In this document: positions 1-64,000 of the stretch, one piece after another
How positions within the stretch are numbered: position 1 is the stretch's first letter
How the letters are laid out: each line of letters begins with the position of its first letter
From: Chloroflexota bacterium
GTDB lineage: Bacteria; Chloroflexota; Dehalococcoidia; CAUJGQ01
NCBI GenBank assembly: GCA_036741355.1
Contig: DAINSK010000008.1
Location: 19,757 to 83,756 of the forward strand
DNA length: 64,000 bases
Direction of reading: 5' to 3'
Made by a program: the position numbers and the translations under genes
Notes under the pieces: model-generated
What the model was told of the DNA's origin: nothing
Databases searched by the model: none
Seen by the model: the letters and a program-made list of their open reading frames with translations, nothing else

Positions 1-281
1 CCCACAAGCTTGCGCAGAGAGTGATCGAAGAGGCCGGTTACGGCGAACACTTCGGCCATGGCCTTGGGCATGGCATCGGACTTCAGGTCCACGAAGCACC
101 GCGCCTTGCCCCGAAATCCACTTCTGTGCTTCAGGAGGGGCAGGTGTTCTCCGTCGAGCCGGGCATCTATCTGAGCGGCTGGGGCGGTGTTCGCATCGAG
201 GACCTGGTGGTCCTGGAGAATGGCCGCTGCCGCGTTCTCAGCAAATCGCCAAAGATCCGATTGTCAGGAGTCACTGCATGA
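1..281 (+). CDS. Xaa-Pro aminopeptidase / M24 metallopeptidase, C-terminal fragment; the 5' end lies outside the window
   Basis: The translation ends ...HGLGHGIGLQVHEAP...GIYLSGWGGVRIEDLVV, which are the M24 (pita-bread fold) metal-ligand motifs. The ORF is open to base 1. Confidence 0.8.
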   Translation, partial: HKLAQRVIEEAGYGEHFGHGLGHGIGLQVHEAPRLAPKSTSVLQEGQVFSVEPGIYLSGWGGVRIEDLVVLENGRCRVLSKSPKIRLSGVTA

Positions 282-841
282 TTACGCCCGGCGAACTGAA
301 GCGAGGCATCGCCATCGAACTCGACGGCAAGCTATATACCGTCTTGAGCTACGAGCACAACAAGGTCGGCAGGGGCAGCGCCCAGATCCGCATCAAGCTT
401 CGCGACGTGCGCGCCGGCCACACCATCGACCGAACCTTCCAGGCGTCCGAAAAATTCGTGAGGGCCCGTATCGACAAATCGCCGATGCAGTTCCTCTACG
501 AAGAGAACGGCCTTTATTACTTCATGAACGCGGCAACCTACGACCAGATTGCGCTTACCAAGGATCAGGTTGGCGACGCGCTCATGTACCTGAAGGAAAA
601 CGAGACCTGCGAAGTGCTGACCCACGGAGACGACGCCATCGGGATCGAGCTACCGACGTCGGTCAGTCTGAAGGTCGTGGACACCGAGCCCGGCTTCAGA
701 GGCGACACGGCCACGGGCGGCAATAAGCCGGCCAAGCTGGAGACCGGGCTGACTGTGCAAGTACCGCTTTTCATCAAGGAAGGCGATACGCTCAAAGTAG
801 ACACCCGCACCGGCGATTATCTGGAGCGCGTAGCGCAGTAA
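278..841 (+). CDS. efp: elongation factor P
   Basis: 187 aa. KRGIAIELDGKLYTVLSYEHNKVGRGSAQIRIKLRDVRAGH plus KVVDTEPGFRGDTATGGNKPAKLETG is the canonical EF-P sequence. It overlaps the upstream stop by 4 nt. Confidence 0.95.
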   Translation: MITPGELKRGIAIELDGKLYTVLSYEHNKVGRGSAQIRIKLRDVRAGHTIDRTFQASEKFVRARIDKSPMQFLYEENGLYYFMNAATYDQIALTKDQVGDALMYLKENETCEVLTHGDDAIGIELPTSVSLKVVDTEPGFRGDTATGGNKPAKLETGLTVQVPLFIKEGDTLKVDTRTGDYLERVAQ

Positions 842-866
842 AGCCTGACACGGAGCCGATCCCGCC

Positions 867-2054
867 ATGGTCGTGCTGACCGTCGAGCAGGCCCTCGGCT
901 ACCTCCGAGAGCTGTTCGAGACCAACCCCACGCTCAGCGATCTCTGGATCATGGGCGAAATCTCGAACCTAACCCGCTCATCAGCGGGCCATATCTACTT
1001 CACGCTGAAAGACGGCGCGGGCCAGATTCGTTGCGCGTTCTTCAAGCGCCAGAACGTGGGCGTGACGCTGGAGCACGGACAGCAGGTGCTGGCCCATGGA
1101 CGCGTCTCCATTTATGAGCAACGCGGTGATCTGAACTTCATCGTCGATTTTGTCCACTCGCAGGGCGCCGGCATCCTCCATGCGCAGTTCGAGCGCCTGA
1201 AGCAGGTACTCGAGTCCGAGGGTCTGTTCGACACGTCGCGCAAGCGGCCGCTCCCCGCCTTCCCTCGACGTATCGGCGTCGTCACCTCGCCGGCCGGTGC
1301 GGTGCTCCACGACATCTGCACCGTGATCGGGCGGCGCTGGCCACTCGCGGAGATCATGGTCGCACCCACTCCCGTGCAAGGGGACGCCGCGGCGCCCGCG
1401 ATCGTCGCCGCCCTGCAAGCGCTCAACGAGCGCGCAAGCGTGGATGTGATCATCGTCGCGCGCGGCGGTGGCTCACTCGAAGAGCTGTGGCCCTTCAACG
1501 AGGAGCAGGTGCAACGCGCGATCTACGCCAGCCGCGTTCCCGTCGTGTCGGCAGTCGGGCACGAGACCGACTTTACGCTCGCCGATTATGTCGCCGATCT
1601 CCGCGCCCCAACGCCGTCCGCGGCGGCCGAAATGGTGGTTCCAGACCAGATCCATGTTGCAATGCGACTCGGGTCGCACGTTGCAACACTCGAATCGTGC
1701 GTGCGTCATGAGCTGGAAAGCAATCGCGACCGGTTGGACCGTGTGGCGGACTACATCGAGCTAGCCGCCCCGGATCTGAAAGCGATCGACGAACGGCTGT
1801 CCGCCCTACACGTTCAGGCATGCAACCAGGTGAAAAAGGCGCTGTCAGGAGGACGAGCATTGGTGGAGCTGCGGGTTCTGGCGTTGACCACGCTTAATCC
1901 GCTGGCAGTGCTGGAACGCGGTTACGCCGTCGTGCACCATGAGGGTGGTGCACTTGTGGCGAGGGCATCCGAAGCCATCCCGGGAGACCGGCTGTCGGTG
2001 CGGCTGCGAGACGGTTCGTTTGCCGCTGAAGTGAAGGAACGGCATGGTGACTGA
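867..2054 (+). CDS. xseA: exodeoxyribonuclease VII large subunit
   Basis: 395 aa. An N-terminal OB-fold region (IMGEISNLTRSSAGHIYFTLKD) and the conserved XseA core (GVVTSPAGAVLHDI...IIVARGGGSLEELWPFNEE...VGHETDFT). Confidence 0.92.
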   Translation: MVVLTVEQALGYLRELFETNPTLSDLWIMGEISNLTRSSAGHIYFTLKDGAGQIRCAFFKRQNVGVTLEHGQQVLAHGRVSIYEQRGDLNFIVDFVHSQGAGILHAQFERLKQVLESEGLFDTSRKRPLPAFPRRIGVVTSPAGAVLHDICTVIGRRWPLAEIMVAPTPVQGDAAAPAIVAALQALNERASVDVIIVARGGGSLEELWPFNEEQVQRAIYASRVPVVSAVGHETDFTLADYVADLRAPTPSAAAEMVVPDQIHVAMRLGSHVATLESCVRHELESNRDRLDRVADYIELAAPDLKAIDERLSALHVQACNQVKKALSGGRALVELRVLALTTLNPLAVLERGYAVVHHEGGALVARASEAIPGDRLSVRLRDGSFAAEVKERHGD

Positions 2055-2280
2055 GCAAGAGACCTTCGAGTCGGTCTATGCACACCTGGAAGAAACCGTT
2101 CACCGTCTCGAAAACGGTGGTCTACCGTTGGATGAGTCAATCGCGCTCTTCGAATATGGTATGGGCATGGCCAAACGCTGCCGAGAACTGCTGGACGGAG
2201 CCGAGCTTCGCATTACCACGCTAACGGAGGAATTCCGTTCGGCGGGTCCGCCTGCTCCCGAGGACGCCGACCTTTGTTGA
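2044..2280 (+). CDS. xseB: exodeoxyribonuclease VII small subunit
   Basis: 78 aa. FESVYAHLEETVHRLENGGLPLDESIALFEYGMGMAKRCRELL is XseB-like. An 11-nt overlap with xseA suggests translational coupling. Confidence 0.88.
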   Translation: MVTEQETFESVYAHLEETVHRLENGGLPLDESIALFEYGMGMAKRCRELLDGAELRITTLTEEFRSAGPPAPEDADLC

Positions 2281-2290
2281 GCGCCAGAAC

Positions 2291-2959
2291 ATGGGCATGA
2301 TTCGCGCCGACCTGCACAGCCATACCCACTTTTCCCGCGACGGCCTGACCACGCCCGAGCAATACGTCCAACAGTCCGTTGAACACGGCATCACCTGCGC
2401 CGCGGTCAGCGACCACAACAACATCGACGGTGCGATCGCCGTACGCCGCCTCGCTCCATTCAAGGTCATTGTCTCGGAGGAGATCCGTTCCACCGAGGGC
2501 GAGATCATCGGCTATTTCCTGCACGACCCCGTACCAAAGCGTTTGACGCCGGAGGAGACGGTTCGCGCCATCCGCGAACAGGGTGGAATTGTTGGCGTGC
2601 CGCATCCGTTCGATCGTTGGCGCGACTCGCCGCTCAAAGAGGCGGCCCTAGCCCGTATCGCCGACCAGGTAGACGTCATCGAAGTCTTCAACGCACGTAA
2701 CATGCAGCAGCAGGACAACTTGCGTGCCGCGCGATACGCCAAAGAGCGCGGAATGCTGCAGTCGGCCGGGTCCGACTCACACCATCACAGCGAAATCGGA
2801 TCCGCGTGGGTGGAAATGCCGGACTTCGACTCTCCGCAAGAATTCCTCGAGTCGTTGCGCCGGGGAACGATCCATGGGAGCCTGAGCAGTCCTTTCGTCC
2901 ACCTGCTCAGCACCGTCGCCAAGCTAAAGTTCAAGCTCGGCCTGAGTCCTGCGCGGTGA
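2291..2959 (+). CDS. PHP-domain metal-dependent phosphoesterase
   Basis: The N-terminus ADLHSHTHFSRDG and the later SDHNNI and GVPHPFDRW motifs are PHP (polymerase/histidinol phosphatase) metal ligands. Confidence 0.75.
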   Translation: MGMIRADLHSHTHFSRDGLTTPEQYVQQSVEHGITCAAVSDHNNIDGAIAVRRLAPFKVIVSEEIRSTEGEIIGYFLHDPVPKRLTPEETVRAIREQGGIVGVPHPFDRWRDSPLKEAALARIADQVDVIEVFNARNMQQQDNLRAARYAKERGMLQSAGSDSHHHSEIGSAWVEMPDFDSPQEFLESLRRGTIHGSLSSPFVHLLSTVAKLKFKLGLSPAR

Positions 2960-2966
2960 TCTCCGT

Positions 2967-3776
2967 ATGAATTCACTTCGCATTGGATGGTTCTCCACCG
3001 GGCGTGGACCGGGGTCGCGCGCCCTTCTCCGGACGGTTGGAGAAGCGATCGCGGGTGGATTGCCGGTAGAAATCGCCTATGTCTTCTGCAACCGCGCACC
3101 CGGCGAGGACGACAATACGGACGAGTTCTTTGGACTCGTTCACTCGCTGAACCTACCGCTTGTTACCCTGTCATCGGCGGGATTTCGCCGGCAAGCGGGC
3201 GGCAAGGTCGTCCGCAAAGGCGATCCGCTGCCACGGTGGCGGCTGGACTTCGACGGTCGGGTTCTACAACTCGTCGAGCCGTTTGCTACCGACCTTGGCC
3301 TGCTCGCGGGGTACATGTTGATCTTCGGCCCGGCTGCCTGCGAACGGCTGCTCCTGCTCAACCTGCACCCCGCGGTGCCCGGCGGGCCGATAGGAATCTG
3401 GCAGGACATCGTTCGCCAACTGATTGAAGCGCGAGCGGATCGGAGCGGCATCTCCATCTTTCGCGCCGTGCCGGAAGTCGATACCGGCCCGTCCGTTTCG
3501 TACTGCACGTACTCACTCCGCGGCGAGGGAATCGACGGCCTCTGGGAACGCTCCTCTACCCTGCCACGCGAGCAACTGTGGTCGCCGGCCGCCGAGGAGA
3601 TGCCGCTCTTTCAAGAGATCCGCCGCCGTGGCGCCACCCGTGAACCACCGCTGATCGTCGAAACGCTCCGCGCCCTGGCCGAAGGACACGCCGATCCATC
3701 CGGCGAGAATCCGCCGCTGGACCTGACAGCACACGTCGAGGGCGCGCTGGAAGGGCAATTACGACCGGAAGAATGA
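2967..3776 (+). CDS. formyltransferase-domain protein (PurN/Fmt-like fold, divergent)
   Basis: The LLNLHPAVPGG motif corresponds to the PurN N-x-H-P-S-L-L-P catalytic motif, with a downstream VDTGP Asp. The long C-terminal extension is atypical. Confidence 0.55.
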   Translation: MNSLRIGWFSTGRGPGSRALLRTVGEAIAGGLPVEIAYVFCNRAPGEDDNTDEFFGLVHSLNLPLVTLSSAGFRRQAGGKVVRKGDPLPRWRLDFDGRVLQLVEPFATDLGLLAGYMLIFGPAACERLLLLNLHPAVPGGPIGIWQDIVRQLIEARADRSGISIFRAVPEVDTGPSVSYCTYSLRGEGIDGLWERSSTLPREQLWSPAAEEMPLFQEIRRRGATREPPLIVETLRALAEGHADPSGENPPLDLTAHVEGALEGQLRPEE

Positions 3777-3808
3777 CTCGGTGCGGGCTCCACATACTTC
3801 GCGATGAA

Positions 3809-3837
3809 TTGTGGGCCCGCGGTAGCGTAGCTATAAT
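3809..3837 (+). promoter_or_regulatory. candidate sigma-70 promoter (TTGtgg, 17-nt spacer, TATAAT) for the zinc-ribbon gene
   Basis: A perfect TATAAT at about 3832-3837 with a TTG-containing -35 seventeen nt upstream. A GGAGA RBS sits 8 nt before the ATG at 3877. Confidence 0.4.
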
Positions 3838-3876
3838 CGGTTCAGCCTGGCCGCCAACGCTCGCCCGGAGAACTTC

Positions 3877-4203
3877 ATGAACTGTCGATCCTGCCACGCC
3901 CGCCTCCAGTTCAATGACAACTACTGTCGAAAGTGCGGCGCGGCGGTCGATATCGTCGACGTCGAGGTCATTCGAACCTCACAATCGAGGCAGGTTTCCA
4001 CCATTCGCGCTGCCGCGGTGCCGGTCGTGGCCCAGGGAGCGACGGTAATCTTGGCCGGAACGCTGTTGCGCTTCGCCATTCGCCAGTTTCTCGGGCGGCA
4101 CGAAGCCATTGGACGAAGCCTCATACCGTTCGGCCGTCGCGGTGCGCCCGCCGGCGACGTCGTAGAGGAAGTTCTCTACTATCGTCGCTCGCGCGCCCGC
4201 TAA
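3877..4203 (+). CDS. small zinc-ribbon protein with one predicted TM segment
   Basis: MNCRSCHARLQFNDNYCRKCG carries a CxxC...CxxC ribbon, followed by a hydrophobic stretch AAAVPVVAQGATVILAGTLL. There is a good RBS and promoter upstream. Confidence 0.55.
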   Translation: MNCRSCHARLQFNDNYCRKCGAAVDIVDVEVIRTSQSRQVSTIRAAAVPVVAQGATVILAGTLLRFAIRQFLGRHEAIGRSLIPFGRRGAPAGDVVEEVLYYRRSRAR

Positions 4204-4218
4204 GAAAGAACGGTTTCC

Positions 4219-5217
4219 GTGCCTTCAAAGCAGCCTTCCCGCCGGCATGCCATGCCGGCGAAGCGCACCACGCCGGCAACGAGAGCCGCGATGCCGCCCC
4301 GCGTGAACCGGCCGAATGCGTCGGCGCCCACTCGAGCGCGCCAGGGATCGCAAAAAGCAACTGCGACGCGCCCGCCGGAAAAGCTTCTAACCAGACCCGC
4401 GGCAGTCCGTTCCAATGCAGCAGGCGTGATTCGCTTGCAGAAGATTCTCGCCGATGCGGGAGTCGCGTCACGGCGGGCCGCGGAACGGCTGATCCTCGAC
4501 GGCTCCGTGACCGTCAACGGCCGGGTAGTCACCGAGCTCGGGTCGAAAGCGGACCCGGCTGCGGACGACGTCCGCGTCTCTGGACGGAAGCTCGAAGGTC
4601 CGTCAGCCATGGTCTACCTTGCGCTCAACAAACCGGTTGGCTACGTCACGACCGCCAGCGACGAGTATGGGCGGGCAACGGTGCTTGACCTCTTGAAGGA
4701 CATCCCGGCGCGCGTCTTCCCGGTCGGTCGCCTGGACCGCGAGAGCGAAGGCCTGCTCTTGGTTACGAACGACGGCGACCTCACGGCGCGCCTGACCCAT
4801 CCGCGCTATGCCGTGGAAAAGCAGTACCACGTGTTCGTCAAGCCAGCTCCTGAGCCGGATGTGTTGGAACGGCTGCGCAAGGGCGTGGTCGTCGAAGGGC
4901 GGCGAACTGCGCTCGCCGGAGTCGAAAAGCTCATCCCCGAAGGTGGGGGCGCCTGGCTGCGGGTGACGATCCACGAGGGCCGCAATCGCCAGATTCGCTT
5001 GATGTGTCGGGCCGTCGGGCTGGAGGTCCAGCGGCTGATCCGCATGCGTATGGGGCCGATCGAGCTTGGCACACTGACGCCGGGTCGGTTTCGAGCCCTT
5101 TCGTCGCGAGAAGCCGCAACGCTCAAGGCAGAGGTCGGCCTAGCCGTCCAGCCGGCGCCACGCCCGACGCGCGCCAACCGCATGCCGGGCATGCGCCGGC
5201 GCGAAAAAAAGAGCTGA
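4219..5217 (+). CDS. rluB: 23S rRNA pseudouridine synthase, RsuA/RluB family (S4 domain plus PsuS catalytic domain)
   Basis: The S4 motif is IRLQKILADAGVASRRAAERLI and the catalytic motif is FPVGRLDRESEGLLLVTNDGDL. There is an Arg-rich C-terminal tail. The N-terminal 69 codons are basic and low-complexity, so an alternative GTG start at 4426 is possible. Confidence 0.85.
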   Translation: MPSKQPSRRHAMPAKRTTPATRAAMPPRVNRPNASAPTRARQGSQKATATRPPEKLLTRPAAVRSNAAGVIRLQKILADAGVASRRAAERLILDGSVTVNGRVVTELGSKADPAADDVRVSGRKLEGPSAMVYLALNKPVGYVTTASDEYGRATVLDLLKDIPARVFPVGRLDRESEGLLLVTNDGDLTARLTHPRYAVEKQYHVFVKPAPEPDVLERLRKGVVVEGRRTALAGVEKLIPEGGGAWLRVTIHEGRNRQIRLMCRAVGLEVQRLIRMRMGPIELGTLTPGRFRALSSREAATLKAEVGLAVQPAPRPTRANRMPGMRRREKKS

Positions 5218-5365
5218 GCCAAGTCCGGCGCAACAATCGCTAACCACTGGCATCAACGCGAAAGCTGCGCTTACTGCGCCCGTGCCATGAAGCAGACAGC
5301 TGCTAACCGGTGAGTCACACCGTTCGATTCAAAATGAGCATGCGCAATTCATCGATCACAACCGG

Positions 5366-6127
5366 TGTGCACTCGTTGCATCCGTCCCTATACTTGGTGG
5401 AGCGAGTTGGAGGCGCGGCCTCCGGAGGAGCAGCGCCGCGAGCACCGCGATCGCCATTGACGGCCCCGTCGCCTCGGGGAAAAGCAGCGTGGGCAGCCGC
5501 GTCGCCGTCCTCATTGGCTGGCCCTTCGTCGACACCGGCACCATGTACCGGGCGATCACCTGGCTAGCGCTGCAGCGCGGAACCGATTTGGCGGACGCGC
5601 CAGGGCTGGCACACATTGCAAGCCAGGCGAAAATGCAGGTGCTTCCGCCTGCGCCCGGCGATAAGGAATACGCGACGGTCATCGTCGACGGGCAGGACGC
5701 AACCCCGTACCTGCGAACGCCACAGGTGGAGCAGGCGGTGTCGACCGTCTCGGCCGTGCCCGAAGTTCGGCGCAGCATGGTCGGATTGCAACAATCGTTG
5801 GTGGCGCATCACCCGGTGGTGATGGCGGGCCGGGACATCGGCACCGTCGTACTGCCCGATGCCCGCCTCAAGCTCTACCTCGAGGCCTCCCCTGAAAGGC
5901 GCGCCGAGCGCCGCGCGGCGGAACTTGCTCGACTCGGCCTGGCCAGAACCTTCGGCGATGTGCTGACAGAAACCCTGGAGCGCGACCGATTGGACAGCGG
6001 CCGCGCCGACTCTCCCTTGCGTCCCGCCGCCGACGCAATCATTATCCACACGGATTCCCTGAACGAAGACGAGGTTGTTGCGCGAATTCTCGATCTCGCC
6101 CGATCGGCGCTCGGCGTGAAGGTGTAG
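5366..6127 (+). CDS. cmk: cytidylate kinase
   Basis: A P-loop IAIDGPVASGKSSVG is encoded at about 5450-5490, upstream of the first start in the ORF track (5489). The only in-frame canonical start upstream of it is GTG 5366. The remainder matches Cmk (TGTMYRAITW..., DGRDIGTVVLPDA). Confidence 0.8.
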   Translation, partial: CALVASVPILGGASWRRGLRRSSAASTAIAIDGPVASGKSSVGSRVAVLIGWPFVDTGTMYRAITWLALQRGTDLADAPGLAHIASQAKMQVLPPAPGDKEYATVIVDGQDATPYLRTPQVEQAVSTVSAVPEVRRSMVGLQQSLVAHHPVVMAGRDIGTVVLPDARLKLYLEASPERRAERRAAELARLGLARTFGDVLTETLERDRLDSGRADSPLRPAADAIIIHTDSLNEDEVVARILDLARSALGVKV

Positions 6128-6133
6128 GGCCGT

Positions 6134-6895
6134 ATGGCAGACGGCGCCTCGACTGTTCAACGCCCGATGCCCCGTTGGGCGCAGGCGCCCTTTTACTGGC
6201 TGACGACGCGGCTGATGCGGCTCGTACTGCGGACATTTGGCCGCTGGGAAGTGCGCGGGCGCGCGAACGTGCCGCGTACCGGAGCGCTGCTGGTCGTGAG
6301 CAACCACCTCCACAACGCCGACCCGCCCGTGCTGGGCGCCAGCATCACCAACCGGCGAGTTCACTTCATGGCCAAGGCCGAGCTGTTTCAAAAGGGCCCG
6401 CTCAGCCTCCCGATCCGGCTCTTTGGCGGGTTCCCGGTGCGGCGCTTTGAGGCCGACCTGCGGGCGCTGCGGACCGCACAGGATCTGCTCCAGGCGGGAG
6501 AGGCGATCGGCATTCTCCCCGAGGGCCACCGTAACCGTGATGGACTCGGAATGCAGCAGGCATACCCGGGCGCGGCGCTGATCGCGCTCAGGACCGACGC
6601 GACGATCCTGCCGGTCGGCATTACCGGTACCCAGCAGATACGCAGCCTCGGCATCTTGCTCAAGCGCCCGCGCATCACCGTCACGATCGGCGAACCATTC
6701 CGCTTGGAGCACTCCGGAAAGGTCAACGGCGCGGTTGTTCGAACGGCGACGGAGACGATGATGAGGCGCATTGCGAACCTGTTGCCAGAGGAGTACCAGG
6801 GCGTCTGGTCGGCGTTTGCTATCAAAGACAAAGAGCTCGCAGCCATCCGGCTTGGCCCGGAGTCCGAGACGGGCACTGACATCAAAGTGCGTTAA
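6134..6895 (+). CDS. plsC: 1-acyl-sn-glycerol-3-phosphate acyltransferase
   Basis: The acyltransferase motifs are the HX4D-like VVSNHLHNADPPVL, GFPVRR and ILPEG. Confidence 0.85.
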   Translation: MADGASTVQRPMPRWAQAPFYWLTTRLMRLVLRTFGRWEVRGRANVPRTGALLVVSNHLHNADPPVLGASITNRRVHFMAKAELFQKGPLSLPIRLFGGFPVRRFEADLRALRTAQDLLQAGEAIGILPEGHRNRDGLGMQQAYPGAALIALRTDATILPVGITGTQQIRSLGILLKRPRITVTIGEPFRLEHSGKVNGAVVRTATETMMRRIANLLPEEYQGVWSAFAIKDKELAAIRLGPESETGTDIKVR

Positions 6896-6906
6896 GCTGT
6901 TTGTAG

Positions 6907-8376
6907 ATGACTGTTCAGCTTGTAGACATCCAAGGATCTCTGCCCAACGCGCCCATTTCCGTCCTCCCTAAAGGCAGCGGGATCGGCGGATTGGTAGACG
7001 CTGTCAAGCCGGGAAGCCTGGCTGACGAGGCTGGGCTGCGGCCCGGCATCCGTGTGCTGGCCGTAAACGGACACGGACTCCGCGATGTAGTCGACTACCA
7101 GTTCTACGCTTCAGAGGAACGCGTGGAACTCTCGATCGACGGCGACGGCCGCCCCTACACGGTCGCAATCGACAAGCACCCCGATGAGGATATCGGTCTC
7201 TCTTTCGACGCCGCGACCTTCGACGGCACTCGTATCTGCGCAAACAAGTGCTTCTTTTGCTTCCTCAAGGGTCTCCCCAAAGGGCTCCGCCGCACGTTGT
7301 ATGTCAAGGACGACGACTACAGGCTCAGCTTTTTGCACGGTAACTTCGTCACGCTCACAAACCTTACGGACGAGGATTGGCAGCGCCTCGACGAGCAGCG
7401 GCTCAGCCCGCTCAACGTCAGCGTGCACGTCACCGATACGGCGCTCCGCCGATCCATGCTCGGCTACCCGGAAGCCGACGACATCATTGAACAGCTGCAG
7501 CGGCTCGGTTCACTCGGAATCCGTTGTCACACGCAGATCGTGCTCTGCCCGGGCGTCAACAATGGCGAGTATCTCGAGCGCAGCGTCCGCGACCTCGCGG
7601 CTCTGTATCCGACCGTGCAGTCGATATCGGTCGTGCCGGTCGGCGCCACGATGCAGTACGAAGAACGCATGACGGCGATCGGCAAAGATAACGTGGACGC
7701 CTGCGACCCCGACTTCGCCCGCGCCATCGTCAAGCAGGTGAAGCCGTGGCAATTGGAGTTTAGGCGTCGCTACGGAGCTACGCTCGTCTATCTGGCCGAT
7801 GAATACTACCTGACTGCGGGTGCAAAAGTACCAGGCGCGGTCCTGTATGATGGCTTCGAGCAGTACGAAAACGGCATCGGCATGACGCGCCGCCTGCTGG
7901 ACGACTGCCACCTTAGCCTGCGCAAGATTGCAAGACACGGTCTAACGTTCCGGACGCAGAGCGTGACGATCGGGTGCGGCTCGCTCATCGCGCCTACCAT
8001 GGCGGCGCTCGCGGGCGAGGTTGCACAAGCTACGGGACTGCGATTCGACGTGGTGCCGATCGAAAATACGCTCTTCGGACCGCGAATCAATGTTTCGGGC
8101 CTGCTGGGAGCCGGCGACGCGATCGGTGCGCTCCGCGCCACTGACCCTGGCGAGATCGTCTTCCTACCGCGGACGTCGCTGGATTACTTCGGGCGTCATT
8201 TTCTCGATGATGGCCGGCCAGCTGACGTCGAACGCGCGATCGGCCGGCCGACAGCCTTCGCTTCCACGTGGAGCGAGTTGCTCGATCAGGTCATCGACTT
8301 CCAGAGGCAATCCTACATTTTGGAGCCGGGTTCCGGCCGCTCGACGAACGGAAAGTCCTGGTCTATCGTCGCCTGA
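6907..8376 (+). CDS. PDZ domain plus radical-SAM-like (DUF512 family) protein
   Basis: An N-terminal PDZ (GLRPGIRVLAVNG) is followed by CANKCFFC, which is a CxxxCxxC motif. The overall architecture matches DUF512 proteins. Confidence 0.7.
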   Translation: MTVQLVDIQGSLPNAPISVLPKGSGIGGLVDAVKPGSLADEAGLRPGIRVLAVNGHGLRDVVDYQFYASEERVELSIDGDGRPYTVAIDKHPDEDIGLSFDAATFDGTRICANKCFFCFLKGLPKGLRRTLYVKDDDYRLSFLHGNFVTLTNLTDEDWQRLDEQRLSPLNVSVHVTDTALRRSMLGYPEADDIIEQLQRLGSLGIRCHTQIVLCPGVNNGEYLERSVRDLAALYPTVQSISVVPVGATMQYEERMTAIGKDNVDACDPDFARAIVKQVKPWQLEFRRRYGATLVYLADEYYLTAGAKVPGAVLYDGFEQYENGIGMTRRLLDDCHLSLRKIARHGLTFRTQSVTIGCGSLIAPTMAALAGEVAQATGLRFDVVPIENTLFGPRINVSGLLGAGDAIGALRATDPGEIVFLPRTSLDYFGRHFLDDGRPADVERAIGRPTAFASTWSELLDQVIDFQRQSYILEPGSGRSTNGKSWSIVA

Positions 8377-8421
8377 GCAATCGTTATAGTTTATTCATGG
8401 AAAGTGTAAGAAGGGACGGCT

Positions 8422-10275
8422 ATGTGCGGAATCATCGGCTATGTGGGCAGCGAGCAGGCGGCGCCCATCCTGCTGCACGGGCTGTCAGAACTCGAGTACC
8501 GTGGCTACGACTCTTCGGGCATCGCCGTGCTGGACGGCGACCACATAGAGGTGGAGAAGCGCGCGGGGAAACTCGGGGTGCTGAGATCAGCCGTCGAGGG
8601 CATGCAGCCGGTTGGGACAGTCGGCATCGGCCACACGCGTTGGGCCACGCACGGCGGCGTTACCGATAAAAACGCTCATCCGCACCGCGACTGCACCGGC
8701 GACGTGGCTGTCATTCACAACGGGATCGTCGAAAACTTCGTTGCCCTGCGCGCCGAACTGCAGGATGCCGGCCACATCTTCATGTCAGAAACAGACACCG
8801 AGGTCGTCTCTCACCTGATCGAGTATTATCTGAACCTGGAAGAGCCACTTCTGGAAGCGACGCGGCTGGCCGTGAACCGTCTGGAGGGCGCGGCCGCGCT
8901 GGTGGTGGTCTCCAGTCGGGAGCCCGACCAGATCATCGGCGCGCGCATCAGCAATGCGGGCGCGGTGGTGGTGGGCTATGGCGAGGGCGAGATGTTCGTT
9001 GCGTCCGACCTGCTCGCGCTGCTGAAACACACGCGGCGAGTAGCCTATCTCGCCCATGGAGAATTGACGAAGCTGACGCGCGATGGTGCGACGTACATCG
9101 ATTCCAGCGGTGCGCCGGTCGTGAAGCAGCCGGTCACCGTTCCATACGACCCGGTTTCTGCTGAAAAGGGCCTCTACCGGCACTTCATGCAGAAGGAGAT
9201 TTTCGAGCAGCCCAGCTCCCTGACGTACACCATTGGGCAATACGCTGATATCGAGAACAACCAGATCAGGTTTGAAGGGGTACCGTTCACGCCTCAACAG
9301 GTCGCGCGCATTCGGCGGGTCGTCCTCGTAGCGATGGGCACCAGTCTGCACGCTGCGATGATTGGTCGATGCTACTTCGAGCGCATTTCGCGCATCCCGG
9401 CCGAAGTGGACAACGCAAGCGAGTTCCGCTACCGCCGTCCGGTGATCGGCCCGGATACGCTGGTCGTTTCAGTGTCCCAGTCGGGTGAAACGGTTGACAC
9501 TCTTGCGGCGATGGAGGAGGCGGGGCGGCACAAGGCGCTGCAAATAACGATCTGTAACGTCGACGGCGCGCAAACCACGCGTGTCGCCGATGGAGCGATC
9601 CTGACGCGCTGCGGTCTGGAAAAGGCCGTCGCCAGTACAAAGACCTACGTCGCATCGATCGCGGTCCTGTACATGCTCTCGGCCTGGCTGGGGTCGCGGC
9701 AGGGAACGCTGGACGGAAACAGACTCCAGGACCTGCTTGCCGACCTGATACGCGTCCCCAACCAGGTAGCGCGCGTCCTCGAAGCCTCCGAGTCGCCGGA
9801 CGGACCGTATGCCGATCTGGTACGAAAGTACGGCAACCAGAAGAACGCGCTATTCCTTGGGCGCGGGCTGCAGTACCCGGTTGCGATGGAGGGCGCGCTA
9901 AAGCTCAAAGAGATCAGCTACATGCACGCTGAGGGATATCCGGCGGGCGAGATGAAGCACGGACCGATCGCGCTGATCGACCGTGAGATGCCGGTGATCG
10001 TCCTGGCTCCGCGTGACAGTCTGTACGAAAAGATGTGTTCAAACATCCAGCAGATCCAGGCCAGGAAGGGCCGAACCATCGCAATAGGCACGGAGGGCGA
10101 GCAAGAACTTCAGACAATGGCCGAGGACGTGATCCTCGTGCCCCAGACCTCGGAGCTCCTGCTCCCGATTATCACCAGTATCCCCTTGCAACTGCTTGCT
10201 TATGCGATCGCAACCGCGCGCGGCAACGACGTGGATCAACCCCGCAACCTCGCGAAGACGGTTACGGTGGAGTAG
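8422..10275 (+). CDS. glmS: glutamine--fructose-6-phosphate aminotransferase (isomerising)
   Basis: 617 aa. The Ntn Cys start MCGIIGYVG, two SIS domains and a C-terminal ...KTVTVE. Confidence 0.97.
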   Translation: MCGIIGYVGSEQAAPILLHGLSELEYRGYDSSGIAVLDGDHIEVEKRAGKLGVLRSAVEGMQPVGTVGIGHTRWATHGGVTDKNAHPHRDCTGDVAVIHNGIVENFVALRAELQDAGHIFMSETDTEVVSHLIEYYLNLEEPLLEATRLAVNRLEGAAALVVVSSREPDQIIGARISNAGAVVVGYGEGEMFVASDLLALLKHTRRVAYLAHGELTKLTRDGATYIDSSGAPVVKQPVTVPYDPVSAEKGLYRHFMQKEIFEQPSSLTYTIGQYADIENNQIRFEGVPFTPQQVARIRRVVLVAMGTSLHAAMIGRCYFERISRIPAEVDNASEFRYRRPVIGPDTLVVSVSQSGETVDTLAAMEEAGRHKALQITICNVDGAQTTRVADGAILTRCGLEKAVASTKTYVASIAVLYMLSAWLGSRQGTLDGNRLQDLLADLIRVPNQVARVLEASESPDGPYADLVRKYGNQKNALFLGRGLQYPVAMEGALKLKEISYMHAEGYPAGEMKHGPIALIDREMPVIVLAPRDSLYEKMCSNIQQIQARKGRTIAIGTEGEQELQTMAEDVILVPQTSELLLPIITSIPLQLLAYAIATARGNDVDQPRNLAKTVTVE

Positions 10276-10298
10276 GCAGCTGCGCGGCCATGGGCCGC

Positions 10299-11849
10299 TC
10301 ACGCTGACGGCTCCGTAAGCGTGGCCGGGCCGCTGATGCAGACAAAGATGGCGTCCAGCCGGTTCAAGGTCGGCAGGTCGCTGGCCTGGGTCGCGCCCGG
10401 GAAGTATCCGCGGTAGCGGCCGCTACTCGGGTCCGAAAGCTTCCATATGCTAAGCAGCGATGCCTGCGGGCTGATGCCGTTGACCAGCGTGCCGGTAGGC
10501 GTATTATCCGCGAACGTGGATGGTACGTTGTTACAGCCGGCGGTAAGTGTGACGGTCCTGGATCCGCCGCTGATCGCCACCGAGGTCGTGGCTGCCACCG
10601 CGGCACCACTCGAATCCGTAACTGTTGCAACGGCTGTGTAGGTCCCGTTGGTGTTGTAGGTGTGCGAGGCGTTCGCGCAAGGGGCGCTGCTGTTGTTGTC
10701 GCCAAAGCTCCAAACGCAGGAGACGATGGTAGCGCCGGAATTCGTCGTGCTCGCGGTGGCGTTGAACGCGATCGGCGTGCCGCTGCTGCCCGTGTACGGC
10801 CCGCCCGTATTCGCCGTGACGCCGTTCGCCGTCGCGGTATTAGTGCCCGCTGTGCCGCCGCTCGAGGTGCCGCTCGAGGTGCCGCCGATCGTAGCTGTAG
10901 TCGTAGCCGAGCACGACTGGCTCGAGGAATCGGTTGCCGTCAGCGTAACGGTGTACGTTCCGGCCGCCGTGTAGGTATGGCTCGGGGACTGTCCGGATCC
11001 AGTGGTGTTGTCGCCGAAGCTCCATGAATACGAGCTGATCGTGGCCCCGGTGTTGAACGTCTGGGCGAAACCGCCGAAGCTGACGGGCTGATTGACTGCA
11101 CCGGTGTAGGGACCATTCGGCGCCACACGGACACTGCCGTTACAGGTCTGGCTGCCGCTGCCGCCCGTGCCCGTGACCGTCACGGTGACCGCGCCGCAGC
11201 CTACTCGACCGATTGAATCCGTGACCGTCAGTGTTACGAGATCGGTCCCGGTCGTGGAGTACCCGTGACTGGTTGTCGCGCCGATGCCGCTGCTGCCGTC
11301 ACCGAAGTTCCATAGGTAAGTGGCGGTGCCGGCCGCGCCGCTGACGCTAGAACTGAAGTTGACCGGTGTATTGACGGGCACATTGGTCCCATTCGCAATC
11401 ACGTTCACGGTGATCGGGTTCCCGGCAGTGGGGTTGCAACTCCCGGTAGTACCGCCGCTTCCGGTAATGGTCGCCGTGGTCGACACGCTGCCACCATTGC
11501 CGCATGAATCCTGCGCCTGAAACTGCACGATGTATGTTCCGGCCGTCGTGTATGGGTGAGTAACGCTTTGACCGCTGGCCGTTGTGGTATCGCCGAAAAC
11601 CCACGTAAAGGTTGGAGTACTGCACGGCGAACCGCCGGTCACGCTACCAAACATTGTAACCGCGTTGCCCGTCGTTCCCGTATATGGTCCCGTGGTTGCG
11701 ACTGTCAACGTCGCGGCGTGCACCGGTCGCGTCACGTGTGTACTTGCGAACAGAACCACAACCAACGGCGCCGCCCACAACAGTCGCCGGAGCAGCCGCA
11801 CGCCCGGTCCTTCAATAGTGGTTCCAGCGCCGGATGAAAGTCGACTCAT
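10299..11849 (-). CDS. secreted Thr/Gly/Ser-rich protein with four or more PKD-like repeats and a unique C-terminal domain
   Basis: A signal peptide (LLWAAPLVVVLFASTHV) is followed by repeated GPYTG...F..S....WxFGDG..S....H.Y...G.Y.V.L.V.D units. The start is probably M11 of the ORF (11849), though 11879 is possible. Confidence 0.7.
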   Translation of the reverse strand: MSRLSSGAGTTIEGPGVRLLRRLLWAAPLVVVLFASTHVTRPVHAATLTVATTGPYTGTTGNAVTMFGSVTGGSPCSTPTFTWVFGDTTTASGQSVTHPYTTAGTYIVQFQAQDSCGNGGSVSTTATITGSGGTTGSCNPTAGNPITVNVIANGTNVPVNTPVNFSSSVSGAAGTATYLWNFGDGSSGIGATTSHGYSTTGTDLVTLTVTDSIGRVGCGAVTVTVTGTGGSGSQTCNGSVRVAPNGPYTGAVNQPVSFGGFAQTFNTGATISSYSWSFGDNTTGSGQSPSHTYTAAGTYTVTLTATDSSSQSCSATTTATIGGTSSGTSSGGTAGTNTATANGVTANTGGPYTGSSGTPIAFNATASTTNSGATIVSCVWSFGDNNSSAPCANASHTYNTNGTYTAVATVTDSSGAAVAATTSVAISGGSRTVTLTAGCNNVPSTFADNTPTGTLVNGISPQASLLSIWKLSDPSSGRYRGYFPGATQASDLPTLNRLDAIFVCISGPATLTEPSA

Positions 11850-12022
11850 GCCGCACCCCCTGCGAGGATTTCCGCCCAAGCGTATAGCAACTATAGCCGT
11901 TATACCATAACGACGCGTTGGAGTCAGGTGTCAGACGGGATCTTTACGAGCTGAATTATGTCGAATTGTAGACAAACTGTCGATGCATTCGCGATCATAT
12001 CGCTCAAGGGATTGAGACGGCT

Positions 12023-13135
12023 ATGGGCACTACAGCAGTCGAAGACGCCGAAAAGCGGCAGCATTTTACCACGGTTCGCGAGATGCTCGACGCGCGTGAA
12101 CGTGCTCTGTCGCCGTTCGCCGCCCGCGGAGCGACCAGCCGTGGACGCGAGCGCCCCGAGCCCCCGTCGCCGTTGCGAACCGAATATCAACGCGATCGCG
12201 ACCGGATCTTGCATTCGAAGGCCTTTCGCCGGCTGAAGCACAAGACGCAGGTCTTCATCGCCCCGGCCGGTGACCACTACGTCACACGCATGACCCACAC
12301 ACTGGAAGTGGCGCAGATCGCGCGCACGATTACCCGCGCCCTCAACCTCAACGAGGATCTCGCCGAAGCCATCTCCCTGGCGCACGACATCGGCCACGCC
12401 CCGTTCGGACACGCCGGCGAGGAGGCGCTCGCCGATCTGCTCGGCTTGAGTTGGCGGCACAACGAACAGGGAGCCCGCGTCGTCGAAAAGCTCGAGAATA
12501 ACGGGCGGGGCCTGAACCTGACCTGGGAAGTGCGGGAAGGGATCGTTAAAAGCTCAAAAGTGCGCGAGGATATCTTTGCTGAGGCATGGGGCACCGCCTC
12601 GACGTTGGAGGGCCAGGCGCTCAAGATCGCCGACGCCGTCGCCTATCTCAACCACGACATTCTCGACGCGATTAGGGCGGGTCTTCTCACCGAGGAAGCG
12701 CTACCGGCTGACGTCATCCGGGTCCTTGGTTCGTCTCATGGCGACCGGATCAATACGCTTGTCAGCGACATCGTCAACGCGTCATGGCCTGCAACCGGCG
12801 AGGTGCCGGGCGTAACCGAGCCCGCAATTGCGATGAGCGACGAGGTGCGGCGGGTGACGAACGAGCTGCGCGAGTTCATGTTCGAAAACGTCTACCTGCT
12901 CGAAGAACGCCAGGCGGAAGTTCTGCAGGCGCGCGAGATTCTCGGCCATTTGTTCAGCTACTACGTACAGCATCCCGAACAGCTACCCGAAGGATTTTCG
13001 CTGCCTGACGATCCCCTCCGCCAGCGTGTTACCGACTACATCTCGGGCATGACCGACCGTTTTGCCATCCGGCTGGCGGCGTCGCTGGGCAGCAAACCGG
13101 CGCGACAGTGGCTCGACCGGAACATGGAGCTGTGA
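12023..13135 (+). CDS. dgt: dGTP triphosphohydrolase-like HD-domain protein
   Basis: YQRDRDRILHSKAFRRLKHKTQVF...HYVTRMTHTLEVAQIAR...LAHDIGHAPFGH are the HD motifs of dGTPase family proteins. Confidence 0.9.
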   Translation: MGTTAVEDAEKRQHFTTVREMLDARERALSPFAARGATSRGRERPEPPSPLRTEYQRDRDRILHSKAFRRLKHKTQVFIAPAGDHYVTRMTHTLEVAQIARTITRALNLNEDLAEAISLAHDIGHAPFGHAGEEALADLLGLSWRHNEQGARVVEKLENNGRGLNLTWEVREGIVKSSKVREDIFAEAWGTASTLEGQALKIADAVAYLNHDILDAIRAGLLTEEALPADVIRVLGSSHGDRINTLVSDIVNASWPATGEVPGVTEPAIAMSDEVRRVTNELREFMFENVYLLEERQAEVLQAREILGHLFSYYVQHPEQLPEGFSLPDDPLRQRVTDYISGMTDRFAIRLAASLGSKPARQWLDRNMEL

Positions 13136-13175
13136 TCCTTCACCGGCAACCGCACACTCCCAGGCCAGCCACCAT

Positions 13176-13868
13176 ATGACACTCGCCCAGCAGCGAATCC
13201 TCTGGGCCATGGCGTCCGCGGCCGGCATCCTGTTCATATTCTTGTTGGCAGTCATATTCATTGGCGGGAATGGCAAGAAGCGAGGCGGCATCGTCGAGAT
13301 TCGAACCGTTTCGAGCACACCCACCGCCGCGTCGAGCCTCGGCGCATCACCTTCACCGCGGGCGACCGCGCCGCGGCTTCCCACCTCTGTCCCAATTCTC
13401 GCCGCACCAACCGCTGCTCCTTTCGCAACACCAAGCCCCACGCCAACGCCTGCCCTGACTCCGTCGCCAACTCCTAGCCCAACGCCCGTGTCTCCGCCAG
13501 CTCCGACGCCCGCTGCCGGCCGCGGGCTCCCGGACCTTGTGCTGCAAGACTTCAGCGTCATCTCCGGCGGGTCGGGGGTGGGATTCATACAGGTGGTGAT
13601 CGGAAACGCCGGAGACGGGGATCTTGTGAGCCAACAGATCGAAATTATTGGCGTCGATCAAACAGACACCCAGGTGCTGCACACGACAACCGGCGCGGTG
13701 ACCATTTCCGCACGCGGCTCGTTGACCATTACAACCGGTTACAAGCCGGCCCAGCGCACCATGCTAACCGTAGTGATCAATCCAAACGGGACAATCCGCG
13801 AGGCCGATGCCCCACCGGGTTTCGGTGACCCGAACAATGCGCTAACCAAGACCGTTGTGCCACCTTAA
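13176..13868 (+). CDS. membrane-anchored protein with a Pro/Thr/Ser/Ala-rich linker and a C-terminal CARDB-like beta domain
   Basis: The protein has an N-terminal TM helix (ILWAMASAAGILFIFLLAVIFI), a PT-rich linker, and then LPDLVLQDFSVISGG...QVVIGNAGDGD. The ATG at 13176 avoids an overlap with dgt. Confidence 0.55.
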   Translation: MTLAQQRILWAMASAAGILFIFLLAVIFIGGNGKKRGGIVEIRTVSSTPTAASSLGASPSPRATAPRLPTSVPILAAPTAAPFATPSPTPTPALTPSPTPSPTPVSPPAPTPAAGRGLPDLVLQDFSVISGGSGVGFIQVVIGNAGDGDLVSQQIEIIGVDQTDTQVLHTTTGAVTISARGSLTITTGYKPAQRTMLTVVINPNGTIREADAPPGFGDPNNALTKTVVPP

Positions 13869-13963
13869 ACCGAGATGCAATCTCCGCCTCGCGAATTGTT
13901 AGAAACTCTGTCCAGGCCGTAACTTTCGCCGCCCCTCGGTGTTCTAACCGGTATGGGGGACGA

Positions 13964-15946
13964 ATGAACGATAACGCGATCGAAACCGTCCGCCAGCGCG
14001 TCGATATCGTCGAACTCGTCGGTGAGCAGGTCCAGCTACAGAAGTCCGGCCGAAACTTCAAGGCGAACTGCCCCTTTCACAGCGAAAAAACACCGTCGTT
14101 CTACGTATACCCCGAGCGCCAGACATGGCACTGCTTCGGCGCCTGCGCTACTGGAGGCGATGTCTTTTCGTTCGTAATGACTCGCGAAAACGCGGGATTT
14201 GGTGAGGCACTTCGCACGTTGGCCGAGCGAGCGGGGATCGTGCTGGAAAAGACGCGGCCTGATGAGAGCTCACAGCCACGGGACCGGCTGATCGCCGCAA
14301 ACGAGGCCGCGATCGCGTACTTTCGGCAAGCTTTGCAAGGCAGTTCCACCGGCGAAGAGGCTCGCACATACGTGTCGCGCCGCGGGCTCGACGCTCCGAC
14401 TGTCGCCGTGTTCGAGCTGGGGTTCGCTCCCGACGGCTGGGACAACTTGCGGAGTTATCTGCTGGGGAAGGGGTTCAGCGAGGAGGAGCAACTTGAAGCG
14501 GGTCTGTTGACCACGGGCGAACGCGGCAGCCCGTACGATCGCTTCCGCCGCCGGTTGATCTTTCCGATCCGCGACGACCGCGGACGCGCGGTGGGCTTCG
14601 GCGGCCGGGCGCTTGACGACGCCAAGCCAAAGTACCTCAACACGCCGCAAACGCCGCTGTTCGACAAAAGCAACATACTGTTCCTGCTTGATCGGGCGAA
14701 AGACGCGATCCGCAGCGCCGGCGAAGCGGTCGTGGTGGAAGGGTACCTGGACGCAATCACCGCCCATCAGTTCGGCTACGCCAACGTCGTGGCTACGCTG
14801 GGCACCGCGATCACTGAGCGGCACGTGCAGCTACTGAAGCGGCTGAGCCACAAGGTCACGCTCTGCATGGATGCCGACGCCGCCGGCCAGGACGCTGCGC
14901 TGCGCGGAGAAGAGGTGGCGCGGACGCTCAGGCTCGACGATGGCGCGATGACCGAGGCCGTAGTGGCGTGGGACGGGCTGGTGCGCGTACAAGCACGGTC
15001 GCCCATAGAGCTACGGGTGTTCACGGTGCCGTCCGGCAAAGACCCGGACGAGGCGATCCGCGAAGATACGGTTGCTTGGCCGGCGTGGGTGGCGGCGGCG
15101 ATGCCGCCCTTTGAGTTCCGCCTCCGACGTGAGGAGGATCGGACAAACATGAACGATCCGCGGGCGCGTGTCGAACTTGCGGACCGGATGCTGCCGCTGT
15201 TGCTGCAAATAGGCGACCCGGCGCTGCAGGCTTCGTACATCGCAAAGCTGGCGGGAAAGGCCGCCGTCAGCCCTGAGACGTTGCGGGCGAGATTGCGCAC
15301 CCTCTTGCCAAACAAAGCCGCCGGACAGCCGTTGCCGGCGCGTGAGCGCGTCTCTCGGCCGCTGGAGAGGCCGGAATCCGCACAACGGCGAGAAGACAAG
15401 GTGGAGGCATTTACGCTGGCGCTGCTGTTGAGACACCCCAACCTTCGCGAAGCCGGCGAGGCTCTGGCAGTGGCGATGTTTCATGAGTCGGCTCACCGCG
15501 AAATATTTGCAGCGTGGCGGCGGTCGGCTGAGCTTGATGCCGCGTCGTTGCCCGAAGAGCTGCGGTACGTTTACTCGAATTTGCTGGAGCAGCGAATTCC
15601 GCCGTTCGATGCGCCTTCTGCCGAGCTGGCGCTGATCGACGCCGTACAGCAACTCCGTATGCGGCAGATCGGCGAACAGAAGCGGCTCGTAACCGCCGAG
15701 CTGGCGGAAATGCAATCGGAAGTGGGCCCGCAGGCTGCCACCGGACGTGCGATGGAATGGGACCGCGCTACTTCGGCCACGACTGACCATGAAAGTGAGC
15801 CGTCGCTCGCAATCGCCAGTCACATGCGGGCCGACGAATACCTGATGCGTGAGCTCCACGCGCTCGAGTGGGAGAAACGCACGCATCGGACACCCCGTTG
15901 GGCCGGGGCGGACGTGGACCGCGAAAACTCGGCGCAACAGAGCTGA
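13964..15946 (+). CDS. dnaG: DNA primase
   Basis: A zinc-binding CPFHSEKTPSF...WHCFGCATGGD region is followed by a TOPRIM domain (EGYLDAITAHQFG). Confidence 0.95.
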   Translation: MNDNAIETVRQRVDIVELVGEQVQLQKSGRNFKANCPFHSEKTPSFYVYPERQTWHCFGACATGGDVFSFVMTRENAGFGEALRTLAERAGIVLEKTRPDESSQPRDRLIAANEAAIAYFRQALQGSSTGEEARTYVSRRGLDAPTVAVFELGFAPDGWDNLRSYLLGKGFSEEEQLEAGLLTTGERGSPYDRFRRRLIFPIRDDRGRAVGFGGRALDDAKPKYLNTPQTPLFDKSNILFLLDRAKDAIRSAGEAVVVEGYLDAITAHQFGYANVVATLGTAITERHVQLLKRLSHKVTLCMDADAAGQDAALRGEEVARTLRLDDGAMTEAVVAWDGLVRVQARSPIELRVFTVPSGKDPDEAIREDTVAWPAWVAAAMPPFEFRLRREEDRTNMNDPRARVELADRMLPLLLQIGDPALQASYIAKLAGKAAVSPETLRARLRTLLPNKAAGQPLPARERVSRPLERPESAQRREDKVEAFTLALLLRHPNLREAGEALAVAMFHESAHREIFAAWRRSAELDAASLPEELRYVYSNLLEQRIPPFDAPSAELALIDAVQQLRMRQIGEQKRLVTAELAEMQSEVGPQAATGRAMEWDRATSATTDHESEPSLAIASHMRADEYLMRELHALEWEKRTHRTPRWAGADVDRENSAQQS

Positions 15947-15984
15947 AGGTACGGGCCGAGGGTACAAAATGCGTTGGTGGTTCC

Positions 15985-16014
15985 TTGTATGGGTATTGAG
16001 TAGAGAGGTATGAT
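15985..16014 (+). promoter_or_regulatory. candidate promoter for rpoD (TTGTAT, 18-nt spacer, TATGAT)
   Basis: An AT-richer patch lies between dnaG and rpoD. The -10 element overlaps the first ATG of the ORF track (16010), which argues that rpoD starts at 16037. Confidence 0.35.
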
Positions 16015-16036
16015 AGTTGTGCCGAAGAACAAGAAC

Positions 16037-17656
16037 ATGAGCCGTACGGATATCCTGGAACGTACCGAGGACCGGCGCGCGACCCTCTCGCCGTCTGACG
16101 GTCCACAAGGCCGCGAATCCACGCGAACCAAGCCGAAACTCGAGTTGCTTCAGCCTGATGAGAATGGACCCGGTGCGGCGGACTCCCTGATAGCACCGCT
16201 GCTGTCGAGCCGTGCCAAGGCCGCGGTGCTCGCGCCACTGGACGACATCGCCGAGCCGGACGTCATTCCGGGCAAGCTCGAGGAAGAGGAGGAGGAGGAA
16301 GAGGAAGAGGAAGAGGAAGTGCCCAGGAAGGGTATAGAGGCCGGCCTCCCTCTCGAAGAGCAGGAAGGGATCGACGATCCCGTCCGCATGTACCTGCGCG
16401 AGATTGGCAAGGTGTCGCTGCTTTCTGCCGACGACGAGAAGCGACTCGCCCGGCAGATGGAGGAAGGCAAGCACATCACCCGGCTCGAGCAGAGCTGGCA
16501 GCAGAGTATGGGCCGTCCCGCCCGGACGGCAGACGTGGTCTACATGCTCTTCATGGAGCTTGCCGACCTCGAGCCGATCATGAAGTCGATCATGGAATAC
16601 GCCGGCACGACTGCGAAGGACCTCGCCGGTATTATCGGCGACACGGCGCTGCGCAAGGTCATCGACGGCGAAATGGACCTGGAGGCGGCCGAGAAGGTTC
16701 GCCAGGACCACGGCTACCCGCAGGACGAGCAACTGCTGGCAGAGCACGCGATCGTCAGGCTCTCGATCGTTACCCATATCCTCAACCCAGACCTCGTCCG
16801 CGGGGTTCAGGACGCGGTTGGTCCGAAGGTTTCGCTCTTGCCGCCTCCGAACGACCTGCCGCAGCGGATAGTCGAGCATCCGAAGGCGCTCAAGCCGTTT
16901 GACGAACTGCTGCGCCGCCTGGACGACGAAGGCGCGCGTGCAGAAAAGCGACTAACCGAGGCCAACCTCCGCCTCGTTGTCTCTGTGGCAAAGAAGTACA
17001 TCGGTCGTGGCATGTCGCTGCTCGACCTCATCCAGGAAGGCAATATTGGCCTGATTCGGGCGGTCGAGAAGTTCGACTACCGCAAGGGCTACAAATTCAG
17101 CACGTACGCGACGTGGTGGATCCGACAGGCGATCACGCGCGCGATCGCCGACCAGGCACGGACGATCCGCATCCCCGTGCACATGGTTGAAACGATCAAC
17201 AAGCTGGTTCGTGTCAGCCGCAGGCTTGTGCAGGAGTATGGTCGCGAGCCGACAAGCGAAGAGATCGGACGCGGTATGGAAATCACGCCCGAGAAGGTGC
17301 GCGAAATCATCAAGGTTTCGCAGGAACCGGTGTCCTTGGAGACGCCGATCGGCGAGGAAGAGGACAGCCACCTCGGCGACTTCATCGAAGACCACGGCGC
17401 TCTGGCGCCGGCCGACGCCGCTTCGCACCAACTGCTCAAAGAGCAGGTCGAGGACGTGCTGGCATCGCTAACCGGCCGCGAGCGCCGGGTGCTGCAGCTT
17501 CGATTCGGTCTCGAAGACGGCCGCAGCCGCACCCTCGAAGAGGTCGGACGGGAGTTCGGCGTGACGCGCGAGCGCATTCGCCAGATCGAGGCCAAAGCAC
17601 TCCGCAAACTGCGCCATCCGTCCCGGTCCAAGAAGCTGAAGGATTATTTGGATTGA
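16037..17656 (+). CDS. rpoD: RNA polymerase primary sigma factor (sigma-70/RpoD)
   Basis: Regions 1.2 to 4 are present ([51 protein letters not shown]; region 4 [30 protein letters not shown]). The acidic 1.1-like region has a 20-residue Glu run. Confidence 0.95.
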
Positions 17657-17680
17657 AACCAGATGGGGGTTAGCCAACCA

Positions 17681-17899
17681 ATGCCGCTCTACGAGTATTA
17701 CTGCCCGTCTTGTCAGGCAAAGTTTGAGAAGCTTCGGTCGATGGCGTCCGCTGACGAGTCGGTGCGCTGCAATGCAGGCCACGAAGGGGCACGGCGCCTG
17801 ATCTCGGTCTTTGCCGTCAGCGGCCGCTCCGGAGAGCAGGAGACGCTGCCCGCCGCGGGCGGCTGCTGCGGTGGCGGCGGCTGCTCCTGCGGGCGGTGA
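17681..17899 (+). CDS. FmdB-family zinc-ribbon protein
   Basis: MPLYEYYCPSCQAKFEKL...VRCNAGH is a CxxC...CxxGH ribbon. It has a Gly/Cys-rich tail CCGGGGCSCGR. The start at 17681 follows the family consensus (MPxYEYxC), though the ORF can extend to 17663. Confidence 0.75.
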   Translation: MPLYEYYCPSCQAKFEKLRSMASADESVRCNAGHEGARRLISVFAVSGRSGEQETLPAAGGCCGGGGCSCGR

Positions 17900-17948
17900 A
17901 CCTCACCCCCTTCCCCTCTCCATCCTTGCGGATGGAGAGGGGCGATCC
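17900..17948. repeat. GC-rich palindromic repeat, copy 1 (left terminal inverted repeat of a MITE-like unit)
   Basis: The sequence is cctcacccccttc followed by a perfect 13-bp hairpin cccctctccatcc-ttgc-ggatggagagggg and then cgatcc. It starts 1 nt after the fmdB-like stop. Confidence 0.7.
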
Positions 17949-18000
17949 TGTTGCGCTGGAACGGACTGGTGGGAATGCGTGAAGATCGTTGTAGCCCCAC

Positions 18001-18392
18001 GTGGTGAGGGGAAGGGGGCCTGACGCCCGCAGTTATTTGCGCAGGCAGCAAACGACCGCGGAACAGACTTTCTGGGAAATGGTGCGGGATCGCCGCTTCG
18101 CCGGGTTCAAGTTTCGACGCCAGTATGCAATTGCCGCTTCATCACGGACTTCTACTGTGCAGAGTTGAAACTTGCCGTCGAGTTAGACGGCGAGGTCCAT
18201 AAGTCGCTCGCAGAACGCGACCGTGCCCGCAATGCCCTAATTTCCGATCACGCGAACCGGGTAGTACGCATTACCAACGACGAACTACTCGCAGATCCAC
18301 CAGCGGTCCTCGCAAAGCTACTCGCACTGTCAGGGCAACCAAGGATCGCCCCCTCTCCATCGCTTGGCGATGGAGAGGGGGATGGGGGGTGA
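18001..18392 (+). pseudogene. DUF559 (Vsr-like endonuclease fold) gene disrupted by a -1 frameshift
   Basis: Frame 1 reads ...RRQQTTAEQTFWEMVRDRRFAGFKFRRQYAIA and then hits a stop. Frame 3 continues ITDFYCAELKLAVELDGEVHKSLAERDRARNALISDHANRVVRITNDELL. Joined, these are the DUF559 consensus (FKFRRQ...PIG.YIVDFYC...ELDG), so a 1-nt deletion near 18150 is implied. Confidence 0.65.
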
Positions 18393-18394
18393 GG
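18343..18394. repeat. GC-rich palindromic repeat, copy 2 (inverted orientation relative to copy 1; right terminal inverted repeat)
   Basis: The sequence is ggatcg followed by a perfect 15-bp hairpin ccccctctccatcgc-ttg-gcgatggagaggggg and then gatggggggtgagg. Its reverse complement aligns with copy 1 along its entire length. Confidence 0.7.
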
Positions 18395-19207
18395 TTATCT
18401 TCCGCTGCTAACGAGCGGTAGATCTGGCGTGTGGTCGATTTCGGCTTCTGGCTTCTCTGCGGGCGGGACGGCCGCAATGGCCGGATGCGCATGGCGACGC
18501 AGGAAGACGAACGATGCGGCGCCGATGATCAGCGATTCCAGCACCGTCATTCCCGCGATCAGCAGCGTCGCGTCCTGCCAAAAGCCCTCGGGGAACATTT
18601 GCACAAGGTGATCCCGCGCCGGATCCAGTTGCCAGTAGTTGTTTCCGAAGCTCAGCTCGTGAAAGCGCAGAAAGAGTGAATCGAAGCTGCCGGTGGCTGC
18701 CAGCACGCCAAATGCCACGATGAGAACGACCGTCACCAGGCAGGTCTGCAACGCGCGCCTTGCGAGCGCCTCGAAGCCCTCTTCCTGCCCCCATACGAAG
18801 ACGCCGACGACGTAGGCGGCGACCAGGAAAAGGGCGATCGCCTCAACCGCGTACACGGCTCGCACGAGGCTCTTCACATCGTGCATGTGGAGAACCTCTT
18901 TCGAATTGAACAGCGGCACCACGTTCCCCGATTGGTCGTGGACCTTGGTGCGCAGGTAGTCGTCCGAGTTGAGGAAATAGGCGCGGATGTCCCGCGTTGC
19001 GTCGATCAGGTCCGACCGCGAGATGTGCGCGACCGAAGGGACATCGTAATGGTCGATGCTATACTGGTAGACACGTTGTTCGCTGAAAGCGAAACGAACG
19101 TTCGTGGTGAGGAGCGCCAACGGCAGCGCCACGAAGAACAAGGCGCGGACGTTCCAGCGCAGTAGACGCCCGGAATTCACTGCCCTCAGCACCGACCCTC
19201 TCTTCAC
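18395..19207 (-). CDS. integral membrane protein (N-terminal TM anchor, an extracytoplasmic domain, three C-terminal TM helices); function unknown
   Basis: Hydrophobic segments are ALFFVALPLALLTT, AIALFLVAAYVVGVFVW, LVTVVLIVAFGVLAA and ATLLIAGMTVLESLIIGAASFVFL. The ORF extends to 19294 but would then overlap the divergent 19239 gene. A GTG at 19207 is proposed as the start. Confidence 0.5.
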   Translation of the reverse strand: MKRGSVLRAVNSGRLLRWNVRALFFVALPLALLTTNVRFAFSEQRVYQYSIDHYDVPSVAHISRSDLIDATRDIRAYFLNSDDYLRTKVHDQSGNVVPLFNSKEVLHMHDVKSLVRAVYAVEAIALFLVAAYVVGVFVWGQEEGFEALARRALQTCLVTVVLIVAFGVLAATGSFDSLFLRFHELSFGNNYWQLDPARDHLVQMFPEGFWQDATLLIAGMTVLESLIIGAASFVFLRRHAHPAIAAVPPAEKPEAEIDHTPDLPLVSSGR

Positions 19208-19238
19208 CGCCGTTATCCTATCACAGGGGTGAACGCAC

Positions 19239-20702
19239 ATGCCCATCACCGTGATCGGGCTCGGCCCCGGCGATCCCGGCCTCCTGACCCTCAATGCTCA
19301 ACGCGCGCTCGCGTCCGCGGAAACTGTGTGGCTGCGTACCGCTCGCCACCCGGGCGTCGATTCGCTACCCATCGGGCCCCGCTACGAGAACTTTGATGGG
19401 CTTTACGATTCGCTCGACAGCTTCGAATCCGTATACGCGGCCATCGTTCAGAACCTGCTTAGTGCAGCCGCAGACGGCGACGTCGTATACGCGGTTCCTG
19501 GTGATCCGCTCGTAGCAGAAGCGACCGTCCGCGGGCTGTTAGACGCGGCGCGGTCCGGCGGACCAGAGGTGCGGCTCATCCCCGGAGTAAGCTTTGTCGA
19601 GGCAGTGCTGCACATGCTCGCACTCGATCCTTTGGAGCACGGGCTCCAGATCGTCGACGCACTGGAGCCGTTCGCGGACCCAACCCGGCCGGCCCTGTTC
19701 GCCCAGGTACACGGCCGGCGCGTCGCCTCGCACCTCAAGATTGCGCTCTTAGATCGCTATCCGCCGGCGCATCGCGTCAAACTGGTGAGCGCCGCGGGCG
19801 TGTCCGGCGAAGAACGCGCGGACGAACTAGAGCTTGCAGAACTGGACCGCAACGAACTGTCCGGTCACCTATCCACGCTGTACGTGCCCGCGCTGCCACT
19901 CGAAGAGAACCGCCGCACTTTTGGCGGCGTGCAAGCGATCGTTCACCGCCTCTACGCCCCCGGCGGCTGTCCGTGGGATCGAGAACAGACCCACGAGACG
20001 CTGAAGCCGAACTTGCTCGAGGAGGCCTATGAGGCGCTGCAGGCGCTGGACGAAAACGACCCGCACGCCTTGAGCGAGGAGCTGGGAGACCTGCTGCTGC
20101 AGATCGCGCTCCACACGGAGATTGCCGAAGAGGCAGGCGAGTTCTCGTACGGGGACGTTTTCGAGTCCATTGCCGGCAAGCTGATACGCCGCCACCCGCA
20201 CGTCTTCGGCGACGTGAAAGCCGACAATGCCGAAGCCGTGATCGCCAACTGGCAAAGGACGAAAGAGGCCGAGAAGGCGGAGCGTGCGGCGGCCATCGGC
20301 GGCGACACCGAGCCCGAATCACTGCTGGCGGGAGTGCCGAGGGCGATGCCGTCGTTGGCCTACGCCCAGGCCGTCCAGGGCCGAGCGGCCGCGGTCGGTT
20401 TCGATTGGCCGAAGGTAGAAGACGTGCTCGACAAACTCAGCGAAGAGGTCGCGGAGCTACGCCGAGCGGCAAACCACACCGAACGGCTCGACGAGTTCGG
20501 CGACGTGGTCTTCGTTCTGGCCAACCTGGCCCGCTGGCTGAAGATCGACGCCGAGGAAGCCGGAAGGATGGCTGGGGCGAAGTTCTACCGGCGCTTCTCA
20601 GCAGTTGAACACCTGGCGCGCGCCGAGGGAAAGCGGCTCTCGGAGATGACCCTTACTGAGGTGGACGCTCTGTGGGACCAGGTCAAACAAGCCGAGGCGT
20701 GA
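19239..20702 (+). CDS. mazG: MazG-family NTP pyrophosphohydrolase fused to an N-terminal tetrapyrrole-methylase-like domain (YabN-like)
   Basis: The N-terminus ITVIGLGPGDPGLLT is a TP-methylase fold. The C-terminus HRLYAPGGCPWDREQTHETLKPNLLEEAYE...LGDLLLQIALH is MazG, and a second MazG repeat follows. Confidence 0.85.
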   Translation: MPITVIGLGPGDPGLLTLNAQRALASAETVWLRTARHPGVDSLPIGPRYENFDGLYDSLDSFESVYAAIVQNLLSAAADGDVVYAVPGDPLVAEATVRGLLDAARSGGPEVRLIPGVSFVEAVLHMLALDPLEHGLQIVDALEPFADPTRPALFAQVHGRRVASHLKIALLDRYPPAHRVKLVSAAGVSGEERADELELAELDRNELSGHLSTLYVPALPLEENRRTFGGVQAIVHRLYAPGGCPWDREQTHETLKPNLLEEAYEALQALDENDPHALSEELGDLLLQIALHTEIAEEAGEFSYGDVFESIAGKLIRRHPHVFGDVKADNAEAVIANWQRTKEAEKAERAAAIGGDTEPESLLAGVPRAMPSLAYAQAVQGRAAAVGFDWPKVEDVLDKLSEEVAELRRAANHTERLDEFGDVVFVLANLARWLKIDAEEAGRMAGAKFYRRFSAVEHLARAEGKRLSEMTLTEVDALWDQVKQAEA

Positions 20703-20867
20703 GCGGATACTTCATTTGGCTTACGCGATCATTCCGACTTGCTTCCCTTTTGTAAGTCTTTGTAAGCCGGTTGTCATTGCGGAGCCGCACGCGACGTGGC
20801 TACACTGACCGAATAGGAGGCTATTCCGGCTAGAGCCGGTTGGCCTCGAGAGTGGAGGACGAACGAC

Positions 20868-21443
20868 ATGGTCACCAAGCAGGATGTAGTCACACCGCAG
20901 CGCTTTGCTTCGGCGATGACCTATCAGCAATACATCGATCAGATCGGTCAGAACAAAGACGAGTTCACGTCAAACTACGCGGGAACGGCTGTTCCGCAGG
21001 AACTGAAGCAGCGGCTGCAGGCACTGGTTGCAAAGCCGAACGGACCGAAAAAGGTCCTGGTACTCGGCGAAGACTGGTGCCCGGACGTCTTCCGCGGCAT
21101 GCCGGTCGTCGCCCGCATCGCCGAGGCCGCGGGCATGGAAATGAAGGTGATGCCTCGCGACCAGAACCTCGACGTCATGAACAACTACCTCAACAAGGGC
21201 GAGTTCCAGTCGGTTCCTACCTTGCTTTTCTACACGAAGGACATGGAGCTTATCCTGGCATGGCACGAGCGCCCGCAGAAGGCGAACGACGAGATGCCCG
21301 AGATGCGCAAACTATACGAAGGCCGCTCGCGCGAAGAGGCCATGCCGGACATTAAGAAGTTCCGCGCTGGACCGATCTGGGCCGGCTGGCGCCAGGCCAC
21401 GATTGAAGAGATCACGAGGCTACTGGAAGAAAAAGTAGCCTGA
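20868..21443 (+). CDS. thioredoxin-fold protein with a single-Cys WCPD motif
   Basis: VLVLGEDWCPDV is a Trx-like fold in which the CxxC motif is reduced to a single C. The protein is 191 aa with no signal peptide. Confidence 0.55.
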   Translation: MVTKQDVVTPQRFASAMTYQQYIDQIGQNKDEFTSNYAGTAVPQELKQRLQALVAKPNGPKKVLVLGEDWCPDVFRGMPVVARIAEAAGMEMKVMPRDQNLDVMNNYLNKGEFQSVPTLLFYTKDMELILAWHERPQKANDEMPEMRKLYEGRSREEAMPDIKKFRAGPIWAGWRQATIEEITRLLEEKVA

Positions 21444-21466
21444 CGCCCAAGTACGCGCGGAATACG

Positions 21467-21506
21467 ACAGCCGGTCTCGCAAAAGGGGCCGGCTGTTTTT
21501 GTTTCA
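21467..21506 (+). terminator. Rho-independent terminator between convergent genes
   Basis: An 8-bp GC-rich stem acagccgg/ccggctgt is followed by tttttgttt, 24 nt after the stop at 21443. Confidence 0.5.
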
Positions 21507-21511
21507 CCGAA

Positions 21512-22378
21512 TTAGCCCGGGCCGGCCCGCGGAACCGCGGGCGGAGGCGCCGCGACCGTGTAGCGGATGCCCGCGGCGTCAAACGCCTCGGTCAACCGGC
21601 GCCGGTACTCGAATCCGACCTTGGCCTGCGCGCCCGGGCGCACCTTGCCGATCATGCGCAGCGTGACCCCCTTTTCATCGATCGACTCGATCCGTACCGG
21701 TTGCGGTGGTTCCAGCACATCGGCGCTTATATTTGGGTCGTCGGTCAGCGCTGTCCCCGTTTGGGCTGCGATCTTGATCGCTTGTTCGAGGTTTGTCGCG
21801 TGCGAAATCAGTACGGCGACGCTCACGCCTGAATAACCGCGCGTTAAATTAGTGGAAACCTGGATCGAGCTATTCGGCACCGAGTGAACGCTGCCGTCGA
21901 CGTCGCGGAGCACCGTACGCCGCAAGGTGATGTCTTCGACGATGCCCGACACGCCGGCAATTGTGACAGAGTCTCCGCGGCGATACTGGTTTTCGCCCAA
22001 GATGAAGATGCCGTTGATCGTGTCCTTTACCATGCTCTGGGCGCCGAGGCCGATCGCAATGCCGCTGATGCCGAGCCCGGTGATCACCGGCGCAATGTTG
22101 TATCCGACCTCGCTCAGGACAATGAAGATGCCAATCAAGAAAATCCCGGCTATCGCCAGCCGCACGAGCACGTGGCTCAGCGTCTCGGCGCGCTTCTCGA
22201 GCTCGGGGCGGTCCGGCTCCAACGCGTTCCGGTAGACCGAACGGCGCACTGCCTTGGGCACCGCGTGCTGCAGGATTTGCTTTGCTGCGACCATGGCGAT
22301 CACGATCGCCAGGACACGCAGTCCGTGCGTCGCAAACCAATCCCCGACGCTGGTGCGGGTCAGCCGGACGGCGAGCAT
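21512..22378 (-). CDS. mscS: small-conductance mechanosensitive channel (MscS family)
   Basis: The TM3 and beta-domain signature is GLGISGIAIGLGAQSMVKDTINGIFILGENQYRRGDSVTIAGVSGIVEDITLRRTVLRDVDGSVHSVPNS. Confidence 0.88.
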   Translation of the reverse strand: MLAVRLTRTSVGDWFATHGLRVLAIVIAMVAAKQILQHAVPKAVRRSVYRNALEPDRPELEKRAETLSHVLVRLAIAGIFLIGIFIVLSEVGYNIAPVITGLGISGIAIGLGAQSMVKDTINGIFILGENQYRRGDSVTIAGVSGIVEDITLRRTVLRDVDGSVHSVPNSSIQVSTNLTRGYSGVSVAVLISHATNLEQAIKIAAQTGTALTDDPNISADVLEPPQPVRIESIDEKGVTLRMIGKVRPGAQAKVGFEYRRRLTEAFDAAGIRYTVAAPPPAVPRAGPG

Positions 22379-22392
22379 GTACGAGCCGAACA

Positions 22393-24681
22393 CTACGCGT
22401 TACCCGAGACGGCGACCTTTTCCAACGGCGCAAAGCTCAGCAACAGTTTCTTGATTCCCAGCTCTCCCTTGAACGCGACCGTCACTTCGACGTCTCCGTC
22501 TCGCGGCGTCGCCGTAATCACGATACCCTGACCGAACTGCGCGTGACGAACGACGTCACCCTTTTCGTATGCGCACACTGCATCGTCGGTTTCCGGCTCC
22601 GGCGGACGGGTGGCGAACGAGACGATCCGCTCGCGTACGCGCCGCGGTCCGGAATATTGTGCTTCTGCGCGGCTGCGCGTCGTCGTAAGCGACACAGGGA
22701 TATCGCGCAAGTAGCGCGACGGGTCGTTGTACGTCGCCGAACCCCAACTTGCCCGGCGAAAGGCGAAGGACAGGTGCAGACGCTCACGGGCACGGGTGAT
22801 ACCGACGTAGCACAGCCGCCGCTCTTCCTCCATCTGCTCGGGGTCGTCGGCAGAACGAGAATGGGGCAACAACCCCTCCTCCATGCCGGTGATGAACACG
22901 ACCGGGAATTCGAGACCCTTGGCCGCGTGCAGGGTTATTAACGTCACCGCGTCCTGCCGTTGATCAAGTTCGTCGACGTCCGAGACGAGCGCGACATCTT
23001 CGAGAAAAGCGGCCAGCGCCGATAGCGGCACGATGTCCTCGGATGGCGCCGCGTCCGGCCCGCGCTCATTGCCGATCTCTTCGACGGCCTTGTCATACTG
23101 CATTGCCAGTCCACCGAGCTCTTCGACGTTCCGCCAGCGCTCTTCACCGTCATCGAAGCTGTCGATAAGAAAGCGCTGGTAGTCGATCCGTTCCAGCACC
23201 TCTTTCAACAGGACTCCAACAGGCTCCCGTTCGGCCAGTTCGATGAACTCGTTGAGCATGCGCACAAAGTTCACCAGCAGCCGCGCGGCACGGGTGTTGA
23301 ATGGCGGCGGCGTCCCTGTCGGTGCATCGCTTAAACCCTGGTCGCGGTCGTGCAACACCTGCAATGCGTAGTATGGCGGCACGCCGAGCTCCTTCGCCCA
23401 TGCCGCCAGGTCGCTTAACGTTGAAGCACCGATACCGCGAGATGGTGTGTTGATGGCCCGCGCCAGGCTGATACCGTCACGGGGATTGTTGATCAGGCGC
23501 AGGTAGGCGAGGACATCCTTCACCTCGCGTCGCTCGTAGAATCGTGTGCCCCCGATCAGCCGGTAACGAGTACCGGACCGTACCAGCGCCTCTTCCAGCA
23601 CACGGGACTGGGCGTTCGTGCGGTACATGACGGCGAAGTCTCTTGGCCGCCGGCCGGAACGCAACCCCGCGGCGATCTCACGCACCACGTACGCTGCTTC
23701 GCCGTCGTCGTCCATCGCTTCAAAGATGGTTACGGGCAGCCCCTTCTCGTTCTCGGTCCACAGCCCTTTTTCGCGCCGCGTGCCCGATGCAGCGATGACG
23801 CCTTGTGCCGCGTCGAGGATGTTTTGCGTCGAGCGATAGTTTTGCTCGAGCAGGACGGTTCTGGCGCCGGGAAAGTCGTGTTCGAAATTGAGGATGTTGC
23901 GGATATCGGCTGCCCGCCAACGATAGATCGACTGGTCTGGGTCGCCCACGACGCAGATGTTCCCGTGACCTTGCGCAAGTTGGCGCATCAACGCGTACTG
24001 GACGATGTTCGTATCCTGAAACTCGTCCACGAGTACGTACAAGAAACGGTCCTGGTACTTCTTCAGCACCTCCGGCGCCACGACGAACAGGTCGAGGGTT
24101 CTTGTGAGCAGGTCGTCGAAGTCGACAGCGTTGTGCTGTTCCAACGCAGCCTGGTACCCACGGTACGACCGGGCGACGATCTCCTCAAAATAGGAGCTGA
24201 CCGCGCGTGAATACTCTTCAGGGCCGCAAAGCTCGTTTTTCGCTTTTGAAATCGCGCTCAGCACCGCGCGCGGGTTCGTTTGCTTCGGGTCGACGCCGAG
24301 CTCCGCGCAAACCCGCTTGACGATGTTGAGCTGGTCGCCGTCGTCAAAGATCGCGAAGTTGCGGTTGAGGCCAATGGCCGCGCCTTCCACTCGCAAGATG
24401 CGCGCACAGACCGAATGGAACGTTCCCAGGGTTACGTCGCGGGCGGTCGCGCCGAGAAGCGCCTCAACGCGCTCGCGCATCTCGCGGGCCGCCTTGTTCG
24501 TGAAGGTGACCGCCAGAATGCGCCACGGTCGCACGTCGCGATCGGCGACCAGGTACGCGATGCGGTGGCTGATGACCCGCGTCTTGCCGCTGCCCGGACC
24601 GGCGAGAATCAGCAGCGGACCCTCCACCGAGGTGACGGCCTCACGCTGGCGGGGATTCAAACCCGCGAGGAGCGCTTCCAT
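22393..24681 (-). CDS. pcrA: ATP-dependent DNA helicase PcrA/UvrD
   Basis: The Walker A is LILAGPGSGKTRV. The remaining UvrD-family motifs are present (TFTNKAAREM, VLVDEFQDTN, VGDPDQSIYRWR, QNYRST, VTLMTLH-like LITLHAAKGLEFPVV) and there is a C-terminal Tudor-like tail. The ATG at 24681 gives the canonical MEALLAGLNPRQ start. Confidence 0.93.
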   Translation of the reverse strand: MEALLAGLNPRQREAVTSVEGPLLILAGPGSGKTRVISHRIAYLVADRDVRPWRILAVTFTNKAAREMRERVEALLGATARDVTLGTFHSVCARILRVEGAAIGLNRNFAIFDDGDQLNIVKRVCAELGVDPKQTNPRAVLSAISKAKNELCGPEEYSRAVSSYFEEIVARSYRGYQAALEQHNAVDFDDLLTRTLDLFVVAPEVLKKYQDRFLYVLVDEFQDTNIVQYALMRQLAQGHGNICVVGDPDQSIYRWRAADIRNILNFEHDFPGARTVLLEQNYRSTQNILDAAQGVIAASGTRREKGLWTENEKGLPVTIFEAMDDDGEAAYVVREIAAGLRSGRRPRDFAVMYRTNAQSRVLEEALVRSGTRYRLIGGTRFYERREVKDVLAYLRLINNPRDGISLARAINTPSRGIGASTLSDLAAWAKELGVPPYYALQVLHDRDQGLSDAPTGTPPPFNTRAARLLVNFVRMLNEFIELAEREPVGVLLKEVLERIDYQRFLIDSFDDGEERWRNVEELGGLAMQYDKAVEEIGNERGPDAAPSEDIVPLSALAAFLEDVALVSDVDELDQRQDAVTLITLHAAKGLEFPVVFITGMEEGLLPHSRSADDPEQMEEERRLCYVGITRARERLHLSFAFRRASWGSATYNDPSRYLRDIPVSLTTTRSRAEAQYSGPRRVRERIVSFATRPPEPETDDAVCAYEKGDVVRHAQFGQGIVITATPRDGDVEVTVAFKGELGIKKLLLSFAPLEKVAVSGNA

Positions 24682-24905
24682 ACAGAATTTCACCCGGTCA
24701 CGAGGCGCATATAGACGTACAAAAGGCCGCGAACCGGCCGCCTGCATACGAGCCGATATCGGGCCACTACTGTAATATGGTAACACGTCGGGATGGCCTG
24801 GACCGCGTTCGCGTTTCGTCTATCGCGACCGTACGATATAATCCGGCGCAGGTTACAGCGCCCACGCGGGTCGATTACCGCGGCCACCCCGGAGCGAGGA
24901 ACTGC

Positions 24906-25499
24906 ATGGTCTCCTGGACACAGCCCGGCGCGGGAACGCTCGCCGTTTCATGGCCGGGTGGTAGCTGGCAGGACACGGCAAAACTCGCCGGAGCGCTGGT
25001 CGCGACCTACATCGTCGTTCTGTGGGTTGCGGCGCTGATCTGGGTATACCGCGATATCCGTGACCGGTCGCGTGACCCGTTCTACCACGCTGTCGCCGTC
25101 TTCGTCGTGCTGGTCTTCAACCTTCCCGGCCTGTGGCTGTACTTGATCCTGCGCCCTAAGGTGACGCTCGCCGAAGCCTACGAGCGCACGCTCGAAGAAG
25201 AGGCGCTGCTGCAGGAGTTGGAAGACCAGAAAGGGTGTCCCACCTGCCACCGGCGGGTGCTGGATGAGTACATCGTCTGCCCAACCTGCACGACCCAACT
25301 GAAAGAGCCGTGTCCGCAGTGCGCCAAGCCGCTGAGCTACTCGTGGGCCGCATGCCCCTTTTGCGCGACGCCGCGCCGGCAGCGCAGCCGCACCGGCGGC
25401 GACGAAGAGGCAACCGTGCCACTTCCCCGCATTCCGGCGACGACTTCGCAGACCACCCAGCCCCTGCGCGCCGGCCCCGTCGTGCCGAGACCGGAGTAA
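24906..25499 (+). CDS. membrane protein with a C-terminal double zinc-ribbon
   Basis: Two TM helices are followed by CPTCHRRVLDEYIVCPTC...CPQCAKPLSYSWAACPFC. The ORF extends 5' to 24777, but the ATG at 24906 is preferred. Confidence 0.55.
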   Translation: MVSWTQPGAGTLAVSWPGGSWQDTAKLAGALVATYIVVLWVAALIWVYRDIRDRSRDPFYHAVAVFVVLVFNLPGLWLYLILRPKVTLAEAYERTLEEEALLQELEDQKGCPTCHRRVLDEYIVCPTCTTQLKEPCPQCAKPLSYSWAACPFCATPRRQRSRTGGDEEATVPLPRIPATTSQTTQPLRAGPVVPRPE

Positions 25500-25514
25500 G
25501 CGCCTTCGCGCCGA

Positions 25515-25551
25515 CCTAACCCCCGGCCCCTTCCCTAAAGGAGGGAAGGGG
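25515..25551. repeat. GC-rich palindromic repeat, copy 3 (variant hairpin)
   Basis: The sequence is cctaacccccgg followed by the hairpin ccccttccct-aaagg-agggaagggg. Its flank is related to copies 1 and 6. Confidence 0.55.
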
Positions 25552-25594
25552 AGCTTATAGTCGGTAGTTGGTGAAGCATTTCGGAGCAGAACCA

Positions 25595-26137
25595 ATGCCA
25601 CGCCTTGAACCTCCGACCCGCGAGGCGCTCTTGCCTGTAGACCAGGCAATTTGGGACGAGATCGTCGGCTCACGCGGCCGGGTAATCGGGCCCTATCTGC
25701 CGCTGATGAAGATGCCAGCGCTGGCGCAACGGGTGGCGGCGCTCGGCGAACAGTTGCGCTTCCATTCATTGCTGCCCGCCGCCGACCGCGAATTGGCGAT
25801 CCTGGCGACCGGCCGGGAGGTCGGCGCGAAGTTTGAGTGGGCCGCGCACGAACCAATCGCCCGTCGCGAGGGAACGCGATCGGAAGCAATCGAAGCCGTT
25901 CGGAGCCAGGGTCCGCTCGATGCCCTGAGCGGCCGCGAACGATTGATCATCACCGTCGTCCGCTCGCTCTACCGAGATCACACCCTCTCCGATACGCTGC
26001 ATGCCCAGGCGATTAAAGACCTCGGCGAGCAGACGCTTGTAGAGCTGGTAACGCTCACCGGGTTCTACGGCCTGATCGGTTTTGTACTCAACGCGTTCGA
26101 GATACCGCTTCCTGAAGGGGCACAGCAGCCGTTCTGA
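25595..26137 (+). CDS. carboxymuconolactone decarboxylase (AhpD-like) family protein
   Basis: Weak CMD-family resemblance (EWAAHEPIARREG; an all-helical profile). Confidence 0.5.
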   Translation: MPRLEPPTREALLPVDQAIWDEIVGSRGRVIGPYLPLMKMPALAQRVAALGEQLRFHSLLPAADRELAILATGREVGAKFEWAAHEPIARREGTRSEAIEAVRSQGPLDALSGRERLIITVVRSLYRDHTLSDTLHAQAIKDLGEQTLVELVTLTGFYGLIGFVLNAFEIPLPEGAQQPF

Positions 26138-26202
26138 CTATTTTCTTGAATCCGGGAATGACGGCTTCCGAAGAGACAATCCTAAGAACCTTGGAGTAAA
26201 AG

Positions 26203-26760
26203 ATGCTTCTGCGGATCCCCGCCGCCCTTGCGATCCTCGTCGTCGTCCTCGTTTTCAGCGGACCTCCTGCGCTGAACGCTCAGCCCGCACCAGCCAGGAG
26301 CCCGGCAGCAAGAGCGCTGAGCCAGTACATTGCGCCGAACTATCCGCCGAGCCTGTACGACGAGGTAACCAACACAGATTATGTCGAAGCTCGGCCGGAA
26401 CTCGCGGACGCCGTGGCTGCCTTCGGGCGAATTACCGGCGTCGAGACGGATCACCTGAACCTGGGCGACGGCCATTCCAACGGCGTGCTCACGATCGACC
26501 TTTTCGATTCTCCCGCGGATGCCTGGGCTTTCGGACAAGCGTTTGTCGCGGCTGAAGACCCCGGCGAAGACCTGGCCGACCTTAGTCTGGGGGACGCTAG
26601 TCTCGGCAGCGATACGTTTATTGTTTTTCAACGGGGACGCGTCTTCGTCACGCTCGTTACGATCTCGGAGTACCAGGCGGGCAGTATCTACACGACAGAC
26701 CTGTTGAACATCGCGGGCCTCGTGGACGCCCGCATCGTCGCAGCGCCACCAGGGGATTAG
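26203..26760 (+). CDS. secreted hypothetical protein
   Basis: A signal peptide (ALAILVVVLVFSGPPALNAQPAP) is present. No recognisable domain. Confidence 0.45.
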   Translation: MLLRIPAALAILVVVLVFSGPPALNAQPAPARSPAARALSQYIAPNYPPSLYDEVTNTDYVEARPELADAVAAFGRITGVETDHLNLGDGHSNGVLTIDLFDSPADAWAFGQAFVAAEDPGEDLADLSLGDASLGSDTFIVFQRGRVFVTLVTISEYQAGSIYTTDLLNIAGLVDARIVAAPPGD

Positions 26761-26851
26761 ACCAGTTTGCTGTGCGTGGTTCGGGTTGGCAACGTGCGCG
26801 GACGTCCGACGCAGTGGTATTAGATCTGAGCTTAACCTGCCCGAACCGGAG

Positions 26852-27802
26852 CTACTTCAGCGCCGCGTCCACCACGGACCAGTCGACCCGGTCCTTGAGC
26901 AGTTCGGTTATACGCTCGAGCTTGCGCTCGCTGCCGAAGCGCGACTGCTGGAAGATGCCGGCCAGGCTATCAACGGTTGCACGCGTATCGGAAGGGGTGA
27001 GCATCACCGCCACCTCCTCGCTGGAGGCGCGGTCGAGCGTGTAGGGACTCGGCGAAATACCGCCGGTGAGGATCAGGCAGTCGGTATCGGTCGCGAGCGC
27101 CGCGAGCTGCAGATCGGTCTTGTCGCTGCGGGTGATCACTGCTTTGTGACCCCGCCGGGAGAAGTATGCATTACTGGAGTCGGTGGTGATCGGGCCGATC
27201 ATCAGCTCTTCGATGACCTGGTCCTCGGCCTCGTCGCCGAGCAACATCTCGGCCTTCAACGTGTCGGCAAGCTCGCCAATCGTGGGTGAATAGAGCACCC
27301 GGTCTTCCGGGATCGCGACGATCAACGGTAGAGCAGCCTCGTCCATCGCCGACTCCGCCGCCAGCATGAACCCCTGCGGCACCGCCGTGATGACCAGACC
27401 GAGAAAGCGCGGGCCAAGGTCGAGCGCCATGTTTTGCAGTTGAAGCGTGGCGTCCTCATTCGGCACGCCACGGTGCACGACGATAACGGCGGCATCCAGC
27501 GTTGATGCCGGAGCATTCGCGCCGGCGCCTGCGGGTGCCTCTATGACGGCAAAGCCGTCTTCGGCAAGCTGCGCGACGGAGGCCTCGGCGCCGTCCAGCG
27601 GTAGAGGGAGTCCACCGCGGCCGCGGGCGCCGGGCAGCGTCGCGAAATAGCCGGCGTCGGCAGTCGCCGCCGAGTCGCCGGTGCCCCCAAGGCGAACCCC
27701 GACGACGCGGCGCCCTTCAAAAGCCAGCCGCTGAACCAGCGCGGCCGCGATAGCGGTTCGCCCCGAGCGCGGCTGCAATGAGGCGATGAGCAAGGCCCGC
27801 AT
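26852..27802 (-). CDS. DRTGG-domain protein with an N-terminal CobQ/Pta-N-like P-loop-like domain
   Basis: AVITRSDKTDLQLAALATDTDCLILTGG is the DRTGG motif. The N-terminus RALLIASLQPRSGRTAIAAAL resembles the Pta N-terminal / dethiobiotin-synthetase-like fold. Confidence 0.55.
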   Translation of the reverse strand: MRALLIASLQPRSGRTAIAAALVQRLAFEGRRVVGVRLGGTGDSAATADAGYFATLPGARGRGGLPLPLDGAEASVAQLAEDGFAVIEAPAGAGANAPASTLDAAVIVVHRGVPNEDATLQLQNMALDLGPRFLGLVITAVPQGFMLAAESAMDEAALPLIVAIPEDRVLYSPTIGELADTLKAEMLLGDEAEDQVIEELMIGPITTDSSNAYFSRRGHKAVITRSDKTDLQLAALATDTDCLILTGGISPSPYTLDRASSEEVAVMLTPSDTRATVDSLAGIFQQSRFGSERKLERITELLKDRVDWSVVDAALK

Positions 27803-27985
27803 CGCGTGTGACTCCAGCGGCAATCTGCACGGCGCTCCGCGCCGCTGCCCGAAGTATACCAACGCCCCGAATACAGGCTAGCAGCGGGGACGGTCATCAT
27901 ATTACGGGTCCGCCATACTCAAACACCGGATCGCCACCTCGGCCAACCAGCACCACGACTGCCGACTTCCGACTGCCCACCCCGC

Positions 27986-28014
27986 TTGCAGTTGCCCGGC
28001 GGCTTTCCGATAAT
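27986..28014 (+). promoter_or_regulatory. candidate promoter for tRNA-Phe (TTGCAG, 17-nt spacer, GATAAT)
   Basis: A consensus-like -35/-10 pair with a 17-nt spacer, 56 nt upstream of the tRNA 5' end. Confidence 0.35.
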
Positions 28015-28070
28015 AACCGGGCAGCCGGTCGCACCTCGACCGCCCCGCAACGGCGCAACGCCCACCACAC

Positions 28071-28146
28071 GCCAAGGTAGCTCAGTCGGTAGAGCATGCG
28101 ACTGAAAATCGCAGTGTCGGCAGTTCGATTCTGCCCCTTGGCACCA
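28071..28146 (+). tRNA. tRNA-Phe (anticodon GAA)
   Basis: A cloverleaf with acceptor GCCAAGG/CCTTGGC, D-arm GCTC-AGTCGGTA-GAGC, anticodon arm TGCGA-CTGAAAA-TCGCA, T-arm GGCAG-TTCGATT-CTGCC and an encoded CCA. Confidence 0.9.
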
Positions 28147-28404
28147 GGGATCATGCGTGGAATCCGGCCGTTTGGCCAGAAGGGGTAATCTCGGGAGCCG
28201 AAGCGTAGGAGTGTCTGAGTTGCGGACTTCGTGTACCAGGCACCGGCCTCGCGCGGCGACGTTACAGCTGCCGGCAGAGAAGCCGATCACCGCGCGGCTC
28301 GGGGGGCCGCCCCGGCCCTTACGCGCCCGACATCGACGACGGCGTGAAGTCCGTCCCTTCCAGGAGTCGGGTCTGCTGGCGATGAAGCAGGTGGTCAAGA
28401 AGTG

Positions 28405-28468
28405 GTGAGGGAGGCGCGGCCCTCACCCCTCTTATCCCCTCTCCCAATACTGGGCGAGGGGACGATCC
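28405..28468. repeat. GC-rich palindromic repeat, copy 4
   Basis: A gtgaggg...ccctcac mini-hairpin, then the hairpin cccctctccca-atac-tgggcgagggg (one G:T position), then acgatcc. Confidence 0.6.
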
Positions 28469-28570
28469 AGCACGGGGACGACGCACCCCGTGGAACGGCT
28501 CGAACGGCTGTCGAGCGCCTAACCGCGGCTGTCCGGAATGCCAATAGCGCCCGGAGTCGGCAACCAGAGA

Positions 28571-28620
28571 CCGCCTCCCTCGCCCAGGATTGGGAGAGGG
28601 AGGACGGGAGCGTGAGGGCC
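28571..28620. repeat. GC-rich palindromic repeat, copy 5 (inverted orientation relative to copy 4)
   Basis: The hairpin cctccctcgccca-ggat-tgggagagggagg followed by ...cgtgagggcc. Its reverse complement matches copy 4, including the ggccctcac flank. Confidence 0.6.
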
Positions 28621-28652
28621 GTACGGTGCTACCGTAAAGTAGATGAGAACGG

Positions 28653-29027
28653 GTGGGTAAAGGAACTAGGGGACGCGGCGTGGTATCGAGCGGGGTAAAA
28701 GTAGTCGTAGAGCCGTCGGAGGGGCCGCTGGCGGAAGCGGTGCGCCGGCTGGTCGATCTGTTCCGGCCGGAGCGGATCTACCTGTTCGGCTCGCAGGCGC
28801 GCGGCGACGCGACCGAAGACAGCGACTACGATCTGATGGTCGTCGTACCCTCTGATGACGAGCCACGCTACCGCCGGGCCCAACGCGCGTACGGCGTTCT
28901 CTACGAAGTCGATCTGCCGGTCGACGTCCTGGTGCTCACGCACGACGAATTCGAACGACAAGCGCCGGTCGTCGCCTCACTCCCCGCAACGGTGCTGCGG
29001 GAGGGGCGGCTACTGTATGCGGACTGA
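28653..29027 (+). CDS. nucleotidyltransferase-domain protein (MNT-type, antitoxin-like)
   Basis: LFGSQARGDATEDSDYDLMVVV is the GS-x9-13-DxD polymerase-beta NTase motif. The 5' end is a GTG at 28653; a GTG at 28680 is an alternative. Confidence 0.7.
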   Translation: MGKGTRGRGVVSSGVKVVVEPSEGPLAEAVRRLVDLFRPERIYLFGSQARGDATEDSDYDLMVVVPSDDEPRYRRAQRAYGVLYEVDLPVDVLVLTHDEFERQAPVVASLPATVLREGRLLYAD

Positions 29028-29160
29028 GTACGCGGGCGAGTTTCGCTATCCCGGAGACGAGGACGTTCCTTCGATTGAGTCGACGAATGATGCGCTGGCT
29101 TTTGCCCGTCAGATCGTCCAGTTCGTCACTCTGCGCCTGCCGCCCGAGGCATCGGCGTGA
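29017..29160 (+). pseudogene. truncated HEPN-domain gene (only the C-terminal 47 aa remain)
   Basis: MRTEYAGEFRYPGDEDVPSIESTNDALAFARQIVQFV matches the C-terminal helix region (..RYP...p..eea.eal..A..iv.fv) of HEPN partners of MNT NTases. Its ATG overlaps the NTase stop by 11 nt, as in HEPN/MNT pairs, but about 70 N-terminal residues are missing. Confidence 0.5.
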
Positions 29161-29695
29161 ACCTGGCCGAGCTGCTGGCGGAGGATCTTGTCGTCTGGAT
29201 GAACGCGGTTCCGGACGGCGTGCCAAGGCGCGTGCTGCTCTGGCTGGACCCTGAGTCCACGTTTATACGAATGTTCGCGCCGGTGAGCCGGGCCCTCGCC
29301 GTACAACACGTTCGCCTGCTGCGACTGGAGCCGCCGGGGGGACAGCTCACCAATACGACTTTACCGTGCAGGCGGTGAACCAGAACCCGGCGAAGGAAGG
29401 CGCCGAAACGGCGCTTGCCTTCTTCATCTCGATGGTCTCAGCGCTGCTCGACCGTCGGCCCGACCCGACCACGGTGGTGGTCGGCGAGATGACCGTGCGC
29501 GGGTTGCTGCAGAAGGTCAGCAGCCTGCCCGAGCGCTTGCAATTAGCGTTGGAGGCCGGTGCAAAGCGAATCCTCATACCCAGTGAGAACAAACGCGACA
29601 TCGCCGACGTACCCGACGAAGTACTCAACAAGCTGCAGCCCGTCTTCTACACCGACCCGATGCACGCCGCCATCCGCGCGATGCGGCTCGAGTGA
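29157..29695 (+). pseudogene. Lon-like (S16) protease remnant: frameshifted fragments, with the catalytic Ser replaced
   Basis: The 29366..29695 ORF encodes KEGAETALAFFISMVSALLDRRPDPTTVVVGEMTVRGLL...ALEAGAKRILIPSENKRDIADVPDEVLNKLQPVFYTDPMHAAIRAM. This aligns with the Lon proteolytic domain (KDGPSAGVTMATAL...MTGEITLRG...AHRAGIKTVLIPEENKRDLEEIP) but has E in place of the active-site S and no upstream AAA+ module. The preceding 29157..29378 ORF is in another frame. Confidence 0.55.
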
Positions 29696-29872
29696 CCGAG
29701 TCCAGCACCCGGTTACCAGTTGCCGTGTCACGGAGAATGGGGTTACCAGGATAGACACAGCGAACGATAGTACGTCCAAACCGCTTGACAAATGATCTGA
29801 ATCTCTGAAAATCGGATATGCAACTTTACATGTCGCGCGGTCTCCCACGGACCTCGAGCAAGGTAGCGGGAT

Positions 29873-30226
29873 ATGAGCACTAGACCAGGTGAGCCTCCAA
29901 GCTTTATCACCACACGCATGGGCAAGCGAGGCACGCTCGTCATCCCTGCCGGCTTGCGCCAACAGATTGGGCTTGAAGCGGGCACTCCTGTTGTCGCCGA
30001 GGCACGAGACGGCGGCGTCTTCATTCGCCCCCTGGTCGGACGCGCCATCTCGTCCAAGCGGCGCCGCGCCGTCCTCGATGCGGCCAATCGTGCGTATGCG
30101 GCCCTGCGCGACAATCACAGCGCATGGGCGGCGGAGCAGACTGAGCGTACTGTATGGGATAGTTTTGCCTCGGAGACGCTGCCGCAGGACGTGTGGTCTG
30201 TGGATGACTCCCTCCCAGAGAAATAA
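29873..30226 (+). CDS. AbrB/MazE-like (SpoVT-AbrB swapped-hairpin) antitoxin-like protein, orphan
   Basis: MGKRGTLVIPAGLRQQIGLEAGTPVVAEARDGGVFIRP is a typical looped-hinge-helix DNA-binding fold. No cognate toxin gene lies downstream. Confidence 0.6.
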   Translation: MSTRPGEPPSFITTRMGKRGTLVIPAGLRQQIGLEAGTPVVAEARDGGVFIRPLVGRAISSKRRRAVLDAANRAYAALRDNHSAWAAEQTERTVWDSFASETLPQDVWSVDDSLPEK

Positions 30227-30375
30227 CGCCGCGCCACAACTTTTCCCAACGCGCCCGTCGCTCCAGGAATGAAGTTGTTGCTGGCGAAGGAACCATCGCG
30301 CTCCGGTGCGTGCGCGCGGTATCCTCGTTCGTGATGCCACACCCACGGCGCGTTTCCGGTAAGGATGGCGAGGCA

Positions 30376-30882
30376 ATGAAAGTATTCGACGCGGTGCGCA
30401 CCCTGACCGCTGTCCGGCGCTACACGGACCAATCCATCCCCGCTGACCTGGTGCGCCGCATCATGGAGTCCGCCTGGCTCACCGGCAGTTCCCGCAATGG
30501 CCAGCCGTGGCACTTCATCGCCGTGCAGGACAAAGCGATGCTTCGGCAGTTGGGCAACCTCGCGCGCACCGGGCCGTACATCGCCGACGCGGCGCTCGCC
30601 GTAGTCGTGGTCATGGAGGAGTCCGTATACAACGTGTCCGACGCCAGCCGTGCAGTGCAGTCCATGATGCTGACGGCCTGGGACGAGGGCGTGGCCTCGA
30701 ATTGGGTCGGCTTCGACAATCTGGAGTGGGCCAACGGCGTGCTGGAGATTCCGCCCGAGCTCAAGGTGCTGGCCATCGTACCGTTTGGTTATCCCCAGGT
30801 GCGCCTGGGACGCGGCAAGAAGGACCGCAAGCCATTAGCGGAGGTCGTGAGCAGTGAGCGGTACGGACAACCGTTTACGTAG
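30376..30882 (+). CDS. nitroreductase-family protein
   Basis: SSRNGQPWHFIAVQD is the (S/N)-x-x-N-x-Q-P-W-x-F FMN-binding motif. The C-terminal portion is EGVASNWVGF. Confidence 0.8.
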   Translation: MKVFDAVRTLTAVRRYTDQSIPADLVRRIMESAWLTGSSRNGQPWHFIAVQDKAMLRQLGNLARTGPYIADAALAVVVVMEESVYNVSDASRAVQSMMLTAWDEGVASNWVGFDNLEWANGVLEIPPELKVLAIVPFGYPQVRLGRGKKDRKPLAEVVSSERYGQPFT

Positions 30883-30927
30883 CCGCTGTGGCACCGAACG
30901 CAGCATGGAGACGGCTTTGGGCGGGCG

Positions 30928-31278
30928 TTATGGCAAGGTCGCATCAGCAAACGACCATTCCTTGTCGGTGTAGCGAAAGAGGATCTCCTGCGCCCGTTCC
31001 TCGTCGCTTGCCCGAACGCGAACGACAAGCGTGTTACATTGCCAGATGTTGCGCAGGAACTGGCTGGCGTGCTGGGTTCCCATGTCGGAGAGGATTAAAG
31101 CGTGCGCTTCGATGAGGATCACGTTGGTTGTGACTGACCGGTAGTGGGCATTGATGATATTACCAAGGATAGCACGGGCGTTGTCGTGATTGTCATCGCG
31201 ACGGTTGAGTAGAGCGCCATAGGAAGAGCTGTCATGGAAGACGCGGCGGAAACGAAGTGACCGGGGAAGGGCAACCAT
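30928..31278 (-). CDS. PIN-like toxin (VapC-like) of a type II TA pair
   Basis: 116 aa with a C-terminal ...WSFADATL (a PIN-like terminal Asp). The start is 4 nt from the stop of the upstream small gene. The assignment is tentative. Confidence 0.45.
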   Translation of the reverse strand: MVALPRSLRFRRVFHDSSSYGALLNRRDDNHDNARAILGNIINAHYRSVTTNVILIEAHALILSDMGTQHASQFLRNIWQCNTLVVRVRASDEERAQEILFRYTDKEWSFADATLP

Positions 31279-31281
31279 AGG

Positions 31282-31599
31282 TTATTTCGGGCGGTAGGCG
31301 CGAGCTAAAGCCTCATGCTTCTTGCCAGAGACGCCACCAGGAGTCTTACCCTCGCCGATGCTAATCAACCGAAAGAGCGCGTCATCGGGCTTGAGAATGC
31401 CGGTCTTGCGGCGGGCTCGGGGCTTTTGCGGTTGCCGGTTGAGACGCTCGTCAGCGTCGACTTGCTGCAGCGGAGCGATGGAAAGCGGCTTGCCCTCGAC
31501 ACGAACGACCTGCCGCTTGCCGCTCCTGGCAACGGCTTCAGCAGTCAGCATGAACTCTACCGCTGAAATAGTGTCTGGGCGGCCAGCTTCCCGAGTCAT
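31282..31599 (-). CDS. antitoxin-like small protein (VapB-type partner)
   Basis: 105 aa, basic, encoded immediately upstream of and coupled to the PIN-like gene. There is an AT-rich promoter patch upstream. Confidence 0.45.
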   Translation of the reverse strand: MTREAGRPDTISAVEFMLTAEAVARSGKRQVVRVEGKPLSIAPLQQVDADERLNRQPQKPRARRKTGILKPDDALFRLISIGEGKTPGGVSGKKHEALARAYRPK

Positions 31600-31820
31600 A
31601 TCTGTTTAACCTCGCGAACATATCTTACCAGATCGTTGAAAGTCATTTCTATGCAAGTCGTGATAGAAGCTCATGTACGGCCTTATGGTGTGTGAACCGC
31701 ATATAAAACTCATGAGTCGTCTAGAGGATCTCCAACCGCCCGCCTAGCTGCCCGTCCTTCGCCTCTCCGGTGCGCGCCCTCGTCCTGTACACTGGGCGGA
31801 GTTTATGTCCGGAGGCAGCG

Positions 31821-33920
31821 ATGAGCGACCCGTCCAGACTGTGCCGCCTTTCCTTGTTGTTGGCCGTGCTCCTGCTCGGCGCAGCGTGTAGCGGCACCAA
31901 TAACGCGAAAGAGGCACCAACCGGCACCGTTGCCGCCCGAGCCTCTTCGACCGTAAGCACCGGCAAAGTCCAGCCAACACAGTCCGCGACCAGCGCCAAA
32001 GTCCAGCCAATCCAGACGTCGACCGGCGCCGCCGCCTCGGGCCGCCTCGGTGGCCAGACGAGTCCCTCACCGGCGGCGCAGCAAACTCGTTCGGCGGCGC
32101 AACCGGGGCAGGCGCAGTGGACCGTCCTCGTCTACATGGCTGCCAACAACAACCTCGAAGGGTCTACGCTCCTGAACCTGCTGCAGATGGCGGACGCCGC
32201 GTCGTCGCCGCAGGTGAACGTCGTCGCACAGATAACACGCGACCCCGCCTCGGACATCACCGACGACATCGGCAACCTTGGGTCGTTCACAACAACAAAG
32301 CGCGTGCTGGTGCAACACGGTCGGTTCGTCGAGCGCGACGACCTGGGAAAGGTGAACTCCGGCGACCCGGCAACGCTCGCGGACTTCATCTCCTGGGGCG
32401 AGCGCACCTATCCGGCGCAGCACTATATGCTCGATCTTTCCGACCACGGTGGCGCCTGGCAGGGCTGCTGCGAAGACGACACGTTCAAGAACTTCATGGG
32501 CCTGGGTTCGCTTCAGCGGGCGTTCAAGCAAGGTGGCGGAGCGCCGCTCGACATTATCGGCTTTGACGCATGTTTGATGTCGAGCGTCGAGGTGGGGCTG
32601 GCGCTGCAGCCGTACGGCTCCCTATTAATAGGGTCGGAGGAGAGTGAACCGGGGTTGGGTTGGGACTACACGGCATTTCTGAGCGCGCTGGCCGGCAACC
32701 CCAGCATGAGCCCCAAAGCCCTCGCCCAGACGGTTGCCGATACGTACCTGGCGGGGCTCACAGACAAGGCGCCCGACGAGGCGCTGTATTCGACGTTCAG
32801 CGTCACCGACCTCCAGCAGTTGACCCCCGTTGGCACGACCACCGCTGCTTTCATGAGCGCGTTGAACAGGTACGTCAACAATGGCACGCAGTCGAACTTG
32901 CCCGAACGTCTGACGCGCTTCAGCCAGGTGTTTTTGCAGGCGGAATTCGAGACGCCGGCCTTCGGTTCCACGGGTCCCGGCGACCTTGGAATATCCTTGG
33001 ACCTTGGCATCCTTGCGCAGAACGCGGCCGTCGAATCGGGGTCGCCAGAGGTACAAAAGGCTTCCGCTGACCTCAAGCAGGCACTGAGCCGGGCCGTCGT
33101 CTACAACATCACCGGCAAGGGATATGCGGGGATGCCCCCGAGCGGCATCTCGATCGCCACGCTCGCCACCGGTGACACCCACAAGAAGGACGTCAAGGCC
33201 TACAGCAATCTCACGTTTGCCGCTCCGACGGGCTGGCTCGCCCTTGTCCAGGAGTTCGACACGGCGGTCGCCGCCGCATCGGACCTGGGCGCGCAGCCGA
33301 CCGTCGCGAGCCTGCAAACATCAGCTCGCTCCATTAGTAGAGGCGCGACCGCAACCATTAGCGGGCAGGTGCGCGACGACCTGGTTGTGACCGACGTAAA
33401 ACTGAGCGTGACGACGGCGCTGAACGGACAGGATGTGCAGATCAGCCAGGATAACCGTGTAAAGCACCTTGGCAAGCGGATCGACTTCACGTACGACTTT
33501 GACGGCCGCGGCTGGTATATGACTGACGGGAAAGTGAACGAGCTGGCATACAGCGAGGACTGGCGCCCCGGTCAGCGGATCGTCTTCGGGACGTACCGGC
33601 AAGTCCCACAGGATGATGGTGACGAGGCCTACCTGCTCATTGATGAGGCGTCGGGCCGGATACTGCAAGCATTCGACATTGAAGGCGACCTGGGCCTGCT
33701 CGGAGCCCTGCTCCCTGGCCCCCGTTCGACGTTCTCCCCATACGTCTTCGATGCCAGCGACGAAGTGACCGAGATTCCACTTGACCCGGTGAACCTCAAG
33801 ACGGCGAAATTCACTCGTTCGCCGTTACCGGCGGGGAAATACAGCATCGTGGTCGATGCTGACAACATCAGCGGCAACAGCGTTTCAGACTCGGTCTCGG
33901 TCACGGTTACCGGGCCGTGA
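31821..33920 (+). CDS. clostripain-family (C11) cysteine peptidase lipoprotein
   Basis: A lipobox LLLGAAC is followed by WTVLVYMAANNNLE...HYMLDLSDHGGAW...IGFDACLM. This includes the C11 catalytic His (DHGG) and Cys (FDAC). Confidence 0.8.
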   Translation: MSDPSRLCRLSLLLAVLLLGAACSGTNNAKEAPTGTVAARASSTVSTGKVQPTQSATSAKVQPIQTSTGAAASGRLGGQTSPSPAAQQTRSAAQPGQAQWTVLVYMAANNNLEGSTLLNLLQMADAASSPQVNVVAQITRDPASDITDDIGNLGSFTTTKRVLVQHGRFVERDDLGKVNSGDPATLADFISWGERTYPAQHYMLDLSDHGGAWQGCCEDDTFKNFMGLGSLQRAFKQGGGAPLDIIGFDACLMSSVEVGLALQPYGSLLIGSEESEPGLGWDYTAFLSALAGNPSMSPKALAQTVADTYLAGLTDKAPDEALYSTFSVTDLQQLTPVGTTTAAFMSALNRYVNNGTQSNLPERLTRFSQVFLQAEFETPAFGSTGPGDLGISLDLGILAQNAAVESGSPEVQKASADLKQALSRAVVYNITGKGYAGMPPSGISIATLATGDTHKKDVKAYSNLTFAAPTGWLALVQEFDTAVAAASDLGAQPTVASLQTSARSISRGATATISGQVRDDLVVTDVKLSVTTALNGQDVQISQDNRVKHLGKRIDFTYDFDGRGWYMTDGKVNELAYSEDWRPGQRIVFGTYRQVPQDDGDEAYLLIDEASGRILQAFDIEGDLGLLGALLPGPRSTFSPYVFDASDEVTEIPLDPVNLKTAKFTRSPLPAGKYSIVVDADNISGNSVSDSVSVTVTGP

Positions 33921-34118
33921 ACCAGGCGCGCGGACATCCCTGAAAGTGGCGCAGTCACGTCGCGTCAAGCGCTGATATCTGGGAGGGCCCTTCCAGCATT
34001 GGGTGCGGCGCCCAGGCGCTCGAAGGCGATCTGGGCCGCCTGAAGCTCCATCTCGGACGCATCGCGCATTGCTGCGTGAGATTAAACTAGCGCATTATCA
34101 ACCACAGGAGGCATATCA

Positions 34119-34403
34119 ATGTACGCGGTAATTCGACGTTACAAGAACCCGAAGCTGATCGGGGCCCTGGAACAACGACGTGCCGAAGTTGAAGCAGTCA
34201 TCCGTCCCGTACCCGGATTTGTAGCGTACTACCTCATCAAGTCGGGTGACGGCGGCACGTCCGTCACGGTGTGCGATGACAAAGCAGGAACTGACGCCTC
34301 AATCCAGCGGGCGGCGGAGTGGATTCGGAGCAACCTCCCAGACGCCGCTGGCGCCCCGCCCGAGGTCACGGAGGGCAACGTGATCCAGGAATTCACCCGG
34401 TAG
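34119..34403 (+). CDS. small ABM/Dabb-like (ferredoxin-fold) protein
   Basis: 94 aa. MYAVIRRYK...GFVAYYLIKSGDGGTSVTVCDDKAGTD fits an antibiotic-biosynthesis-monooxygenase-like fold. Confidence 0.45.
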   Translation: MYAVIRRYKNPKLIGALEQRRAEVEAVIRPVPGFVAYYLIKSGDGGTSVTVCDDKAGTDASIQRAAEWIRSNLPDAAGAPPEVTEGNVIQEFTR

Positions 34404-34472
34404 ACCGCCGGGTTCCGCTCAGGTTGGCATTACTACCAGCAACCGCGCAGCAAACAACGGGTATCCCGCGCT

Positions 34473-34511
34473 AATGGAACAGGCTCGCCATCTCGGCGGG
34501 CCTGTTCCATT
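34473..34511. promoter_or_regulatory. perfect 12-bp inverted repeat (aatggaacaggc / gcctgttccatt) with a 15-nt loop, upstream of the LLM oxidoreductase gene
   Basis: Seen directly in the sequence. No U-tract follows. It could be an operator or an RNA hairpin. Confidence 0.3.
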
Positions 34512-34615
34512 GCCGCGATCCGGCGCGGCGTCCCGTAAGTCTCGTGGTAGCATGGTTCCCGCTACGACGGCGGTCCCGGCCGCAGCCTGACGTCTCCCAA
34601 CGTGGATCGAAGACC

Positions 34616-35641
34616 ATGCAATTTGGACTGCTGTATGACTTTCGGAATCCGTCTCGGTGGCGGGTATCGAACGAGCGGCTATACGCGCAGACGATCGAGC
34701 AGATGGTGTACGCCGAGCAGCTTGGCTTTGATTCCGTCTGGATCTCGGAGCATCACTTCGTGGACGACGGCTACTGTCCATCGTTGTTGACCATGGCTGC
34801 CCACGTGGCAGCGCGCACGAGCCGTGTTCGAATCGGCACGTCCGTGCTGCTCCTGCCGTTCCACGATCCGCTGAGGGTGGCAGAAGACGCCAACACGGTG
34901 GACATCCTGTCAGGTGGACGGCTGGACCTGGGCATTGGGCTCGGATATCGCGCCGAGGAGTTCGAGGCGTTCGGCTTCCCGCGCCGTCAGCGTCCCGCGC
35001 GTTTCGAAGAGAACCTCGCCATCCTGCGCAACGCCCTCGCCGGTGAGCCGTTCACCCATGCGGGGCGCTATCATCGCATCGAACGCCCGATCACCGTTAC
35101 CCCACCGGGAATCCAGCAGCCGGCGGTACCGATCTGGTGCGCGGCATCGAGCCTTCCCGCGGCGCAGCGGGCGGCGCGAGAAAAGCTGCACCTGACGATC
35201 CGCGGTAGCCGCGACGTGTACGACGCCTGGGCAGACGGGCTGCACGTCCAGGGCGAGGATGTGGCGCAGTACCAGTGCGTCACGCGCCGTTCGTTTTATG
35301 TAACCGACGATCCCGAGCGGGCCTGGCGCGATCTCGGCCCGCACGTCCGCTACCAGACCGAGGCGTATGACGAGTGGGGTGCGGCGGGTCTGCAGGCCAC
35401 CACGGACGCTCAAGCCGAACTCGAGCGACGCGCGAGGCAGACCTGGATGATCGGTAACGCGGAAGAGGTCGAGGCGATGATCCGCGCCTACCACGAGCGG
35501 TTGCCGTTCACCCAATTACTCAGCTTCGGCGTCCCGCCGGGGTTGGAGCCGGAGATGATGAACCCGGCGCTGGAGCGGTTCGCCCGCGAGGTGATGCCAC
35601 GGCTTCGCCAGAGCGACGAGCAACCGGTCACCGCCCGGTGA
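34616..35641 (+). CDS. LLM-class flavin-dependent oxidoreductase (luciferase-like monooxygenase)
   Basis: MQFGLLYDF...QLGFDSVWISEHHF...LGIGLGYRAEEFEAFG are the LLM motifs. Confidence 0.85.
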   Translation: MQFGLLYDFRNPSRWRVSNERLYAQTIEQMVYAEQLGFDSVWISEHHFVDDGYCPSLLTMAAHVAARTSRVRIGTSVLLLPFHDPLRVAEDANTVDILSGGRLDLGIGLGYRAEEFEAFGFPRRQRPARFEENLAILRNALAGEPFTHAGRYHRIERPITVTPPGIQQPAVPIWCAASSLPAAQRAAREKLHLTIRGSRDVYDAWADGLHVQGEDVAQYQCVTRRSFYVTDDPERAWRDLGPHVRYQTEAYDEWGAAGLQATTDAQAELERRARQTWMIGNAEEVEAMIRAYHERLPFTQLLSFGVPPGLEPEMMNPALERFAREVMPRLRQSDEQPVTAR

Positions 35642-36440
35642 ATCGCGGCGGCCTCTTTTCCCGAAAAGCGGCCAATCCCTCCTGCAAATCTTCCAGCTCG
35701 CGCCCCTGCACCACCGCAGAGCCCTGGTGCCAATAGGCGCCGTCGGGATCTTTGTCCCAACCGGAATAGACCGCATTTTTGGTCAGACTGATCGCCGCGG
35801 TCGGCCCGGAGGCCAGCCGGCGTGCAAGCTCGTCCACGGCGTCGTCGAGCTCACTTGCATCGACTACCCTGGTGGCGAGGCCGAGACGCAGCGCCTCGGC
35901 GGCGTCCAGCGGTTCGCCGAGCAGCGTCATCTCCATCGCGACGCCGACGCCGACGTACTGCTGCAGGAGGTTCGTGCCGGTGGCCAGACCGCGCTGGATG
36001 AACGGCGTCGCCATGCGCGCGTCACGGGCCATGACCCGGAAATCGGCCGCCAGCGCCAGGTTGAAGCCGGCGCCGTATGCAAAGCCTTGGATACGGGCGA
36101 CGATCGGCTGGGGCAATTTCCGCATCAGGCGAACGGTGCTGGTCCAACGGCCCGGCCCGGCGACGTAGTGCTTGATCGGGCCGGCCCGTCGCTGCGACAC
36201 CGCCTCATCAGGAGCTCGTTCCCGCCCAAGCTCGTCGCCCGCGCAAAACGCCCGCCCGGCGCCCGCAAGCACGATCGCGCGGATGGTCGGATCATTCTCA
36301 CAGCGCGCGAACACGTCGTAGAGTTGCAATCCCAACTCATGGTTGATGGCGTTGAGCTTCTCGGGCCGGTTCAGCGTTATACGCGCTACCGCTCCGGCCT
36401 GCTCGAACATGAGGATCTGACCATCGGTGGGTGCGTTCAT
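35628..36440 (-). CDS. enoyl-CoA hydratase/isomerase (crotonase) family protein
   Basis: VARITLNRPEKLNAIN...AIVLAGAGRAFCAGDEL...ARIQGFAYGAGFNLALAADFRV is the crotonase oxyanion-hole signature. Confidence 0.88.
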   Translation of the reverse strand: MNAPTDGQILMFEQAGAVARITLNRPEKLNAINHELGLQLYDVFARCENDPTIRAIVLAGAGRAFCAGDELGRERAPDEAVSQRRAGPIKHYVAGPGRWTSTVRLMRKLPQPIVARIQGFAYGAGFNLALAADFRVMARDARMATPFIQRGLATGTNLLQQYVGVGVAMEMTLLGEPLDAAEALRLGLATRVVDASELDDAVDELARRLASGPTAAISLTKNAVYSGWDKDPDGAYWHQGSAVVQGRELEDLQEGLAAFREKRPPRFTGR

Positions 36441-36576
36441 ACGATAGGCTCCAGTCGTTGATGAAGACTAACGCGTCAATAGTAAATCCTTGCGGCGGCG
36501 ACGTGGCCGGGTGCACCCGTGCTCCGTGGCAACAGTACGCTCTGAGCATGTAGCATGGGACGGCCCCGGAGGAGTT

Positions 36577-37686
36577 ATGCGCCGTACGGTTACGATGGTC
36601 CTTTCCTCGATTTTGGTCTGCACCGTTCTTGGCGGAGGCAGCCGTTCCGGAGCCGCCGCAGCCAGCCACGGAGAACCGCGCCGCGTTCGCGTGATTATTT
36701 CAACCGATATCGCAACTGGCCTTCAGGGCGGGTGGCGCGGCGGAATCAACGATATCGACGACGGGCTGGCCGTCGCGATGGCGCTGTCCGACCCTGCCCT
36801 GGACGTCCGGGGCATCGTGCCGACGTTCGGTAACAACGACCTGGGGCCGGAGATGGTGGTCGCCGAGCGTCTCGTCCACGACCTTTTAGGCTCCTCGGTG
36901 CCCATTTATCCCGGCGCCGCCGTTCCGCTGTCCGACCCACAGGTCGCCTGGTTCGACGGCACCGCGGTCACCGAGTCGTGCGTGAACGACGGCGTCCGCT
37001 TCATGGCGTCGGAGTTGCGGCGCGGTCCCGTCACCGTGCTGGCGCTCGGCCCGCTGACCGATGTCGCCTGCCTGGTGCAGAATTTCCCGCGTGAGGCGAA
37101 CAATATTGCCGAAGTCGTATCGATCATGAGGCGAGCGCCCGGGCAGAGCTTCGCCATCGGTCCGATTTCGGGTCTCACCGACTTCAATCTGGCCAGGGAT
37201 CCGCGGGCTGCGCAGATTGTGTTGGAAGAGTCGGCCGTGCCGTTGACGTTTCTCACCTTTGCGCTGACCAGCAGCGCCTTCGTCCCGAGCAGCGCCATCG
37301 AAGCCCTCCGCGGTAACCCATCGCCGTTGGCGCGCTTCGTGGTCGACAGCGCCGATCCGTGGGTCGCGTTCTGGCAGAAGACCTTCCGAGAGGACGGGTT
37401 CCACCCTTGGGACCAGAATGCGGTCTATTATCCCGCCCACCGCGACACGTTTTTGTGCGTGCAGGCACAGCCCCAGTTCGTGCGCTGTCCGAGCGACCCG
37501 TATCACAGCGACGCCGACAACCCCTGCGCCGGTCACGGACCGGGACAGCCGACGAGCCTGGACAGGGAATCCGCGCAGCTCTGGTTGACAGCGGATACAG
37601 GTGGCCGGGCGACCATGTGCAGCGCCTACGCGAGCGATACTGCAAGGCAAGCCTTTCTCAACGCTACCGTCGCCTTCCTGGATTGA
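36577..37686 (+). CDS. secreted inosine-uridine-preferring nucleoside hydrolase family protein
   Basis: VIISTDIATGLQGGWRGGINDIDDGLAVAMAL is the IUNH DXDXXXDD-type Asp cluster, preceded by a signal peptide. Confidence 0.75.
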   Translation: MRRTVTMVLSSILVCTVLGGGSRSGAAAASHGEPRRVRVIISTDIATGLQGGWRGGINDIDDGLAVAMALSDPALDVRGIVPTFGNNDLGPEMVVAERLVHDLLGSSVPIYPGAAVPLSDPQVAWFDGTAVTESCVNDGVRFMASELRRGPVTVLALGPLTDVACLVQNFPREANNIAEVVSIMRRAPGQSFAIGPISGLTDFNLARDPRAAQIVLEESAVPLTFLTFALTSSAFVPSSAIEALRGNPSPLARFVVDSADPWVAFWQKTFREDGFHPWDQNAVYYPAHRDTFLCVQAQPQFVRCPSDPYHSDADNPCAGHGPGQPTSLDRESAQLWLTADTGGRATMCSAYASDTARQAFLNATVAFLD

Positions 37687-37716
37687 TAGAGAGACGACAC
37701 CATCACCGGCTTCCGG

Positions 37717-38493
37717 CTACTCTCCGGTCTGGGGCACGAGCACATACGAGGCGATGGTGGCCTTGCCGAGGTCTGAATACGGGAACTCGAAGTCGTCACC
37801 CTGGTGCGGTGAAAACGCGTTTTCTTGGAAGACGGCCTGGCCGGCCCGCACGACCTTGCCGGCCGAGTCATAGAACGTGGCGACCAATTCCGGCGAATTG
37901 ATCGTGGATCCGGTCGTGTTGGTGAGCTTTCCCGCGAGCGAGTAACCGCCTTTTGTCGTCGTGGTGACCTTTTCGCCGCTGACCACCAGTCCTTGCACCG
38001 GCTGTTGATCGGTCGGTTCACCCTCGGCAGTGAGATCGTATGACCCGACCTTCGCCTTGAGCTTCTTACCATCGCCAAAGACGAAGTAGAACGGCGTCCG
38101 TTCGCCTGCCGGTGTCATATTGCGCATACCGGTCGTCTCGGTCGTAGACTGCGCCACTGGTTTCTTGTTCGAATCGAACAGGGTCACGTGGATCGTGATC
38201 TCGCCGGCCGCCGTACTGGTATTGTTTCGGACCTCACCGTAGATCTCGTACGAGTCATTGGTGGCCAGGTTATCGGTGGAGCTGAGCACCTCAAACGACG
38301 GCGCACCGGGCGCCGGAGATGAGCTGACGTCCACAGACGAGGACGACCCGTTTTGCGCCGTGGCGACACTTGCCTGCGAACCCTGCGCCGTCGCGTTTGA
38401 TGGCGGAGCTTTCGAGGCTGCGCTCTTTCCCCCGCCACAGGCCGCTGCCAGGCCCAGAACCGTAACGATAGCCGCCAACGCCACAGCGCGCAT
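37717..38493 (-). CDS. lipoprotein, function unknown
   Basis: A lipobox LGLAAAC is followed by a Ser/Thr-rich linker and a beta-rich domain. Confidence 0.5.
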   Translation of the reverse strand: MRAVALAAIVTVLGLAAACGGGKSAASKAPPSNATAQGSQASVATAQNGSSSSVDVSSSPAPGAPSFEVLSSTDNLATNDSYEIYGEVRNNTSTAAGEITIHVTLFDSNKKPVAQSTTETTGMRNMTPAGERTPFYFVFGDGKKLKAKVGSYDLTAEGEPTDQQPVQGLVVSGEKVTTTTKGGYSLAGKLTNTTGSTINSPELVATFYDSAGKVVRAGQAVFQENAFSPHQGDDFEFPYSDLGKATIASYVLVPQTGE

Positions 38494-38648
38494 CGCGACC
38501 CTCCCCTGCCAGGCTGAACGCGTGAAACTTTTTGCTTACCAGACCAGTATTCAACAACTTTCGGCGGTTTCCGAGAACACAAACGGTAAAGCCGTGAAAG
38601 CCGATGGTGAAGGGAACTGGACTCTGACGATTCAATAGCTGGGACGCC

Positions 38649-38688
38649 GTCAAACCCGTCGATGCTGTGAACGTTCGACGGGTTTGAC
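38649..38688. promoter_or_regulatory. perfect 13-bp inverted repeat (gtcaaacccgtcg / cgacgggtttgac) with a 14-nt loop, in a divergent intergenic region
   Basis: Seen directly in the sequence. It lies between the divergent lipoprotein gene and the MFS gene. It is a candidate operator or leader hairpin. Confidence 0.3.
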
Positions 38689-38902
38689 CGTCGCCGGCGT
38701 CACAACTATCCTGAACGAGTCCTGCGCGCTACCGCAGGCACACCTATTGAGGCAGACATGATCGGCGTCTTCAGGTCGTATTTCCAGCTTCACATCATCG
38801 CCAGAGCCTCAGCCGCGCACGAGCCTGGCGGCAGTCTGCCCATTTTCACCTCCTAGTCCGCTCCAGGTCCGAACCCGCAGACCGCGCAGGCCATCGCCAG
38901 CG

Positions 38903-40201
38903 GTGGTCTTTCCGTACGTGGAGCGGCCGAAGGGGGCTCACTTGGACGGCGCACAACATACTGACCTGGGCGTGGCCGCCACAACACCGCCGGCCTCGCT
39001 GTGGCGCAACCGCGATTACCTCGTCTTGTGGTGCGGACAGGGCGTCTCGAATATCGGCTCACAGGCCTCCGCGTTGGCGTTGCCGCTGTTGATGCTCGCG
39101 CTCACGGGTTCGCCCGCGCAGGCGGGGGTTCTCGGCGGTCTGCGCGGACTTGCATATGTGCTTTTTGGACTTCCCGCTGGGGCGCTTGCGGACCGCTGGA
39201 ATCGGAAACGCGTGCTGGTCGTTTGCGACCTGGGGCGCGCGATCGCAATGGCGAGCATCCCGATTGCGATAGTCGCCGGTCACCTGTCGGCGCCGCAGCT
39301 TTACCTCGTCAGCTTTGTCGAAGGCACGTTGTTCATTCTCTTTGGACTCGCCGAGACGGCCTGTGTCACGCGCGTGGTGCCGGCGGCGCAACTGCCGGCC
39401 GCAATTGCCCAAAACCAGGCGAGCGATGCGACGTCGACTCTCGTTGGACCGCTGATCGCCGGCACACTCTATAGCATCAGCCGAGCGCTTCCGTTTGTGG
39501 CCGATGCGGTTTCCTACACGTTTTCGGTAGTGTCGATCCTGTTTATCCGTACACGGCTACAAGCGAACCGGACCAGGTCGGAGCGCCGGCTAAGAACGGA
39601 GATAGGCGAAGGCGTGCGCTGGATCTGGCGACGCCCGGTGTTACGGCTGCTGATATCGCTCAACGGTGGAATCAACATCATTTTCGGCGGCTGGACGTTG
39701 GTGCTCATTCAGCTTGCGCAGCGCCAGGGAGCAAACGCGGCGACGATCGGGTTGATTTTCGCCGGCGGCGGGGCCGGCACCGTTCTCGGCGCCGTGCTCG
39801 CCCCGGTATTTCAGCGCCGGTTTACCGTGAACCAGATTGTGATTGGTGTGGCGTGGCTGTTCGCGATCACCTGGCCGCCCCCTGCGCTCGCGCCGAACGC
39901 GCTCACACTCGGCATCGTCAACGCCGTCGGCTTCTTTTTCGTCCCGATCACCAGCGGCACGCAACTCAGTTACCGGCTGTTGCTGGTACCCGACGCACTG
40001 CAGGGCCGCGTAAACAGCGTTTTCCGGTTGACCGGATTCGGCGGCGGCGCGTTGGGATTTCTGATAACGGGGCTGCTGCTTCAGTGGTACGGCCCCGTCG
40101 CAGCGGTTTGGATCACGTTTGTGCCGGCGGTCGCGCTTGCCCTCGCGCCGACGTTGAACCGGTCCCTGCGTGGAGTCGGCAAGATCTCGACCGTGGCGTG
40201 A
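38903..40201 (+). CDS. MFS transporter
   Basis: 12 predicted TM helices. MFS signature-like GLPAGALADRWNRKRV. Confidence 0.8.
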   Translation: MVFPYVERPKGAHLDGAQHTDLGVAATTPPASLWRNRDYLVLWCGQGVSNIGSQASALALPLLMLALTGSPAQAGVLGGLRGLAYVLFGLPAGALADRWNRKRVLVVCDLGRAIAMASIPIAIVAGHLSAPQLYLVSFVEGTLFILFGLAETACVTRVVPAAQLPAAIAQNQASDATSTLVGPLIAGTLYSISRALPFVADAVSYTFSVVSILFIRTRLQANRTRSERRLRTEIGEGVRWIWRRPVLRLLISLNGGINIIFGGWTLVLIQLAQRQGANAATIGLIFAGGGAGTVLGAVLAPVFQRRFTVNQIVIGVAWLFAITWPPPALAPNALTLGIVNAVGFFFVPITSGTQLSYRLLLVPDALQGRVNSVFRLTGFGGGALGFLITGLLLQWYGPVAAVWITFVPAVALALAPTLNRSLRGVGKISTVA

Positions 40202-40252
40202 AGCTCAAGGTGGATATAAATGCGATACTGAATCGCCAGCCAATCTTGAAGT

Positions 40253-40882
40253 GTGCCTATGCGAGCCGGTCCCCGACACCAAGATGAACTAGCCCCGGTC
40301 GCAGGACCGGCGATAGTTCGGCGGCAGTTTCTCGCGTTCGCCGCTGCCGGCGTCGCGGCGCTCGCGGCTTCGTGCAGCGGCGAGACCAGAAAGCAGCCGG
40401 CCCAGCCGGTGGCGCCCTCCGGCGGATCTGCCGCGGCAGGAACCCCCACTGCTGCTCCGAGCCCGGAGGTACAGCGCTTCCTGGCGCTGGCCGCTCTGCT
40501 TACCGGGGTACCCCAGCAACAGCTGGACTCCGCCGCCGGTCAGCGATACCTAACTGCACTTCAGACGCCTCCAGTTGGGGGGATGCCCGTCGATCAACTC
40601 GAACAGGCGGCCGGCGTCTCCGGATCGGTGGCGCCAGCGTTCGCCGACCTCACAAGCAAGGGTGTCCTCGCTACGACCCCCGCCAAGACGACGGCCCAGG
40701 CAGTCGCGGAGCTGTGGTACAGCGGACAGGTGCCCGCCCTTTCCGGCAGCGGCAGCCCCGGCAGCGCCACTTCCGTGGTTGCCTACGCCAACGCGCTTGG
40801 ATGGAAGGCGCTGACGTTTGCCGGCGCGCCCGGCACCTGCGGCGGCCCGTTCGGTTTCTGGAGCGCGCGGCCGTCAGCATGA
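40253..40882 (+). CDS. gluconate 2-dehydrogenase subunit-3-family protein (Tat-exported small subunit of a membrane sugar dehydrogenase)
   Basis: A twin-arginine motif RRQFLAFAAAGVAALAAS. Encoded immediately upstream of a GMC flavoprotein, as in GADH-type operons. Confidence 0.65.
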   Translation: MPMRAGPRHQDELAPVAGPAIVRRQFLAFAAAGVAALAASCSGETRKQPAQPVAPSGGSAAAGTPTAAPSPEVQRFLALAALLTGVPQQQLDSAAGQRYLTALQTPPVGGMPVDQLEQAAGVSGSVAPAFADLTSKGVLATTPAKTTAQAVAELWYSGQVPALSGSGSPGSATSVVAYANALGWKALTFAGAPGTCGGPFGFWSARPSA

Positions 40883-40934
40883 CGCCTCCCCGTTTTCAGA
40901 CCTTAGATCAGCGAATCTAAACGAGGGACTACCA

Positions 40935-42566
40935 GTGGCGAACCAGTATCAGGCGGACGTCGTGATCGTGGGCGCGGGACTTGCCGGCGGGCTTGCCGCA
41001 TATGTGCTGGCCGGGGCCGGCGCCAAAGTTCTCGTGCTGGAATCGGGTCCAACGCGCGATCGCAGCCAGGCGCTTCAGACCTTCACGCAAACGCCGAATG
41101 ATCTAAAGGGTTTGCCGGAAGCGCCGTATCCGGAGGTCCCGTACGCGCCAAAGCCATCGACGATAGACCAGCAGCGCTATCTCATTCAGCAGGGGCCGGA
41201 CATGTTCCGGAGCACCTACGAGCGCCAGGTCGGCGGCACAACCTGGCACTGGCTCGGCTCGTCGTTTCGCCTCGTTCCCAACGACTTCAACGTGCGGGCG
41301 AGTTACGGGGTCGGCATGGACTGGCCGCTGTCGTACAGCGACCTGGAAAAGTGGTACGGCACGGCGGAGAATGAGTTGGGGGTTTCCGGCGATGACAGCG
41401 AAGACCTCGGAGTCAAACGCAGCAGCCCGTATCCAATGCCGCCGATCCCGAAGAGTTTTCTCGACCAGCAGGTCGCGGCGGCGGCGAAGGGGCTCGCATT
41501 GGTCGTCTCGACCACGCCCGCGGCCCGAGCATCGCAGATCTACGACGGCCGGCCGCCCTGCTGCGGCAACCACCTGTGTATTCCCATCTGCCCAATCCAG
41601 GCGAAATACGACGCGACGGTCCACACCGCCAAGGCGCAGAAGAAGGGCGCTCAGATCCTCGACCAGGCGATCGCGTATGGCGTAGACGTAGATTCGAGCG
41701 GCAAGGTGAGCGGCATCCGCTTCAAGCGCCCCGACGGCACGCAGGCGACAGCTACCGGCAAGGTCTACGTCATCGCCGCGCACGCGATCGAGACGCCGAA
41801 GCTGCTGCTTATGTCACGCAGCGCCGCGCTGCCCAACGGCGTCGCGAACTCGAGCGGCCAGGTGGGGCGAAACCTGATGGACCACCCGACGCTGTTGAGC
41901 TACGCGCTCAGCAGACAGCCTGTGTACCCTTACCGCGGCCCGCTCTCGACGTCGGGAATCGAGAACCTCCGGGATGGGGAGTTCAGGAAGTCGCGCGGAG
42001 CGTTTCGCATCGAGATCGGCAACGATGGCTGGTCGTGGCCTGTCGGAAGTATGACCCAGATCGCCGCCGACCTGATCGCAAAGCAAGGGGTGCTGGGACC
42101 GCAGCTCGTGCAGATGCTCAACGACCAGGCATCGCGCCACATTCGCATGGCGAGCCTGGTCGAGCAACTCGGGGATCCGAATAACCGTGTCTCGGTGGCG
42201 TTCGACCAGGTGGACGCGATCGGTATCCCGCGGCCGGTGATTCAGTACAAGGTGAGCCAGTACACCCTGGACGGGATGGCTGCCGCGCGTGAGACACACC
42301 AGCAGCTCTACCAGGCGATGGGCGCAACCCAGGTGCAGTTCGTCGATGGCTACCAGGGAGCCGGACACATCATGGGCACCTACCGCATGGGAGCGGACGC
42401 GAAGAGCTCGGTCGTCGACGCCAACCAGCGCTCGCATGACCACCAGAACCTGTATTTGCTGGGCAGCGGCGTTTTCCCCAGCTCGGGTTGCTCTAACCCG
42501 TCGCTCACGATCGCGGCGCTGGCGCTGCGCGCGGCCAATACGATTAAGGCGGACCTGCACAAGTAG
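40935..42566 (+). CDS. GMC-family FAD-dependent oxidoreductase (dehydrogenase large subunit)
   Basis: ADVVIVGAGLAGGLAA is the FAD-binding GxGxxG motif. The GMC C-terminal motifs are present (GTYRMGAD...VVDANQRSHDHQNLYLLGSGVFPSSGCSNPSLTIAALALR). A GTG at 40935 with a GAGGGA RBS avoids an overlap with the upstream gene. Confidence 0.85.
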   Translation: MANQYQADVVIVGAGLAGGLAAYVLAGAGAKVLVLESGPTRDRSQALQTFTQTPNDLKGLPEAPYPEVPYAPKPSTIDQQRYLIQQGPDMFRSTYERQVGGTTWHWLGSSFRLVPNDFNVRASYGVGMDWPLSYSDLEKWYGTAENELGVSGDDSEDLGVKRSSPYPMPPIPKSFLDQQVAAAAKGLALVVSTTPAARASQIYDGRPPCCGNHLCIPICPIQAKYDATVHTAKAQKKGAQILDQAIAYGVDVDSSGKVSGIRFKRPDGTQATATGKVYVIAAHAIETPKLLLMSRSAALPNGVANSSGQVGRNLMDHPTLLSYALSRQPVYPYRGPLSTSGIENLRDGEFRKSRGAFRIEIGNDGWSWPVGSMTQIAADLIAKQGVLGPQLVQMLNDQASRHIRMASLVEQLGDPNNRVSVAFDQVDAIGIPRPVIQYKVSQYTLDGMAAARETHQQLYQAMGATQVQFVDGYQGAGHIMGTYRMGADAKSSVVDANQRSHDHQNLYLLGSGVFPSSGCSNPSLTIAALALRAANTIKADLHK

Positions 42567-42672
42567 GACCGGCGGAGTATCGCACTAACGCCTCCTGTGG
42601 GGGACGCTTGTCCAGCAGGGGACGGCTTCTATGTCGGTTCTGGGGCGTCCGCACGGTGCTGTCGCGGCCATC

Positions 42673-44070
42673 TCATTCAAGCACACGGACCGCCATGTCT
42701 TGGCGGCCAGACGGTATGCGCCGCTGCAGCGAAGATCGGCCGTCTTGGGTCGTGAGCACGGTTCCGCCGCTGCCGACCAGCACTCCGTCCACCATGATCA
42801 CGTTGCCGCCGGCCATCGACAGGGCCGCGTGGCCGCGTTCGAGGTCGAGAACGGTAACGTCGGCGTCTGCTCCGGGACCCAAATGCCCCTTGCTGTGGCA
42901 GCCGATCATCGCCGCGCCGTTAGTGCTGGCTTTTCGCACGAACTCTTCGAGCGTGAGCGCGCCAAATCGAACCAAGGGCAACCCCTGTTCGACGATCGTG
43001 TTGCGCGGGATGCCGCCGCCGTCAGTGCTCAGCGCGTCGATCGAGAACCGGCCGTCAGCTTCTTTGGCTACAGCCAGCGCGATCGCGGCCCCCGGCGGGT
43101 TAACAGCAAAACTGAGGCCGGCGTTGGTGCCGGCCTCCCTCCAGGCGCGCTCGCCGGATTCGCCGCAGAGCAGCTGAGTCTCGGCACCTGCCGTCGTCCA
43201 AACATTGGCCCAGCCGGCGACGATCGCCGAATCCAAGCCCGCCTCGGTGGCGTCGAAGCCCCCCATGCGCAGGCAGGTTCGCGTCACGCGGCTCACCGGC
43301 AGACCATCCTCACAGGAGCCGCTGGTGCCGTTCAACGACGACAGGTACGACTCCGACCGGGCGCCGGGCGCCGCACGCAGCGCGGCCAGTGCACGCTGGC
43401 ACTCTGCCAACGGGTCCGTTACCTGGCCGCGGCAGTACGAGTTGATGTGGGCGATGTGAACCGGCAGACCGTCGGCGACGCGCACGACCTCCTCGAGTCC
43501 CTCGATGTCGCTGCCGTGCTCGGTCGAGCCGGCATGAACGGCGACATACGCTCCCCGGCGATGCGCGGCGGCGATCGTCCGATTGAGGCAGCCCGGCGTA
43601 ATCGGATAGTGGCCGCCAACGCACTTCACGCCTATGGCTCCGTCGCGAAGGGATGCGGCGATGAAACGTTCGACTTCCGCCGCGCCGGGATCCGGGCTCG
43701 ATACGGTTCGGCCGGGAAGCACGGCGCGCAGGAACGCGACGTTGAGCCCGGCGCCCACGGCTTCAATGCCGTTCATCAACTCCCCGGCCTCGCCTGAGAG
43801 ATCGAGAGCGGTCGTGACGCCGACTCGCGCCATCATCCGGTGGCCGTTGCGACCTTCAAGTCCGATCCCGGAGACGTGGGCGTGCGTGTCGATAATGCCG
43901 GGCATCACCATTCGCCCGGTCACATCGATCACCCGTGCGGTTCCGACAGCCGTCAGTGCAGGGCCAACAGCGGTGATGCGGCCGTCCTCAATTTCGACGT
44001 CAAGGAGTCCGTCGACACCGTTCGCCGGATCGACCACGCGCCCGCCGGCCAGCACCGTTCGCGGGTTCAC
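42673..44070 (-). CDS. amidohydrolase-superfamily metallohydrolase
   Basis: MPGIIDTHAHV is the HxH metal motif. The protein has an N-terminal composite beta-sandwich and the remaining amidohydrolase fold. Confidence 0.75.
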   Translation of the reverse strand: MNPRTVLAGGRVVDPANGVDGLLDVEIEDGRITAVGPALTAVGTARVIDVTGRMVMPGIIDTHAHVSGIGLEGRNGHRMMARVGVTTALDLSGEAGELMNGIEAVGAGLNVAFLRAVLPGRTVSSPDPGAAEVERFIAASLRDGAIGVKCVGGHYPITPGCLNRTIAAAHRRGAYVAVHAGSTEHGSDIEGLEEVVRVADGLPVHIAHINSYCRGQVTDPLAECQRALAALRAAPGARSESYLSSLNGTSGSCEDGLPVSRVTRTCLRMGGFDATEAGLDSAIVAGWANVWTTAGAETQLLCGESGERAWREAGTNAGLSFAVNPPGAAIALAVAKEADGRFSIDALSTDGGGIPRNTIVEQGLPLVRFGALTLEEFVRKASTNGAAMIGCHSKGHLGPGADADVTVLDLERGHAALSMAGGNVIMVDGVLVGSGGTVLTTQDGRSSLQRRIPSGRQDMAVRVLE

Positions 44071-44177
44071 TTATGCGACCTCCGCATGCCAAGTAGCTAC
44101 AGATGGGGCGCGCTGAACAAGAGATAGCATAGGACCGCCTGCGATGCGACTGGCTTGAAGCGCTCGGAGTTACCGGC

Positions 44178-44252
44178 GCCCCCTATCTCCCCAGCCCTCT
44201 TTCCCCCAATACTAGGGGCAAGAGGGGCGGAAGGGCACGGGGGTTAGGGGGC
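44178..44252. repeat. GC-rich palindromic repeat, copy 6 (composite)
   Basis: ccctatctccccagccctctttccccc-aatact-aggggcaagagggg, plus an inverted partial copy of the copy-3 flank (cggaagggcacgggggttagggggcc). Confidence 0.55.
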
Positions 44253-44258
44253 CGGATC

Positions 44259-45605
44259 ATGACGCAAACGGCGGGCGTAGAAAGCCACCTCTTCGGGCGT
44301 TCCGCGGCGCGACCGGCACCGCGAGTGACGAGAGCCGAAGGTGTCTGGATCGAGACCGAAGACGGGCGGCGCATACTGGACGGCTCATCGGGTGCGCTGG
44401 TGGCGTCGATCGGGCACGGCGTGACCGAAGTGATCGAGGCGCAGCGGGCACAGGCCGAGTCGGTCAGCTACGTTCACGGCACGCATTTCACCGTCGATGC
44501 ACAGGAGTTGCTCGCCGAGCGGCTGTCCGCACTCGCTCCCGGTGACCTCGACCGCGTATATCCGGTCTCCGGCGGATCGGAAGCCAACGAGTCGGCGATG
44601 AAGCTAGCACGGCAGTACTTCCTCGAAACCGGACGACCGTCCCGTCACAAAGTGATCGCCCGCTGGACCAGCTACCACGGCAACACGCTCGGGGCGCTGT
44701 CGCTGTCCGGCCACGTCGCGCGCCGGCGCCAGTACACGCCGATGCTGTTGGACGAGCCGCACATTCCGCCGTGCTACTGCTACCGCTGCCCCTTCGACCT
44801 CGAATACCCATCGTGCGGCGTCAAGTGCGCCCACGCCCTCGAAGATGAAATCAAGCGCCAGGGACCCGAGTACGTCGCCGCATTCATCGCCGAGCCGATC
44901 GTCGGCGCCGCGGGCGGCGCACTGACGCCGCCACCTGACTACTTCCCGATCATCCGCGCGATCTGCGACCGCTATGAAGTGTTGTTCATCGCCGACGAGG
45001 TGATGACCGGCATCGGGCGGACCGGCAAATCCTTTGCGGTGAACCATTGGAACGTGGTGCCCGACGTCATAACGACCGGCAAGGGAGTCAGCGGCGGCTA
45101 TGCGCCTCTCGCCGCCATGATCGTGCGGCGGCCAATCTACGAAGCGATCGCAAACGGCAGCGGCGCCTTTGTCAACGGCTTTACTTATGGCGGTCACGCG
45201 CCGTCCATGGCTGCCGGCGCTGCCGTGTTGAAATACGTGGCCGACCACGACCTCGTGGCGAACGCTGCTCGCCGCGGCGCGTATCTCGCAGCAAAGCTCG
45301 AGCCCTTGCGCTCGCGTCGGATCGTCGGCGACATCCGCGGCATGGGCCTGATGTGGGGGATCGAGTTCGTCCGCGATCGAGCAACCAAGGCGCCGTTCCC
45401 GCGTTCGCTGCAGATCGCGGAACGCGTCGGCGCTATCGCCTTCGAGCGCGGCCTGATCATCTATCCGGGCTTCGGAAACGCCGATGGCGTCGACGGAGAT
45501 CAGATCCTCATCGGTCCGCCGCTCGTCATCACGGAAGCCGAGATCGACCTGCTCGTCGAGATGCTGACCGCCGCGATTGACGAGGTAGACGCTTCCGTGC
45601 CCTGA
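44259..45605 (+). CDS. class-III (omega) aminotransferase, PLP-dependent
   Basis: SGGSEANESAMKLAR...FIADEVMTGIGRTGKSFA are the PLP-lysine region and the class-III motifs. Confidence 0.88.
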   Translation: MTQTAGVESHLFGRSAARPAPRVTRAEGVWIETEDGRRILDGSSGALVASIGHGVTEVIEAQRAQAESVSYVHGTHFTVDAQELLAERLSALAPGDLDRVYPVSGGSEANESAMKLARQYFLETGRPSRHKVIARWTSYHGNTLGALSLSGHVARRRQYTPMLLDEPHIPPCYCYRCPFDLEYPSCGVKCAHALEDEIKRQGPEYVAAFIAEPIVGAAGGALTPPPDYFPIIRAICDRYEVLFIADEVMTGIGRTGKSFAVNHWNVVPDVITTGKGVSGGYAPLAAMIVRRPIYEAIANGSGAFVNGFTYGGHAPSMAAGAAVLKYVADHDLVANAARRGAYLAAKLEPLRSRRIVGDIRGMGLMWGIEFVRDRATKAPFPRSLQIAERVGAIAFERGLIIYPGFGNADGVDGDQILIGPPLVITEAEIDLLVEMLTAAIDEVDASVP

Positions 45606-45715
45606 CGCAGCCGCACGGCGCTTGCGACGTATGTTGACAAGGGCGTTACACTTTCACAGAATGTACCGGTGCCCCATAGCGGCAATCCTAGAACGAAGTG
45701 TGAAGGGAAGCGGCA

Positions 45716-46849
45716 TTGATATCTCACAGCGCTGGGGTGCCGAAGCGCCTTTTACGTCCCCAGCTTCTGGCCTGCCTGGCGTTTGTGCTGGCGGTTGCCG
45801 CGCTACCTTTCCATCATCGAACCGCACACGCGGATGTCGCATCCGACACGGTCCACTACCGCGCGGGCTGGAACCTTGTGGCCGCACCGACCGGAACCGT
45901 GCTGGAAAAAGCGACCGGGCAGCAGTTCGCATTCGGTCCCGGTTCAAGCGATTACCAGCCGGTCCGCCGCGGTGAGATCATCGCCGGTCGGGCGGTGTTT
46001 GCGTTCTTTCCTCAGGACACCGACCTTAGCCTCGGCCGAACCGCGTCTGAGTTCACCCGCACCATATCTAGGCCGGATCAGTGGACGCTGATTGGCAATC
46101 CAAGTTCGTCTGTGACGCTGCAGATCACCGGCGCTGACGCCGCGCTCGCGTACGACGCAAGTCGCGGCTACTACGCGGTGACGGAACTAGCGCCTGGTCA
46201 GGGCGCCTGGGTAATTTCTCACGGCGGCACTGACATCGAAGTCGGAAAGGCGGCAAACGGATCGCTGTCGGAGAAGGTGCGCAGCCTGCAGGCGGGCCTT
46301 ACGCAGGACGCAACCGACGTATCGAACTTCGCCGCCCTGCCTGCTGTAGCAGATGAGCTGTTAAAAGCGCACGACTACGGCCAAGTGCAACAAGCGATGG
46401 ACGACGTGCGCGCCGCATTCGAGGACGGACTGCGGCTGGAGCACAGCGCGCCGCTCAGCGGGATCACCGCCGTTCAACTCGACGGGTTGGTGCGGGTACG
46501 CGAAGCGCTGGCGCGTGCGCAGGACGCTGTTTCGGCCGGCGATCTCGATAGCGCGAACCGTGCCGTGAACGAAGCACAGGCGGTAGGCCAGGCGTCGGAA
46601 GACGATGGCGTTGCAGTCGCGCGGGCCCGTGGGACCAGCGGATCGCTTCGATTCGCAGGTGCGCTGCTTTCGCTCGTTCAGGACGCGCCCACTCCCGCCA
46701 ACCTTGCCGCGTACGGTGCATTGTGCCTCGCCGCTCTTCCGGCCCTGGGGATGGCGCTGCCGCCGCAGCCGCCCTTTGTCCAGGTAGTCGTAGCAACACT
46801 TACCGGAGCACCGATTCCGCCCGCGGCCGGTGCGTCACCGGCCCCGTAA
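45716..46849 (+). CDS. secreted hypothetical protein with a Pro/Ala-rich C-terminus, terminated by an in-frame TAA
   Basis: A signal peptide (LLACLAFVLAVAALP). The ORF ends ...PIPPAAGASPAP*. The same frame continues open for 117 more codons (46850..47203). Confidence 0.55.
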   Translation: MISHSAGVPKRLLRPQLLACLAFVLAVAALPFHHRTAHADVASDTVHYRAGWNLVAAPTGTVLEKATGQQFAFGPGSSDYQPVRRGEIIAGRAVFAFFPQDTDLSLGRTASEFTRTISRPDQWTLIGNPSSSVTLQITGADAALAYDASRGYYAVTELAPGQGAWVISHGGTDIEVGKAANGSLSEKVRSLQAGLTQDATDVSNFAALPAVADELLKAHDYGQVQQAMDDVRAAFEDGLRLEHSAPLSGITAVQLDGLVRVREALARAQDAVSAGDLDSANRAVNEAQAVGQASEDDGVAVARARGTSGSLRFAGALLSLVQDAPTPANLAAYGALCLAALPALGMALPPQPPFVQVVVATLTGAPIPPAAGASPAP

Positions 46850-47314
46850 GTAACGACGCCTTCGCCGCAGGCAATCGCGCCCGCCGTTCCCGCTGCTCCG
46901 ACCACGCCACCGGTCACATGTGTCAACGGCGGCCTCATTCTTGCGCCGAACGCGGCCCTGGCGGGGGTCGTGACGACCGTGCTCTTTCAGTTCCAGGGGC
47001 TCGATCGCAATTCGCCCTTCAACGCCTTTGTCGGGTCCAGTCGTGCCGTCTTCGGAACGACGGACAATTCCGGCAGCAGTAGCGGCAATCTGGTTGTGCC
47101 GCCACAATCGACCACCGGTACTATCTCAGTCTTCATCGCGACCCATGACCGGTGCGCGCAGGCTCCGTTTACGGTCCTGCCGCCCTCGCGTACCGGCCAG
47201 TAAGGCTCCGCCGATAGCCAGAACCCCTATGTACAGCCAGTGGACCTTCCGCGTCGTCCAGGTTGCCTATTTCAAGCCAACGGTTGATCTTACGCTTCGA
47301 GTTTGTGATAGTTA

Positions 47315-47953
47315 TTGCGACCGACGCGTCGGTCGGTTTTTGGAGGGTCGGCGTTGGCCGAAGAGCAGGTACGCGGGCGCGAGCGCAAACAGCGAATCCT
47401 CGACGCGGGCATTGCCGTCTTCTCTCGGAAGGGCTACCGAGCCTCGGCCGTAGACGACATTGCCGCGGAGTCGGAAACCTCCAAGGGCGGAGTCTACTTC
47501 CACTTCCCGAACAAGGAGTCGATCTTCCTCGCGCTGCTCGAGCAGATGGGCGACATGTTGCTCCGCAAAGTCGAAGAGGCGATGCGCGGCGAGCCCGATC
47601 CGGTCGCGCGCGGCGACGTTGCCCTCTGCACCGTGCTCGAAACGTTTGGCCAGCACCGCTCGCTCGCGCGCTTGTTTCTGGTCGAGGCGATGGGCGCCGG
47701 CCGCGAATTCAACGCCGCCATGTTGGACCAGCACACCCGGTTCGCCGCACTCATCAAGCGTCACCTCGACGACGCAGTATCCCGTAACGCCATACCGCCG
47801 CTCGATGCCGACATCGCAAGCGTGGCCTGGTTCGGGGCGGTCAACGAAGTTACGACTCGCTGGTTGTTCACCGGCCGTCCCGAGCGGCTGGAAGACGTCT
47901 ATCCCACGCTGCGTGTCTTATTGGCGCGAAGCGCAGGCGTCCCTAATCCATAA
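47315..47953 (+). CDS. TetR/AcrR-family transcriptional regulator
   Basis: ILDAGIAVFSRKGYRASAVDDIAAESETSKGGVYFHFPNKESIF is a TetR HTH. The start is a TTG. Confidence 0.85.
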   Translation: MRPTRRSVFGGSALAEEQVRGRERKQRILDAGIAVFSRKGYRASAVDDIAAESETSKGGVYFHFPNKESIFLALLEQMGDMLLRKVEEAMRGEPDPVARGDVALCTVLETFGQHRSLARLFLVEAMGAGREFNAAMLDQHTRFAALIKRHLDDAVSRNAIPPLDADIASVAWFGAVNEVTTRWLFTGRPERLEDVYPTLRVLLARSAGVPNP

Positions 47954-47970
47954 CCATAAGGAGATCCCGG

Positions 47971-49077
47971 ATGTCCCGAGTCGTTCGCCTCTCGGTTCTG
48001 TTGCCGGTCATCGCAATCTCGCTCGCATGCAGCTCGAACGCCAACAAGGCATCCAAGAGCCCGGCCGCCGCGCCGCGATCTGGCTCTCCGGTCGCCTCGT
48101 CTGCGAACGGCGTCGCCCCGGCGTCGCTTACCAAAGTTACTGTGGGTTACATACCGATCCTGATTTATGCACCGTTCTTCGTCGCAATCGATCGCGGCTA
48201 CCTCCGCGATCAGGGCATTCAGGTCGACTTGCAGGCGCTCGCCGGTGGAGCAGACATGTTGACCCAGACCGCCGCGGGCAACTTCGACATCGGCGCGGGG
48301 GGGATCGGCTCGGCGTACTTTAACCTTGCCGCACGGGCGAAGAGCCTCAACCAGCCGCAACCGATGCGTATCGTCGCTCCGTTGCACGCCGAAAAGCCGC
48401 CGCTTGCAACGCCGCTGGTTGTAGGAAAGAAGGCCTTCGACGAAGGGCGAATCAAGACAATCGTCGACCTGAAAGGCAAAAAGGTGGCGATCAACGCGCC
48501 GGGAGCCGCCACCGAATACTGGCTCGAGAAAGCGCTCAACGCGGGAGGTCTGACGTCGAAAGACGTCGAAGTGGTCAACATTCCCTTCCAGAACGTCGCC
48601 GAGGCGCTCGATTCCGGGGCCATTTCGGGAGCCATGCTCGGTGAGCCGTTTGCCACGCAAGGCGTCCACGACGGACAGGTTCACGTGCTGAACAACTCCT
48701 TCCTGGATGGCGACCAGCCCACGGCCGTGTACTACAACAGCGACTGGGCGGCGAAACATCCGCAGCTTGCCGAGGGCTTCATGGTTGCCTATCTGAAGGC
48801 GATACGCGACCTAGAACGCGGCGGCTGGAGGGATCCGGCAACGTTGGCGATCATCGCCAAGTACACCAACCTCCCCACGGATACGATCGCGGCGGCCGCG
48901 CGGCCCTATGGCGATCCGAACGGCACCGTGAACATCGCCTCGCTGCAGAACCAGCAGACCTTTTTCAAACAGCAGGGGCGGCTGACATACGACCAGACGC
49001 TGGACATCCCATCGTTGATCGACTCGAGCTACGCGCAGGCGGCGGTGAAGACCCTTGGAACGTTCGCTCCTCGCTGA
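47971..49077 (+). CDS. ABC transporter substrate-binding lipoprotein (NMT1/SsuA/TauA-like, NitT/TauT family)
   Basis: A lipobox SLACSS and an SBP fold (VTVGYIPILIYAPFFVAIDRGY). Confidence 0.8.
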   Translation: MSRVVRLSVLLPVIAISLACSSNANKASKSPAAAPRSGSPVASSANGVAPASLTKVTVGYIPILIYAPFFVAIDRGYLRDQGIQVDLQALAGGADMLTQTAAGNFDIGAGGIGSAYFNLAARAKSLNQPQPMRIVAPLHAEKPPLATPLVVGKKAFDEGRIKTIVDLKGKKVAINAPGAATEYWLEKALNAGGLTSKDVEVVNIPFQNVAEALDSGAISGAMLGEPFATQGVHDGQVHVLNNSFLDGDQPTAVYYNSDWAAKHPQLAEGFMVAYLKAIRDLERGGWRDPATLAIIAKYTNLPTDTIAAAARPYGDPNGTVNIASLQNQQTFFKQQGRLTYDQTLDIPSLIDSSYAQAAVKTLGTFAPR

Positions 49078-49882
49078 CGCGCCGCCCGCGGCACTGACCG
49101 GCACGGTCAAGGTACGGGTCCGCAACCTGCACAAGCGATACCAGGGCGGCGCGGGAACGATCGAAGCGATCGAATCGCTCGATCTGGATGTTCGCCGTGG
49201 CGAGATCTGCACCGTTGTCGGTCCCAGCGGCTGCGGCAAAAGCACGCTGTTGCGCATCCTCGCGGGGCTCGATCTCCCGTCCGCAGGATCCGCAGAGGTG
49301 CTCGACCGGCAACGGCGTCTTCCGACCGCGACCGTTTTCCAGGGAGTGTCGCTCTTCCCCTGGTCTACCGTCGAGAGTAACGTCGCCTACCCGCTGTGGG
49401 CCGCCGGAGCCGGACGGAAACAACGGCGGCAGGCGGCTCTCTCGGCGCTGACGAGAGTCGGTCTCGAAGGTTTTGCCCGTGCTTATCCCGCGCAGCTCTC
49501 CGAGGGGATGCGCCAGCGGGTTGCGATCGCGCGGGCGCTGGTGGCGGACGCCGACGTGCTGCTCATGGACGAGCCGTTCAGCGCCCTTGATGAGCCGACC
49601 CGGCTGCTATTGCAGGAGGAGTTGCAACAGCTACTCGCGGAAAGCGGACAAACGGTAATCTTCGTCACCCACAGCATCGATGAAGCAGTGCTGCTCGGCG
49701 ACAGGGTGGTCATGCTCAGTGCGAGGCCGGCGCGCCTTCAGGCCGAGTTTGCCGTGCCCTTCGAGCGTCCGCGGCGCTTCGAGCACCTGCGCCGCGATCC
49801 GCGTTTCGGCGAGCTGACCGCGGAGATCTGGGAGCAGCTACGCGGGCAAGTAACGGCGATGGGCGGCTCCGAATGGCACTGA
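49055..49882 (+). CDS. ABC transporter ATP-binding protein (NitT/TauT family)
   Basis: The Walker A is GPSGCGKST, the signature is LSEGMRQRVAIARAL and the Walker B is LLMDEPFSALD. Confidence 0.92.
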   Translation: MERSLLADAPPAALTGTVKVRVRNLHKRYQGGAGTIEAIESLDLDVRRGEICTVVGPSGCGKSTLLRILAGLDLPSAGSAEVLDRQRRLPTATVFQGVSLFPWSTVESNVAYPLWAAGAGRKQRRQAALSALTRVGLEGFARAYPAQLSEGMRQRVAIARALVADADVLLMDEPFSALDEPTRLLLQEELQQLLAESGQTVIFVTHSIDEAVLLGDRVVMLSARPARLQAEFAVPFERPRRFEHLRRDPRFGELTAEIWEQLRGQVTAMGGSEWH

Positions 49883-50640
49883 CCAGACTGCGGGGCTTTG
49901 CGCTCGCCGTTCTCACACCGCTTGCACTTGCAGTAATGTGGGAGATCTTGAGCCGTAGGGCGGTTCTGAACCCGCTCTTCTTCCCACCGCCTAGCACGGT
50001 CGTGCGGTCGTGGGTACGGCTGATCCAGCGAGGCGGACTGCTGACCGACGTCCGCATCAGCACGGCGCGACTCCTCGCCGGGTTCGTGCTCGGTGCGGTA
50101 CCTGGCGTGGCGCTCGGCATGGCCATGGGTTTGTGGTCACCGGTGCGGACGGCTTTCCTTCCCACGGTTACGGCGCTTTACCCGATCCCTCGCATCGCCA
50201 TCCTGCCGCTTGTGCTCGTCGTCTTTGGCATCGGCGAGTCGGGGAAGCTGTTCATGGTCGGCTTCAGCGTCTTTTTCCTGATGCTGCTGGAGACACTCGC
50301 CGGCGTCCGGCAGATAGAGCCGGTGATGCTGGATGTCGCCCGTTCCGTGCGGGCTTCGCGCTGGCGGCAATACCGTTCCGTGGCGCTGCCCGGCGCTCTG
50401 CCTGCGATCTTGTCGGGGGCGCGCATCTCGCTCGGCTTCGCCTTGATCGTAATCGTCGGAACCGAGTTCCTGGCAGCGAATCGCGGTGTTGGGGCGCGTA
50501 TCTGGCAGTCTTACCAGGTGCTCGATATCGATTCGCTCTACGCCGGACTGGCGACCACCGCGCTGATGGGGTGGGCGCTGGCTGCAACGGTGAGCGTCGT
50601 CGAACGGGTCGTCATGCCATGGCGAAGCAGGGCGCGCTGA
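49873..50640 (+). CDS. ABC transporter permease (NitT/TauT family)
   Basis: Six TM helices and an EAA-like loop. It overlaps the ATPase stop by 10 nt. Confidence 0.85.
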   Translation: MALTRLRGFALAVLTPLALAVMWEILSRRAVLNPLFFPPPSTVVRSWVRLIQRGGLLTDVRISTARLLAGFVLGAVPGVALGMAMGLWSPVRTAFLPTVTALYPIPRIAILPLVLVVFGIGESGKLFMVGFSVFFLMLLETLAGVRQIEPVMLDVARSVRASRWRQYRSVALPGALPAILSGARISLGFALIVIVGTEFLAANRGVGARIWQSYQVLDIDSLYAGLATTALMGWALAATVSVVERVVMPWRSRAR

Positions 50641-51551
50641 CTGTGGCCATCGCCGGCACTCCTGTACACACCTGGTATCGCGCCACCCGTCCGCGCACGC
50701 TCAGCGCGTCGGTTGTGCCCATGCTGGCCGGTACCGCGCTGACATTGCACGCGCACTTTCATGTGTTCCGTTTCGTTCTGGCGCTCCTGGGCGCGGTTGC
50801 AATCCAGGCGGCGACCAACATGCTCAACGAGCACTACGATCACGTCCAGGGGCTGGACCTTACGCGCGTGAGACGTCAGGACATGGTGGTGCAGACGGGC
50901 GAGGTTGGCCATCGCACGCTGCTATGGGGCGGCATCGCGATGATGGCCGCGGGTTCTGGGTGCGGGTTAGTGTTGGTCTTTCTGACTGGGCCATCGCTTT
51001 TGGTGCTTGGACTATTGAGCGTCCTGGCGGCGTATGCCTACACTGCCCGGCCGATTGCGTTGGGCTACCGCGCCCTCGGCGAGGCAACCGTATTTATCTT
51101 CATGGGACCCGCCATCGTAATGGGTGCCTACTTCGTTCAGACGGGAGTTTGGTCCGGGCGGGCGTTCCTGCTGTCGGTGCCGATCGGCATGGTGGTCACC
51201 GCCATTCTGCACGTCAACAACGTACGCGACATGGGGGACGACCGCGCAAACGGCAAACGTACGCTCGCCAATCTGCTCGGGCGTCGGATAGCCGGTTACG
51301 AATATGTGCTGCTGACCGTTGGCAGCTATCCGGTGCTCGCCGCGCTGATCGTCACCCGCGTACTGCCCTGGCCATGCCTGATTGCCCTGATCTCGCTCCC
51401 CGTGGCGCTCCGTCTTTCGCGCCTGCTCACCCGAGAATCGGCCGTCCTCGCCCTCGACCGCGTCATGGTCGGCACAGCGCGCCTGAACCTGCGCTTCGGC
51501 CTGTTGATTACCCTCGGGCTGATAGCCGATGCAGTGCGTCAGGGCGGTTGA
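50619..51551 (+). CDS. menA: UbiA-superfamily prenyltransferase, MenA-like (1,4-dihydroxy-2-naphthoate polyprenyltransferase-like)
   Basis: WYRATRPRTLSASVVPMLAGTAL...ATNMLNEHYDHVQGLD (an NDxxD-type motif)...HVNNVRDMGDDRANGKRTLA (the second Asp-rich motif). It overlaps the permease stop by 22 nt. Confidence 0.75.
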   Translation: MAKQGALTVAIAGTPVHTWYRATRPRTLSASVVPMLAGTALTLHAHFHVFRFVLALLGAVAIQAATNMLNEHYDHVQGLDLTRVRRQDMVVQTGEVGHRTLLWGGIAMMAAGSGCGLVLVFLTGPSLLVLGLLSVLAAYAYTARPIALGYRALGEATVFIFMGPAIVMGAYFVQTGVWSGRAFLLSVPIGMVVTAILHVNNVRDMGDDRANGKRTLANLLGRRIAGYEYVLLTVGSYPVLAALIVTRVLPWPCLIALISLPVALRLSRLLTRESAVLALDRVMVGTARLNLRFGLLITLGLIADAVRQGG

Positions 51552-51553
51552 CC

Positions 51554-51590
51554 GCTATCTCTCCCGACCTCTCTTTCCCCGCTATACTTG
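51554..51590. repeat. GC-rich repeat, copy 7 (half element)
   Basis: ctatctctcccgacctctctttccccgctatact is nearly identical to the left half of copy 6 (ctatctccccagccctctttcccccaatact). There is no inverted partner. Confidence 0.45.
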
Positions 51591-51607
51591 ATGCAATCCT
51601 TACCTGA

Positions 51608-52777
51608 ATGCGAGGCGATGTGGCGACGATTGCTCAGGCGACGGGGGTCGGAGTTGGCGCTTGGCGGGAGGCTCTGGACGGAGCGATCGCCGGCGCCGGC
51701 GCGGTTGAGGCCGCGGACATTACCTTCCTGTTCGCCCACTCGTCGTTCGCCCCGCACTTCGGCGAGATTGCTGCGACTGCCAACGAGAAGCTCGGCGCTA
51801 AACACGTGATCGGCTGCGCAGGGCAAGGACTCATCGCCACGGGCCGTGAGATCGAGCACGAACCTGCGATCGTCGTCATGTCCGTTCGCGTCCCAAACGG
51901 CACGTTTACGCCAATTCGGCTCGAAGCAGGCCGCCCCGCACTTCCCATTGATCGGCCGGACGGCGTGACCGCCTGGCTGTTATTCGGCGACCCGTACACC
52001 CTTGACGGTGAATCAACTCTTGAGCGGTTCAACGAAGCGTATCCCGGTCTGCCCGTCATCGGCGGGATGGCGTCTGCCAACGAAGGACCGCGTAACACCG
52101 CCGTGTTCCTAGATGGAATCGCCTACCCGGATGGCGCGGTGGCAATTGCAATAGGAGGCGATGCGGGTATCCATATCACGGTCTCTCAGGGCTGCCTGCC
52201 AATCGGTCAGCCATGGATTATCACGAGCGTCAGGGACAACCTGATCGAGACGATCGCGGGGCGGCCGGCCGTCGAAATGCTGACCGATACGCTGCGCGGG
52301 CTCGACGAAGAGACACGCCGCCGCGCACAGGCCAACCTGCTCGTCGGTCTTGCCATGGACGAATACCGCGACCAGCACGGCATGGGAGACTTCCTGATCC
52401 GGAACCTCCTGGGCTATGAAAAGGAGACCGGCGCGCTTGCCATCTCTGCTCTGCCACAATCCGGCCAGACTGTGCAGTTTCAATACCGCGACGCACGCGC
52501 CGCCGGAGAGCACTTACGACAGCAGTTACTGACGCTGCGCGAGCGGATGGGAGGCGCGAAGGCTTCGGCAGCGCTGCTTTGCAGTTGCAACGGCCGCGGC
52601 TCGCAACTGTTTGGACCGATCGACCATGACCCTACAGCCATCGCCGAAGCTTTTGGCGACATCCCCGTCGCCGGCCTTTTCTGCGCAGGCGAGATCGGCC
52701 CCGTCGGCGCGCGCAACTTTCTACACGGCTTCACAGCGACGATCGCGCTGTTTAGTGAACGCCCAACGGGCTCCTGA
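51608..52777 (+). CDS. FIST-domain (FIST N plus FIST C) sensory protein
   Basis: ITFLFAHSSF...VIGCAGQGLIATG...PVIGGMASA (FIST_N) and a C-terminal ...ALLCSCNGRG...AGLFCAGEIGP (FIST_C). Confidence 0.75.
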   Translation: MRGDVATIAQATGVGVGAWREALDGAIAGAGAVEAADITFLFAHSSFAPHFGEIAATANEKLGAKHVIGCAGQGLIATGREIEHEPAIVVMSVRVPNGTFTPIRLEAGRPALPIDRPDGVTAWLLFGDPYTLDGESTLERFNEAYPGLPVIGGMASANEGPRNTAVFLDGIAYPDGAVAIAIGGDAGIHITVSQGCLPIGQPWIITSVRDNLIETIAGRPAVEMLTDTLRGLDEETRRRAQANLLVGLAMDEYRDQHGMGDFLIRNLLGYEKETGALAISALPQSGQTVQFQYRDARAAGEHLRQQLLTLRERMGGAKASAALLCSCNGRGSQLFGPIDHDPTAIAEAFGDIPVAGLFCAGEIGPVGARNFLHGFTATIALFSERPTGS

Positions 52778-52826
52778 TTTCCGTCCGGTTCGGGTCATAT
52801 AGACTGAAGACGCCGCAACGGTGCAG

Positions 52827-53297
52827 TTATCCCGGCAGAAACCAGCGCCGAAACTGCTCGTCGTTCTCGAAGCGCGGAACGTTGCCGGCCTCCGGATCGC
52901 GGGAACGGTACTCGCGTTCGAACTGCTCGTAGCTCATCGGCGTCAGCCGCACGGTGCCAGCCGGCTCGTCTTCACGCACGAATTCGAAGAGGTCATCCGC
53001 GTCGGCCGTGATATTTAGGACCGTGAACGTTCTCGAAGCATGATCGTCCTCCCAATGAATGACGACCCGCTGATCCCAGTCCTGGCAAAGTAAGAACGGA
53101 TGCACGGCGACCCCTTCCGTTCCAGCCGCCGATTCCACGAGGAGCACGTTGCGTCGCTCGGCCGGCCCGGCAACGGCGGGCATGTAGGTGCTCGGATATG
53201 TCAGCCCACGCAGGCTATCCATCGTGGTCATGATGGCTGGTCCCTCCGTTCGCATCGAGAATCCCGGGCGGCCCTGAGCCGGCTGGCCCCCCAGCAA
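52827..53297 (-). CDS. hypothetical protein
   Basis: 156-aa ORF with a TTG start, convergent with the FIST gene. No recognisable domain. The high-GC background lowers confidence. Confidence 0.35.
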   Translation of the reverse strand: MLGGQPAQGRPGFSMRTEGPAIMTTMDSLRGLTYPSTYMPAVAGPAERRNVLLVESAAGTEGVAVHPFLLCQDWDQRVVIHWEDDHASRTFTVLNITADADDLFEFVREDEPAGTVRLTPMSYEQFEREYRSRDPEAGNVPRFENDEQFRRWFLPG

Positions 53298-53395
53298 CTC
53301 AAACCAATGCTACGCGGCACTGCCGCAACTGCCGTTGAAGTGACAATATAGAGATGCCACTCCAATGTCTTGCGTCATCTACAGGAGCCTCCGTC

Positions 53396-54982
53396 ATGAC
53401 GGGTAACGCTTTCCCAACCCATTTTCTCGATCGCGCTTTTTCGCTCTACCCGCGCAAAGAAGGCATCGTTTGCGGCGACCAACGATTCACCTATCACGAG
53501 TTCGGAGAACGCGTCAGCAGGCAGTCGCACGCCCTCGCAGCGCTGGGCGTGCGCCAGGGCGATCGCGTGGCATACCTGGGCGCCAACTGCCACCGCCTGC
53601 TGGAAGCGTACTACGGCGTGGTGCAGATGGGTGCGATCTTACTGCCACTTAACATCCGCCTGACCCCCAAGGATTTCCTTTTCATTCTCAACGACGCCGA
53701 GGTAAGCACGCTCCTCGTCGAGCGCGCGATGGCCGATCTGATAGAGCCCATTCGGTCACGGGCCGCGACTCTGAAGCACCTCGTCCTGCTCGGCGAAGGC
53801 AGAACAGACCTGGACGGTTCGGATTACGAGCAGATCCTTGCCGCAGCACCAGACCACCCGTTTCCGCGGCCGGAGATGGGTGAAGACGACACGGCCGAAA
53901 TCTTCTACACGAGCGGCACTACCGGCAACCCCAAAGGCGTGATGCTAACAAACCGCAATCTTTACGCCAACGCGATGAATTACATCTGGGCGTCTCAGCT
54001 CACGGATGCCGACGTGCAGTTGCACACCGTGCCGCTCTTCCACGTCAACGGCTGGGGAACGCCCCATGCCGTCACCGGCACGGGCGGCAAGCACGTTATG
54101 ATCCGCTCGTTCGTGCCCCAGCAGGTATTCGAGCTCGTGCAGCGCGAGCGCGTAACGCTTTGCGCGATGGTCCCAACGATGATCAACGTACTCGTCAACT
54201 CGCCCGACCTGCCGAACTACGACTTTTCGTCGGTCCGCAGACTGGTATCCGGCGGCGCACCCACTCCATGGGCGCTGGCCCGGGAGGCGAGCGAAAAGCT
54301 GGGCGTGGAGTTTGTCGTCGGCTACGGCTTGACCGAAACCTCTCCGGTCCTGACGATGTCGCTCCTCAAAAGCGAGCTGAAACACCTGCCTCCTGAAGAG
54401 CAGGCGAAAATCCAGGTCAAGACTGGGCTCCCGGTGATCGGCTGCGCCGTGAAAGTCGTGCGTGAAGACGGCCACGAAGTGCACCACGACGGCGAGGAAG
54501 TCGGCGAGATCGTCGCACGAGGCGACAACGTGATGAAGGGGTACTGGCGGCGGCCGGAAGAGACGGCGGAGACGCTCCGCGGCGGCTGGTTGCATACCGG
54601 CGACCTGGCGACGGTTGACGGTAACGGGTACATCAACATCGTCGACCGCGGTAAAGACATCATCATCTCGGGCGGCGAAAATATCTCGTCGGTCGAAGTA
54701 GAAGATGCGCTCTACGAGCATCCGGCGGTGCTCGAGGCGGCGGTCATAGCCAAACCCGACCCGCGCTGGGGCGAGGTTGTACACGCGATCGTGGTGCTGA
54801 GGCCGGGCGCAACCGCAACCGAGCAGCAGATCATCGAGCACGCGCGCGGACGCCTCGCGCACTTCAAGGCGCCGAAAGGCGTGGACATCGTTGAATCGTT
54901 GCCAAAGACCGGAACCGGCAAAGTCCAGAAAAATGTCCTGCGCGAGCAGTACTGGACAGGGTACGAGCGCAGGGTCCACTAA
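53396..54982 (+). CDS. acyl-CoA synthetase / AMP-dependent ligase (ANL superfamily)
   Basis: IFYTSGTTGNPKGVMLTNRN is the AMP-binding motif I. The later motifs GYGLTETS, TGDLA, and GGENISS...E...KGVDIVESLPKTGTGKVQK are present. Confidence 0.9.
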   Translation: MTGNAFPTHFLDRAFSLYPRKEGIVCGDQRFTYHEFGERVSRQSHALAALGVRQGDRVAYLGANCHRLLEAYYGVVQMGAILLPLNIRLTPKDFLFILNDAEVSTLLVERAMADLIEPIRSRAATLKHLVLLGEGRTDLDGSDYEQILAAAPDHPFPRPEMGEDDTAEIFYTSGTTGNPKGVMLTNRNLYANAMNYIWASQLTDADVQLHTVPLFHVNGWGTPHAVTGTGGKHVMIRSFVPQQVFELVQRERVTLCAMVPTMINVLVNSPDLPNYDFSSVRRLVSGGAPTPWALAREASEKLGVEFVVGYGLTETSPVLTMSLLKSELKHLPPEEQAKIQVKTGLPVIGCAVKVVREDGHEVHHDGEEVGEIVARGDNVMKGYWRRPEETAETLRGGWLHTGDLATVDGNGYINIVDRGKDIIISGGENISSVEVEDALYEHPAVLEAAVIAKPDPRWGEVVHAIVVLRPGATATEQQIIEHARGRLAHFKAPKGVDIVESLPKTGTGKVQKNVLREQYWTGYERRVH

Positions 54983-55019
54983 GCGGGCAGTAGGCAATAG
55001 GCAGTGGTGGGGACGTCAC

Positions 55020-56606
55020 TTACCTGCGCAGATCCGGATCCGTCTGGGTGGCGCGAGTTCGGATCGTATAGACGCCGTCGCCGCTCAGCACGCCCCCACG
55101 CGAAAAAAGCCGGCCGTTCTCCCAGTTCGAGAGACCGAGTTCTGGCCGGCCGAGCGCGTACTGGCCGTCCACCCAACGCGTAAAACCGTTGCCGACAAAC
55201 GGCGCGTCGATGCGCTCAAAGAAGCGCTGCTCGGCATCCGAGTCAGCGCTAATGAAGCTGGCAGCCAGACGGGGACTGCGCGTGTTGAAGAGCGAAATCG
55301 CTTCGTCGACGGCGTCGACGATGACTAGAGTCACTTCCGGTGACTCTTCCCATTCCCACTCTCGGCCGATCTGCTGGGCCGAAAGCGTCTCCGCCCGCGG
55401 CTCTTCGACATCGCCCTCGGCGCGGCGTAACGTCACCGACGTGCTGAACCAGCCTTCGGGAACGTAGCATTCGCCGCCCGCGACCACATGCAGCTTGCAG
55501 CCGTGGTCCCGGCGCTCGCCGGCCTGGAGCAGACTCTCGAGGAACGCGGGAACGAGGTCCCCCACGCGATCTCTCGGGATGCAGCAGACGTTGAGCGTGT
55601 TGCAGACTTTGCGATCGAGCGAGTTGTAGACGGCCGCGGCGAACCGCTCCACAGGGGCCGTCGAGTCGGCAACGATCCAGGCGCCGCCGGTACCGTGGAC
55701 CGATACGGAAATCCCTGTCTGTCGAGCGACGCTCGCGAGCTGGGCCACGGCGGCGCCCGATCCGCGTGCCACGGCGAGCGCCAGCCTTCTATCCGAGAAC
55801 ATCGCCCAACCGGCGGCGTGGTCGGCGCTATCGACGAGCGAAGCGGCGCCCGCTGGAAGCCCGGCGGCTTCAAGCGCGGGATCGAGCGCGTGTTCGACGA
55901 TTGCACGTGCGGTGCCCAGCGCGTCGCTGCCGATACGAAAGACGACCGTATTGCCGTTACGCAGCACGCCGGTCGCGTCCGCAAAAACGTTGGGACGGCC
56001 CTCGAAAACGTAGCCGATCACGCCGAGTCCGGCGATCACCTGCTCGACGGTCAGCCCCTCGCGCTGCACGGTTTCAATGACCTTGCCGCGCTGCGTCGGC
56101 GCATCGCGCCACTCTCGCAGCCCGGCGACCATATCGCCGCGCATTTTGTCCGAAACCGCCAACCTGGTTGTCGAACGTCCGCGCTTCCGCGCGCTCTCTA
56201 CGTCACGTCCGTTAGCCGTCGATATCTCGGCCCACACGCTGTCATCCTGGAGGAGCAACGCGAACTCTTCGAAAAAGCGCGTAATAGCGTCGTCGCCGAC
56301 CAGATTCATACCAGCAAATGCTTGTTGGGCGCGGAGCACGGCCGCCGACGCCACCTCTTGCTGCTCGAGGGGGATGAGCAACACGTCGCCGCTCTCCTCC
56401 ACGACAAGCAACCGGTCTCCCGGGCGGAATCGCATCGCGATCGGCGCCGGAACAAAGGTGACTTTGTCGCCGCCGTACACGATCGGCATGCCCGCCGCTA
56501 CTTCGGTCAGCGCCACGGTGTTGGTCATGGAGTCTCGACTCGGCCGCCCATATTGCGGCCATGCCAGTTTATAGAAATCTAACACCGTTGCCATGCTTGC
56601 CACCAC
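55020..56606 (-). CDS. glutamate-5-semialdehyde dehydrogenase (ProA)-like aldehyde dehydrogenase with an N-terminal extension of about 100 aa
   Basis: IGYVFEGRPNVFADATGVLRNGNTVVFRIGSDAL matches the ProA core (IGVIYESRPNVTVDAA.L.LKSGNAVILRGG). There is a Cys region VCNTLNVCCI. The N-terminal 100 aa (GDKVTFVPAPIAMRFRPGDRLLVVEESGDVLLIP) resembles an AbrB/swapped-hairpin-like beta domain. Confidence 0.6.
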   Translation of the reverse strand: MVASMATVLDFYKLAWPQYGRPSRDSMTNTVALTEVAAGMPIVYGGDKVTFVPAPIAMRFRPGDRLLVVEESGDVLLIPLEQQEVASAAVLRAQQAFAGMNLVGDDAITRFFEEFALLLQDDSVWAEISTANGRDVESARKRGRSTTRLAVSDKMRGDMVAGLREWRDAPTQRGKVIETVQREGLTVEQVIAGLGVIGYVFEGRPNVFADATGVLRNGNTVVFRIGSDALGTARAIVEHALDPALEAAGLPAGAASLVDSADHAAGWAMFSDRRLALAVARGSGAAVAQLASVARQTGISVSVHGTGGAWIVADSTAPVERFAAAVYNSLDRKVCNTLNVCCIPRDRVGDLVPAFLESLLQAGERRDHGCKLHVVAGGECYVPEGWFSTSVTLRRAEGDVEEPRAETLSAQQIGREWEWEESPEVTLVIVDAVDEAISLFNTRSPRLAASFISADSDAEQRFFERIDAPFVGNGFTRWVDGQYALGRPELGLSNWENGRLFSRGGVLSGDGVYTIRTRATQTDPDLRR

Positions 56607-56692
56607 AGACGCCGACCGGCCGGCTGCAGTCGCCGGGCGTTCGATCGGGTTCGCTTTATGAAACGCAAACAGGGTGCTTCTGTTACAAAATA

Positions 56693-58303
56693 TTAATGTC
56701 GTTCGTATACGATGGTACCCGACGAAACGGTCAACTCCACGGGAACATCGCGCACTTCCGTGGCCGGTACCTGCTCGAGGTCTGCTCCGAGGACGACGAG
56801 GTCCGCCAGCTTGCCCGGCTCGATCGTGCCCTTCTCCCTTTCCGCGAACTCTGCGTAGGCTGGATTGGCGGTATACATGCGCAGCCCTTCGGCCAGCGTG
56901 ACCCGCTCATCGTCTCCGCACGTTTGACCGGCGCGTGTCAGCCGCAACAGGGCGCTCTGCAGTCCGTGCAGTGGGCGGTAGTCGGTGACCGGCGAATCGC
57001 TCGACCCACAAACGTGAACGCCGCGTCTCAGCAGGCTTTTCGCCGGAAACATGGTGCGCACACGCTCTGGTCCGTAGTTCGACAGGTAGCCGTCTCCGAA
57101 CTCCCAGAAGAACGCCAGCTGCATGGCGGGACTGACGCCCAGGTGCTCGATACGCTCCTGCAGGTCGGGAGGGCAGATGGCGCAGTGTTCGATGCGGGGC
57201 CGCGGATCCGCCCGCGGAACGGCGTCGAAAGCGCGCTCCAGCGCCGTTAGCCCGGACTCGATCGCGCGGTCGCCCACGGCGTGCATCGTGCACTGAAAGC
57301 CGGCGCGGTGTGCGCGATCCATGAACGCGTCGAGCTGTTCCTGCGTCCAATATAGGATGCCGCGGTCTTTGCCGGTCGGGTCGGAACTGTACGGTTGACG
57401 CGTCGCGGCGGTCGGCCCTGATGAAGAACCGTCGGTCATCACTTTGAATGCGCCCAGCCGAAGGCGCCGGTCGCCGAATCCCGTTTGTAGGCCTGTTTCG
57501 AGGAACCTCAGTCCTTCGTCGGTACCAAGCGCGACCCACACCATGTAGTAGAGCCGGACCATCAATTCGCCTGCCCGGTTCAACTGTTGCAGCGCCGGCA
57601 GCTCCGGACCGGCCATCGCGCCGGCATTGTGGACACTCGTCAAACCGGCAGCCAAATAGTCGGCGTTTGCCATCCGCAGCCCCTCGAGCATCTCGTCGAG
57701 GCCGAGGCCGCTCACGGCCTGAAGCGGACCCTGGGCGGCGTCATACGCCACGCCGAGGTTGCGTCCGCCTTCCCGATCGTATCGGCCGCCGGGTGGGTCA
57801 GGAGTCCCGTCGTCAATGCCCGCCAGCGCGAGCGCACGGCTGTTTGCGGCGACAATGTGGCCGCAGGTGCGTGTAAGCAGCACCGGATGCTCGGTTGTCA
57901 CGGCGTCGAGGTCGAAGCGGTTGGGGTGGCGCCGCTCCTCGAGGTTCAAGTGGTTGTACCCCTGGCCGCGGATCCACGTTCCCGGCGGCAGGAGCGCAGC
58001 TTTTTGGTGCACTGCCTCCTGCAGCGCCTTGATGCTGCCCATTCCTTCAGCCTTGCAGTCGATGCCGAGCCTGCTAGCGCCATACGAGCCGAAGTGGGCA
58101 TGCGCGTCGATCAGGCCGGGGGTAAGGGTTCGGCCTCGCAGGTCGATGCCCGCGCCGCGGGCCAGCGACCGTATCTCAGCATCGCTTCCAACAGCCAGGA
58201 TGCGGTCGCCTCGAATCGCGACCGCTTCCGCCACGCGATTTCTGCGATCAACCGTGTGGACCCGGCCGTTAAAAAAGAGCAGGTCGGCCTTGTCAGCATC
58301 CAT
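56693..58303 (-). CDS. amidohydrolase-3-family metal-dependent hydrolase
   Basis: LTPGLIDAHAHFGSYG is the HxH motif. The C-terminus DHPVLLTRTCGH and the remainder match the Amidohydro_3 architecture. Confidence 0.8.
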   Translation of the reverse strand: MDADKADLLFFNGRVHTVDRRNRVAEAVAIRGDRILAVGSDAEIRSLARGAGIDLRGRTLTPGLIDAHAHFGSYGASRLGIDCKAEGMGSIKALQEAVHQKAALLPPGTWIRGQGYNHLNLEERRHPNRFDLDAVTTEHPVLLTRTCGHIVAANSRALALAGIDDGTPDPPGGRYDREGGRNLGVAYDAAQGPLQAVSGLGLDEMLEGLRMANADYLAAGLTSVHNAGAMAGPELPALQQLNRAGELMVRLYYMVWVALGTDEGLRFLETGLQTGFGDRRLRLGAFKVMTDGSSSGPTAATRQPYSSDPTGKDRGILYWTQEQLDAFMDRAHRAGFQCTMHAVGDRAIESGLTALERAFDAVPRADPRPRIEHCAICPPDLQERIEHLGVSPAMQLAFFWEFGDGYLSNYGPERVRTMFPAKSLLRRGVHVCGSSDSPVTDYRPLHGLQSALLRLTRAGQTCGDDERVTLAEGLRMYTANPAYAEFAEREKGTIEPGKLADLVVLGADLEQVPATEVRDVPVELTVSSGTIVYERH

Positions 58304-58434
58304 CACAGTCTCGCGTGGCATGTCTTAACCTCCCAGAGTCGTCGGGAATCCGGTCCAGCAAGCATAGTCCGCGGTAGTAGACAGTAGGCAAGTCGTTGCC
58401 TTGCCCGGCTGCTCCCATTTATGATCCCTGCGTT

Positions 58435-60627
58435 ATGCCACTGACCCCCGTCTCCGATCAACAAATTCGCGAAGAGCTAAGCTCGACGTTTGGGTACTCG
58501 AGCTTCCGGCCGCTGCAGGAAGAGATCGTACGGTCGATCCTTGACGGCCGCGACGTCTTCGTCCTCATGCCCACCGGCGGCGGCAAGTCGCTGTGCTACC
58601 AGTTGCCCGCCCTGCTGCAGGACGGCCTGACCGTGGTCGTCTCGCCGCTCATCGCGCTGATGAAGGACCAGGTAGATGTCCTTCACGAGCTTGGCGTGCC
58701 GGCCACCTTCATCAATAGCTCGCTGGACTCCAGGGAGATCTCCAGGCGACAGGCAAAAGTAGCGCGGGGCGAGATAAAGCTGCTTTACGTCGCGCCCGAA
58801 CGGCTCATGCTGCCTGCCTTCCTGCACCTGCTCGCCAACACAAAGTTACGTTGTATCGCCATCGACGAGGCGCACTGCATCTCTGAGTGGGGGCACGACT
58901 TCCGCCCCGAATATCGCGAACTGACGCGCCTGCGGCGCCTCTTTCCTTCCGCCACCTTTGCCGCCTTCACGGCCACGGCTACGCAACGCGTCCAGGCCGA
59001 CATCGTGCAGCAGTTGGGGCTGCAGGGCGCCGCTGCCTTTCGCCGCAGCTTCAACCGACCAAATCTGTTCTACGAGGTGCGGCCGAAAAAGGACGCCTAC
59101 CGTCAATTGCTGTCCTATCTCCATCAGCGTGGGCGCGCGTCGGGCATTATCTACTGCCAGAGTCGCGCGGGCACCGAGACGTTGGCGGCAAAGCTGCATT
59201 CCGCCGGCTTCAGCGCAACCGCCTACCACGCGGGACTCGAGGCAAACGACCGAAGACGGCGACAAGAGGCGTTCATCCGCGACGACGTCGCGATCGTGGT
59301 GGCGACCATCGCCTTTGGCATGGGCATCGATAAGCCCGACGTGCGCTTTGTCGTTCACTACGACCTCCCGAAGAACCTCGCCGGCTTCTACCAGGAGAGC
59401 GGACGCGCCGGCCGGGATGGCGAGCCGAGCGACTGCATCCTCTTCTATAGCTACGGCGACGTGATGAAATACCAGCGTTTCATCGACGAAATCTCGTCGC
59501 CGGTCGAGAAGGACGTTGCCCGTCGTCAACTAAAACAGATGGCCGACTGGGCCGCGAACGCCGTCTGCAGGCGACGAGCCCTGCTTGCCTATTTCGACGA
59601 ACAGTTCGAAGGGCAACCCGACCCGTGTTGCGACGTATGTCGCGAGCCGGCTGAGATACGGCCCAGCGTCGATCGAACCGAACTGGTGCGCTTGTTCCTC
59701 GATTGCGCGCGTCGCACCGGCGAGCGTTTTGGTGCGGCGTACCTGGTCGGAATCCTGCGCGGCTCTCGCGATGAACGGGTACAGCGGCTACGGCACGATA
59801 CGCTTCCCATGCACGGAGCGGGACAAAACGTTTCCGCGGACGAGTGGCGTCACCTGGTAGACCAGGTGCTCGCCGAACGTTACGCACGCCGCGCTGAAGA
59901 CGACTACAACGCGATCAAAATCACCGAGCGGGGCCGGAGCGTGCTGGCCGGCGACGAGCAAGTTCTGCTCGCACAGATGCCGAAGGGCCGCAGCTATACA
60001 ACCGGCAGTGACGGCGGGCCGGTCGTCAACGCCGACCTGTTCGAGGAGCTACGTGGCCTTCGCAAACGTCTGGCCGACCAGCATCAGGTGCCGCCGTACG
60101 CGGTGTTCCACGACGCTACTCTGCGCCAGATGACCGCAACACTTCCAGGAAGTCGGGACCAGTTCCTGCGCATCCAGGGCGTCGGCGCGGCCAAAGCGAA
60201 CACCTACGGCGGGGCGTTTCTCCAAACGATCGAGGAGTACGTGAAACGCACCGGCGCACGGCCGGTCGCAACAACGGCAGTGGCTCCGGAAGCGCCGAGG
60301 GTCCGGCGGGAGCCCGGAGGAATGACCCCCACGGTTCGAACAACGCTCCGCATGTTCGACGAAGGGCACAGCCCGCTCGCGATCGCCGCGGCGCGCGGGC
60401 TCGGGCTCTCGACGGTGGAAAGCTATCTGGCCGAGGCGATCGAGGGCGGCGACCTGGCGGATATCGACCGGCTCGTTAGTCCGGCCAAGCGCCTACGAAT
60501 CGAAGCCGCGATTGCCGAACTGGGACCGACGGCGTTAAAACCGCTTCTGGAATATGTCGGCGACGGATACAGCTACGGTGAGCTCAAATACGTGCGCGCG
60601 GCACTGAAACGGTTCTCAGGGCAATAG
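58435..60627 (+). CDS. recQ: ATP-dependent DNA helicase RecQ
   Basis: FGYSSFRPLQEEIV...VLMPTGGGKSLCYQLPAL...IDEAHCISEWGHDFRPEY. Zn-binding C-x-C-D-x-C, RQC, HRDC and an extra C-terminal helix-rich domain. Confidence 0.93.
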   Translation: MPLTPVSDQQIREELSSTFGYSSFRPLQEEIVRSILDGRDVFVLMPTGGGKSLCYQLPALLQDGLTVVVSPLIALMKDQVDVLHELGVPATFINSSLDSREISRRQAKVARGEIKLLYVAPERLMLPAFLHLLANTKLRCIAIDEAHCISEWGHDFRPEYRELTRLRRLFPSATFAAFTATATQRVQADIVQQLGLQGAAAFRRSFNRPNLFYEVRPKKDAYRQLLSYLHQRGRASGIIYCQSRAGTETLAAKLHSAGFSATAYHAGLEANDRRRRQEAFIRDDVAIVVATIAFGMGIDKPDVRFVVHYDLPKNLAGFYQESGRAGRDGEPSDCILFYSYGDVMKYQRFIDEISSPVEKDVARRQLKQMADWAANAVCRRRALLAYFDEQFEGQPDPCCDVCREPAEIRPSVDRTELVRLFLDCARRTGERFGAAYLVGILRGSRDERVQRLRHDTLPMHGAGQNVSADEWRHLVDQVLAERYARRAEDDYNAIKITERGRSVLAGDEQVLLAQMPKGRSYTTGSDGGPVVNADLFEELRGLRKRLADQHQVPPYAVFHDATLRQMTATLPGSRDQFLRIQGVGAAKANTYGGAFLQTIEEYVKRTGARPVATTAVAPEAPRVRREPGGMTPTVRTTLRMFDEGHSPLAIAAARGLGLSTVESYLAEAIEGGDLADIDRLVSPAKRLRIEAAIAELGPTALKPLLEYVGDGYSYGELKYVRAALKRFSGQ

Positions 60628-60635
60628 GAAAGGCA

Positions 60636-60974
60636 GTGACAATGGCAAAGATTCCGTATGTGCTGGAAATGGGCATGGGCGTTGACGTCCACGGCGGCGA
60701 CTCTACCAAGGCCGCGTGCCGTGCCGTTTCAGACGCGATCCGCCACTCGAGCCTGCCATTGTTGCAAGAAGTTCGCAGCCGCGGCGGGAAAATGTACGTG
60801 GACGTTACGGTTGGTGTGCCGGACCCGATCAACGTGGACACCGATACGGTGAAGCGCGAGCTGCCGCACGGAGAGATCACCGTGCGCGCCGTGGTGGGAG
60901 GCCTGCAGGTGCCCCATGGCGACATGGTCATCGCCTGCGCTGCCATCGTCGTCAGTGTGGAGTATCCAGAATAG
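60636..60974 (+). CDS. Lin0512-family small protein
   Basis: MAKIPYVLEMGMGVDVHGGDSTKAACRAVSDAI...GEITVRAVVGGLQVPHGDMVIACAAIVVSVEYPE matches the Lin0512_fam pattern. Confidence 0.55.
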   Translation: MTMAKIPYVLEMGMGVDVHGGDSTKAACRAVSDAIRHSSLPLLQEVRSRGGKMYVDVTVGVPDPINVDTDTVKRELPHGEITVRAVVGGLQVPHGDMVIACAAIVVSVEYPE

Positions 60975-61151
60975 CGCCAATTGCCGCTGCACGAGTAATT
61001 CCACACCTGGCTAGTCGTACTCCTTACGCGGATCGTCCGGCCCTTGCGCGTTATAGCGATCGATGTGTTTGAGAGCGCAGTCTGGGATCGGTGGATAGGC
61101 GCTGCTTTTCGGGCGTAACTCCCCGAATCCATCACAGTAAGGAGGGATTAC

Positions 61152-61649
61152 ATGCTAAACAGGCATGAATCAACAGGCGTTTCCGAACGAGAGGTGATTG
61201 GGCCGCCGTGGAGCCCAGCACAGATCGTCGCGCTCGTGTTCGGGGTCTTTTACCTGATCCTTGGCGCACTGGCCCTGGCGCGAGGCGGCGTTTCCGCGGA
61301 CGGGTTTACTACCACACACGTGAACGTGATGGGATTCGACCACACGCCGCTGCTCGGTATGATCGAGTTTGCCTTTGGTCTGCTCATGATCATGGCGGGT
61401 GCCGTTCCCGGCGCCGGGCGCGGCATGATGGCATTCCTGGGTACGCTCGCTCTCGGATTCGGCGTCGTCGTTCTCGCCGCGTCCGCGTCGCTGTATGACA
61501 CGCTCGGCGTACATGAAGCTAACGGCTGGCTCTACCTGATAACCGGTGTGATTACCCTCGTGGCCGCTATTGCTGCTCCAATCATCTTCAGCGGATCGCG
61601 GCACACGGTTGCCTATGACCACGACGTAGCCAGTTCCGCCCGACACTAA
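61152..61649 (+). CDS. small integral membrane protein (four TM helices)
   Basis: Hydrophobic helices are IVALVFGVFYLILGALALA, LLGMIEFAFGLLMIMAGAV, MMAFLGTLALGFGVVVLAA and WLYLITGVITLVAAIAAPIIF. There is a strong RBS AAGGAGGG. Confidence 0.6.
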   Translation: MLNRHESTGVSEREVIGPPWSPAQIVALVFGVFYLILGALALARGGVSADGFTTTHVNVMGFDHTPLLGMIEFAFGLLMIMAGAVPGAGRGMMAFLGTLALGFGVVVLAASASLYDTLGVHEANGWLYLITGVITLVAAIAAPIIFSGSRHTVAYDHDVASSARH

Positions 61650-61652
61650 TTA

Positions 61653-61688
61653 GGAGCCGCCCGCCGCTACTCCGCGGCGGGCGGCTCC
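61653..61688. terminator. perfect 15-bp GC palindrome (ggagccgcccgccgc-tactcc-gcggcgggcggctcc) between convergent genes
   Basis: Seen directly in the sequence, 4 nt after the stop at 61649 and overlapping the last codons of the minus-strand gene. No U-tract follows. Confidence 0.35.
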
Positions 61689-61954
61689 CGTTCGTGCTGA
61701 CGGTGCTCCACCAGTCCCCTGACCTCCGCGGCGCCATCGTCGGTTTTGACTCGCACCGTGAAACGCGAGGGAGTCACATTCGGGCCGTGGTCGTGGTCGT
61801 GCTCGATGAGCTGGCGAATCTGCTGCGCCAGGCGCTCGGGTGACGCTGGCTGATGTGGCACGTCCTGCCATTCGACCGTCACAAAGTAGACTTGATGCTC
61901 GGGCCACGGAGGCGAGGGCGCACCCTCGCCGGCATCAGGCGTGGGTTGGCTCAT
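61667..61954 (-). CDS. hypothetical small protein
   Basis: 95-aa ORF, convergent with the membrane protein. No recognisable domain. Confidence 0.35.
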   Translation of the reverse strand: MSQPTPDAGEGAPSPPWPEHQVYFVTVEWQDVPHQPASPERLAQQIRQLIEHDHDHGPNVTPSRFTVRVKTDDGAAEVRGLVEHRQHEREPPAAE

Positions 61955-62124
61955 AGACGGCTCCCTGCCAGTAACGTGACTATCGCGGCGATGACCTCGC
62001 CATTCTACGAGTGTTGTGCACGCCGTGCCACCGGTGTATCTCCCTCCGTAATGGTCGCAATACCAACGTGCTGCTGACCGTCGTCGGCGGCGAGGTCGTT
62101 TTCGAGGGCTGACTACCGGACGTG

Positions 62125-62769
62125 TCAGATTGTGTTGATAGCCCGCGCCGCCAGTACGCCGATGACGACGAGTGATATGAGGCCTTGAACCATCATCAGC
62201 AGCTTTGCCCGTTGGGAGAGTACCAGCGTGTCCGTCGGGCTGAATGCGGTGCTCGTGTTGAACGCCAGGAACATATAATCCAGGAAGTGCGGCATCCAGG
62301 CGTGCAGACGTTCGGACGGATCCTGCTGAAACTGCGGGAAGACAAAGTCCTGGCTGTGATAATTGTCCATTCTCCGCGCCCGCGGTCCACCGCCGTCGAT
62401 CTCCCAGTACCAGCAGCCGAACGCCAGGACGTTCGCAACCCAGATCAGGGCTGCCTGTTTCAGAAGGTCTTCACCAGGAATTTTGCTGGACGGGAGACGC
62501 GTCACCAGAAAGAACGCGCTCAAGGCGACCGCGACAGTAACCAGGCCCGTCGCTGCGTGCCCCAGCCAGTGCGAGGTGTCTGTTCTCCCAAGCTGGTGAA
62601 ACAGCAGCAGGACGACGACGAGCAGTCCGACGGCCGCAAGCATCAGCCAGGGCGGACCCAGCCGCAGCCGTGAAGGCAGCGCCATATACATGAGACTGAT
62701 GGCGACCAGCGCAATGGCCGCGGGCCAGCGGGGAACCACCGGATGCCGAAATTCGCGAACGAACGACAT
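62125..62769 (-). CDS. DUF1345-like integral membrane protein
   Basis: Four TM helices and a conserved-looking WYWEIDGGGP...FLDYMFLAFNTSTAFSPTD segment. Confidence 0.5.
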   Translation of the reverse strand: MSFVREFRHPVVPRWPAAIALVAISLMYMALPSRLRLGPPWLMLAAVGLLVVVLLLFHQLGRTDTSHWLGHAATGLVTVAVALSAFFLVTRLPSSKIPGEDLLKQAALIWVANVLAFGCWYWEIDGGGPRARRMDNYHSQDFVFPQFQQDPSERLHAWMPHFLDYMFLAFNTSTAFSPTDTLVLSQRAKLLMMVQGLISLVVIGVLAARAINTI

Positions 62770-62817
62770 GGCCCGTGCCTCTGTGGTGCAGTGTTGTTCA
62801 GGCGTCGCTAATCCCGG

Positions 62818-63963
62818 CTAACCGCCGGCGATGGGCGTGCCCGCAAAGCGCGGCATGACTTTGGTCTGGAACAACTCGAGCGAGCGCATGATCTTTGCAT
62901 GCGGCACCAGGCCGTTATATTGCCAGGCGAACAGCCATTGCACCGGCGTTGCGGCGAGCATCCGCTCCATCTGGCGCGTCACGGTGTCCACAGAGCCTAC
63001 GAGCAGTAGCCCCTGCTCCATCATTTCTTGCGGGGTCAGCCGCTGCCCGTTGCGTTCGGGGTCTTGCAGCACGTCGCCGAAGTGGAATGGCGCAAACCAG
63101 GCCGCTCCACAGAACGCGGCACCGTGGCTCCACATTTCCATCGCCTCCGCGTCAGTCTCGGCGACGATCACGTCGCGCAAGACGCCCAGCCCTTCGCCGG
63201 GTTGAAGCTCACGGCCGTTCTTGTCCGCCTCATCGCGATAGATCTCGTACAGCCGGTTCTGCAGGCCGACGTACATCGGCGGCAGGATGGCGGTCACGCC
63301 CTCGCGCGAGCACCAGCGGATCGTGTTCTCGCTCGACGCGAACGGCTGGAAGATCGGCGGATGCGGCTGCTGAACCGGTTTAGGCACAATGCCGATCTGG
63401 CGCACGATGTTGTCCTCGCCCAGCCCCGCGCCCCAGCTGCGCGTCGCCTCCAGATCCCAGGGCGTCCCGTCGGGCGGAATCTGCCAGTACTTGCCATGGT
63501 ACTCGAGCATGTCCTCAGTCCAGGCGCGCTTGATGATGCGGAAGTGCTCCTCGAACGCCTCGCGGTTTGCCTGGTCGATGGCGTCGTGTTGGCCGGGAGT
63601 GGCGCCGTGAATGCCGTGCAACTGCTGCGCCATCACGTCTACCCACCGCCGCTGGTAGCCACGCGCGAAGCCGGCGTTGGCGCGGCCCCCGCTCATATGG
63701 TCCAACATGGCGATATCTTCCGCGACACGCAGGGGGTTCTGCGCGGGCAAGACGATGCCAAGCTGACCGACGCGGATGCGTTTTGTGTTCAGCGCGACGA
63801 ACAGGTCCAGCATCACCGGGTTGTTAGAAAGCTCGAAGCCCTCGATGTGGAAATGGTGCTCGGTGAATGAGATCGAGTTATAGCCGAGATCGTCGGCGAG
63901 CTGCGCCTGCTCTTTGACCTCGGCGAGCATCCGCTGATAGAGGTCTCGGCGCAGACCGGCCAT
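62818..63963 (-). CDS. LLM-class flavin-dependent oxidoreductase (luciferase-like monooxygenase)
   Basis: LGYNSISFTEHHFHIEGFE...RIRVGQLGIVLP are the LLM TIM-barrel motifs. The start is at 63963. Confidence 0.8.
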   Translation of the reverse strand: MAGLRRDLYQRMLAEVKEQAQLADDLGYNSISFTEHHFHIEGFELSNNPVMLDLFVALNTKRIRVGQLGIVLPAQNPLRVAEDIAMLDHMSGGRANAGFARGYQRRWVDVMAQQLHGIHGATPGQHDAIDQANREAFEEHFRIIKRAWTEDMLEYHGKYWQIPPDGTPWDLEATRSWGAGLGEDNIVRQIGIVPKPVQQPHPPIFQPFASSENTIRWCSREGVTAILPPMYVGLQNRLYEIYRDEADKNGRELQPGEGLGVLRDVIVAETDAEAMEMWSHGAAFCGAAWFAPFHFGDVLQDPERNGQRLTPQEMMEQGLLLVGSVDTVTRQMERMLAATPVQWLFAWQYNGLVPHAKIMRSLELFQTKVMPRFAGTPIAGG

Positions 63964-64000
63964 CCCCTGCTCAATCTCTTCTCGGGAACCAATGGATGGG

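Follow-up and report, generated by a model that had tools for sequence, protein, structure and literature searches.

The BoxC repeat, also described as PIT or as the intrastrand triplex motif (TM; TMECO in E. coli), has been reported from more than 260 genomes besides E. coli (Bachellier et al., 1990s; Hoyne et al., 2000; Holder et al., 2015; PMC4666352). It is built as a hairpin, CCCTCTCC-loop-GGAGAGGG, followed by a short spacer and a mirror strand, GGGTGAGG, in which T stands opposite A. The copies are intergenic, occur singly or as inverted doublets and are found at rearranged loci; five BoxC pairs in E. coli are TM doublets without a gene (PMC4666352). TMs form stable triplexes and block DNA polymerase in vitro, and they mark unstable loci in E. 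coli; CD and NMR demonstrated triplex formation by a single strand, in the E. coli sequence only (PMC4666352). PIT/BoxC elements are reported to have neither terminator nor promoter activity in E. coli, and the main study of these repeats never found a mobility-related activity beside them (PMC4666352). The repeat has been known since the 1990s in hundreds of genomes and is unusually conserved, with no known function, origin or mechanism of spreading.

The DUF559/YcjD family comprises about 20,000 clusters at 50% identity; a structure has been solved (PDB 3HRL), and we know of no role for the family. In one survey, VSR, DUF559 and DUF2726 fall into one group with entries 1cw0, 3hrl and 3r3p (PMC3424549), and nucleases of the Vsr fold include real homing endonucleases, the EDxHD family with I-Bth0305I (PMC3239194). 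Here we describe a locus within a 64,000-nucleotide stretch of a Chloroflexota genome (the window) in which a DUF559 gene lies between two TM-type repeats. We consider it reasonably probable that positions 17900-18395 are a copy of a compact selfish cassette, a YcjD-type DUF559 nuclease gene with inverted TM ends, comparable to REP/RAYT systems. The TM/BoxC repeat itself is already known; no paper linking it to DUF559 genes was found in a literature search that covered few subscription-journal papers.

Layout of the unit

The features of the locus are collected in Table 1. The preliminary description had reported two inverted copies of a repeat of about 50 nt, each with a flank, a 13-15 bp hairpin and a CGATCC end, directly after an fmdB-like stop codon, and all of these are present: the FmdB stop codon (17897-17899) abuts the left repeat, and the Lit stop codon (TAA, minus strand, 18395-18397) shares the last base of the right one. 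The two copies are reverse complements with 47 identical positions over 52-55 nt and small indels. Their inverted-repeat score is 29.5, compared to a maximum of 15.5 among 400 random window positions. When folded as single-stranded DNA with ViennaRNA, which models hairpins only and not triplexes, the left and right hairpins reach -18.8 and -19.7 kcal/mol (z = -5.7 and -4.9). The 12-mer CCCCTCTCCATC is confined, within the window, to the four hairpin arms (0.37 occurrences expected). Rfam searches of 17600-18700 in E-value mode gave chance-level matches only (E >= 1). The G-rich piece at the start of the DUF559 gene showed no significant fold and is absent as a conserved feature from the two loci with intact orthologues, L121 and L122; its complementarity to the left repeat is possibly due to chance.

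Table 1. Features of the TM-ended DUF559 unit, its flanking genes and the other TM copies of the window.
Feature	Positions	Strand	Description
FmdB-type zinc-ribbon protein gene (left host flank)	17663-17899	+	Pfam PF09723; orthologues in L204-L260
Whole unit	17900-18395	+	495 bp: left TM, DUF559 pseudogene, right TM; occupies all FmdB-Lit intergenic space
Left TM/BoxC-type repeat	17899/17900-17948	+	Third strand outward
Left repeat, third strand	17901-17910		CCTCACCCCC
Left repeat, hairpin	17913-17925 / 17930-17942		Perfect 13 bp, loop TTGC
Left repeat, inner end	17943-17948		CGATCC
YcjD-type DUF559 (Vsr-fold PD-(D/E)XK) nuclease gene	18001-18392	+	GTG start; frame-shifted; Pfam PF04480 in two frames
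Partial G-rich piece	18002-18018	+	TGGTGAGGGGAAGGGGG; 94% complementary to 17906-17922; covers first codons of DUF559 gene
Right TM/BoxC-type repeat	18343-18395	-	Inverted relative to left copy
Right repeat, inner end	18343-18348		GGATCG
Right repeat, hairpin	18349-18363 / 18367-18381		Perfect 15 bp, loop TTG
Right repeat, third strand	18384-18394		GGGGGGTGAGG
Lit-family protein gene (right host flank)	18395-19294	-	Pfam PF07314; orthologues in L204-L260
Solo intergenic TM variant	25515-25551	+	CCTAACCCCC-GG-CCCCTTCCC-TAAAGGA-GGGAAGGGG
Gene-less TM doublet, degenerate	28420-28618	+	Same outward orientation as unit
Doublet, left half			CCCTCACCCC-TCTTAT-CCCCTCTCCC..GGGCGAGGGG-ACGATCC
Doublet, right half			GGCAACCAGAGACCGCC-T-CCCTCGCCC..GGGAGAGGG-AGGAC-GGGAGCGTGAGGG
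Solo intergenic TM variant, degenerate	44195-44251	-	CCCTCTTTCCCC..GGGGCAAGAGGG then GGGGGTTAGGGGG

Identity of the repeat

By its sequence, the repeat of about 50 nt is the BoxC/PIT/TM of Holder et al. 2015 (PMC4666352) and not a new element. Two features of a TM are present. The first is a hairpin of a pyrimidine and a purine arm, at least 8-9 bp long and closed by a short loop, and the unit has perfect 13-bp and 15-bp stems of the form CCCCTCTCCATC(C/GC)...GGAGAGGGG. The second is a mirror segment 2-5 nt past the purine arm, with G opposite G and A or T opposite A, which confers class II purine-motif triplex potential; the right copy reads GGAGAGGGG(G)-AT-GG-GGGGTGAGG, like TMECO with GGGAGAGGG-TTA-GGGTGAGGG. 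The repeat consists of the hairpin CCCCTCTCC...GGAGAGGGG and, after it, the mirror strand GGGGTGAGG; the flank CCTCACCCC is not arbitrary but is the mirror "third strand" that belongs to this hairpin (PMC4666352). In the right repeat, this strand mirrors the purine arm with T replacing A, in agreement with the motif in Table 1 of PMC4666352. The unit shares the build, almost all of the sequence and the intergenic, inverted placement of the known motif. It differs in that a gene lies between its two copies, which make up the ends of an inserted block, and in that its third strands point outward whereas those of the E. coli BoxC doublets point inward.

The DUF559 pseudogene

The DUF559 open reading frame had been described as broken by a frameshift, and alignment with the intact orthologues of L121 and L122 locates a single missing base at 18136/18137, where the window reads ATTGCC-G-CTTC and the orthologues ATCGCCGG(A/T)TTC. 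Pfam DUF559 (PF04480) matches on both sides of the break in different frames, at 18001-18135 (profile positions 9-41, E = 8.6e-10) and at 18132-18392 (profile positions 43-105, E = 2e-13). The C-terminal codons run into the right repeat, as noted before, with the stop codon TGA (18390-18392) inside the GGGGTGAGG segment. The repaired protein matches NCBIfam PRK09767 (YcjD) with E = 1e-18, yet below the equivalog cut-off, and the solved Vsr-like structure PDB 3HRL over residues 18-110 with E = 6.5e-15. All invariant columns (D39, E50, D52, H56, R66 and N82, within the conserved D...E-x-D-G..H...N) are kept. Membership in a defense system was considered and set aside, as the PADLOC matches were marginal only (HEase, E = 0.0076).

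At a dN/dS of about 0.23, the family as a whole is under purifying selection and its gene is functional. The ratio for the window gene (0.22-0.29 against its intact orthologues) is no different from theirs, so the frameshift may be a sequencing error or a mutation of very recent date. Such an error would leave the gene intact. Alternatively, the hairpins, located where convergent genes end, could be ordinary terminators or insulators around an ordinary gene. However, the deletion lies outside any homopolymer run, no T-tract follows either hairpin, and a promoter/terminator consensus scan found none, which sets aside classical terminators as the identity of the hairpins. PMC4666352 also reports that PIT/BoxC elements are inactive in E. 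coli as terminators or promoters, and sequence conservation across phyla with a covarying third strand, described below, is not a property of terminators. We give this reading, in either form, very little credence.

Association of DUF559 genes and TMs across phyla

The window case is not a one-off but one copy of an association that recurs, in the loci compared, in many phyla; other repeat pairs bracket DUF559 genes, including the intact ones of L121 and L122. We assembled 80 DUF559 loci from many phyla with a pattern covering the protein core only (18-sequence alignment), so that the association with TMs is not circular. Within these loci, 99 of 121 strict TM hairpins lay no more than 400 bp from the DUF559 core, a density of 1.55 per kb versus 0.031 per kb farther off (50-fold; binomial P = 3e-86). 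TMs flanked the gene on both sides in 32 of the 80 loci, and the commonest arrangement was that of the window. Independently of the TM definition, flanking inverted repeats exceeded the 95th percentile of control positions at 60 of 72 testable loci. The strict motif was missing from 29 of the 80 loci, no flanking inverted repeat was present in 12 of the 72, and the orientation of the TM relative to the gene varied among loci. A relaxed motif with 1 mismatch per arm covered 71 of the 80 loci, but it blurred orientation calls, since GGGAGAG and GGGTGAG are a single mismatch apart; the strict counts were used instead.

The structure of the motif is kept as its letters change. The inner stem pairs as Watson-Crick in 88 of 96 unique TM hairpins, with several pair types, and the mirror rule is obeyed by 117 of 131 hairpins in the vicinity of DUF559 genes. 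For 46 non-canonical arms, the arm's own third strand fits the mirror at 7.76 of 8 positions, compared to 6.47 under permuted pairings. These covariation data show that both the hairpin and its mirror third strand are retained through compensatory changes. We also considered coevolution of protein and TM subtype and did not retain it as support, given that the effect was tiny and confounded by phylogeny (50.7% versus 49.1% identity, permutation p = 0.0005). In at least 35 of 118 DUF559 homologues, the protein ends in a repeat-encoded tail of the PSPPTPLPxGERG type, which accounts for the odd tails of this kind on thousands of annotated DUF559 proteins as translated repeat.

Cultured bacteria show the same association. 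In E. coli K-12, BoxC copy #9 lies 168 bp downstream of ycjD and a degenerate hairpin lies at the ycjD stop codon, and TM motifs occur on both sides of DUF559 genes in N. gonorrhoeae (NGO0050, the homologue of PDB 3HRL), Synechocystis, Azospirillum and Deinococcus. Through ycjD in E. coli and NGO0050 in N. gonorrhoeae, the hypothesis is within direct reach of experimental testing in model organisms. The ycjD region is missing from about 38% of complete E. coli genomes; one of the strains without it, O157:H7 FRIK2533, has three further query matches, apparently BoxC copies. Most TM copies are solo and distant from any DUF559 gene. On viral contigs TMs are abundant, yet DUF559 is encoded in just 1 of 120 TM-bearing loci, which rules out that every TM adjoins a DUF559 gene. 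Plasmids (44 of 72,556 records) and phages (2 of 50,697) seldom carry the DUF559 clade of the window, and both were set aside as vehicles of the unit.

Two inverted repeats could also permit programmed inversion of the gene segment between them. A bacteria-wide survey found coding sequences annotated as "DUF559 domain-containing protein" 14-fold enriched, and those annotated as "endonuclease domain-containing protein" 9.6-fold enriched, among predicted programmed-inversion targets (PMC9881135). The overlap of TM inverted repeats with the ends of the coding sequences explains this signal, and the association with TMs accounts for the scoring of DUF559 genes as inversion targets. An invertible switch is highly improbable: no recombinase gene was found near the unit, inversion between hairpin arms would by symmetry leave the cassette the same relative to its own ends, and the presence or absence of the unit and its differing genomic contexts would be left unexplained.

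Empty and filled sites

In 57 related loci (L204-L260) with the same gene order, DnaG-RpoD-FmdB followed by convergent Lit-MazG, neither a TM nor a DUF559 gene lies between FmdB and Lit. The stop codons of the two genes overlap in the closest relative, L207, and the spacer is about 90 bp in L206. In L121 and L122, the intact gene (69-73% amino-acid identity) and both repeats lie beside tRNA-Ser, and homology to the window is confined to the unit, starting at (G)AACCTCACC and stopping at GGTGAGGT, i.e., at the tips of the repeats. Another pair of loci, L146 and L181, has nothing in common but a 581-bp unit. These comparisons show that the cassette came into the window lineage in one piece, precisely at the junction of two convergent housekeeping genes and between their stop codons, and that the same cassette is located elsewhere in other organisms. 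The loci with orthologous flanks are empty; an intact DUF559 gene between conserved flanks, which would have spoken for ordinary terminator hairpins, was not found there. No target-site duplication was visible at TGA|A...T|TA or in L121 when the window was compared with L121 and the empty sites of L206 and L207, relatives that are too divergent for a base-level alignment of empty and filled sites. A defined cleavage site was not visible either.

The earlier suggestion of a mobile or homing element holds insofar as the repeats and the gene form one inserted unit, but not as a strict MITE. The unit has no visible target-site duplication, and it carries its own nuclease gene; it would therefore be the autonomous form, here inactivated, and not a "non-autonomous" one. 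The MITE-like form is the gene-less doublet at 28420-28618. DUF559 genes had also been regarded as unusual cargo, which needs correction given that the wider Vsr-like group has known homing endonucleases (PMC3239194, PMC3424549).

That the fold includes EDxHD homing endonucleases raises the possibility that a free-standing DUF559 homing endonuclease gene sits inside TM doublets and spreads only by cutting empty doublets, with recombination between TMs, while the TMs disperse by another route. Gene-less doublets of the kind that it would need exist, both as the five E. coli BoxC pairs (PMC4666352) and at 28420-28618 in the window, and compound doublet arms are present in L128, L133 and L144. 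However, the FmdB/Lit junction is free of TMs in all 57 relatives, which gives no hint of a doublet there before the insertion, and the inward third strands of the E. coli BoxC doublets are the opposite of those of most DUF559 units. We consider homing of this kind quite unlikely.

A host function for the protein is also unlikely, although several observations agree with it. TMs would then be independent recombination-prone repeats, and DUF559 a structure-specific host nuclease that processes TM hairpins or triplexes at stalled forks, with the two coupled functionally, for example by autoregulation or cotransfer, and not by mobilization. In vitro, TMs fold into stable triplexes and block DNA polymerase, and they mark unstable E. 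coli loci (PMC4666352); the fold's prototype, Vsr, acts as a nickase in repair (PMC3239194). The family is under purifying selection, and TMs vastly outnumber DUF559 genes and apparently remain where ycjD is absent, in at least one strain of E. coli. What a host function leaves unexplained is the arrival of gene and TMs as a block with breakpoints at the TM tips, the decay of the gene (frameshift, gene-less doublet) and the dispensability of ycjD in 38% of E. coli genomes.

Proposed mechanism and comparison with known systems

For the selfish cassette that we favor, we hypothesize that the DUF559 protein recognizes and nicks the TM, either as a folded hairpin or triplex or as a conserved sequence. 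The cut TM would lead to copying of the cassette to new sites via break repair or template switching at replication forks, and gene-less TM singlets and doublets would likewise be copied in trans after a DUF559 cut, in parallel to the relation of RAYT transposases to REP/REPIN repeats. To our knowledge, no strand-transfer activity is known for a lone PD-(D/E)XK nuclease of about 110 aa, and integration must therefore rely on host repair. The window copy would have been inactivated recently by the 1-nt deletion and would now be decaying, and the doublet at 28420-28618 may represent a later stage of decay. More tentatively, and somewhat against the odds, YcjD-type DUF559 proteins could be the long-missing dedicated nucleases of TMs in general: Vsr-fold nickases that read a hairpin plus third strand, act across phyla in the manner of REP and RAYT, mobilize their own cassette as well as gene-less TMs in trans and thereby cause the instability of TM sites.

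The resemblance to REP/REPIN-RAYT is one of analogy and not of membership. In both cases, short palindromic repeats are dispersed in many copies, a small nuclease gene present once or a few times per genome is flanked by inverted repeats, no target-site duplication is seen, the hairpin is kept by compensatory change, and doublets are the likely replicative or relic form; the window itself has a nuclease gene between inverted repeats and dispersed gene-less copies. The enzymes differ, RAYT (TnpA_REP) being an HUH Y1 transposase and the unit enzyme a Vsr-fold PD-(D/E)XK nuclease; DUF559 is the sole gene of the unit, which has no HUH Y1 transposase of the IS200/IS605 TnpA type. The unit repeat has a third mirror strand and is triplex capable, unlike REP/REPIN, and TMs keep their sequence from phylum to phylum whereas REPs are lineage specific. 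The pairing suggests a second, enzymatically different system of the REP/RAYT type. It gives the DUF559 family and the TM each a testable partner, since the two are physically associated in many phyla, and it makes DUF559 a candidate for a naturally occurring protein that recognizes triplex-capable DNA.

The unit nuclease belongs to the same Vsr-like PD-(D/E)XK grouping as Vsr and the EDxHD/Vsr-like homing endonucleases (I-Bth0305I, PDB 3R3P), and its conserved acidic and histidine residues putatively correspond to their active site. Selfish behavior is documented for intron- and intein-borne members of the latter. The window protein is not of the EDxHD homing type: it consists of the catalytic domain of about 110 aa with no NUMOD/HTH DNA-binding extension, and its gene is intergenic between FmdB and Lit and flanked by TMs, not carried in an intron or intein. 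Nor is it a very short patch repair system, given that Vsr pairs with a Dcm-type cytosine methyltransferase and the unit has none adjacent, its neighbors being FmdB and Lit. MITEs and the hairpin-ended IS200/IS605 elements are likewise small and intergenic, with terminal inverted or hairpin ends and gene-less derivatives, and IS200/IS605 elements also make no target-site duplication. The unit has neither a DDE nor an HUH transposase, and its ends are a motif conserved across phyla whereas the inverted repeats of these elements are element specific. Compared to MITEs, which have a target-site duplication, it has inverted repeats and no visible duplication, and it encodes a nuclease.

Other TM copies in the window

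The repeat is not restricted to the unit; further TM copies lie at 28420-28618, 25515-25551 and 44195-44251 (Table 1). The doublet at 28420-28618 fits the MITE description only in having no coding capacity, and it is probably a deleted derivative or a MITE-like relative of the unit. Its interior showed no significant similarity to the DUF559 coding region (a score reached by 41 of 500 shuffles). Significant similarity is confined to its right inner flank, which matches the last codons of the unit at 14 of 17 positions, a match that was reached by 3 of 500 shuffles.

RESULTS AND DISCUSSION

The window unit is a disrupted DUF559 gene between two inverted triplex motifs

The preliminary description had reported two inverted hairpin repeats bracketing a frameshifted DUF559-like gene, and every detail of it was confirmed, including the reverse complementarity, the stems, the break across two frames and the missing base. 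The two repeats share 47 identical positions as reverse complements, their stems of 13 bp and 15 bp contain no mismatch, and both fold far more stably than shuffled sequence (z = -5.7 and -4.9). The inverted-repeat score of the pair was about twice the best among 400 random window positions. The 495-bp unit occupies exactly the gap between the FmdB and Lit stop codons, and the TGA stop codon of the DUF559 gene falls within the GGGGTGAGG segment of the right repeat.

Coordinates of the unit and of the other triplex motif (TM) copies in the window
Feature	Position or length	Strand	Sequence or remark
FmdB-type zinc-ribbon gene, left flank	stop TGA 17897-17899	+	
Left repeat	17900-17948		A-CCTCACCCCC-TT-[CCCCTCTCCATCC-TTGC-GGATGGAGAGGGG]-CGATCC
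Spacer, left repeat to DUF559 ORF	52 bp		
DUF559 reading frame	18001-18392		GTG start
Right repeat	18343-18395		GGATCG-[CCCCCTCTCCATCGC-TTG-GCGATGGAGAGGGGG]-AT-GGGGGGTGAGG-T
Lit-family gene, convergent, right flank	stop codon 18395-18397	minus	
Gene-less doublet of degenerate TMs	28420-28618		third strands outward, as in the unit
tRNA-Phe	28071-28146		neighbour; doublet lies downstream of it
MNT-like (nucleotidyltransferase-like) ORF	28653-29027		neighbour of the doublet
Solo TM variants	25515-25551 and 44195-44251		intergenic

The repeat was identified through a full-text literature search on its sequence words, which led to the "intrastrand triplex motif" (TM; TMECO in E. coli) of Holder et al. 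2015, known by the older names BoxC and PIT element (PMC4666352). The TM reads CCCTCTCCC-loop-GGGAGAGGG-TTA/CCG-GGGTGAGGG: a hairpin with a pyrimidine and a purine arm, then a G-rich strand that mirrors the purine arm and has T opposite one A (PMC4666352). Judged by its sequence, the CCTCACCCC segment of the window, previously taken for a flank, is exactly the TM third strand. There are 23 copies in E. coli K-12 and the motif occurs in >260 genomes; it forms a triplex in vitro, rearrangement is increased at its loci, and the genes beside it share no functional class and have no mobility function (PMC4666352). Rfam holds no model for the element. Searching viral contigs with a generic TM pattern gave at least 120 stretches, many of them multi-copy, and given that DUF559 was encoded in only 1 of 120 such loci, most TM copies are solo. 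Two viral contigs carry tandem arrays of ~72-bp units (L044, 1730-2830; L067, 2300-3280), each unit with a complete TM and a segment, GCCTCACCGACGACGAG, that is conserved; their spacing resembles that of a CRISPR, yet the "spacers" are identical.

Pfam DUF559 matched in two frames at adjoining profile coordinates (9-41 and 43-105), and alignment with intact orthologues placed the single missing base at 18136/18137. The repaired protein matched PRK09767, the E. coli YcjD model (E = 1e-18), and the solved Neisseria gonorrhoeae protein 3HRL (E = 6.5e-15), and it keeps all of the family-invariant residues D39, E50, D52, H56, R66 and N82. The family is very large, with 20,092 cluster representatives at E <= 1e-3. 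The dN/dS of the window copy against intact orthologues (0.22-0.29) is the same as that between the two intact orthologues (0.23), indicating a functional family under purifying selection, and the frameshift is thus either a recent event or a sequencing error. A survey placed VSR, DUF559 and DUF2726 in one group (entries 1cw0, 3hrl and 3r3p) whose listed functions include group I intron homing endonuclease (PMC3424549), and the EDxHD homing endonuclease I-Bth0305I belongs among Vsr-like nucleases (PMC3239194). The C-termini of annotated homologues are often tails such as PSPPTPLPxGERG or PHPSPLPSGERG, which are translated TM. Among homologues P0121-P0270, DUF559 matches often sit inside called proteins of 300-1200 aa and often extend into the tail that the repeat encodes in the query; such long proteins look like either gene-calling read-through across TMs or true fusions.

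The start of the window ORF (18002-18018) is G-rich and 94% complementary to 17906-17922 in the left repeat. This piece is missing from the orthologues on contigs L121 and L122, and the region has no significant fold.

The unit is a block insertion with TM boundaries

Empty sites were sought by scanning metagenomes with the window Lit protein, which returned 57 loci. Dozens of these kept the order DnaG-RpoD-FmdB followed by convergent Lit-MazG, and none of the 57 had a TM hairpin or DUF559 between FmdB and Lit. In L207, the closest relative that has both genes (RpoD 90% and Lit 65% identity), the stop codons of FmdB and Lit overlap, a second locus (L206) has a spacer of ~90 bp with no TM, and no canonical TM was found in 231 kb of relatives' loci. 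The nearest homologues of the window copy, P0001 and P0002 (69-73% identity), end in a repeat-encoded tail, PRIAPSPSPSDGEGDGG, near-identical to PRIAPSPSLGDGEGDGG of the window. Their contigs, L121 and L122, carry an intact gene between the same two inverted repeats as in the window, followed by tRNA-Ser(GCT) and another ORF where the window has Lit. In the three-way alignment, similarity runs from (G)AACCTCACC to GGTGAGGT with unrelated flanks and no evident target-site duplication. These comparisons show that the unit was inserted as a block with TMs at its ends and that other organisms carry the same block at different sites. The right hairpin has its loop flipped between copies that are otherwise conserved, TTG in the window (18364-18366) and CAA in L121 (990-992) and L122 (412-414), a difference resembling the flip-flop that hairpin inversion or template switching would leave. 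An invertible switch is a poorly supported reading of the unit.

Three relatives have a ~1.2-kb insert at the FmdB/Lit junction instead (L204 and L205, 4940-6150; L255, 4741-6048), that of L204 with a 315-aa ORF similar to an ion-channel (membrane) protein. It seems that insertions recur at this junction between convergent genes.

DUF559 genes are associated with TMs across phyla

Circularity was avoided by trimming the repeat-encoded tails and using the domain core alone as the query (core pattern [FYC][IV]xDFYCAE); one genome per species was scanned and the best 80 loci were analysed. These came from Chloroflexota, Planctomycetota, Gemmatimonadota, Bacteroidota, Fibrobacterota, Thermoanaerobaculia (Acidobacteriota), Pseudomonadota, Ignavibacteriota, Verrucomicrobiota, Turneriella (Spirochaetota), Thermotogae and CPR lineages. 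Strict TM hairpins (CCCTCTCC, 2-25 nt, GGAGAGGG) lay <=400 bp from the DUF559 core in 99 of 121 cases, a zone that makes up 8% of the sequence (1.55 per kb versus 0.031 per kb; binomial P = 3e-86). One or more near TMs were present in 51 of the 80 loci, with copies on both sides in 32, and the commonest arrangement was that of the window (upstream copy with CCTCACC outside, downstream copy with GGTGAGG outside). Orientation relative to the gene varied among loci. A motif-free test scored the best inverted repeat that the upstream 300 bp share with the downstream 300 bp; it lay above the 95th percentile of control positions in 60/72 loci, and 20/28 loci without the strict motif also had inverted repeats, which prove to be TM variants. 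Collectively, these genome comparisons show a strong, architecture-specific association in many phyla. An independent survey found "DUF559" CDSs 14-fold and "endonuclease domain-containing protein" CDSs 9.6-fold enriched under inversion-type repeat pairs, the repeat itself being left unidentified (PMC9881135). The signal of co-evolution between protein and TM subtype was negligible.

In three loci (L128 and L133, 5820-5922 and 6310-6447; L144, 5818-6290) a complete ~105-bp TM doublet stands on each side of DUF559, reminiscent of REPIN-flanked RAYT genes.

The TM structure is under selection

Of 96 unique hairpins, 88 have a Watson-Crick first interior stem pair, with CG, AT and GC all used. 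Interior pairs beyond the fixed outer stem are variable yet complementary, and the mean stem extension is 2.0 bp compared to 0.40 for shuffled interiors. A search for pyrimidine/purine hairpins of any sequence gave 131 in the neighbourhood of DUF559 cores (1.57 per kb versus 0.078 per kb), 117 of which have a third strand matching the purine-arm mirror at >=7/8 positions. A departure in the arm is accompanied by one in the third strand (GGGAGGGG with GGGGTGGG; GGAGAAGG with GGATGAGG; in Neisseria, GGGAGAGAG with GAGAGAGGG), and 46 non-canonical arms matched their own third strand at 7.76/8 compared to 6.47 when permuted (maximum 6.83 in 1000 permutations). Given this covariation, the mirror relation is selected and is not mere frozen sequence, a pattern indicating selection on the TM structure. 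It fits a functional form that is either a folded hairpin/triplex or two mirror-related half-sites that are recognised. That the hairpins are plain terminators is poorly supported.

Cultured organisms and possible mechanisms

The pattern recurs in cultured organisms. In E. coli K-12, TMECO #9 lies 168 bp downstream of ycjD, a degenerate hairpin covers the stop codon, and part of the ycjD 3' end is duplicated between that hairpin and BoxC #9 (L203, 1351040-1351827). About 38% of complete E. coli genomes do not have the ycjD region; one of these, O157:H7 FRIK2533 (L261), has three further query matches, apparently BoxC copies. TM hairpins stand on both sides of DUF559 in Synechocystis sp. B12, Azospirillum lipoferum and Deinococcus aetherius, and variant TMs flank the 3HRL-homologue gene of N. 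gonorrhoeae. Plasmids and phages seldom carry this DUF559 clade.

We hypothesized that the DUF559 nuclease acts on TMs and that this action favours the copying of its cassette and also of gene-less TMs. Such activity would make DUF559/TM a functional analogue of REP/REPIN-RAYT with another enzyme class. Counted against mobilisation are the missing target-site duplication, the lone PD-(D/E)XK domain, the distance of most TMs from any DUF559 gene, the varying TM orientation, the E. coli genomes without the ycjD region (one with apparent BoxC copies), the negligible co-evolution signal and the rarity on plasmids and in phages. To our knowledge, no integration chemistry is known for a lone PD-(D/E)XK domain. 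Two rivals are that DUF559 is a repair nuclease of the host with a functional coupling to TMs, and that it homes into TM doublets already present. We read the window unit as probably a copy of a selfish nuclease cassette, or repeat/nuclease pair.

The repeat and the gene family were each already known; no paper connecting TM/BoxC with DUF559 was found in a search that covered few subscription-journal papers. The window locus is only a decayed copy, valuable because it brings the general gene-TM association to light. The BoxC/TM question can now be tested through E. coli ycjD and N. gonorrhoeae NGO0050.

Two observations concern the cultured loci themselves. An RND efflux (eef-like) locus adjoins fabI in FRIK2533. 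In N. gonorrhoeae (L266, 1361-1393 and 1974-2669), a larger repeat flanks the 3HRL-homologue gene as direct copies, contains the variant TM CTCTCTCCC..GGGAGAGAG-CTA-GAGAGAGGG and has more copies downstream at ~281-bp intervals.

Other TM copies in the window

Close to the broken window copy lies what is probably a more decayed one. The right inner flank of the gene-less doublet, GGCAACCAGAGACCGCC, agrees with the last codons of the DUF559 unit at 14/17 positions (reached by 3/500 shuffles), and homology between the doublet interior and the unit was not significant. The two solo TMs have third strands CCTAACCCCC / GGGGGTTAGG, with stems CCCCTTCCC and CCCTCTTTCCCC, a subtype that differs from the copies flanking DUF559.

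Follow-up and report, generated by a model that had tools for sequence, protein, structure and literature searches.

BoxC or PIT element repeats were reportedly described by Bachellier et al. in the 1990s and by Hoyne and Maher in 2000. REP/REPIN repeats, whose association with RAYT (REP-associated tyrosine transposase) genes is attributed to Nunvar et al. 2010 and Bertels and Rainey 2011, are said to be dispersed short palindromes. Free-standing homing endonuclease genes and Vsr-fold (EDxHD) homing endonucleases are credited to Dassa et al. 2009, and the Rickettsia palindromic elements (RPEs), reportedly described by Ogata et al. 2000, carry no gene and have no cognate enzyme to our knowledge. 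The triplex motif (TM) was defined, and its formation of a triplex in vitro documented, by Holder et al. 2015 (PMC4666352). According to that study, the triplex formed in vitro by TMECO, the E. coli form, is stable, and TMECO sites mark loci prone to rearrangement.

We analyzed a 64-kb window, the whole stretch of DNA considered here, from a metagenome contig of a Dehalococcoidia-like Chloroflexota. All coordinates refer to its + strand. A preliminary description had proposed a dispersed, GC-rich palindromic family with at least seven copies, and we found seven members of one repeat family, six full copies and one half copy. Each full copy combines a pyrimidine/purine hairpin (CCCCTCTCC..GGAGAGGGG) with a mirror-symmetric third block (CCTCACCCC / GGGGTGAGG), a mirror repeat with G and with T or A opposite A. 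The "intrastrand triplex" repeats of E. coli, BoxC/PIT/TMECO, have this three-block architecture. The type of repeat is therefore already known, and all seven sequences belong to a single BoxC/PIT/TMECO-type TM family. The likeness extends to the order of parts (C-rich arm, loop, G-rich arm, short loop, mirror G-rich block with T/A opposite A), to the core words CCCTCNCCC / GGGNGAGGG / GGGTGAGGG, and to multi-copy, dispersed, mostly intergenic occurrence, "palindromic" double versions and ties to variable loci. The host here, however, is a Chloroflexota genome, and stems and loops depart from the strict TMECO pattern: the stems of both copies in the DUF559 unit described below are extended, and the second loop has 1-7 nt where that pattern has 3.

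Pairwise alignments between copies were about 7 SD higher than those of shuffled sequences, with local scores of 28-34 against shuffle means of ~14 (sd ~2.3, maxima 22-25), except that the weakest pair (the copies at 25515 and 17900) only equaled the best shuffle. The preliminary description had named a lack of similarity beyond composition as the outcome that would count against a family, and these scores are the opposite. When the six full copies were used to build an nhmmer profile, it recovered those six alone in the 64 kb at E<0.01. The mirror third block was present on 6/6 full hairpins, where 0.35 were expected and 2 was the maximum in 20 dinucleotide shuffles.

Two of the copies form the inverted termini of an inserted unit of 496 bp (17900..18395) around a DUF559 gene. 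The left terminus (17900..17942; nhmmer E 9e-10) is immediately preceded by the TGA (17897-17899) of an FmdB/Zn_ribbon_8 ORF and consists of the C-rich third block ACCTCACCCCC (17900-17910; 11/11 mirror match), TT, and the hairpin CCCCTCTCCATCC-ttgc-GGATGGAGAGGGG (17913-17942). The right terminus (18349..18395; nhmmer match) is inverted relative to it, with the hairpin CCCCCTCTCCATCGC-ttg-GCGATGGAGAGGGGG (18349-18381), then ATG..., and the G-block GGGGGGTGAGGT (18384-18395; mirror match 12/13), whose final T is the first base of the stop codon of the Lit gene (TTA on the + strand, 18395-18397). Between them we identified a YcjD-like DUF559 (PF04480) nuclease pseudogene of the PD-(D/E)XK, Vsr-fold class at 18002..18392, with E 6.7e-30 to PF04480 for the repaired translation, E 4e-15 to PDB 3HRL and a tblastn match over 18013-18359. 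An apparent 1-nt deletion near 18146-18150 joins two frames (ATTG-CCGC, expected ATTGGCCGC), and the second frame runs through the right hairpin to a TGA inside the G-block (18390-18392). The copy at 18349-18395 overlaps the 3' end of this pseudogene, which had been overlooked when all copies were called intergenic; the others mostly are. A G-rich fragment, GGTGAGGGGAAGGGGG (18003..18018), lies just upstream of the DUF559 start and overlaps it. It is an inverted partial copy of the left block, its reverse complement having CCCCCTTCCCCTC in common with that copy, and from the layout of other loci we read it as a probable decayed inner motif, normally found 30-110 nt upstream of DUF559. No intact DUF559 copy was found in the ~73 kb of contig examined.

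Three relatives (L083/L084/L085; RpoD 93% identical) do not have the unit. Their FmdB and Lit stop codons are 8 nt apart (ggtccagc), and the 200 nt flanking either side of the unit are 98% identical to L084. The empty allele has no hairpin motif, only a 12-nt block-like string, and the target GGGCGGTGAGGT is identical at 11/12 positions to the unit's own right end, the G-block. Because the empty site is without any hairpin motif, both hairpins came in together with the gene. This shows that the unit, built as [C-block+hairpin]-DUF559-[hairpin+G-block], was inserted between two convergent stop codons. In at least one case, comparison with close relatives reveals a genuine insertion, and mobility or recombination is therefore real. 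This one empty site was found, the remaining five sites being identical in all available relatives, and no consistent target-site duplication was seen.

A doublet without a gene was located at 28420-28618. Its left half (28420..28462; nhmmer match) carries a mirror third block and reads CCCTCACCCC, tcttat and the hairpin CCCCTCTCCC-aatact-GGGCGAGGGG, whose stem has one T.C mismatch; it aligns to the left terminus of the DUF559 unit with a score of 32 (shuffle mean 14.9). The right half (28574..28618; nhmmer match; mirror match 11/12) is inverted, with the hairpin CCTCCCTCGCCC-aggatt-GGGAGAGGGAGG followed by the G-block GGGAGCGTGAGGG. The 111-nt spacer (28463..28573) begins CGATCC... and ends ...GGCAACCAGAGACCG. 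At both ends the spacer matches the inner sequence of the DUF559 unit, on the right at a stretch that corresponds to DUF559 C-terminal coding sequence. These matching inner ends suggest that the doublet is an internally deleted derivative of the unit. Terminal inverted repeats, insertion polymorphism, and the pairing of an autonomous with an internally deleted, non-autonomous form (496 bp vs 200 bp) recall MITEs and their parent insertion sequences. In contrast to these, the DUF559 unit lacks a transposase of the DDE, serine or tyrosine type, shows no clear target-site duplication, and has a nuclease of ~110 aa as its only ORF.

The remaining copies lie where the preliminary description had placed them. 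The solo motif at 25515..25551 (nhmmer E 2.7e-5; mirror match 9/10) has the third block CCTAACCCCC, gg, and the hairpin CCCCTTCCCT-aaagg-AGGGAAGGGG; it starts 16 nt past the TAA that ends a double-zinc-ribbon protein gene, with a CMD-family gene downstream. The composite solo at 44178..44252 (nhmmer match; mirror match 12/12) has the third block CCCCTATCTCCCC (44180-44192), ag, and the hairpin CCCTCTTTCCCC-caatacta-GGGGCAAGAGGG (44195-44226), and its tail GGGGGTTAGGGGG (44239-44251) is the inverted block of the 25515 copy, 18/20 identical, as had been noticed. It is flanked by the divergent starts of an amidohydrolase and an aminotransferase gene, so of the two settings first given, downstream of genes or between them, only the second applies to it. 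The half element at 51554..51590, which begins 3 nt past the TGA (51549-51551) of a UbiA-family gene, comprises the third block CTATCTCTCCC, the pyrimidine arm CCTCTCTTTCCCC and gctatact, with the purine arm absent. Its noted resemblance to the left half of the 44178 copy was borne out (score 34; shuffle mean 13.7, sd 2.5), and it is unchanged in a relative (L089, 97% identical). The mosaic sharing of flank modules between copies is real.

We then examined DUF559 loci elsewhere. Among loci all chosen by similarity to this single DUF559 subfamily, motifs flanked the homologues in 153/160, from many phyla, against ~7% for random positions. For genome loci, a motif was nearby in 77/80 (7.2% for random positions within those same loci), on both sides in 56/80, and with a mirror third block in 71/80; motif density was 4.5/kb within 300 nt of DUF559 vs 0.17/kb farther out. 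JGI metagenome loci replicated this (76/80; 4.0 vs 0.15/kb), with the orientation bias unchanged. The layout is stereotyped as [Ch- .. -hG] gene [Ch- .. -hG], where Ch- is a C-block then a hairpin and -hG a hairpin then a G-block, and the nucleases have the conserved motifs GFKFRRQ..DF.C..ELDG..H. We found no paper in the searchable literature linking DUF559 to these repeats. Predicted inversion targets have been reported to be enriched in DUF559 genes (PMC9881135). In E. coli K-12, the stop codon of ycjD lies within the loop of a CCCTCTCCC hairpin, and a full BoxC together with a duplicated fragment of the 3' end of the gene is located ~170 nt downstream; the chance expectation for a BoxC beside ycjD is ~0.004 (23 TMECOs in 4.6 Mb). 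Motifs far outnumber DUF559 genes in this strain (23 to 1), and some E. coli strains without ycjD keep a few BoxC copies.

The motifs could instead be pre-existing host repeats, spread by an unrelated process, that merely serve as the landing site of a homing-endonuclease-like DUF559 gene. The gene would then enter a motif doublet, and the flanking copies would be split or duplicated target rather than cargo. The doublet-gene-doublet layout, with flanking direct repeats that are 89-95% identical, resembles a duplicated target, and the target in the window is nearly identical to a G-block. Vsr-fold homing endonucleases such as I-Bth0305I exist (PMC3239194). Like the DUF559 unit, these systems are selfish insertions with a small nuclease of this fold as their sole gene, present in some close relatives and absent from others. 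However, the empty allele indicates that the hairpins arrived with the gene, sub-terminal sequence of the gene-less doublet recurs inside the cassette, and nuclease protein clades co-vary with motif (stem) type across phyla, as they should if the gene moves along with its motifs. Unlike homing endonuclease genes, the DUF559 unit has no intron or intein, nor a conserved homing site within protein-coding sequence. Its inverted termini are long and structured, gene-less copies of the repeats are left in its wake, and it appears to target short block-like strings. We consider a mere landing site unlikely.

It is also rather improbable that the host has selected the motifs as structural or regulatory DNA, in the form of triplex or hairpin elements acting in replication, transcription, mRNA stability or genome plasticity, with DUF559 a host repair or processing nuclease kept beside them and not a mobility factor. 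The in vitro stability of the TMECO triplex and its rearrangement-prone locations would fit such a function, as would the repair role of Vsr relatives and the action of Caulobacter VsrA on genomic DNA; this DUF559 protein is the genetic cause of the SOS (DNA-damage) response in cells without the ScmA methyltransferase (PMC12907096). In Pseudomonas, the cassette occupies one syntenic locus, so it is not highly mobile everywhere. Against this stand an insertion that near-identical genomes have or lack between two stop codons, tandem cassettes (L010 x3, L033, L060), and in-frame insertions that interrupt the genes for PriA, MetH, HsdR, Type ISP and MTase. Palindromic repeats lying in frame within protein-coding genes and translated as extra peptide, as in RPEs, occur in related loci (L002, L006, L021, L051, L057, L073, L076), not in the window, but the DUF559 loci insert a whole nuclease domain along with the repeats. 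In addition, ycjD and BoxC numbers are both patchy among E. coli strains, and the DUF559 of the window is a pseudogene. Insertion, in-frame sites, tandem copies, patchiness and the pseudogene are more in keeping with selfish DNA than with a function maintained by the host.

The preliminary description had looked to REP/BIME- or SMAG-type elements, mobilized in trans by a transposase of the RAYT (Y1/HUH) type whose gene lies elsewhere in the genome, which we now think very unlikely. The copies are dispersed, palindromic and mostly intergenic, the doublet (28414-28626) folds into a single long single-strand hairpin (-64.6 kcal/mol, z -5.5) as REPINs do, a small enzyme gene is flanked on both sides by genome-scattered repeats as is typical of RAYT genes, and a distant RAYT is possible as genome coverage is 100 kb only. 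The flanked gene, however, is a PD-(D/E)XK Vsr-fold DUF559 nuclease and not an HUH/Y1 transposase, both in the window and in 153 of the 160 loci elsewhere, and no Y1_Tnp family occurs among the Pfam-annotated genes in the contig parts looked up. The sequence first taken for a flank is a mirror repeat that makes up the third strand of a homopurine/homopyrimidine triplex motif, a design that fits BoxC/TMECO and not REP, and the gene-plus-repeat unit is itself an insertion, also in frame inside host genes. Holder et al. 2015 never found mobility genes or transposases next to TMECO sites (PMC4666352), whereas those in the window are linked both to a DUF559 gene and to a documented insertion.

Unrelated GC-rich intrinsic terminators, alike through base composition alone, are refuted despite the copies at 17900, 25515 and 51554 lying just past stop codons, by the alignment scores, the conserved third blocks, an nhmmer profile that recovers only these copies, the lack of a T-run after any copy, a terminator scan that calls none of them (a canonical terminator-like site is elsewhere, at 21466-21497), the position of the 44178 copy between divergent gene starts, and, as cited in Holder et al. 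2015 (PMC4666352), the lack of terminator activity that Maher's group saw for PIT elements. Recombination or transposition, which the preliminary description had preferred to independent terminators, agrees with a single family and at least one insertion.

We therefore favor, with a probability of roughly 0.6, the reading that TM repeats, here and apparently across bacteria, serve as the terminal modules of a miniature selfish DUF559 cassette and are also its remnants. The published findings on inversion targets and on VsrA are independent hints of this. The sole gene of this cassette would be the YcjD-like nuclease of ~110 aa. We infer its catalytic role in mobility, including the cutting mechanism: it would recognize either the folded motif or the block CCTCACC/GGTGAGG, where it would nick, and nicking would start the copying or recombination of the cassette into sequences that resemble the block. 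The gene would then be lost by internal deletion or when the flanking repeats recombine, yielding doublets, solos and halves, which may also be mobilized in trans. The DUF559 of the window is frameshifted, so the family here may be decaying or reliant on a copy elsewhere in the genome. The pairing of DUF559 with these repeats may explain the spread of the long-puzzling BoxC/triplex-motif repeats.

The preliminary description of this DNA had proposed a dispersed palindromic repeat family, and the three members that it named (25515-25551, 44178-44252 and 51554-51590) were all found where it had placed them. A scan for hairpins with a 5' arm of at least 85% pyrimidine gained four more arms of the same type. 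Seven copies are thus dispersed over five loci in 64 kb: six full copies, c1 (hairpin 17913-17942), c2 (18349-18381), c3 (25527-25551), c4 (28435-28462), c5 (28574-28603) and c6 (44195-44226), and a half copy, c7 (51554-51590), without the purine arm. Copies c3 and c6 are solo, c4 and c5 are the left and right halves of a doublet, and c6 also bears an inverted copy of the c3 block. The six homopyrimidine/homopurine hairpins have stems of 10-15 bp, and eight hairpins in the window passed the pyrimidine-arm threshold, where dinucleotide shuffles averaged 2.6. When co-oriented, the copies share a common order: CCT(C/A)ACCCC, a short spacer, a CCCCTCTCC-type arm, a loop and a GGAGAGGGG-type arm, often followed by CGATCC. 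Local alignments between copies scored 28-34, with shuffle means of ~14 (sd ~2.3), and the weakest pair, c3/c1, scored no better than the best shuffle. When the six full copies were made into a profile, it matched the same six and no others in the 64-kb window. Because the alignments and the profile reveal similarity beyond composition, the copies form one real family. The preliminary description had also placed every copy between genes; this holds for most, the exception being c2, which overlaps the 3' end of a DUF559 pseudogene.

The flank of every full copy was found to be mirror-symmetric to the adjoining arm, for example GGAGAGGGGG-atg-GGGGGTGAGG on the G-rich strand. This mirror third block was present in 6 of 6 full copies with 9/10 to 12/12 matches, compared with a mean of 0.35 and a maximum of 2 in dinucleotide shuffles. 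Mirror symmetry was favoured over direct symmetry (167 vs 117 of 490 asymmetric arms), though in a weak test, as most stems are mirror-symmetric themselves. Such an arrangement characterizes TMECO, the name given by Holder et al. (2015, PMC4666352) to the BoxC repeat of the 1990s, which Hoyne and Maher had called the PIT element. Its E. coli pattern is 5'-CCCTCNCCC N3-6 GGGNGAGGG N3 GGGNGAGGG; the motif marks rearrangement-prone loci, its intrastrand triplex was demonstrated (CD/NMR) with E. coli TMECO oligonucleotides only, and mobility genes were never found beside it (PMC4666352). The core words of this pattern are present in the window copies, which are relatives and not literal matches: the second loop of c4 is 6-7 nt, the stems of c3 and c6 are variants, and the 'loop' of c1 and c2 exceeds 6 nt because the stem is extended. 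Judged by their sequence, the window repeats are relatives of the BoxC/PIT/TMECO motif, the same kind of repeat in a new lineage, with variant spacing and some longer loops and stems. By its RpoD homologues, the contig belongs to Chloroflexota, near Dehalococcoidia. They are not intrinsic terminators: T runs do not follow the copies (the c6 and c7 stems, for instance, are succeeded by none), and a terminator scan called none of the copies in 17000-29500, although it found a canonical terminator-like site at 21466-21497. Searching Rfam at the gathering threshold, in the window and six DUF559 loci, returned only a tRNA and no RNA family over the motifs.

Copies c1 and c2 are inverted with respect to each other and agree in the flank, the stem and the sub-terminal CGATCCTKG, matching over ~55 nt. 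They form inverted termini around a nuclease gene: once an apparent 1-nt deletion is repaired, the ORF between them clearly encodes a DUF559/YcjD-like nuclease of the Vsr fold (PF04480, E 6.7e-30, 103.6 bits, cut-off 20.6; PDB 3HRL, E 4e-15). The gene itself is frameshifted, and every residue of the motif GFKFRRQ..DF.C..ELDG..H is kept in the repaired translation. The frameshift, at 18146-18150, apparently reflects one G lost from GGCC (ATTG-CCGC), and could mean either that the gene is truly a pseudogene or that the assembly is wrong here.

The DUF559 unit (17900-18395) exactly fills the gap between two convergent genes, bounded by the TGA of the FmdB-type zinc-ribbon gene on one side and by the Lit stop codon on the other. 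We found the gene order dnaG-rpoD-fmdB-lit in the window and in contigs of three relatives (L083, L084 and L085; RpoD 93% identical). In all three, the site is empty, and the FmdB and Lit stop codons are 8 nt apart (...gcgggcggTGAggtccagCTAtcttcc...). Compared with this allele, the window has 496 nt in place of 'ggtccagc', and the 200 nt on each side are 98% identical. The empty allele contains no hairpin, so both motifs came along with the gene. The target is block-like, the string GGGCGGTGAGGT being identical to the right end of the unit, GGGGGGTGAGGT, at 11 of 12 positions, and the Lit stop codon is restored by the final base of the unit. Two readings fit the junction: an imperfect 9-nt duplication (GGGCGGTGA/GGGGGGTGA), or recombination at the block-like target with loss of 5 nt. 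Across 17 other unit boundaries, no fixed-length target-site duplication was consistent, and the inverted repeats often extend a few nt further. This site provided the only filled/empty pair found, and the best match in a metagenome scan for near-identical copies of the window cassette (the motif-DUF559-motif unit) at other sites was 57% identical.

The second pair of copies, c4 and c5, forms an inverted doublet with a spacer of 111 nt. Here c4 corresponds to c1 and c5 to c2, in the same orientation, and c4 and c5 match each other in inverted orientation over 24-45 nt. At both its ends, the spacer matches the inner ends of that DUF559 unit, the matches taking in the stretch that codes for the DUF559 C-terminus. 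As a single strand, the doublet (28414-28626) is predicted to fold into one long hairpin (-64.6 kcal/mol, z -5.5), a likeness to REPINs. Read from these matches, the doublet is probably an internally deleted, MITE- or REPIN-like derivative. No polymorphism was found at the other copies: c7 is identical in L089, a 97% identical relative, and c3-c5 are identical in L092 and L094-L096 (>99.7% identical), with no empty site. In the more distant relatives L090, L086 and L088, synteny was too low for an empty-site comparison. An 86-nt indel near 52808 (window 52808-52811 vs L089 6157-6242), in the spacer after a FIST gene, is unrelated to the family. Three diverged 48-nt direct repeats at 10691-11338, ~300 nt apart in a long minus-strand ORF with PKD domains, are likewise not family members; they are internal protein repeats.

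Around the doublet, a tRNA gene (28071-28143; Rfam, 72 bits) lies ~280 nt upstream. The minus-strand ORF 27919-28398 is probably spurious because it overlaps the tRNA and has no Pfam match. Directly after the doublet is a small NTP_transf_2 (nucleotidyltransferase) ORF (28653-29027), followed by further small ORFs, one with a weak MazE_antitoxin match, giving a toxin-antitoxin-like neighbourhood.

Using the repaired DUF559 as query and one genome per species, we collected 80 loci at 38-51% identity, from Bacteroidota, Patescibacteria, Chloroflexota, Pseudomonas, Alpha-, Delta- and Zetaproteobacteria, Acidobacteriota, Cyanobacteria and others. A CCCTCTCC-type hairpin was found near the gene in 77 of the 80, and hairpin density was 4.5/kb within 300 nt of the gene vs 0.17/kb elsewhere in the loci. 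Within 350 nt of the gene, hairpins lay on both sides in 56/80 loci and a mirror third block was present in 71/80; the value at random positions in the same loci was 7.2%. In a second, independent collection (80 loci from JGI metagenomes), 76 had a motif (4.0 vs 0.15/kb) and 69 a mirror third block. The layout is stereotyped. If a C-block followed by a hairpin is written 'Ch-' and a hairpin followed by a G-block '-hG', an inverted doublet (Ch- .. -hG) stands on each side of the gene, and the upstream doublet recurs downstream as a direct repeat (89-95% identity in L017, one of the DUF559 loci). In a minority of loci, the window among them, the gene lies within a single doublet. The association crosses phyla and the two parts co-vary: DUF559 clades change with motif type across taxa, and the clade with CCCCTCCTT..AAGGAGGGG spans Bacteroidota, Patescibacteria, Acidobacteriota and Ignavibacteria. 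The nuclease motif is nearly invariant among the homologues.

Motif copies are far more numerous than DUF559 genes. No DUF559 remnants were detected beside distant solo motifs by tblastn (E<1e-4), which returned only the extra tandem copies of the loci L010, L033 and L060. A 158-nt indel adjoining a motif in L050 vs L037 is not a motif copy. Some 44-nt copies are 93-97% identical between a zetaproteobacterial locus (L044 7895-7938) and two gammaproteobacterial loci (L062 4938-4981 and L079 1422-1465), which reflects either very strong constraint or horizontal transfer with the cassette.

Several related loci suggest selfish behaviour. In L010 (4935-6254), three DUF559+motif cassettes stand in tandem with a period of 471 nt, further tandem copies were found in L033 (5373-5543) and L060 (5543-5662), and L063 (5321-6179) carries a tandem array of about six doublets. 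The tandem units suggest that the motifs are sites of unequal recombination or of replicative amplification. Among Pseudomonas loci, the cassettes are syntenic and the locus is conserved, and a motif-bounded extra segment of ~3 kb is variably present between species (L014, L016 and L034, ~5300-8300, vs L008 and L009). In at least nine loci (L002, L003, L006, L020, L021, L051, L057, L073 and L076), a stop-free motif-DUF559-motif unit sits in frame in a host gene. The hosts are DNA methyltransferase, HsdR, Type ISP restriction enzymes, PriA and MetH, with DUF559 between or within the host domains (Pfam): in PriA the insertion is just before Walker A, and in MetH it splits Met_synt_B12. No Hint domain was found in the in-frame cases. 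The host proteins also have extra solo motifs, translated as PSPxxGEG-like peptides.

In E. coli K-12 (L082 6030-6850), the stop codon of ycjD falls within the loop of a BoxC-like CCCTCTCCC hairpin, and within ~170 nt downstream are a 45-nt duplicate of the 3' end of the gene and a full BoxC. As there are 23 TMECOs in 4.6 Mb, this adjacency has an expectation of ~0.004 by chance. Of 5426 complete E. coli genomes, 3377 had the ycjD+BoxC segment; it was missing from O157:H7, ST131 and IAI39, which have other genes at the locus. The ycjD-less locus is not a clean empty site, as eefR and RND-pump genes are found there (e.g. in O157:H7), with no motif. In a sample of 60 genomes, strains without the segment mostly had fewer BoxC matches, a trend confounded by phylogroup.

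We compared the unit with known systems. There are similarities to free-standing Vsr-fold homing endonuclease genes and to MITE/IS pairs, whose defining features it nevertheless lacks. As with homing endonuclease genes, close relatives differ in whether they have the nuclease ORF at this site; however, the unit lies between convergent stop codons, with no intron (Rfam) and no conserved cognate target gene adjoining. As with MITE/IS pairs, there are terminal inverted repeats (c1/c2 and c4/c5), but the autonomous copy has no recognised transposase, its sole ORF being DUF559/MTES_1575-like. The comparison with REP/BIME that the preliminary description had suggested, with a possible RAYT, was not supported. 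An enzyme gene flanked by dispersed repeats does recall REP/REPIN-RAYT systems. However, REP palindromes are imperfect and have a conserved GTAG-like head at the 5' end, whereas the window copies show a CCTCACCCC head and a homopurine/homopyrimidine stem. A RAYT is a Y1/HUH transposase, whereas the repeat-flanked gene here is DUF559, and no Y1_Tnp was found among the Pfam-annotated genes in the parts of the contig looked up. In a literature search that left most subscription journals outside its reach, DUF559 was mentioned in 25 papers and ycjD in 17, and none of these connects either of them with BoxC/TM repeats.

In the mechanism that we infer, DUF559 would nick the motif after recognising either its folded form or the CCTCACC/GGTGAGG block; repair or recombination would then copy the cassette to sites of block-like sequence. 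The gene would be lost by internal deletion or when the direct repeats that flank it recombine, and doublets, solos and halves would be left. Caveats to this model are the single filled/empty pair, the lack of a consistent target duplication, the frameshift in the window gene, the large excess of motifs over genes and the synteny of the Pseudomonas cassettes. Independent hints come from published work: DUF559 genes are over-represented among predicted inversion targets (PMC9881135), and in Caulobacter the SOS (DNA-damage) response of cells without the ScmA methyltransferase is lost on deletion of VsrA (DUF559) (PMC12907096).

The most far-reaching reading, to which we give slightly less than even odds (roughly 0.45), is that BoxC/TMECO-type repeats may be the ends and footprints of miniature mobile elements that occur across bacteria and belong to a class not described before. 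The only gene of such an element would encode the DUF559/YcjD nuclease (~110 aa, Vsr fold), and the element would insert at block-like sequences, amplify in tandem, degenerate into doublets and solos that lack the gene, and be able to persist in frame within essential genes and restriction-modification genes.

BoxC/PIT/TMECO repeats are abundant, with 3610 TMECO copies in 262 proteobacterial genomes in one study and related G/C-rich motifs frequent in cyanobacteria. They adopt unusual DNA structures and mark rearrangement-prone loci, and how they arose and spread has lacked an explanation since the 1990s. DUF559 proteins form a very widespread family whose function is unknown, and YcjD of E. 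coli is uncharacterised. The cross-phylum link between gene and repeat, together with the clean filled/empty site, turns these two puzzles into one testable hypothesis, namely that YcjD cuts BoxC and moves the cassette. If this is true, a function would be assigned to DUF559/YcjD, and the repeats would gain a cognate enzyme, as RAYT is for REP. If the link holds, it would constitute a second repeat-plus-enzyme system beside REP/RAYT, with a different nuclease fold. The in-frame 'DUF559 domain' of PriA, MetH and restriction enzymes would then be selfish DNA and not a true domain architecture, which would bear on genome annotation and on repeat-driven genome plasticity.

Follow-up and report, generated by a model that had tools for sequence, protein, structure and literature searches.

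What became of the DNA that follows the tRNA-Phe gene in this Chloroflexota genome? Within the window (the whole 64-kb stretch of DNA analysed here), about 3.6 kb of small and broken genes begins at the tRNA 3′ end. The first-pass annotation described it as a decayed island of separate defence and toxin–antitoxin modules. Every feature that it listed in 28147-31760 was found in place. Decay was borne out by direct comparison with sister loci; insertion as an island and the separateness of the modules were not. The segment is very probably the wreck of a type 1 BREX locus with a nested MNT/HEPN pair, followed by half-dead toxin–antitoxin genes. The genes that are intact are MNT, the AbrB-type antitoxin, the VapB-like gene and the nitroreductase.

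Remnants of one BREX locus

The left half of the segment, about 28215-29695, appears from its profile matches and alignments to be one eroded type 1 BREX locus in the order pglX-[MNT-HEPN]-pglZ-brxL. Its reading draws on sister loci (L042, L043 and L044) carried on short metagenome assemblies of 1.5-1.8 kb; an intact whole locus on one contig was not recovered. The features of this half, with the tRNA, are as follows.

28071-28146, plus strand: tRNA-Phe(GAA), intact (ARAGORN; Rfam RF00005, 72 bits)
28215-28408, plus strand: pglX 3′ remnant, the tail of the BREX methyltransferase gene (tblastn; left edge approximate)
28415-28622, no strand assigned: MITE-like hairpin element (inverted-repeat analysis, folding)
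28680-29027, plus strand: gene for MNT, an MntA-like minimal nucleotidyltransferase (Pfam NTP_transf_2 2.6e-13, Polbeta 1.2e-9)
29017-29160, plus strand: HEPN (HepT-like toxin) remnant, a 47-codon ORF (tblastn, alignment, blastn against L042)
29157-29348, plus strand: pglZ 5′ remnant, codons 1-64 (phmmer, PADLOC, tblastn)
29349-29695, plus strand: brxL 3′ remnant, last ~108 codons, Lon-like C-terminal domain (NCBIfam, PADLOC, Pfam)

The pglX tail, missed in the first pass, follows the tRNA and precedes the MNT gene. In tblastn it is matched (E 2e-12) by the C-terminus of the L044 PglX in two pieces, residues 216-244 at 28254-28349 and residues 247-265 at 28349-28405; the query, an ORF upstream in L044, is PglX itself (PADLOC 1.8e-32). 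The remnant has lost an internal piece near 28280, shifts frame near 28349 and retains the native stop codon at its end. The stretch 28215-28279 is common to L042, where it runs on into PglX residues 118-161.

Further along, what had been read as a single frameshifted Lon-like protease is rejected in favour of two genes, a pglZ N-terminus (ORF 29157-29378, 73 aa) and a brxL tail. The native GTG start of pglZ overlaps the HEPN stop (GTGA). By phmmer, the pglZ head aligns with the first 62 residues of proteins 854-868 aa long, which PADLOC identifies as PglZ (1e-30 to 1.7e-41), and it is 52% identical to P0118 (tblastn, E 2e-15). The brxL tail is callable from GTG 29366 as a 109-aa ORF (29366-29695; the last ~105 residues of BrxL) and corresponds to positions 570-674 of 675 in NCBIfam TIGR02653 BrxL (6.2e-29), 573-679 of 680 in PADLOC BrxL (3.4e-26) and 106-191 of 205 in Pfam Lon_C. 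From these matches, a deletion of ~4 kb appears to have joined the 64 pglZ codons to the brxL tail, with its junction at about 29344-29351.

Goldfarb et al. reportedly gave the type 1 BREX layout in 2015 as brxA-brxB-brxC-pglX-pglZ-brxL. The window resembles it in its PglX, PglZ and BrxL homology, in canonical order and on one strand, and in the step directly from pglZ to brxL, which is also seen in the relative L038, where pglZ is intact. It differs in that only a pglX tail, 64 pglZ codons and ~108 brxL codons are present, and these cannot function. The 64 kb contain no brxA, brxB or brxC. No ORF of at least 1000 aa occurs anywhere in the window; thus neither brxC nor pglX is present intact.

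The nested MNT-HEPN pair

The nucleotidyltransferase gene next to the repeat copies was correctly recognized in the first pass. Its intact ORF opens with GTG and retains the motif GS..RGD..DSDYD. The protein is 90, 79 and 75% identical to the MNTs of L042, L043 and L044, respectively, with a dN/dS of 0.28 against L042. In MntA/HepT, a type VII toxin–antitoxin system, the MNT antitoxin AMPylates the HEPN RNase toxin. Like that system, the window has a minimal nucleotidyltransferase with a GS...DxD motif followed by an overlapping HEPN gene; unlike it, the window MNT scores 41.5 bits against NCBIfam MntA, under the equivalog cut-off of 60.

The HEPN partner had been described as reduced to its last 47 codons, and it is indeed an in-frame deletion derivative. 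The stub ORF gave no direct match in Pfam, the PDB or a homologue search. It corresponds to residues 90-136 in the L043 HEPN (tblastn: 64% identity, E 3e-16), which is intact at 136 aa and itself matches Pfam HEPN at 4e-23; the stub differs by one residue from the tail of the longer L042 HEPN. The start and about three codons are fused in frame to the last ~44 at 29027/29028; 89 codons are gone and the overlap of MNT stop and HEPN start is kept. Residues ~4-92 of the toxin are thus missing, including the conserved R-K-T-H-N-L segment, which leaves the MNT antitoxin an orphan.

HEPN genes, in some cases with MNT, have already been described as ‘backup effector’ modules nested in BREX loci (NAR 2026, PMC12839542). 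The window and L042-L044 likewise hold an MNT-HEPN pair inside a BREX operon, with the HEPN stop overlapping the pglZ start. In the window, by contrast, MNT and HEPN are encoded by two unfused genes, of which the HEPN gene is dead. L045 carries an MNT-HEPN pair of 70% identity outside any BREX context, so the module moves independently.

Between the pglX tail and the MNT gene lies the hairpin element. The two repeat copies reported earlier are its 24-nt arms at 28437-28460 and 28577-28600, which are 96% complementary; each forms the core of a terminal inverted repeat of ~45 nt (about 28419-28463 and 28574-28618). The ~205-nt element that these repeats delimit folds as a single long hairpin (z = -4.5). 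It is missing in L042 and L044, and copies of the arms occur in L043.

Toxin–antitoxin genes of the right half

In the right half are an AbrB-type antitoxin gene without a toxin, an intact nitroreductase gene, and a VapB-like gene with a VapC20-like PIN toxin shortened at its 3′ end.

29696-29917, plus strand: AT-richer intergenic region 5′ of the AbrB gene (GC 53%)
29918-30226, plus strand: AbrB/MazE-family antitoxin-like gene, intact (Pfam MazE_antitoxin 1.5e-6)
30376-30882, plus strand: nitroreductase-family gene, 168 aa, intact (Pfam Nitroreductase 1.6e-17)
30928-31278, minus strand: vapC remnant, VapC20-like PIN toxin (phmmer against the PDB, Pfam PIN)
31282-31551, minus strand: VapB-like partner gene, intact, 89 aa, or 105 aa if the start is 31599 (gene calls on identical contigs)
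31600-31820, no strand assigned: AT-richer divergent intergenic region from the vapB-like gene to a Peptidase_C11 gene starting at 31821 (GC 51.5-52.5%)

The AbrB gene scores 29.3 bits against the NCBIfam AbrB domain (cut-off 28.3). As first noted, no toxin gene stands beside it; the next gene, 150 nt downstream, is the nitroreductase, also identified correctly in the first pass, whose protein has exact copies on 10 metagenome contigs. The region 5′ of the AbrB gene is about 88% conserved in L042 and carries a promoter-like site at 29785-29812 (TTGACA-16-GAAAAT; promoter scan).

The coupled PIN-like/antitoxin-like pair is present, but its PIN toxin had been taken as intact and appears truncated. 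The ORF ends 2 residues past the conserved SF(A/V)DAT (...FADATLP); by alignment, some 30 C-terminal residues seem to be gone, the fourth acidic residue among them. Membership of the PIN family is tentative: the protein covers positions 4-94 of 120 in the Pfam PIN profile at E 0.014, under the curated cut-off, and its residues 12-114 align with 14-113 of 144 in PDB chain 5wzf_A (VapC20; phmmer, E 0.0025). An AlphaFold model was unusable (pLDDT 46). VapC20 of Mycobacterium tuberculosis (VapBC20; PDB 5wzf) cleaves the sarcin-ricin loop of 23S rRNA. It is the best PDB match of the window PIN, with acidic residues D16, E57 and D112 aligned, and in the window too the PIN gene is translationally coupled to a small gene upstream of it. 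The similarity is weak, however, and the window protein is shorter, without the fourth acidic residue. A further difference is that the partner gene, 3 nt from vapC, matches no VapB family: it gave no match in Pfam, NCBIfam, PADLOC or the PDB. Its position upstream of the PIN gene suggests an antitoxin.

tRNA-Phe as an integration site

Could all of 28147-31760 be one island that integrated at the tRNA-Phe 3′ end, lost its integrase and then decayed? We consider this possible but rather doubtful. The segment does begin at the tRNA 3′ end, and its accessory content consists of defence and toxin–antitoxin genes. Islands and integrative elements linked to tRNA genes are said, in an account attributed to Williams in 2002, to use an att site running from the anticodon loop to the 3′ end. 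Sister strain L042 shows tRNA-Phe as such an attachment site: it has a 46-nt, attR-like partial copy of the tRNA-Phe 3′ end, equal to window 28101-28146 (anticodon loop to CCA) and preceded by unrelated DNA, so the site has been used for integration. That copy contains only the 3′ 46 nt of the tRNA, and the BREX remnant is found to its right; for that event the remnant was chromosomal flank and not element.

Unlike such islands, the segment in the window lacks an integrase and an att repeat and does not deviate in composition. Further copies of the tRNA 3′ end were sought over the whole 64 kb with up to 2-3 mismatches allowed and, in agreement with the first pass, none was found. The composition is native, at 62.1% GC against 63.3% for the window (the background had been put at 66%), within about 1 sd of segments of equal size, and tetranucleotide usage is average for the window. 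The AT-richer patches are real, with 53% GC at 29700-29899 and 51.5-52.5% at 31500-31799, and both are intergenic. The syntenic comparison proposed earlier yielded no empty tRNA-Phe site among the nearest relatives (60-67% amino-acid identity of a flanking protein) because each has different genes after the tRNA, which also speaks for an island. The DRTGG-tRNA-Phe adjacency is kept in four relatives, and the genes past the tRNA differ in each. In this lineage the tRNA-Phe locus varies and is prone to integration. The chances that BREX itself arrived by integration there are roughly balanced.

Sister loci and the nature of the fragments

L043 and L044 retain the pglX 3′ end, MNT, an intact HEPN of 136 aa and the start of pglZ. 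In L042, MNT is accompanied by a longer HEPN, whose frameshift may reflect an error in sequencing, and by an in-frame fusion of 4 pglZ codons to 64 brxL codons; the deletion end points there differ from those of the window. Between the window and L042, differences in the brxL tail (dN 0.007, dS 0.149) and the HEPN tail (dN 0.011, dS 0.13) are nearly all synonymous. Such divergence fits recent, independent deletions but does not square easily with the pglX truncation, which is shared and apparently older.

The low dN relative to dS might instead mean that the small ORFs encode complete functional proteins, such as a stand-alone Lon-C-like domain or a 47-aa helical peptide. Gene finders call all of them as ORFs on several contigs, and the brxL tail remains translatable in the window as well as in L042. 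We regard this as very improbable. In homology searches every ORF aligns solely with one end of a far longer family, and the alignment extends as far as the end or start of the family itself; longer or intact versions occupy the same position in the sister loci; deletion end points vary between lineages; and the pglZ head enters out-of-frame sequence that ends at a chance stop codon at 29378.

That the deletions and truncations are chimeric joins or collapsed strains in a metagenome assembly is scarcely credible: the window does come from a metagenome population, contig L037 departs exactly at the pglZ/brxL junction and L011 is a mosaic of stretches at 0% and 5-10% divergence, but the same sequence across all the junctions recurs in independent assemblies (JGI and ENA), six contigs drawn from different samples agree at 99.8-100% identity where they overlap 27800-32000, and the HEPN deletion is in frame with the gene overlap preserved.

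Proposed history and outlook

The history of the BREX wreck can be outlined as follows. The ancestral order would have been (brxA-brxB-brxC)-pglX-[MNT-HEPN]-pglZ-brxL, with an MntA/HepT-type pair nested between pglX and pglZ; brxA to brxC are placed in the ancestor on the basis of the canonical type 1 layout. An early deletion may have taken brxA through the 5′ part of pglX, leaving the pglX tail ~70 nt from tRNA-Phe, an edge common to the window and L042. Later, lineage-specific deletions probably took further pieces, at least one of them at a 5-nt microhomology. Both toxins with examinable remains, HEPN and VapC, would have been disabled, and the AbrB antitoxin has no adjacent toxin; all three antitoxin or antitoxin-like genes seem to have stayed intact throughout.

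This decay is of an ordinary genomic kind, and its documentation here is unusually good. BREX defence presumably cannot be made from the locus. The MNT, AbrB and VapB-like genes may persist as orphan antitoxins or regulators.

A dead BREX system downstream of tRNA-Phe

The region directly 3′ of tRNA-Phe(GAA) in this Chloroflexota contig (window 28147-31760) adds a new example to what is already known: a dead type 1 BREX system with a nested pair of a minimal nucleotidyltransferase (MNT, an MntA-like antitoxin) and its HEPN partner (a HepT-like toxin), together with eroded toxin-antitoxin modules. Every feature that a first-pass annotation had named from the sequence was found downstream of the tRNA, and the decay of a defence/toxin-antitoxin region that it had proposed is borne out by comparison with sister loci. 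As a check against artefacts, independent assemblies from several samples were compared and agree at 99.8-100% identity wherever they overlap 27800-32000. An Rfam search of 27900-32000 returned no RNA family besides the tRNA.

Features of the locus (window positions)
28071-28146, tRNA-Phe(GAA) (Rfam 72 bits)
28437-28460 and 28577-28600, inverted pair of 24-nt repeats
28680-29027, MNT gene (Pfam NTP_transf_2 2.6e-13)
29017-29160, 47-codon ORF, the HEPN tail, whose ATG overlaps the MNT stop
29157-29378, 73-aa ORF, the pglZ head
29366-29695, 109-aa ORF, the brxL tail
ending at 30226, AbrB/MazE gene
30376-30882, nitroreductase gene
30928-31278 and 31282-31551, minus strand, PIN-like gene and its partner

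The two ORFs that follow the HEPN tail had been taken for a frameshifted Lon-like protease remnant. They are instead the head of BREX pglZ and the tail of BREX brxL. The 109-aa ORF covers the last 105 BrxL positions to the model's very end (TIGR02653 570-674 of 675, 6e-29; PADLOC BrxL 3e-26), and its generic Lon match is far poorer. The 73-aa ORF has no family match; an exhaustive phmmer search aligned its residues 1-64 with residues 1-62 of 854-868-aa proteins that are PglZ by PADLOC (up to 1.7e-41). Each gene is therefore present only as a fragment, pglZ as codons 1-64 and brxL as its last ~105 residues. In L038, a relative with an intact pglZ, brxL lies directly after pglZ. This gene order and the separate matches of head and tail show a deletion, not a frameshift: one ~4 kb deletion joined the pglZ head to the brxL tail at about 29344-29351.

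A third BREX fragment lies ~70 nt from the tRNA and had been missed in the first reading. Homologues of the window MNT led to three short metagenome contigs with the same type of locus (L042, L043 and L044, from JGI samples 3300086718 and 3300086344), and the gene upstream of MNT in L044 encodes the C-terminal part of PglX (PADLOC 1.8e-32). Window 28254-28405 corresponds to the last ~50 residues of this PglX, across a frameshift (tblastn E 2e-12). The 64-kb window has no ORF of 1000 aa or longer anywhere, which excludes brxC and an intact pglX, and tblastn with PglZ and with the BrxL N-terminus found nothing else there. The full set of six intact type 1 BREX genes is not present at the locus; besides brxC, brxA and brxB are probably missing as well. 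Comparison of the sister loci points to pglX-[MNT-HEPN]-pglZ-brxL as the ancestral layout, which would be that of a type 1 BREX system enclosing an MNT/HEPN pair. BREX loci that enclose HEPN modules, some of these modules fused to MNT, have been described (PMC12839542).

The nested MNT/HEPN pair

The MNT translation carries a visible catalytic motif, LFGSQARGDATEDSDYDL, of the GS...DxD type, and scores 41.5 bits against NCBIfam MntA, under the cut-off of 60. Its partner was more difficult to assign. By itself, the 47-aa ORF returned nothing in a homologue search, in Pfam (E up to 10) or in the PDB, and BLASTP against a Thermomicrobium HEPN was empty. Its identity was settled only through the sister loci: it corresponds to residues 90-136 of the L043 HEPN (64% identity, E 3e-16, tblastn) and differs from the tail of the L042 HEPN by one residue. 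Relative to L042, blastn blocks place 266 absent nucleotides right after the MNT stop. This gap is an in-frame loss of 89 HEPN codons, leaving only residues 1-3 and ~93-136. The RKTHNL segment that aligns in L042-L045 falls within the deletion, and the window holds no intact HEPN partner with the catalytic R...H segment. The HEPN was accordingly right to be called truncated.

A 70%-identical MNT-HEPN pair occurs outside BREX, among hydantoinase genes on a 59-kb contig (L045; its MNT is P0164). This locus was considered as a possible complete BREX system and set aside, since no BREX genes surround the pair. A second MNT-like tblastn match in the window, at 57941-58009, is weak, falls within an amidohydrolase-like ORF of the opposite strand and was discarded as spurious.

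Sister loci and the order of decay

The sister contigs show the locus in different states of preservation. In L043 and L044, the MNT is 79% and 75% identical to that of the window, respectively, the HEPN is an intact 136-aa protein (Pfam 4e-23), and blastn places the start of pglZ directly after it in both. L042 is closer, with an MNT 90% identical to the window's. Its HEPN is longer than the window's and carries an apparent frameshift. Only four codons of its pglZ are left, fused in frame to the last 64 brxL codons to form a 68-aa ORF; a 5-nt overlap of two blastn blocks indicates microhomology at this junction. The L042 pglX remnant has another internal deletion (residues 118-161 plus 246-265 remain), with the same left edge as in the window. 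Adjacency of AbrB to the brxL tail is common to both.

Two of the coding remnants have diverged between window and L042 almost only at synonymous sites, the brxL tail (29504-29695; dN 0.007, dS 0.149) and the HEPN tail (29029-29160; dN 0.011, dS 0.13). The non-coding flank at 28147-28279 is 86.6% identical to L042, and neighbouring non-coding DNA differs by 12-13%. From this near-synonymous divergence of the two tails, we read the deletions as probably recent and independent in the two lineages, following long purifying selection. Such recent deletions nonetheless fit poorly with the pglX truncation, which the two lineages share and which appears to be older.

The same substitution pattern in brxL could be taken to mean that the BrxL C-terminal stub is a retained, functional small protein, for example one that modulates BREX-like systems or Lon-domain assemblies. 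A translatable frame was kept in both lineages, as the 109-aa ORF and as the 68-aa fusion, and the stub persisted despite a pglX truncation that the common ancestor already had. We consider such a function very improbable. Recent, independent deletion is the reading that we prefer.

The spacer upstream of MNT has also received insertions. At 28415-28622, the window carries a ~205-nt, MITE-like element bounded by terminal inverted repeats of ~45 nt. A CCCTCKCCC...GGGMGAGGG hairpin lies in each repeat, and the whole element forms a single long hairpin when folded (z = -4.5). The element is partly present in L043, absent from L042 and L044, and has no further copy in 64 kb. Between the pglX stop and MNT of L043, by copies of the hairpin repeat, lies an ORF for a DUF559/Vsr-like endonuclease (L043:380-733; Pfam 3.5e-33), a further insertion into this BREX spacer.

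Two further assemblies differ from the window around the locus. L037 (ENA ERZ27248625) is identical to window 28065-29335; two synonymous changes follow, and from ~29344, the very position of the pglZ/brxL junction, the divergence is complete. Its divergent tail (L037:1272-1468) is ~200 nt long and very GC-rich, is not pglZ, and matched nothing among the sequences compared; candidate explanations are a genuine allele with a different junction, an insertion and a chimeric assembly. The strain contig L011, aligned to window 23895-43359, matches it almost without differences from about 27600 to 35000. Past 35000, and in patches around 24000 and 27000, the two diverge by 5-10%, and L011 lacks window 36559-37699 (an IU_nuc_hydro gene) and 40208-42663. 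This pattern would be explained either by a ~7 kb block, with the locus in it, that recombined recently or by strain mixing in the assembly.

Eroded toxin-antitoxin modules

The right half of the locus holds the remnants of toxin-antitoxin modules. The AbrB gene has no toxin gene beside it, so its description as an orphan antitoxin stands. A promoter-like TTGACA-16-GAAAAT site precedes it in the first of two AT-richer patches. Both patches are real, and each is simply intergenic; background GC is 63.3%, rather than the 66% first given. In the 150-nt gap after AbrB, an ATG at 30270-30290 begins the sequence MKLLL, with which PIN toxins commonly start; unrelated sequence follows. This short stretch might be the last trace of a lost toxin.

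The minus-strand pair had been proposed to be VapBC-like. The best PDB match of the PIN-like protein, albeit weak, is Mycobacterium tuberculosis VapC20 (5wzf_A, E 0.0025), with which three of VapC20's four conserved acidic residues align. Pfam PIN matches at profile positions 4-94 of 120 and scores 16.5 bits (E 0.014), under the cut-off of 23.6. The reading frame ends two residues past a conserved SF(A/V)DAT, ~30 residues short of the VapC20 chain end, at a break 45 nt away from the stop codon of the nitroreductase gene. With moderate confidence, these alignments suggest a 3′-truncated vapC. A search of plasmids by tblastn gave no match, and an AlphaFold single-sequence model (pLDDT 45.7) was too poor to use. 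The 89-aa partner ORF, which ends 3 nt before the PIN start, is intact and has no antitoxin or other family match in Pfam, NCBIfam, PADLOC or the PDB.

tRNA-Phe as a probable integration site

The insertion at tRNA-Phe that had been suggested for this region is unproven. No integrase match occurs among the ORFs in 28147-31760, and a proposed search for a repeat of the tRNA 3′ end, run over the full 64 kb with 16-, 23- and 24-nt probes, found only the tRNA itself. The base composition is native, with no compositional sign of foreign origin: segment GC is 62.1% against 63.3 ± 1.15%, and in tetranucleotide distance the segment ranks at the 55th percentile.

The position after the tRNA is nonetheless variable. 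Source names of homologues place the contig in a Chloroflexota/Dehalococcoidia-like soil population, and the closest relatives of the DRTGG protein encoded beside tRNA-Phe are only 60-67% identical; a scan of genome contigs with this protein found only distant gammaproteobacterial Pta-like matches and no lineage relatives. DRTGG-tRNA-Phe adjacency is kept in four relatives, each with different genes beyond the tRNA: katG in L021, a glyoxalase-like gene in L023, HD-GYP and GGDEF-EAL genes in L031, and ABC transporters in L033. The proposed comparison of syntenic loci thus revealed variability at this level of identity and no empty site. An ORF beside tRNA-Phe in L023 that by eye resembled the remnant of a tyrosine integrase had no Pfam match, and this reading was dropped.

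L042 adds a further indication. Its first 238 nt (L042:1-238) contain only the 3′ 46 nt of tRNA-Phe, from the anticodon loop to CCA, after ~190 nt of unrelated, visibly AT-richer DNA; ARAGORN reports no tRNA there. This partial copy resembles the attR of an element inserted into tRNA-Phe of that strain, with the BREX remnant as its flank, which argues that the site is prone to integration.

Implications

BREX, HEPN/MNT modules nested in it and variable regions linked to tRNAs are each familiar, and the locus opens no new question. Automatic annotation would split it into a 'Lon protease fragment', a 'nucleotidyltransferase' and a handful of hypothetical proteins. Recognizing one dead BREX system avoids counting its pieces as separate defence or protease genes. 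Together, the three sister lineages form a small natural series in which the pglX-[MNT-HEPN]-pglZ layout is intact or differently deleted, and in which the HEPN toxin was inactivated in two different ways while the MNT antitoxin survives. Orphan antitoxins are generally expected to outlive their toxins, and the loss of HEPN with survival of MNT fits this expectation.
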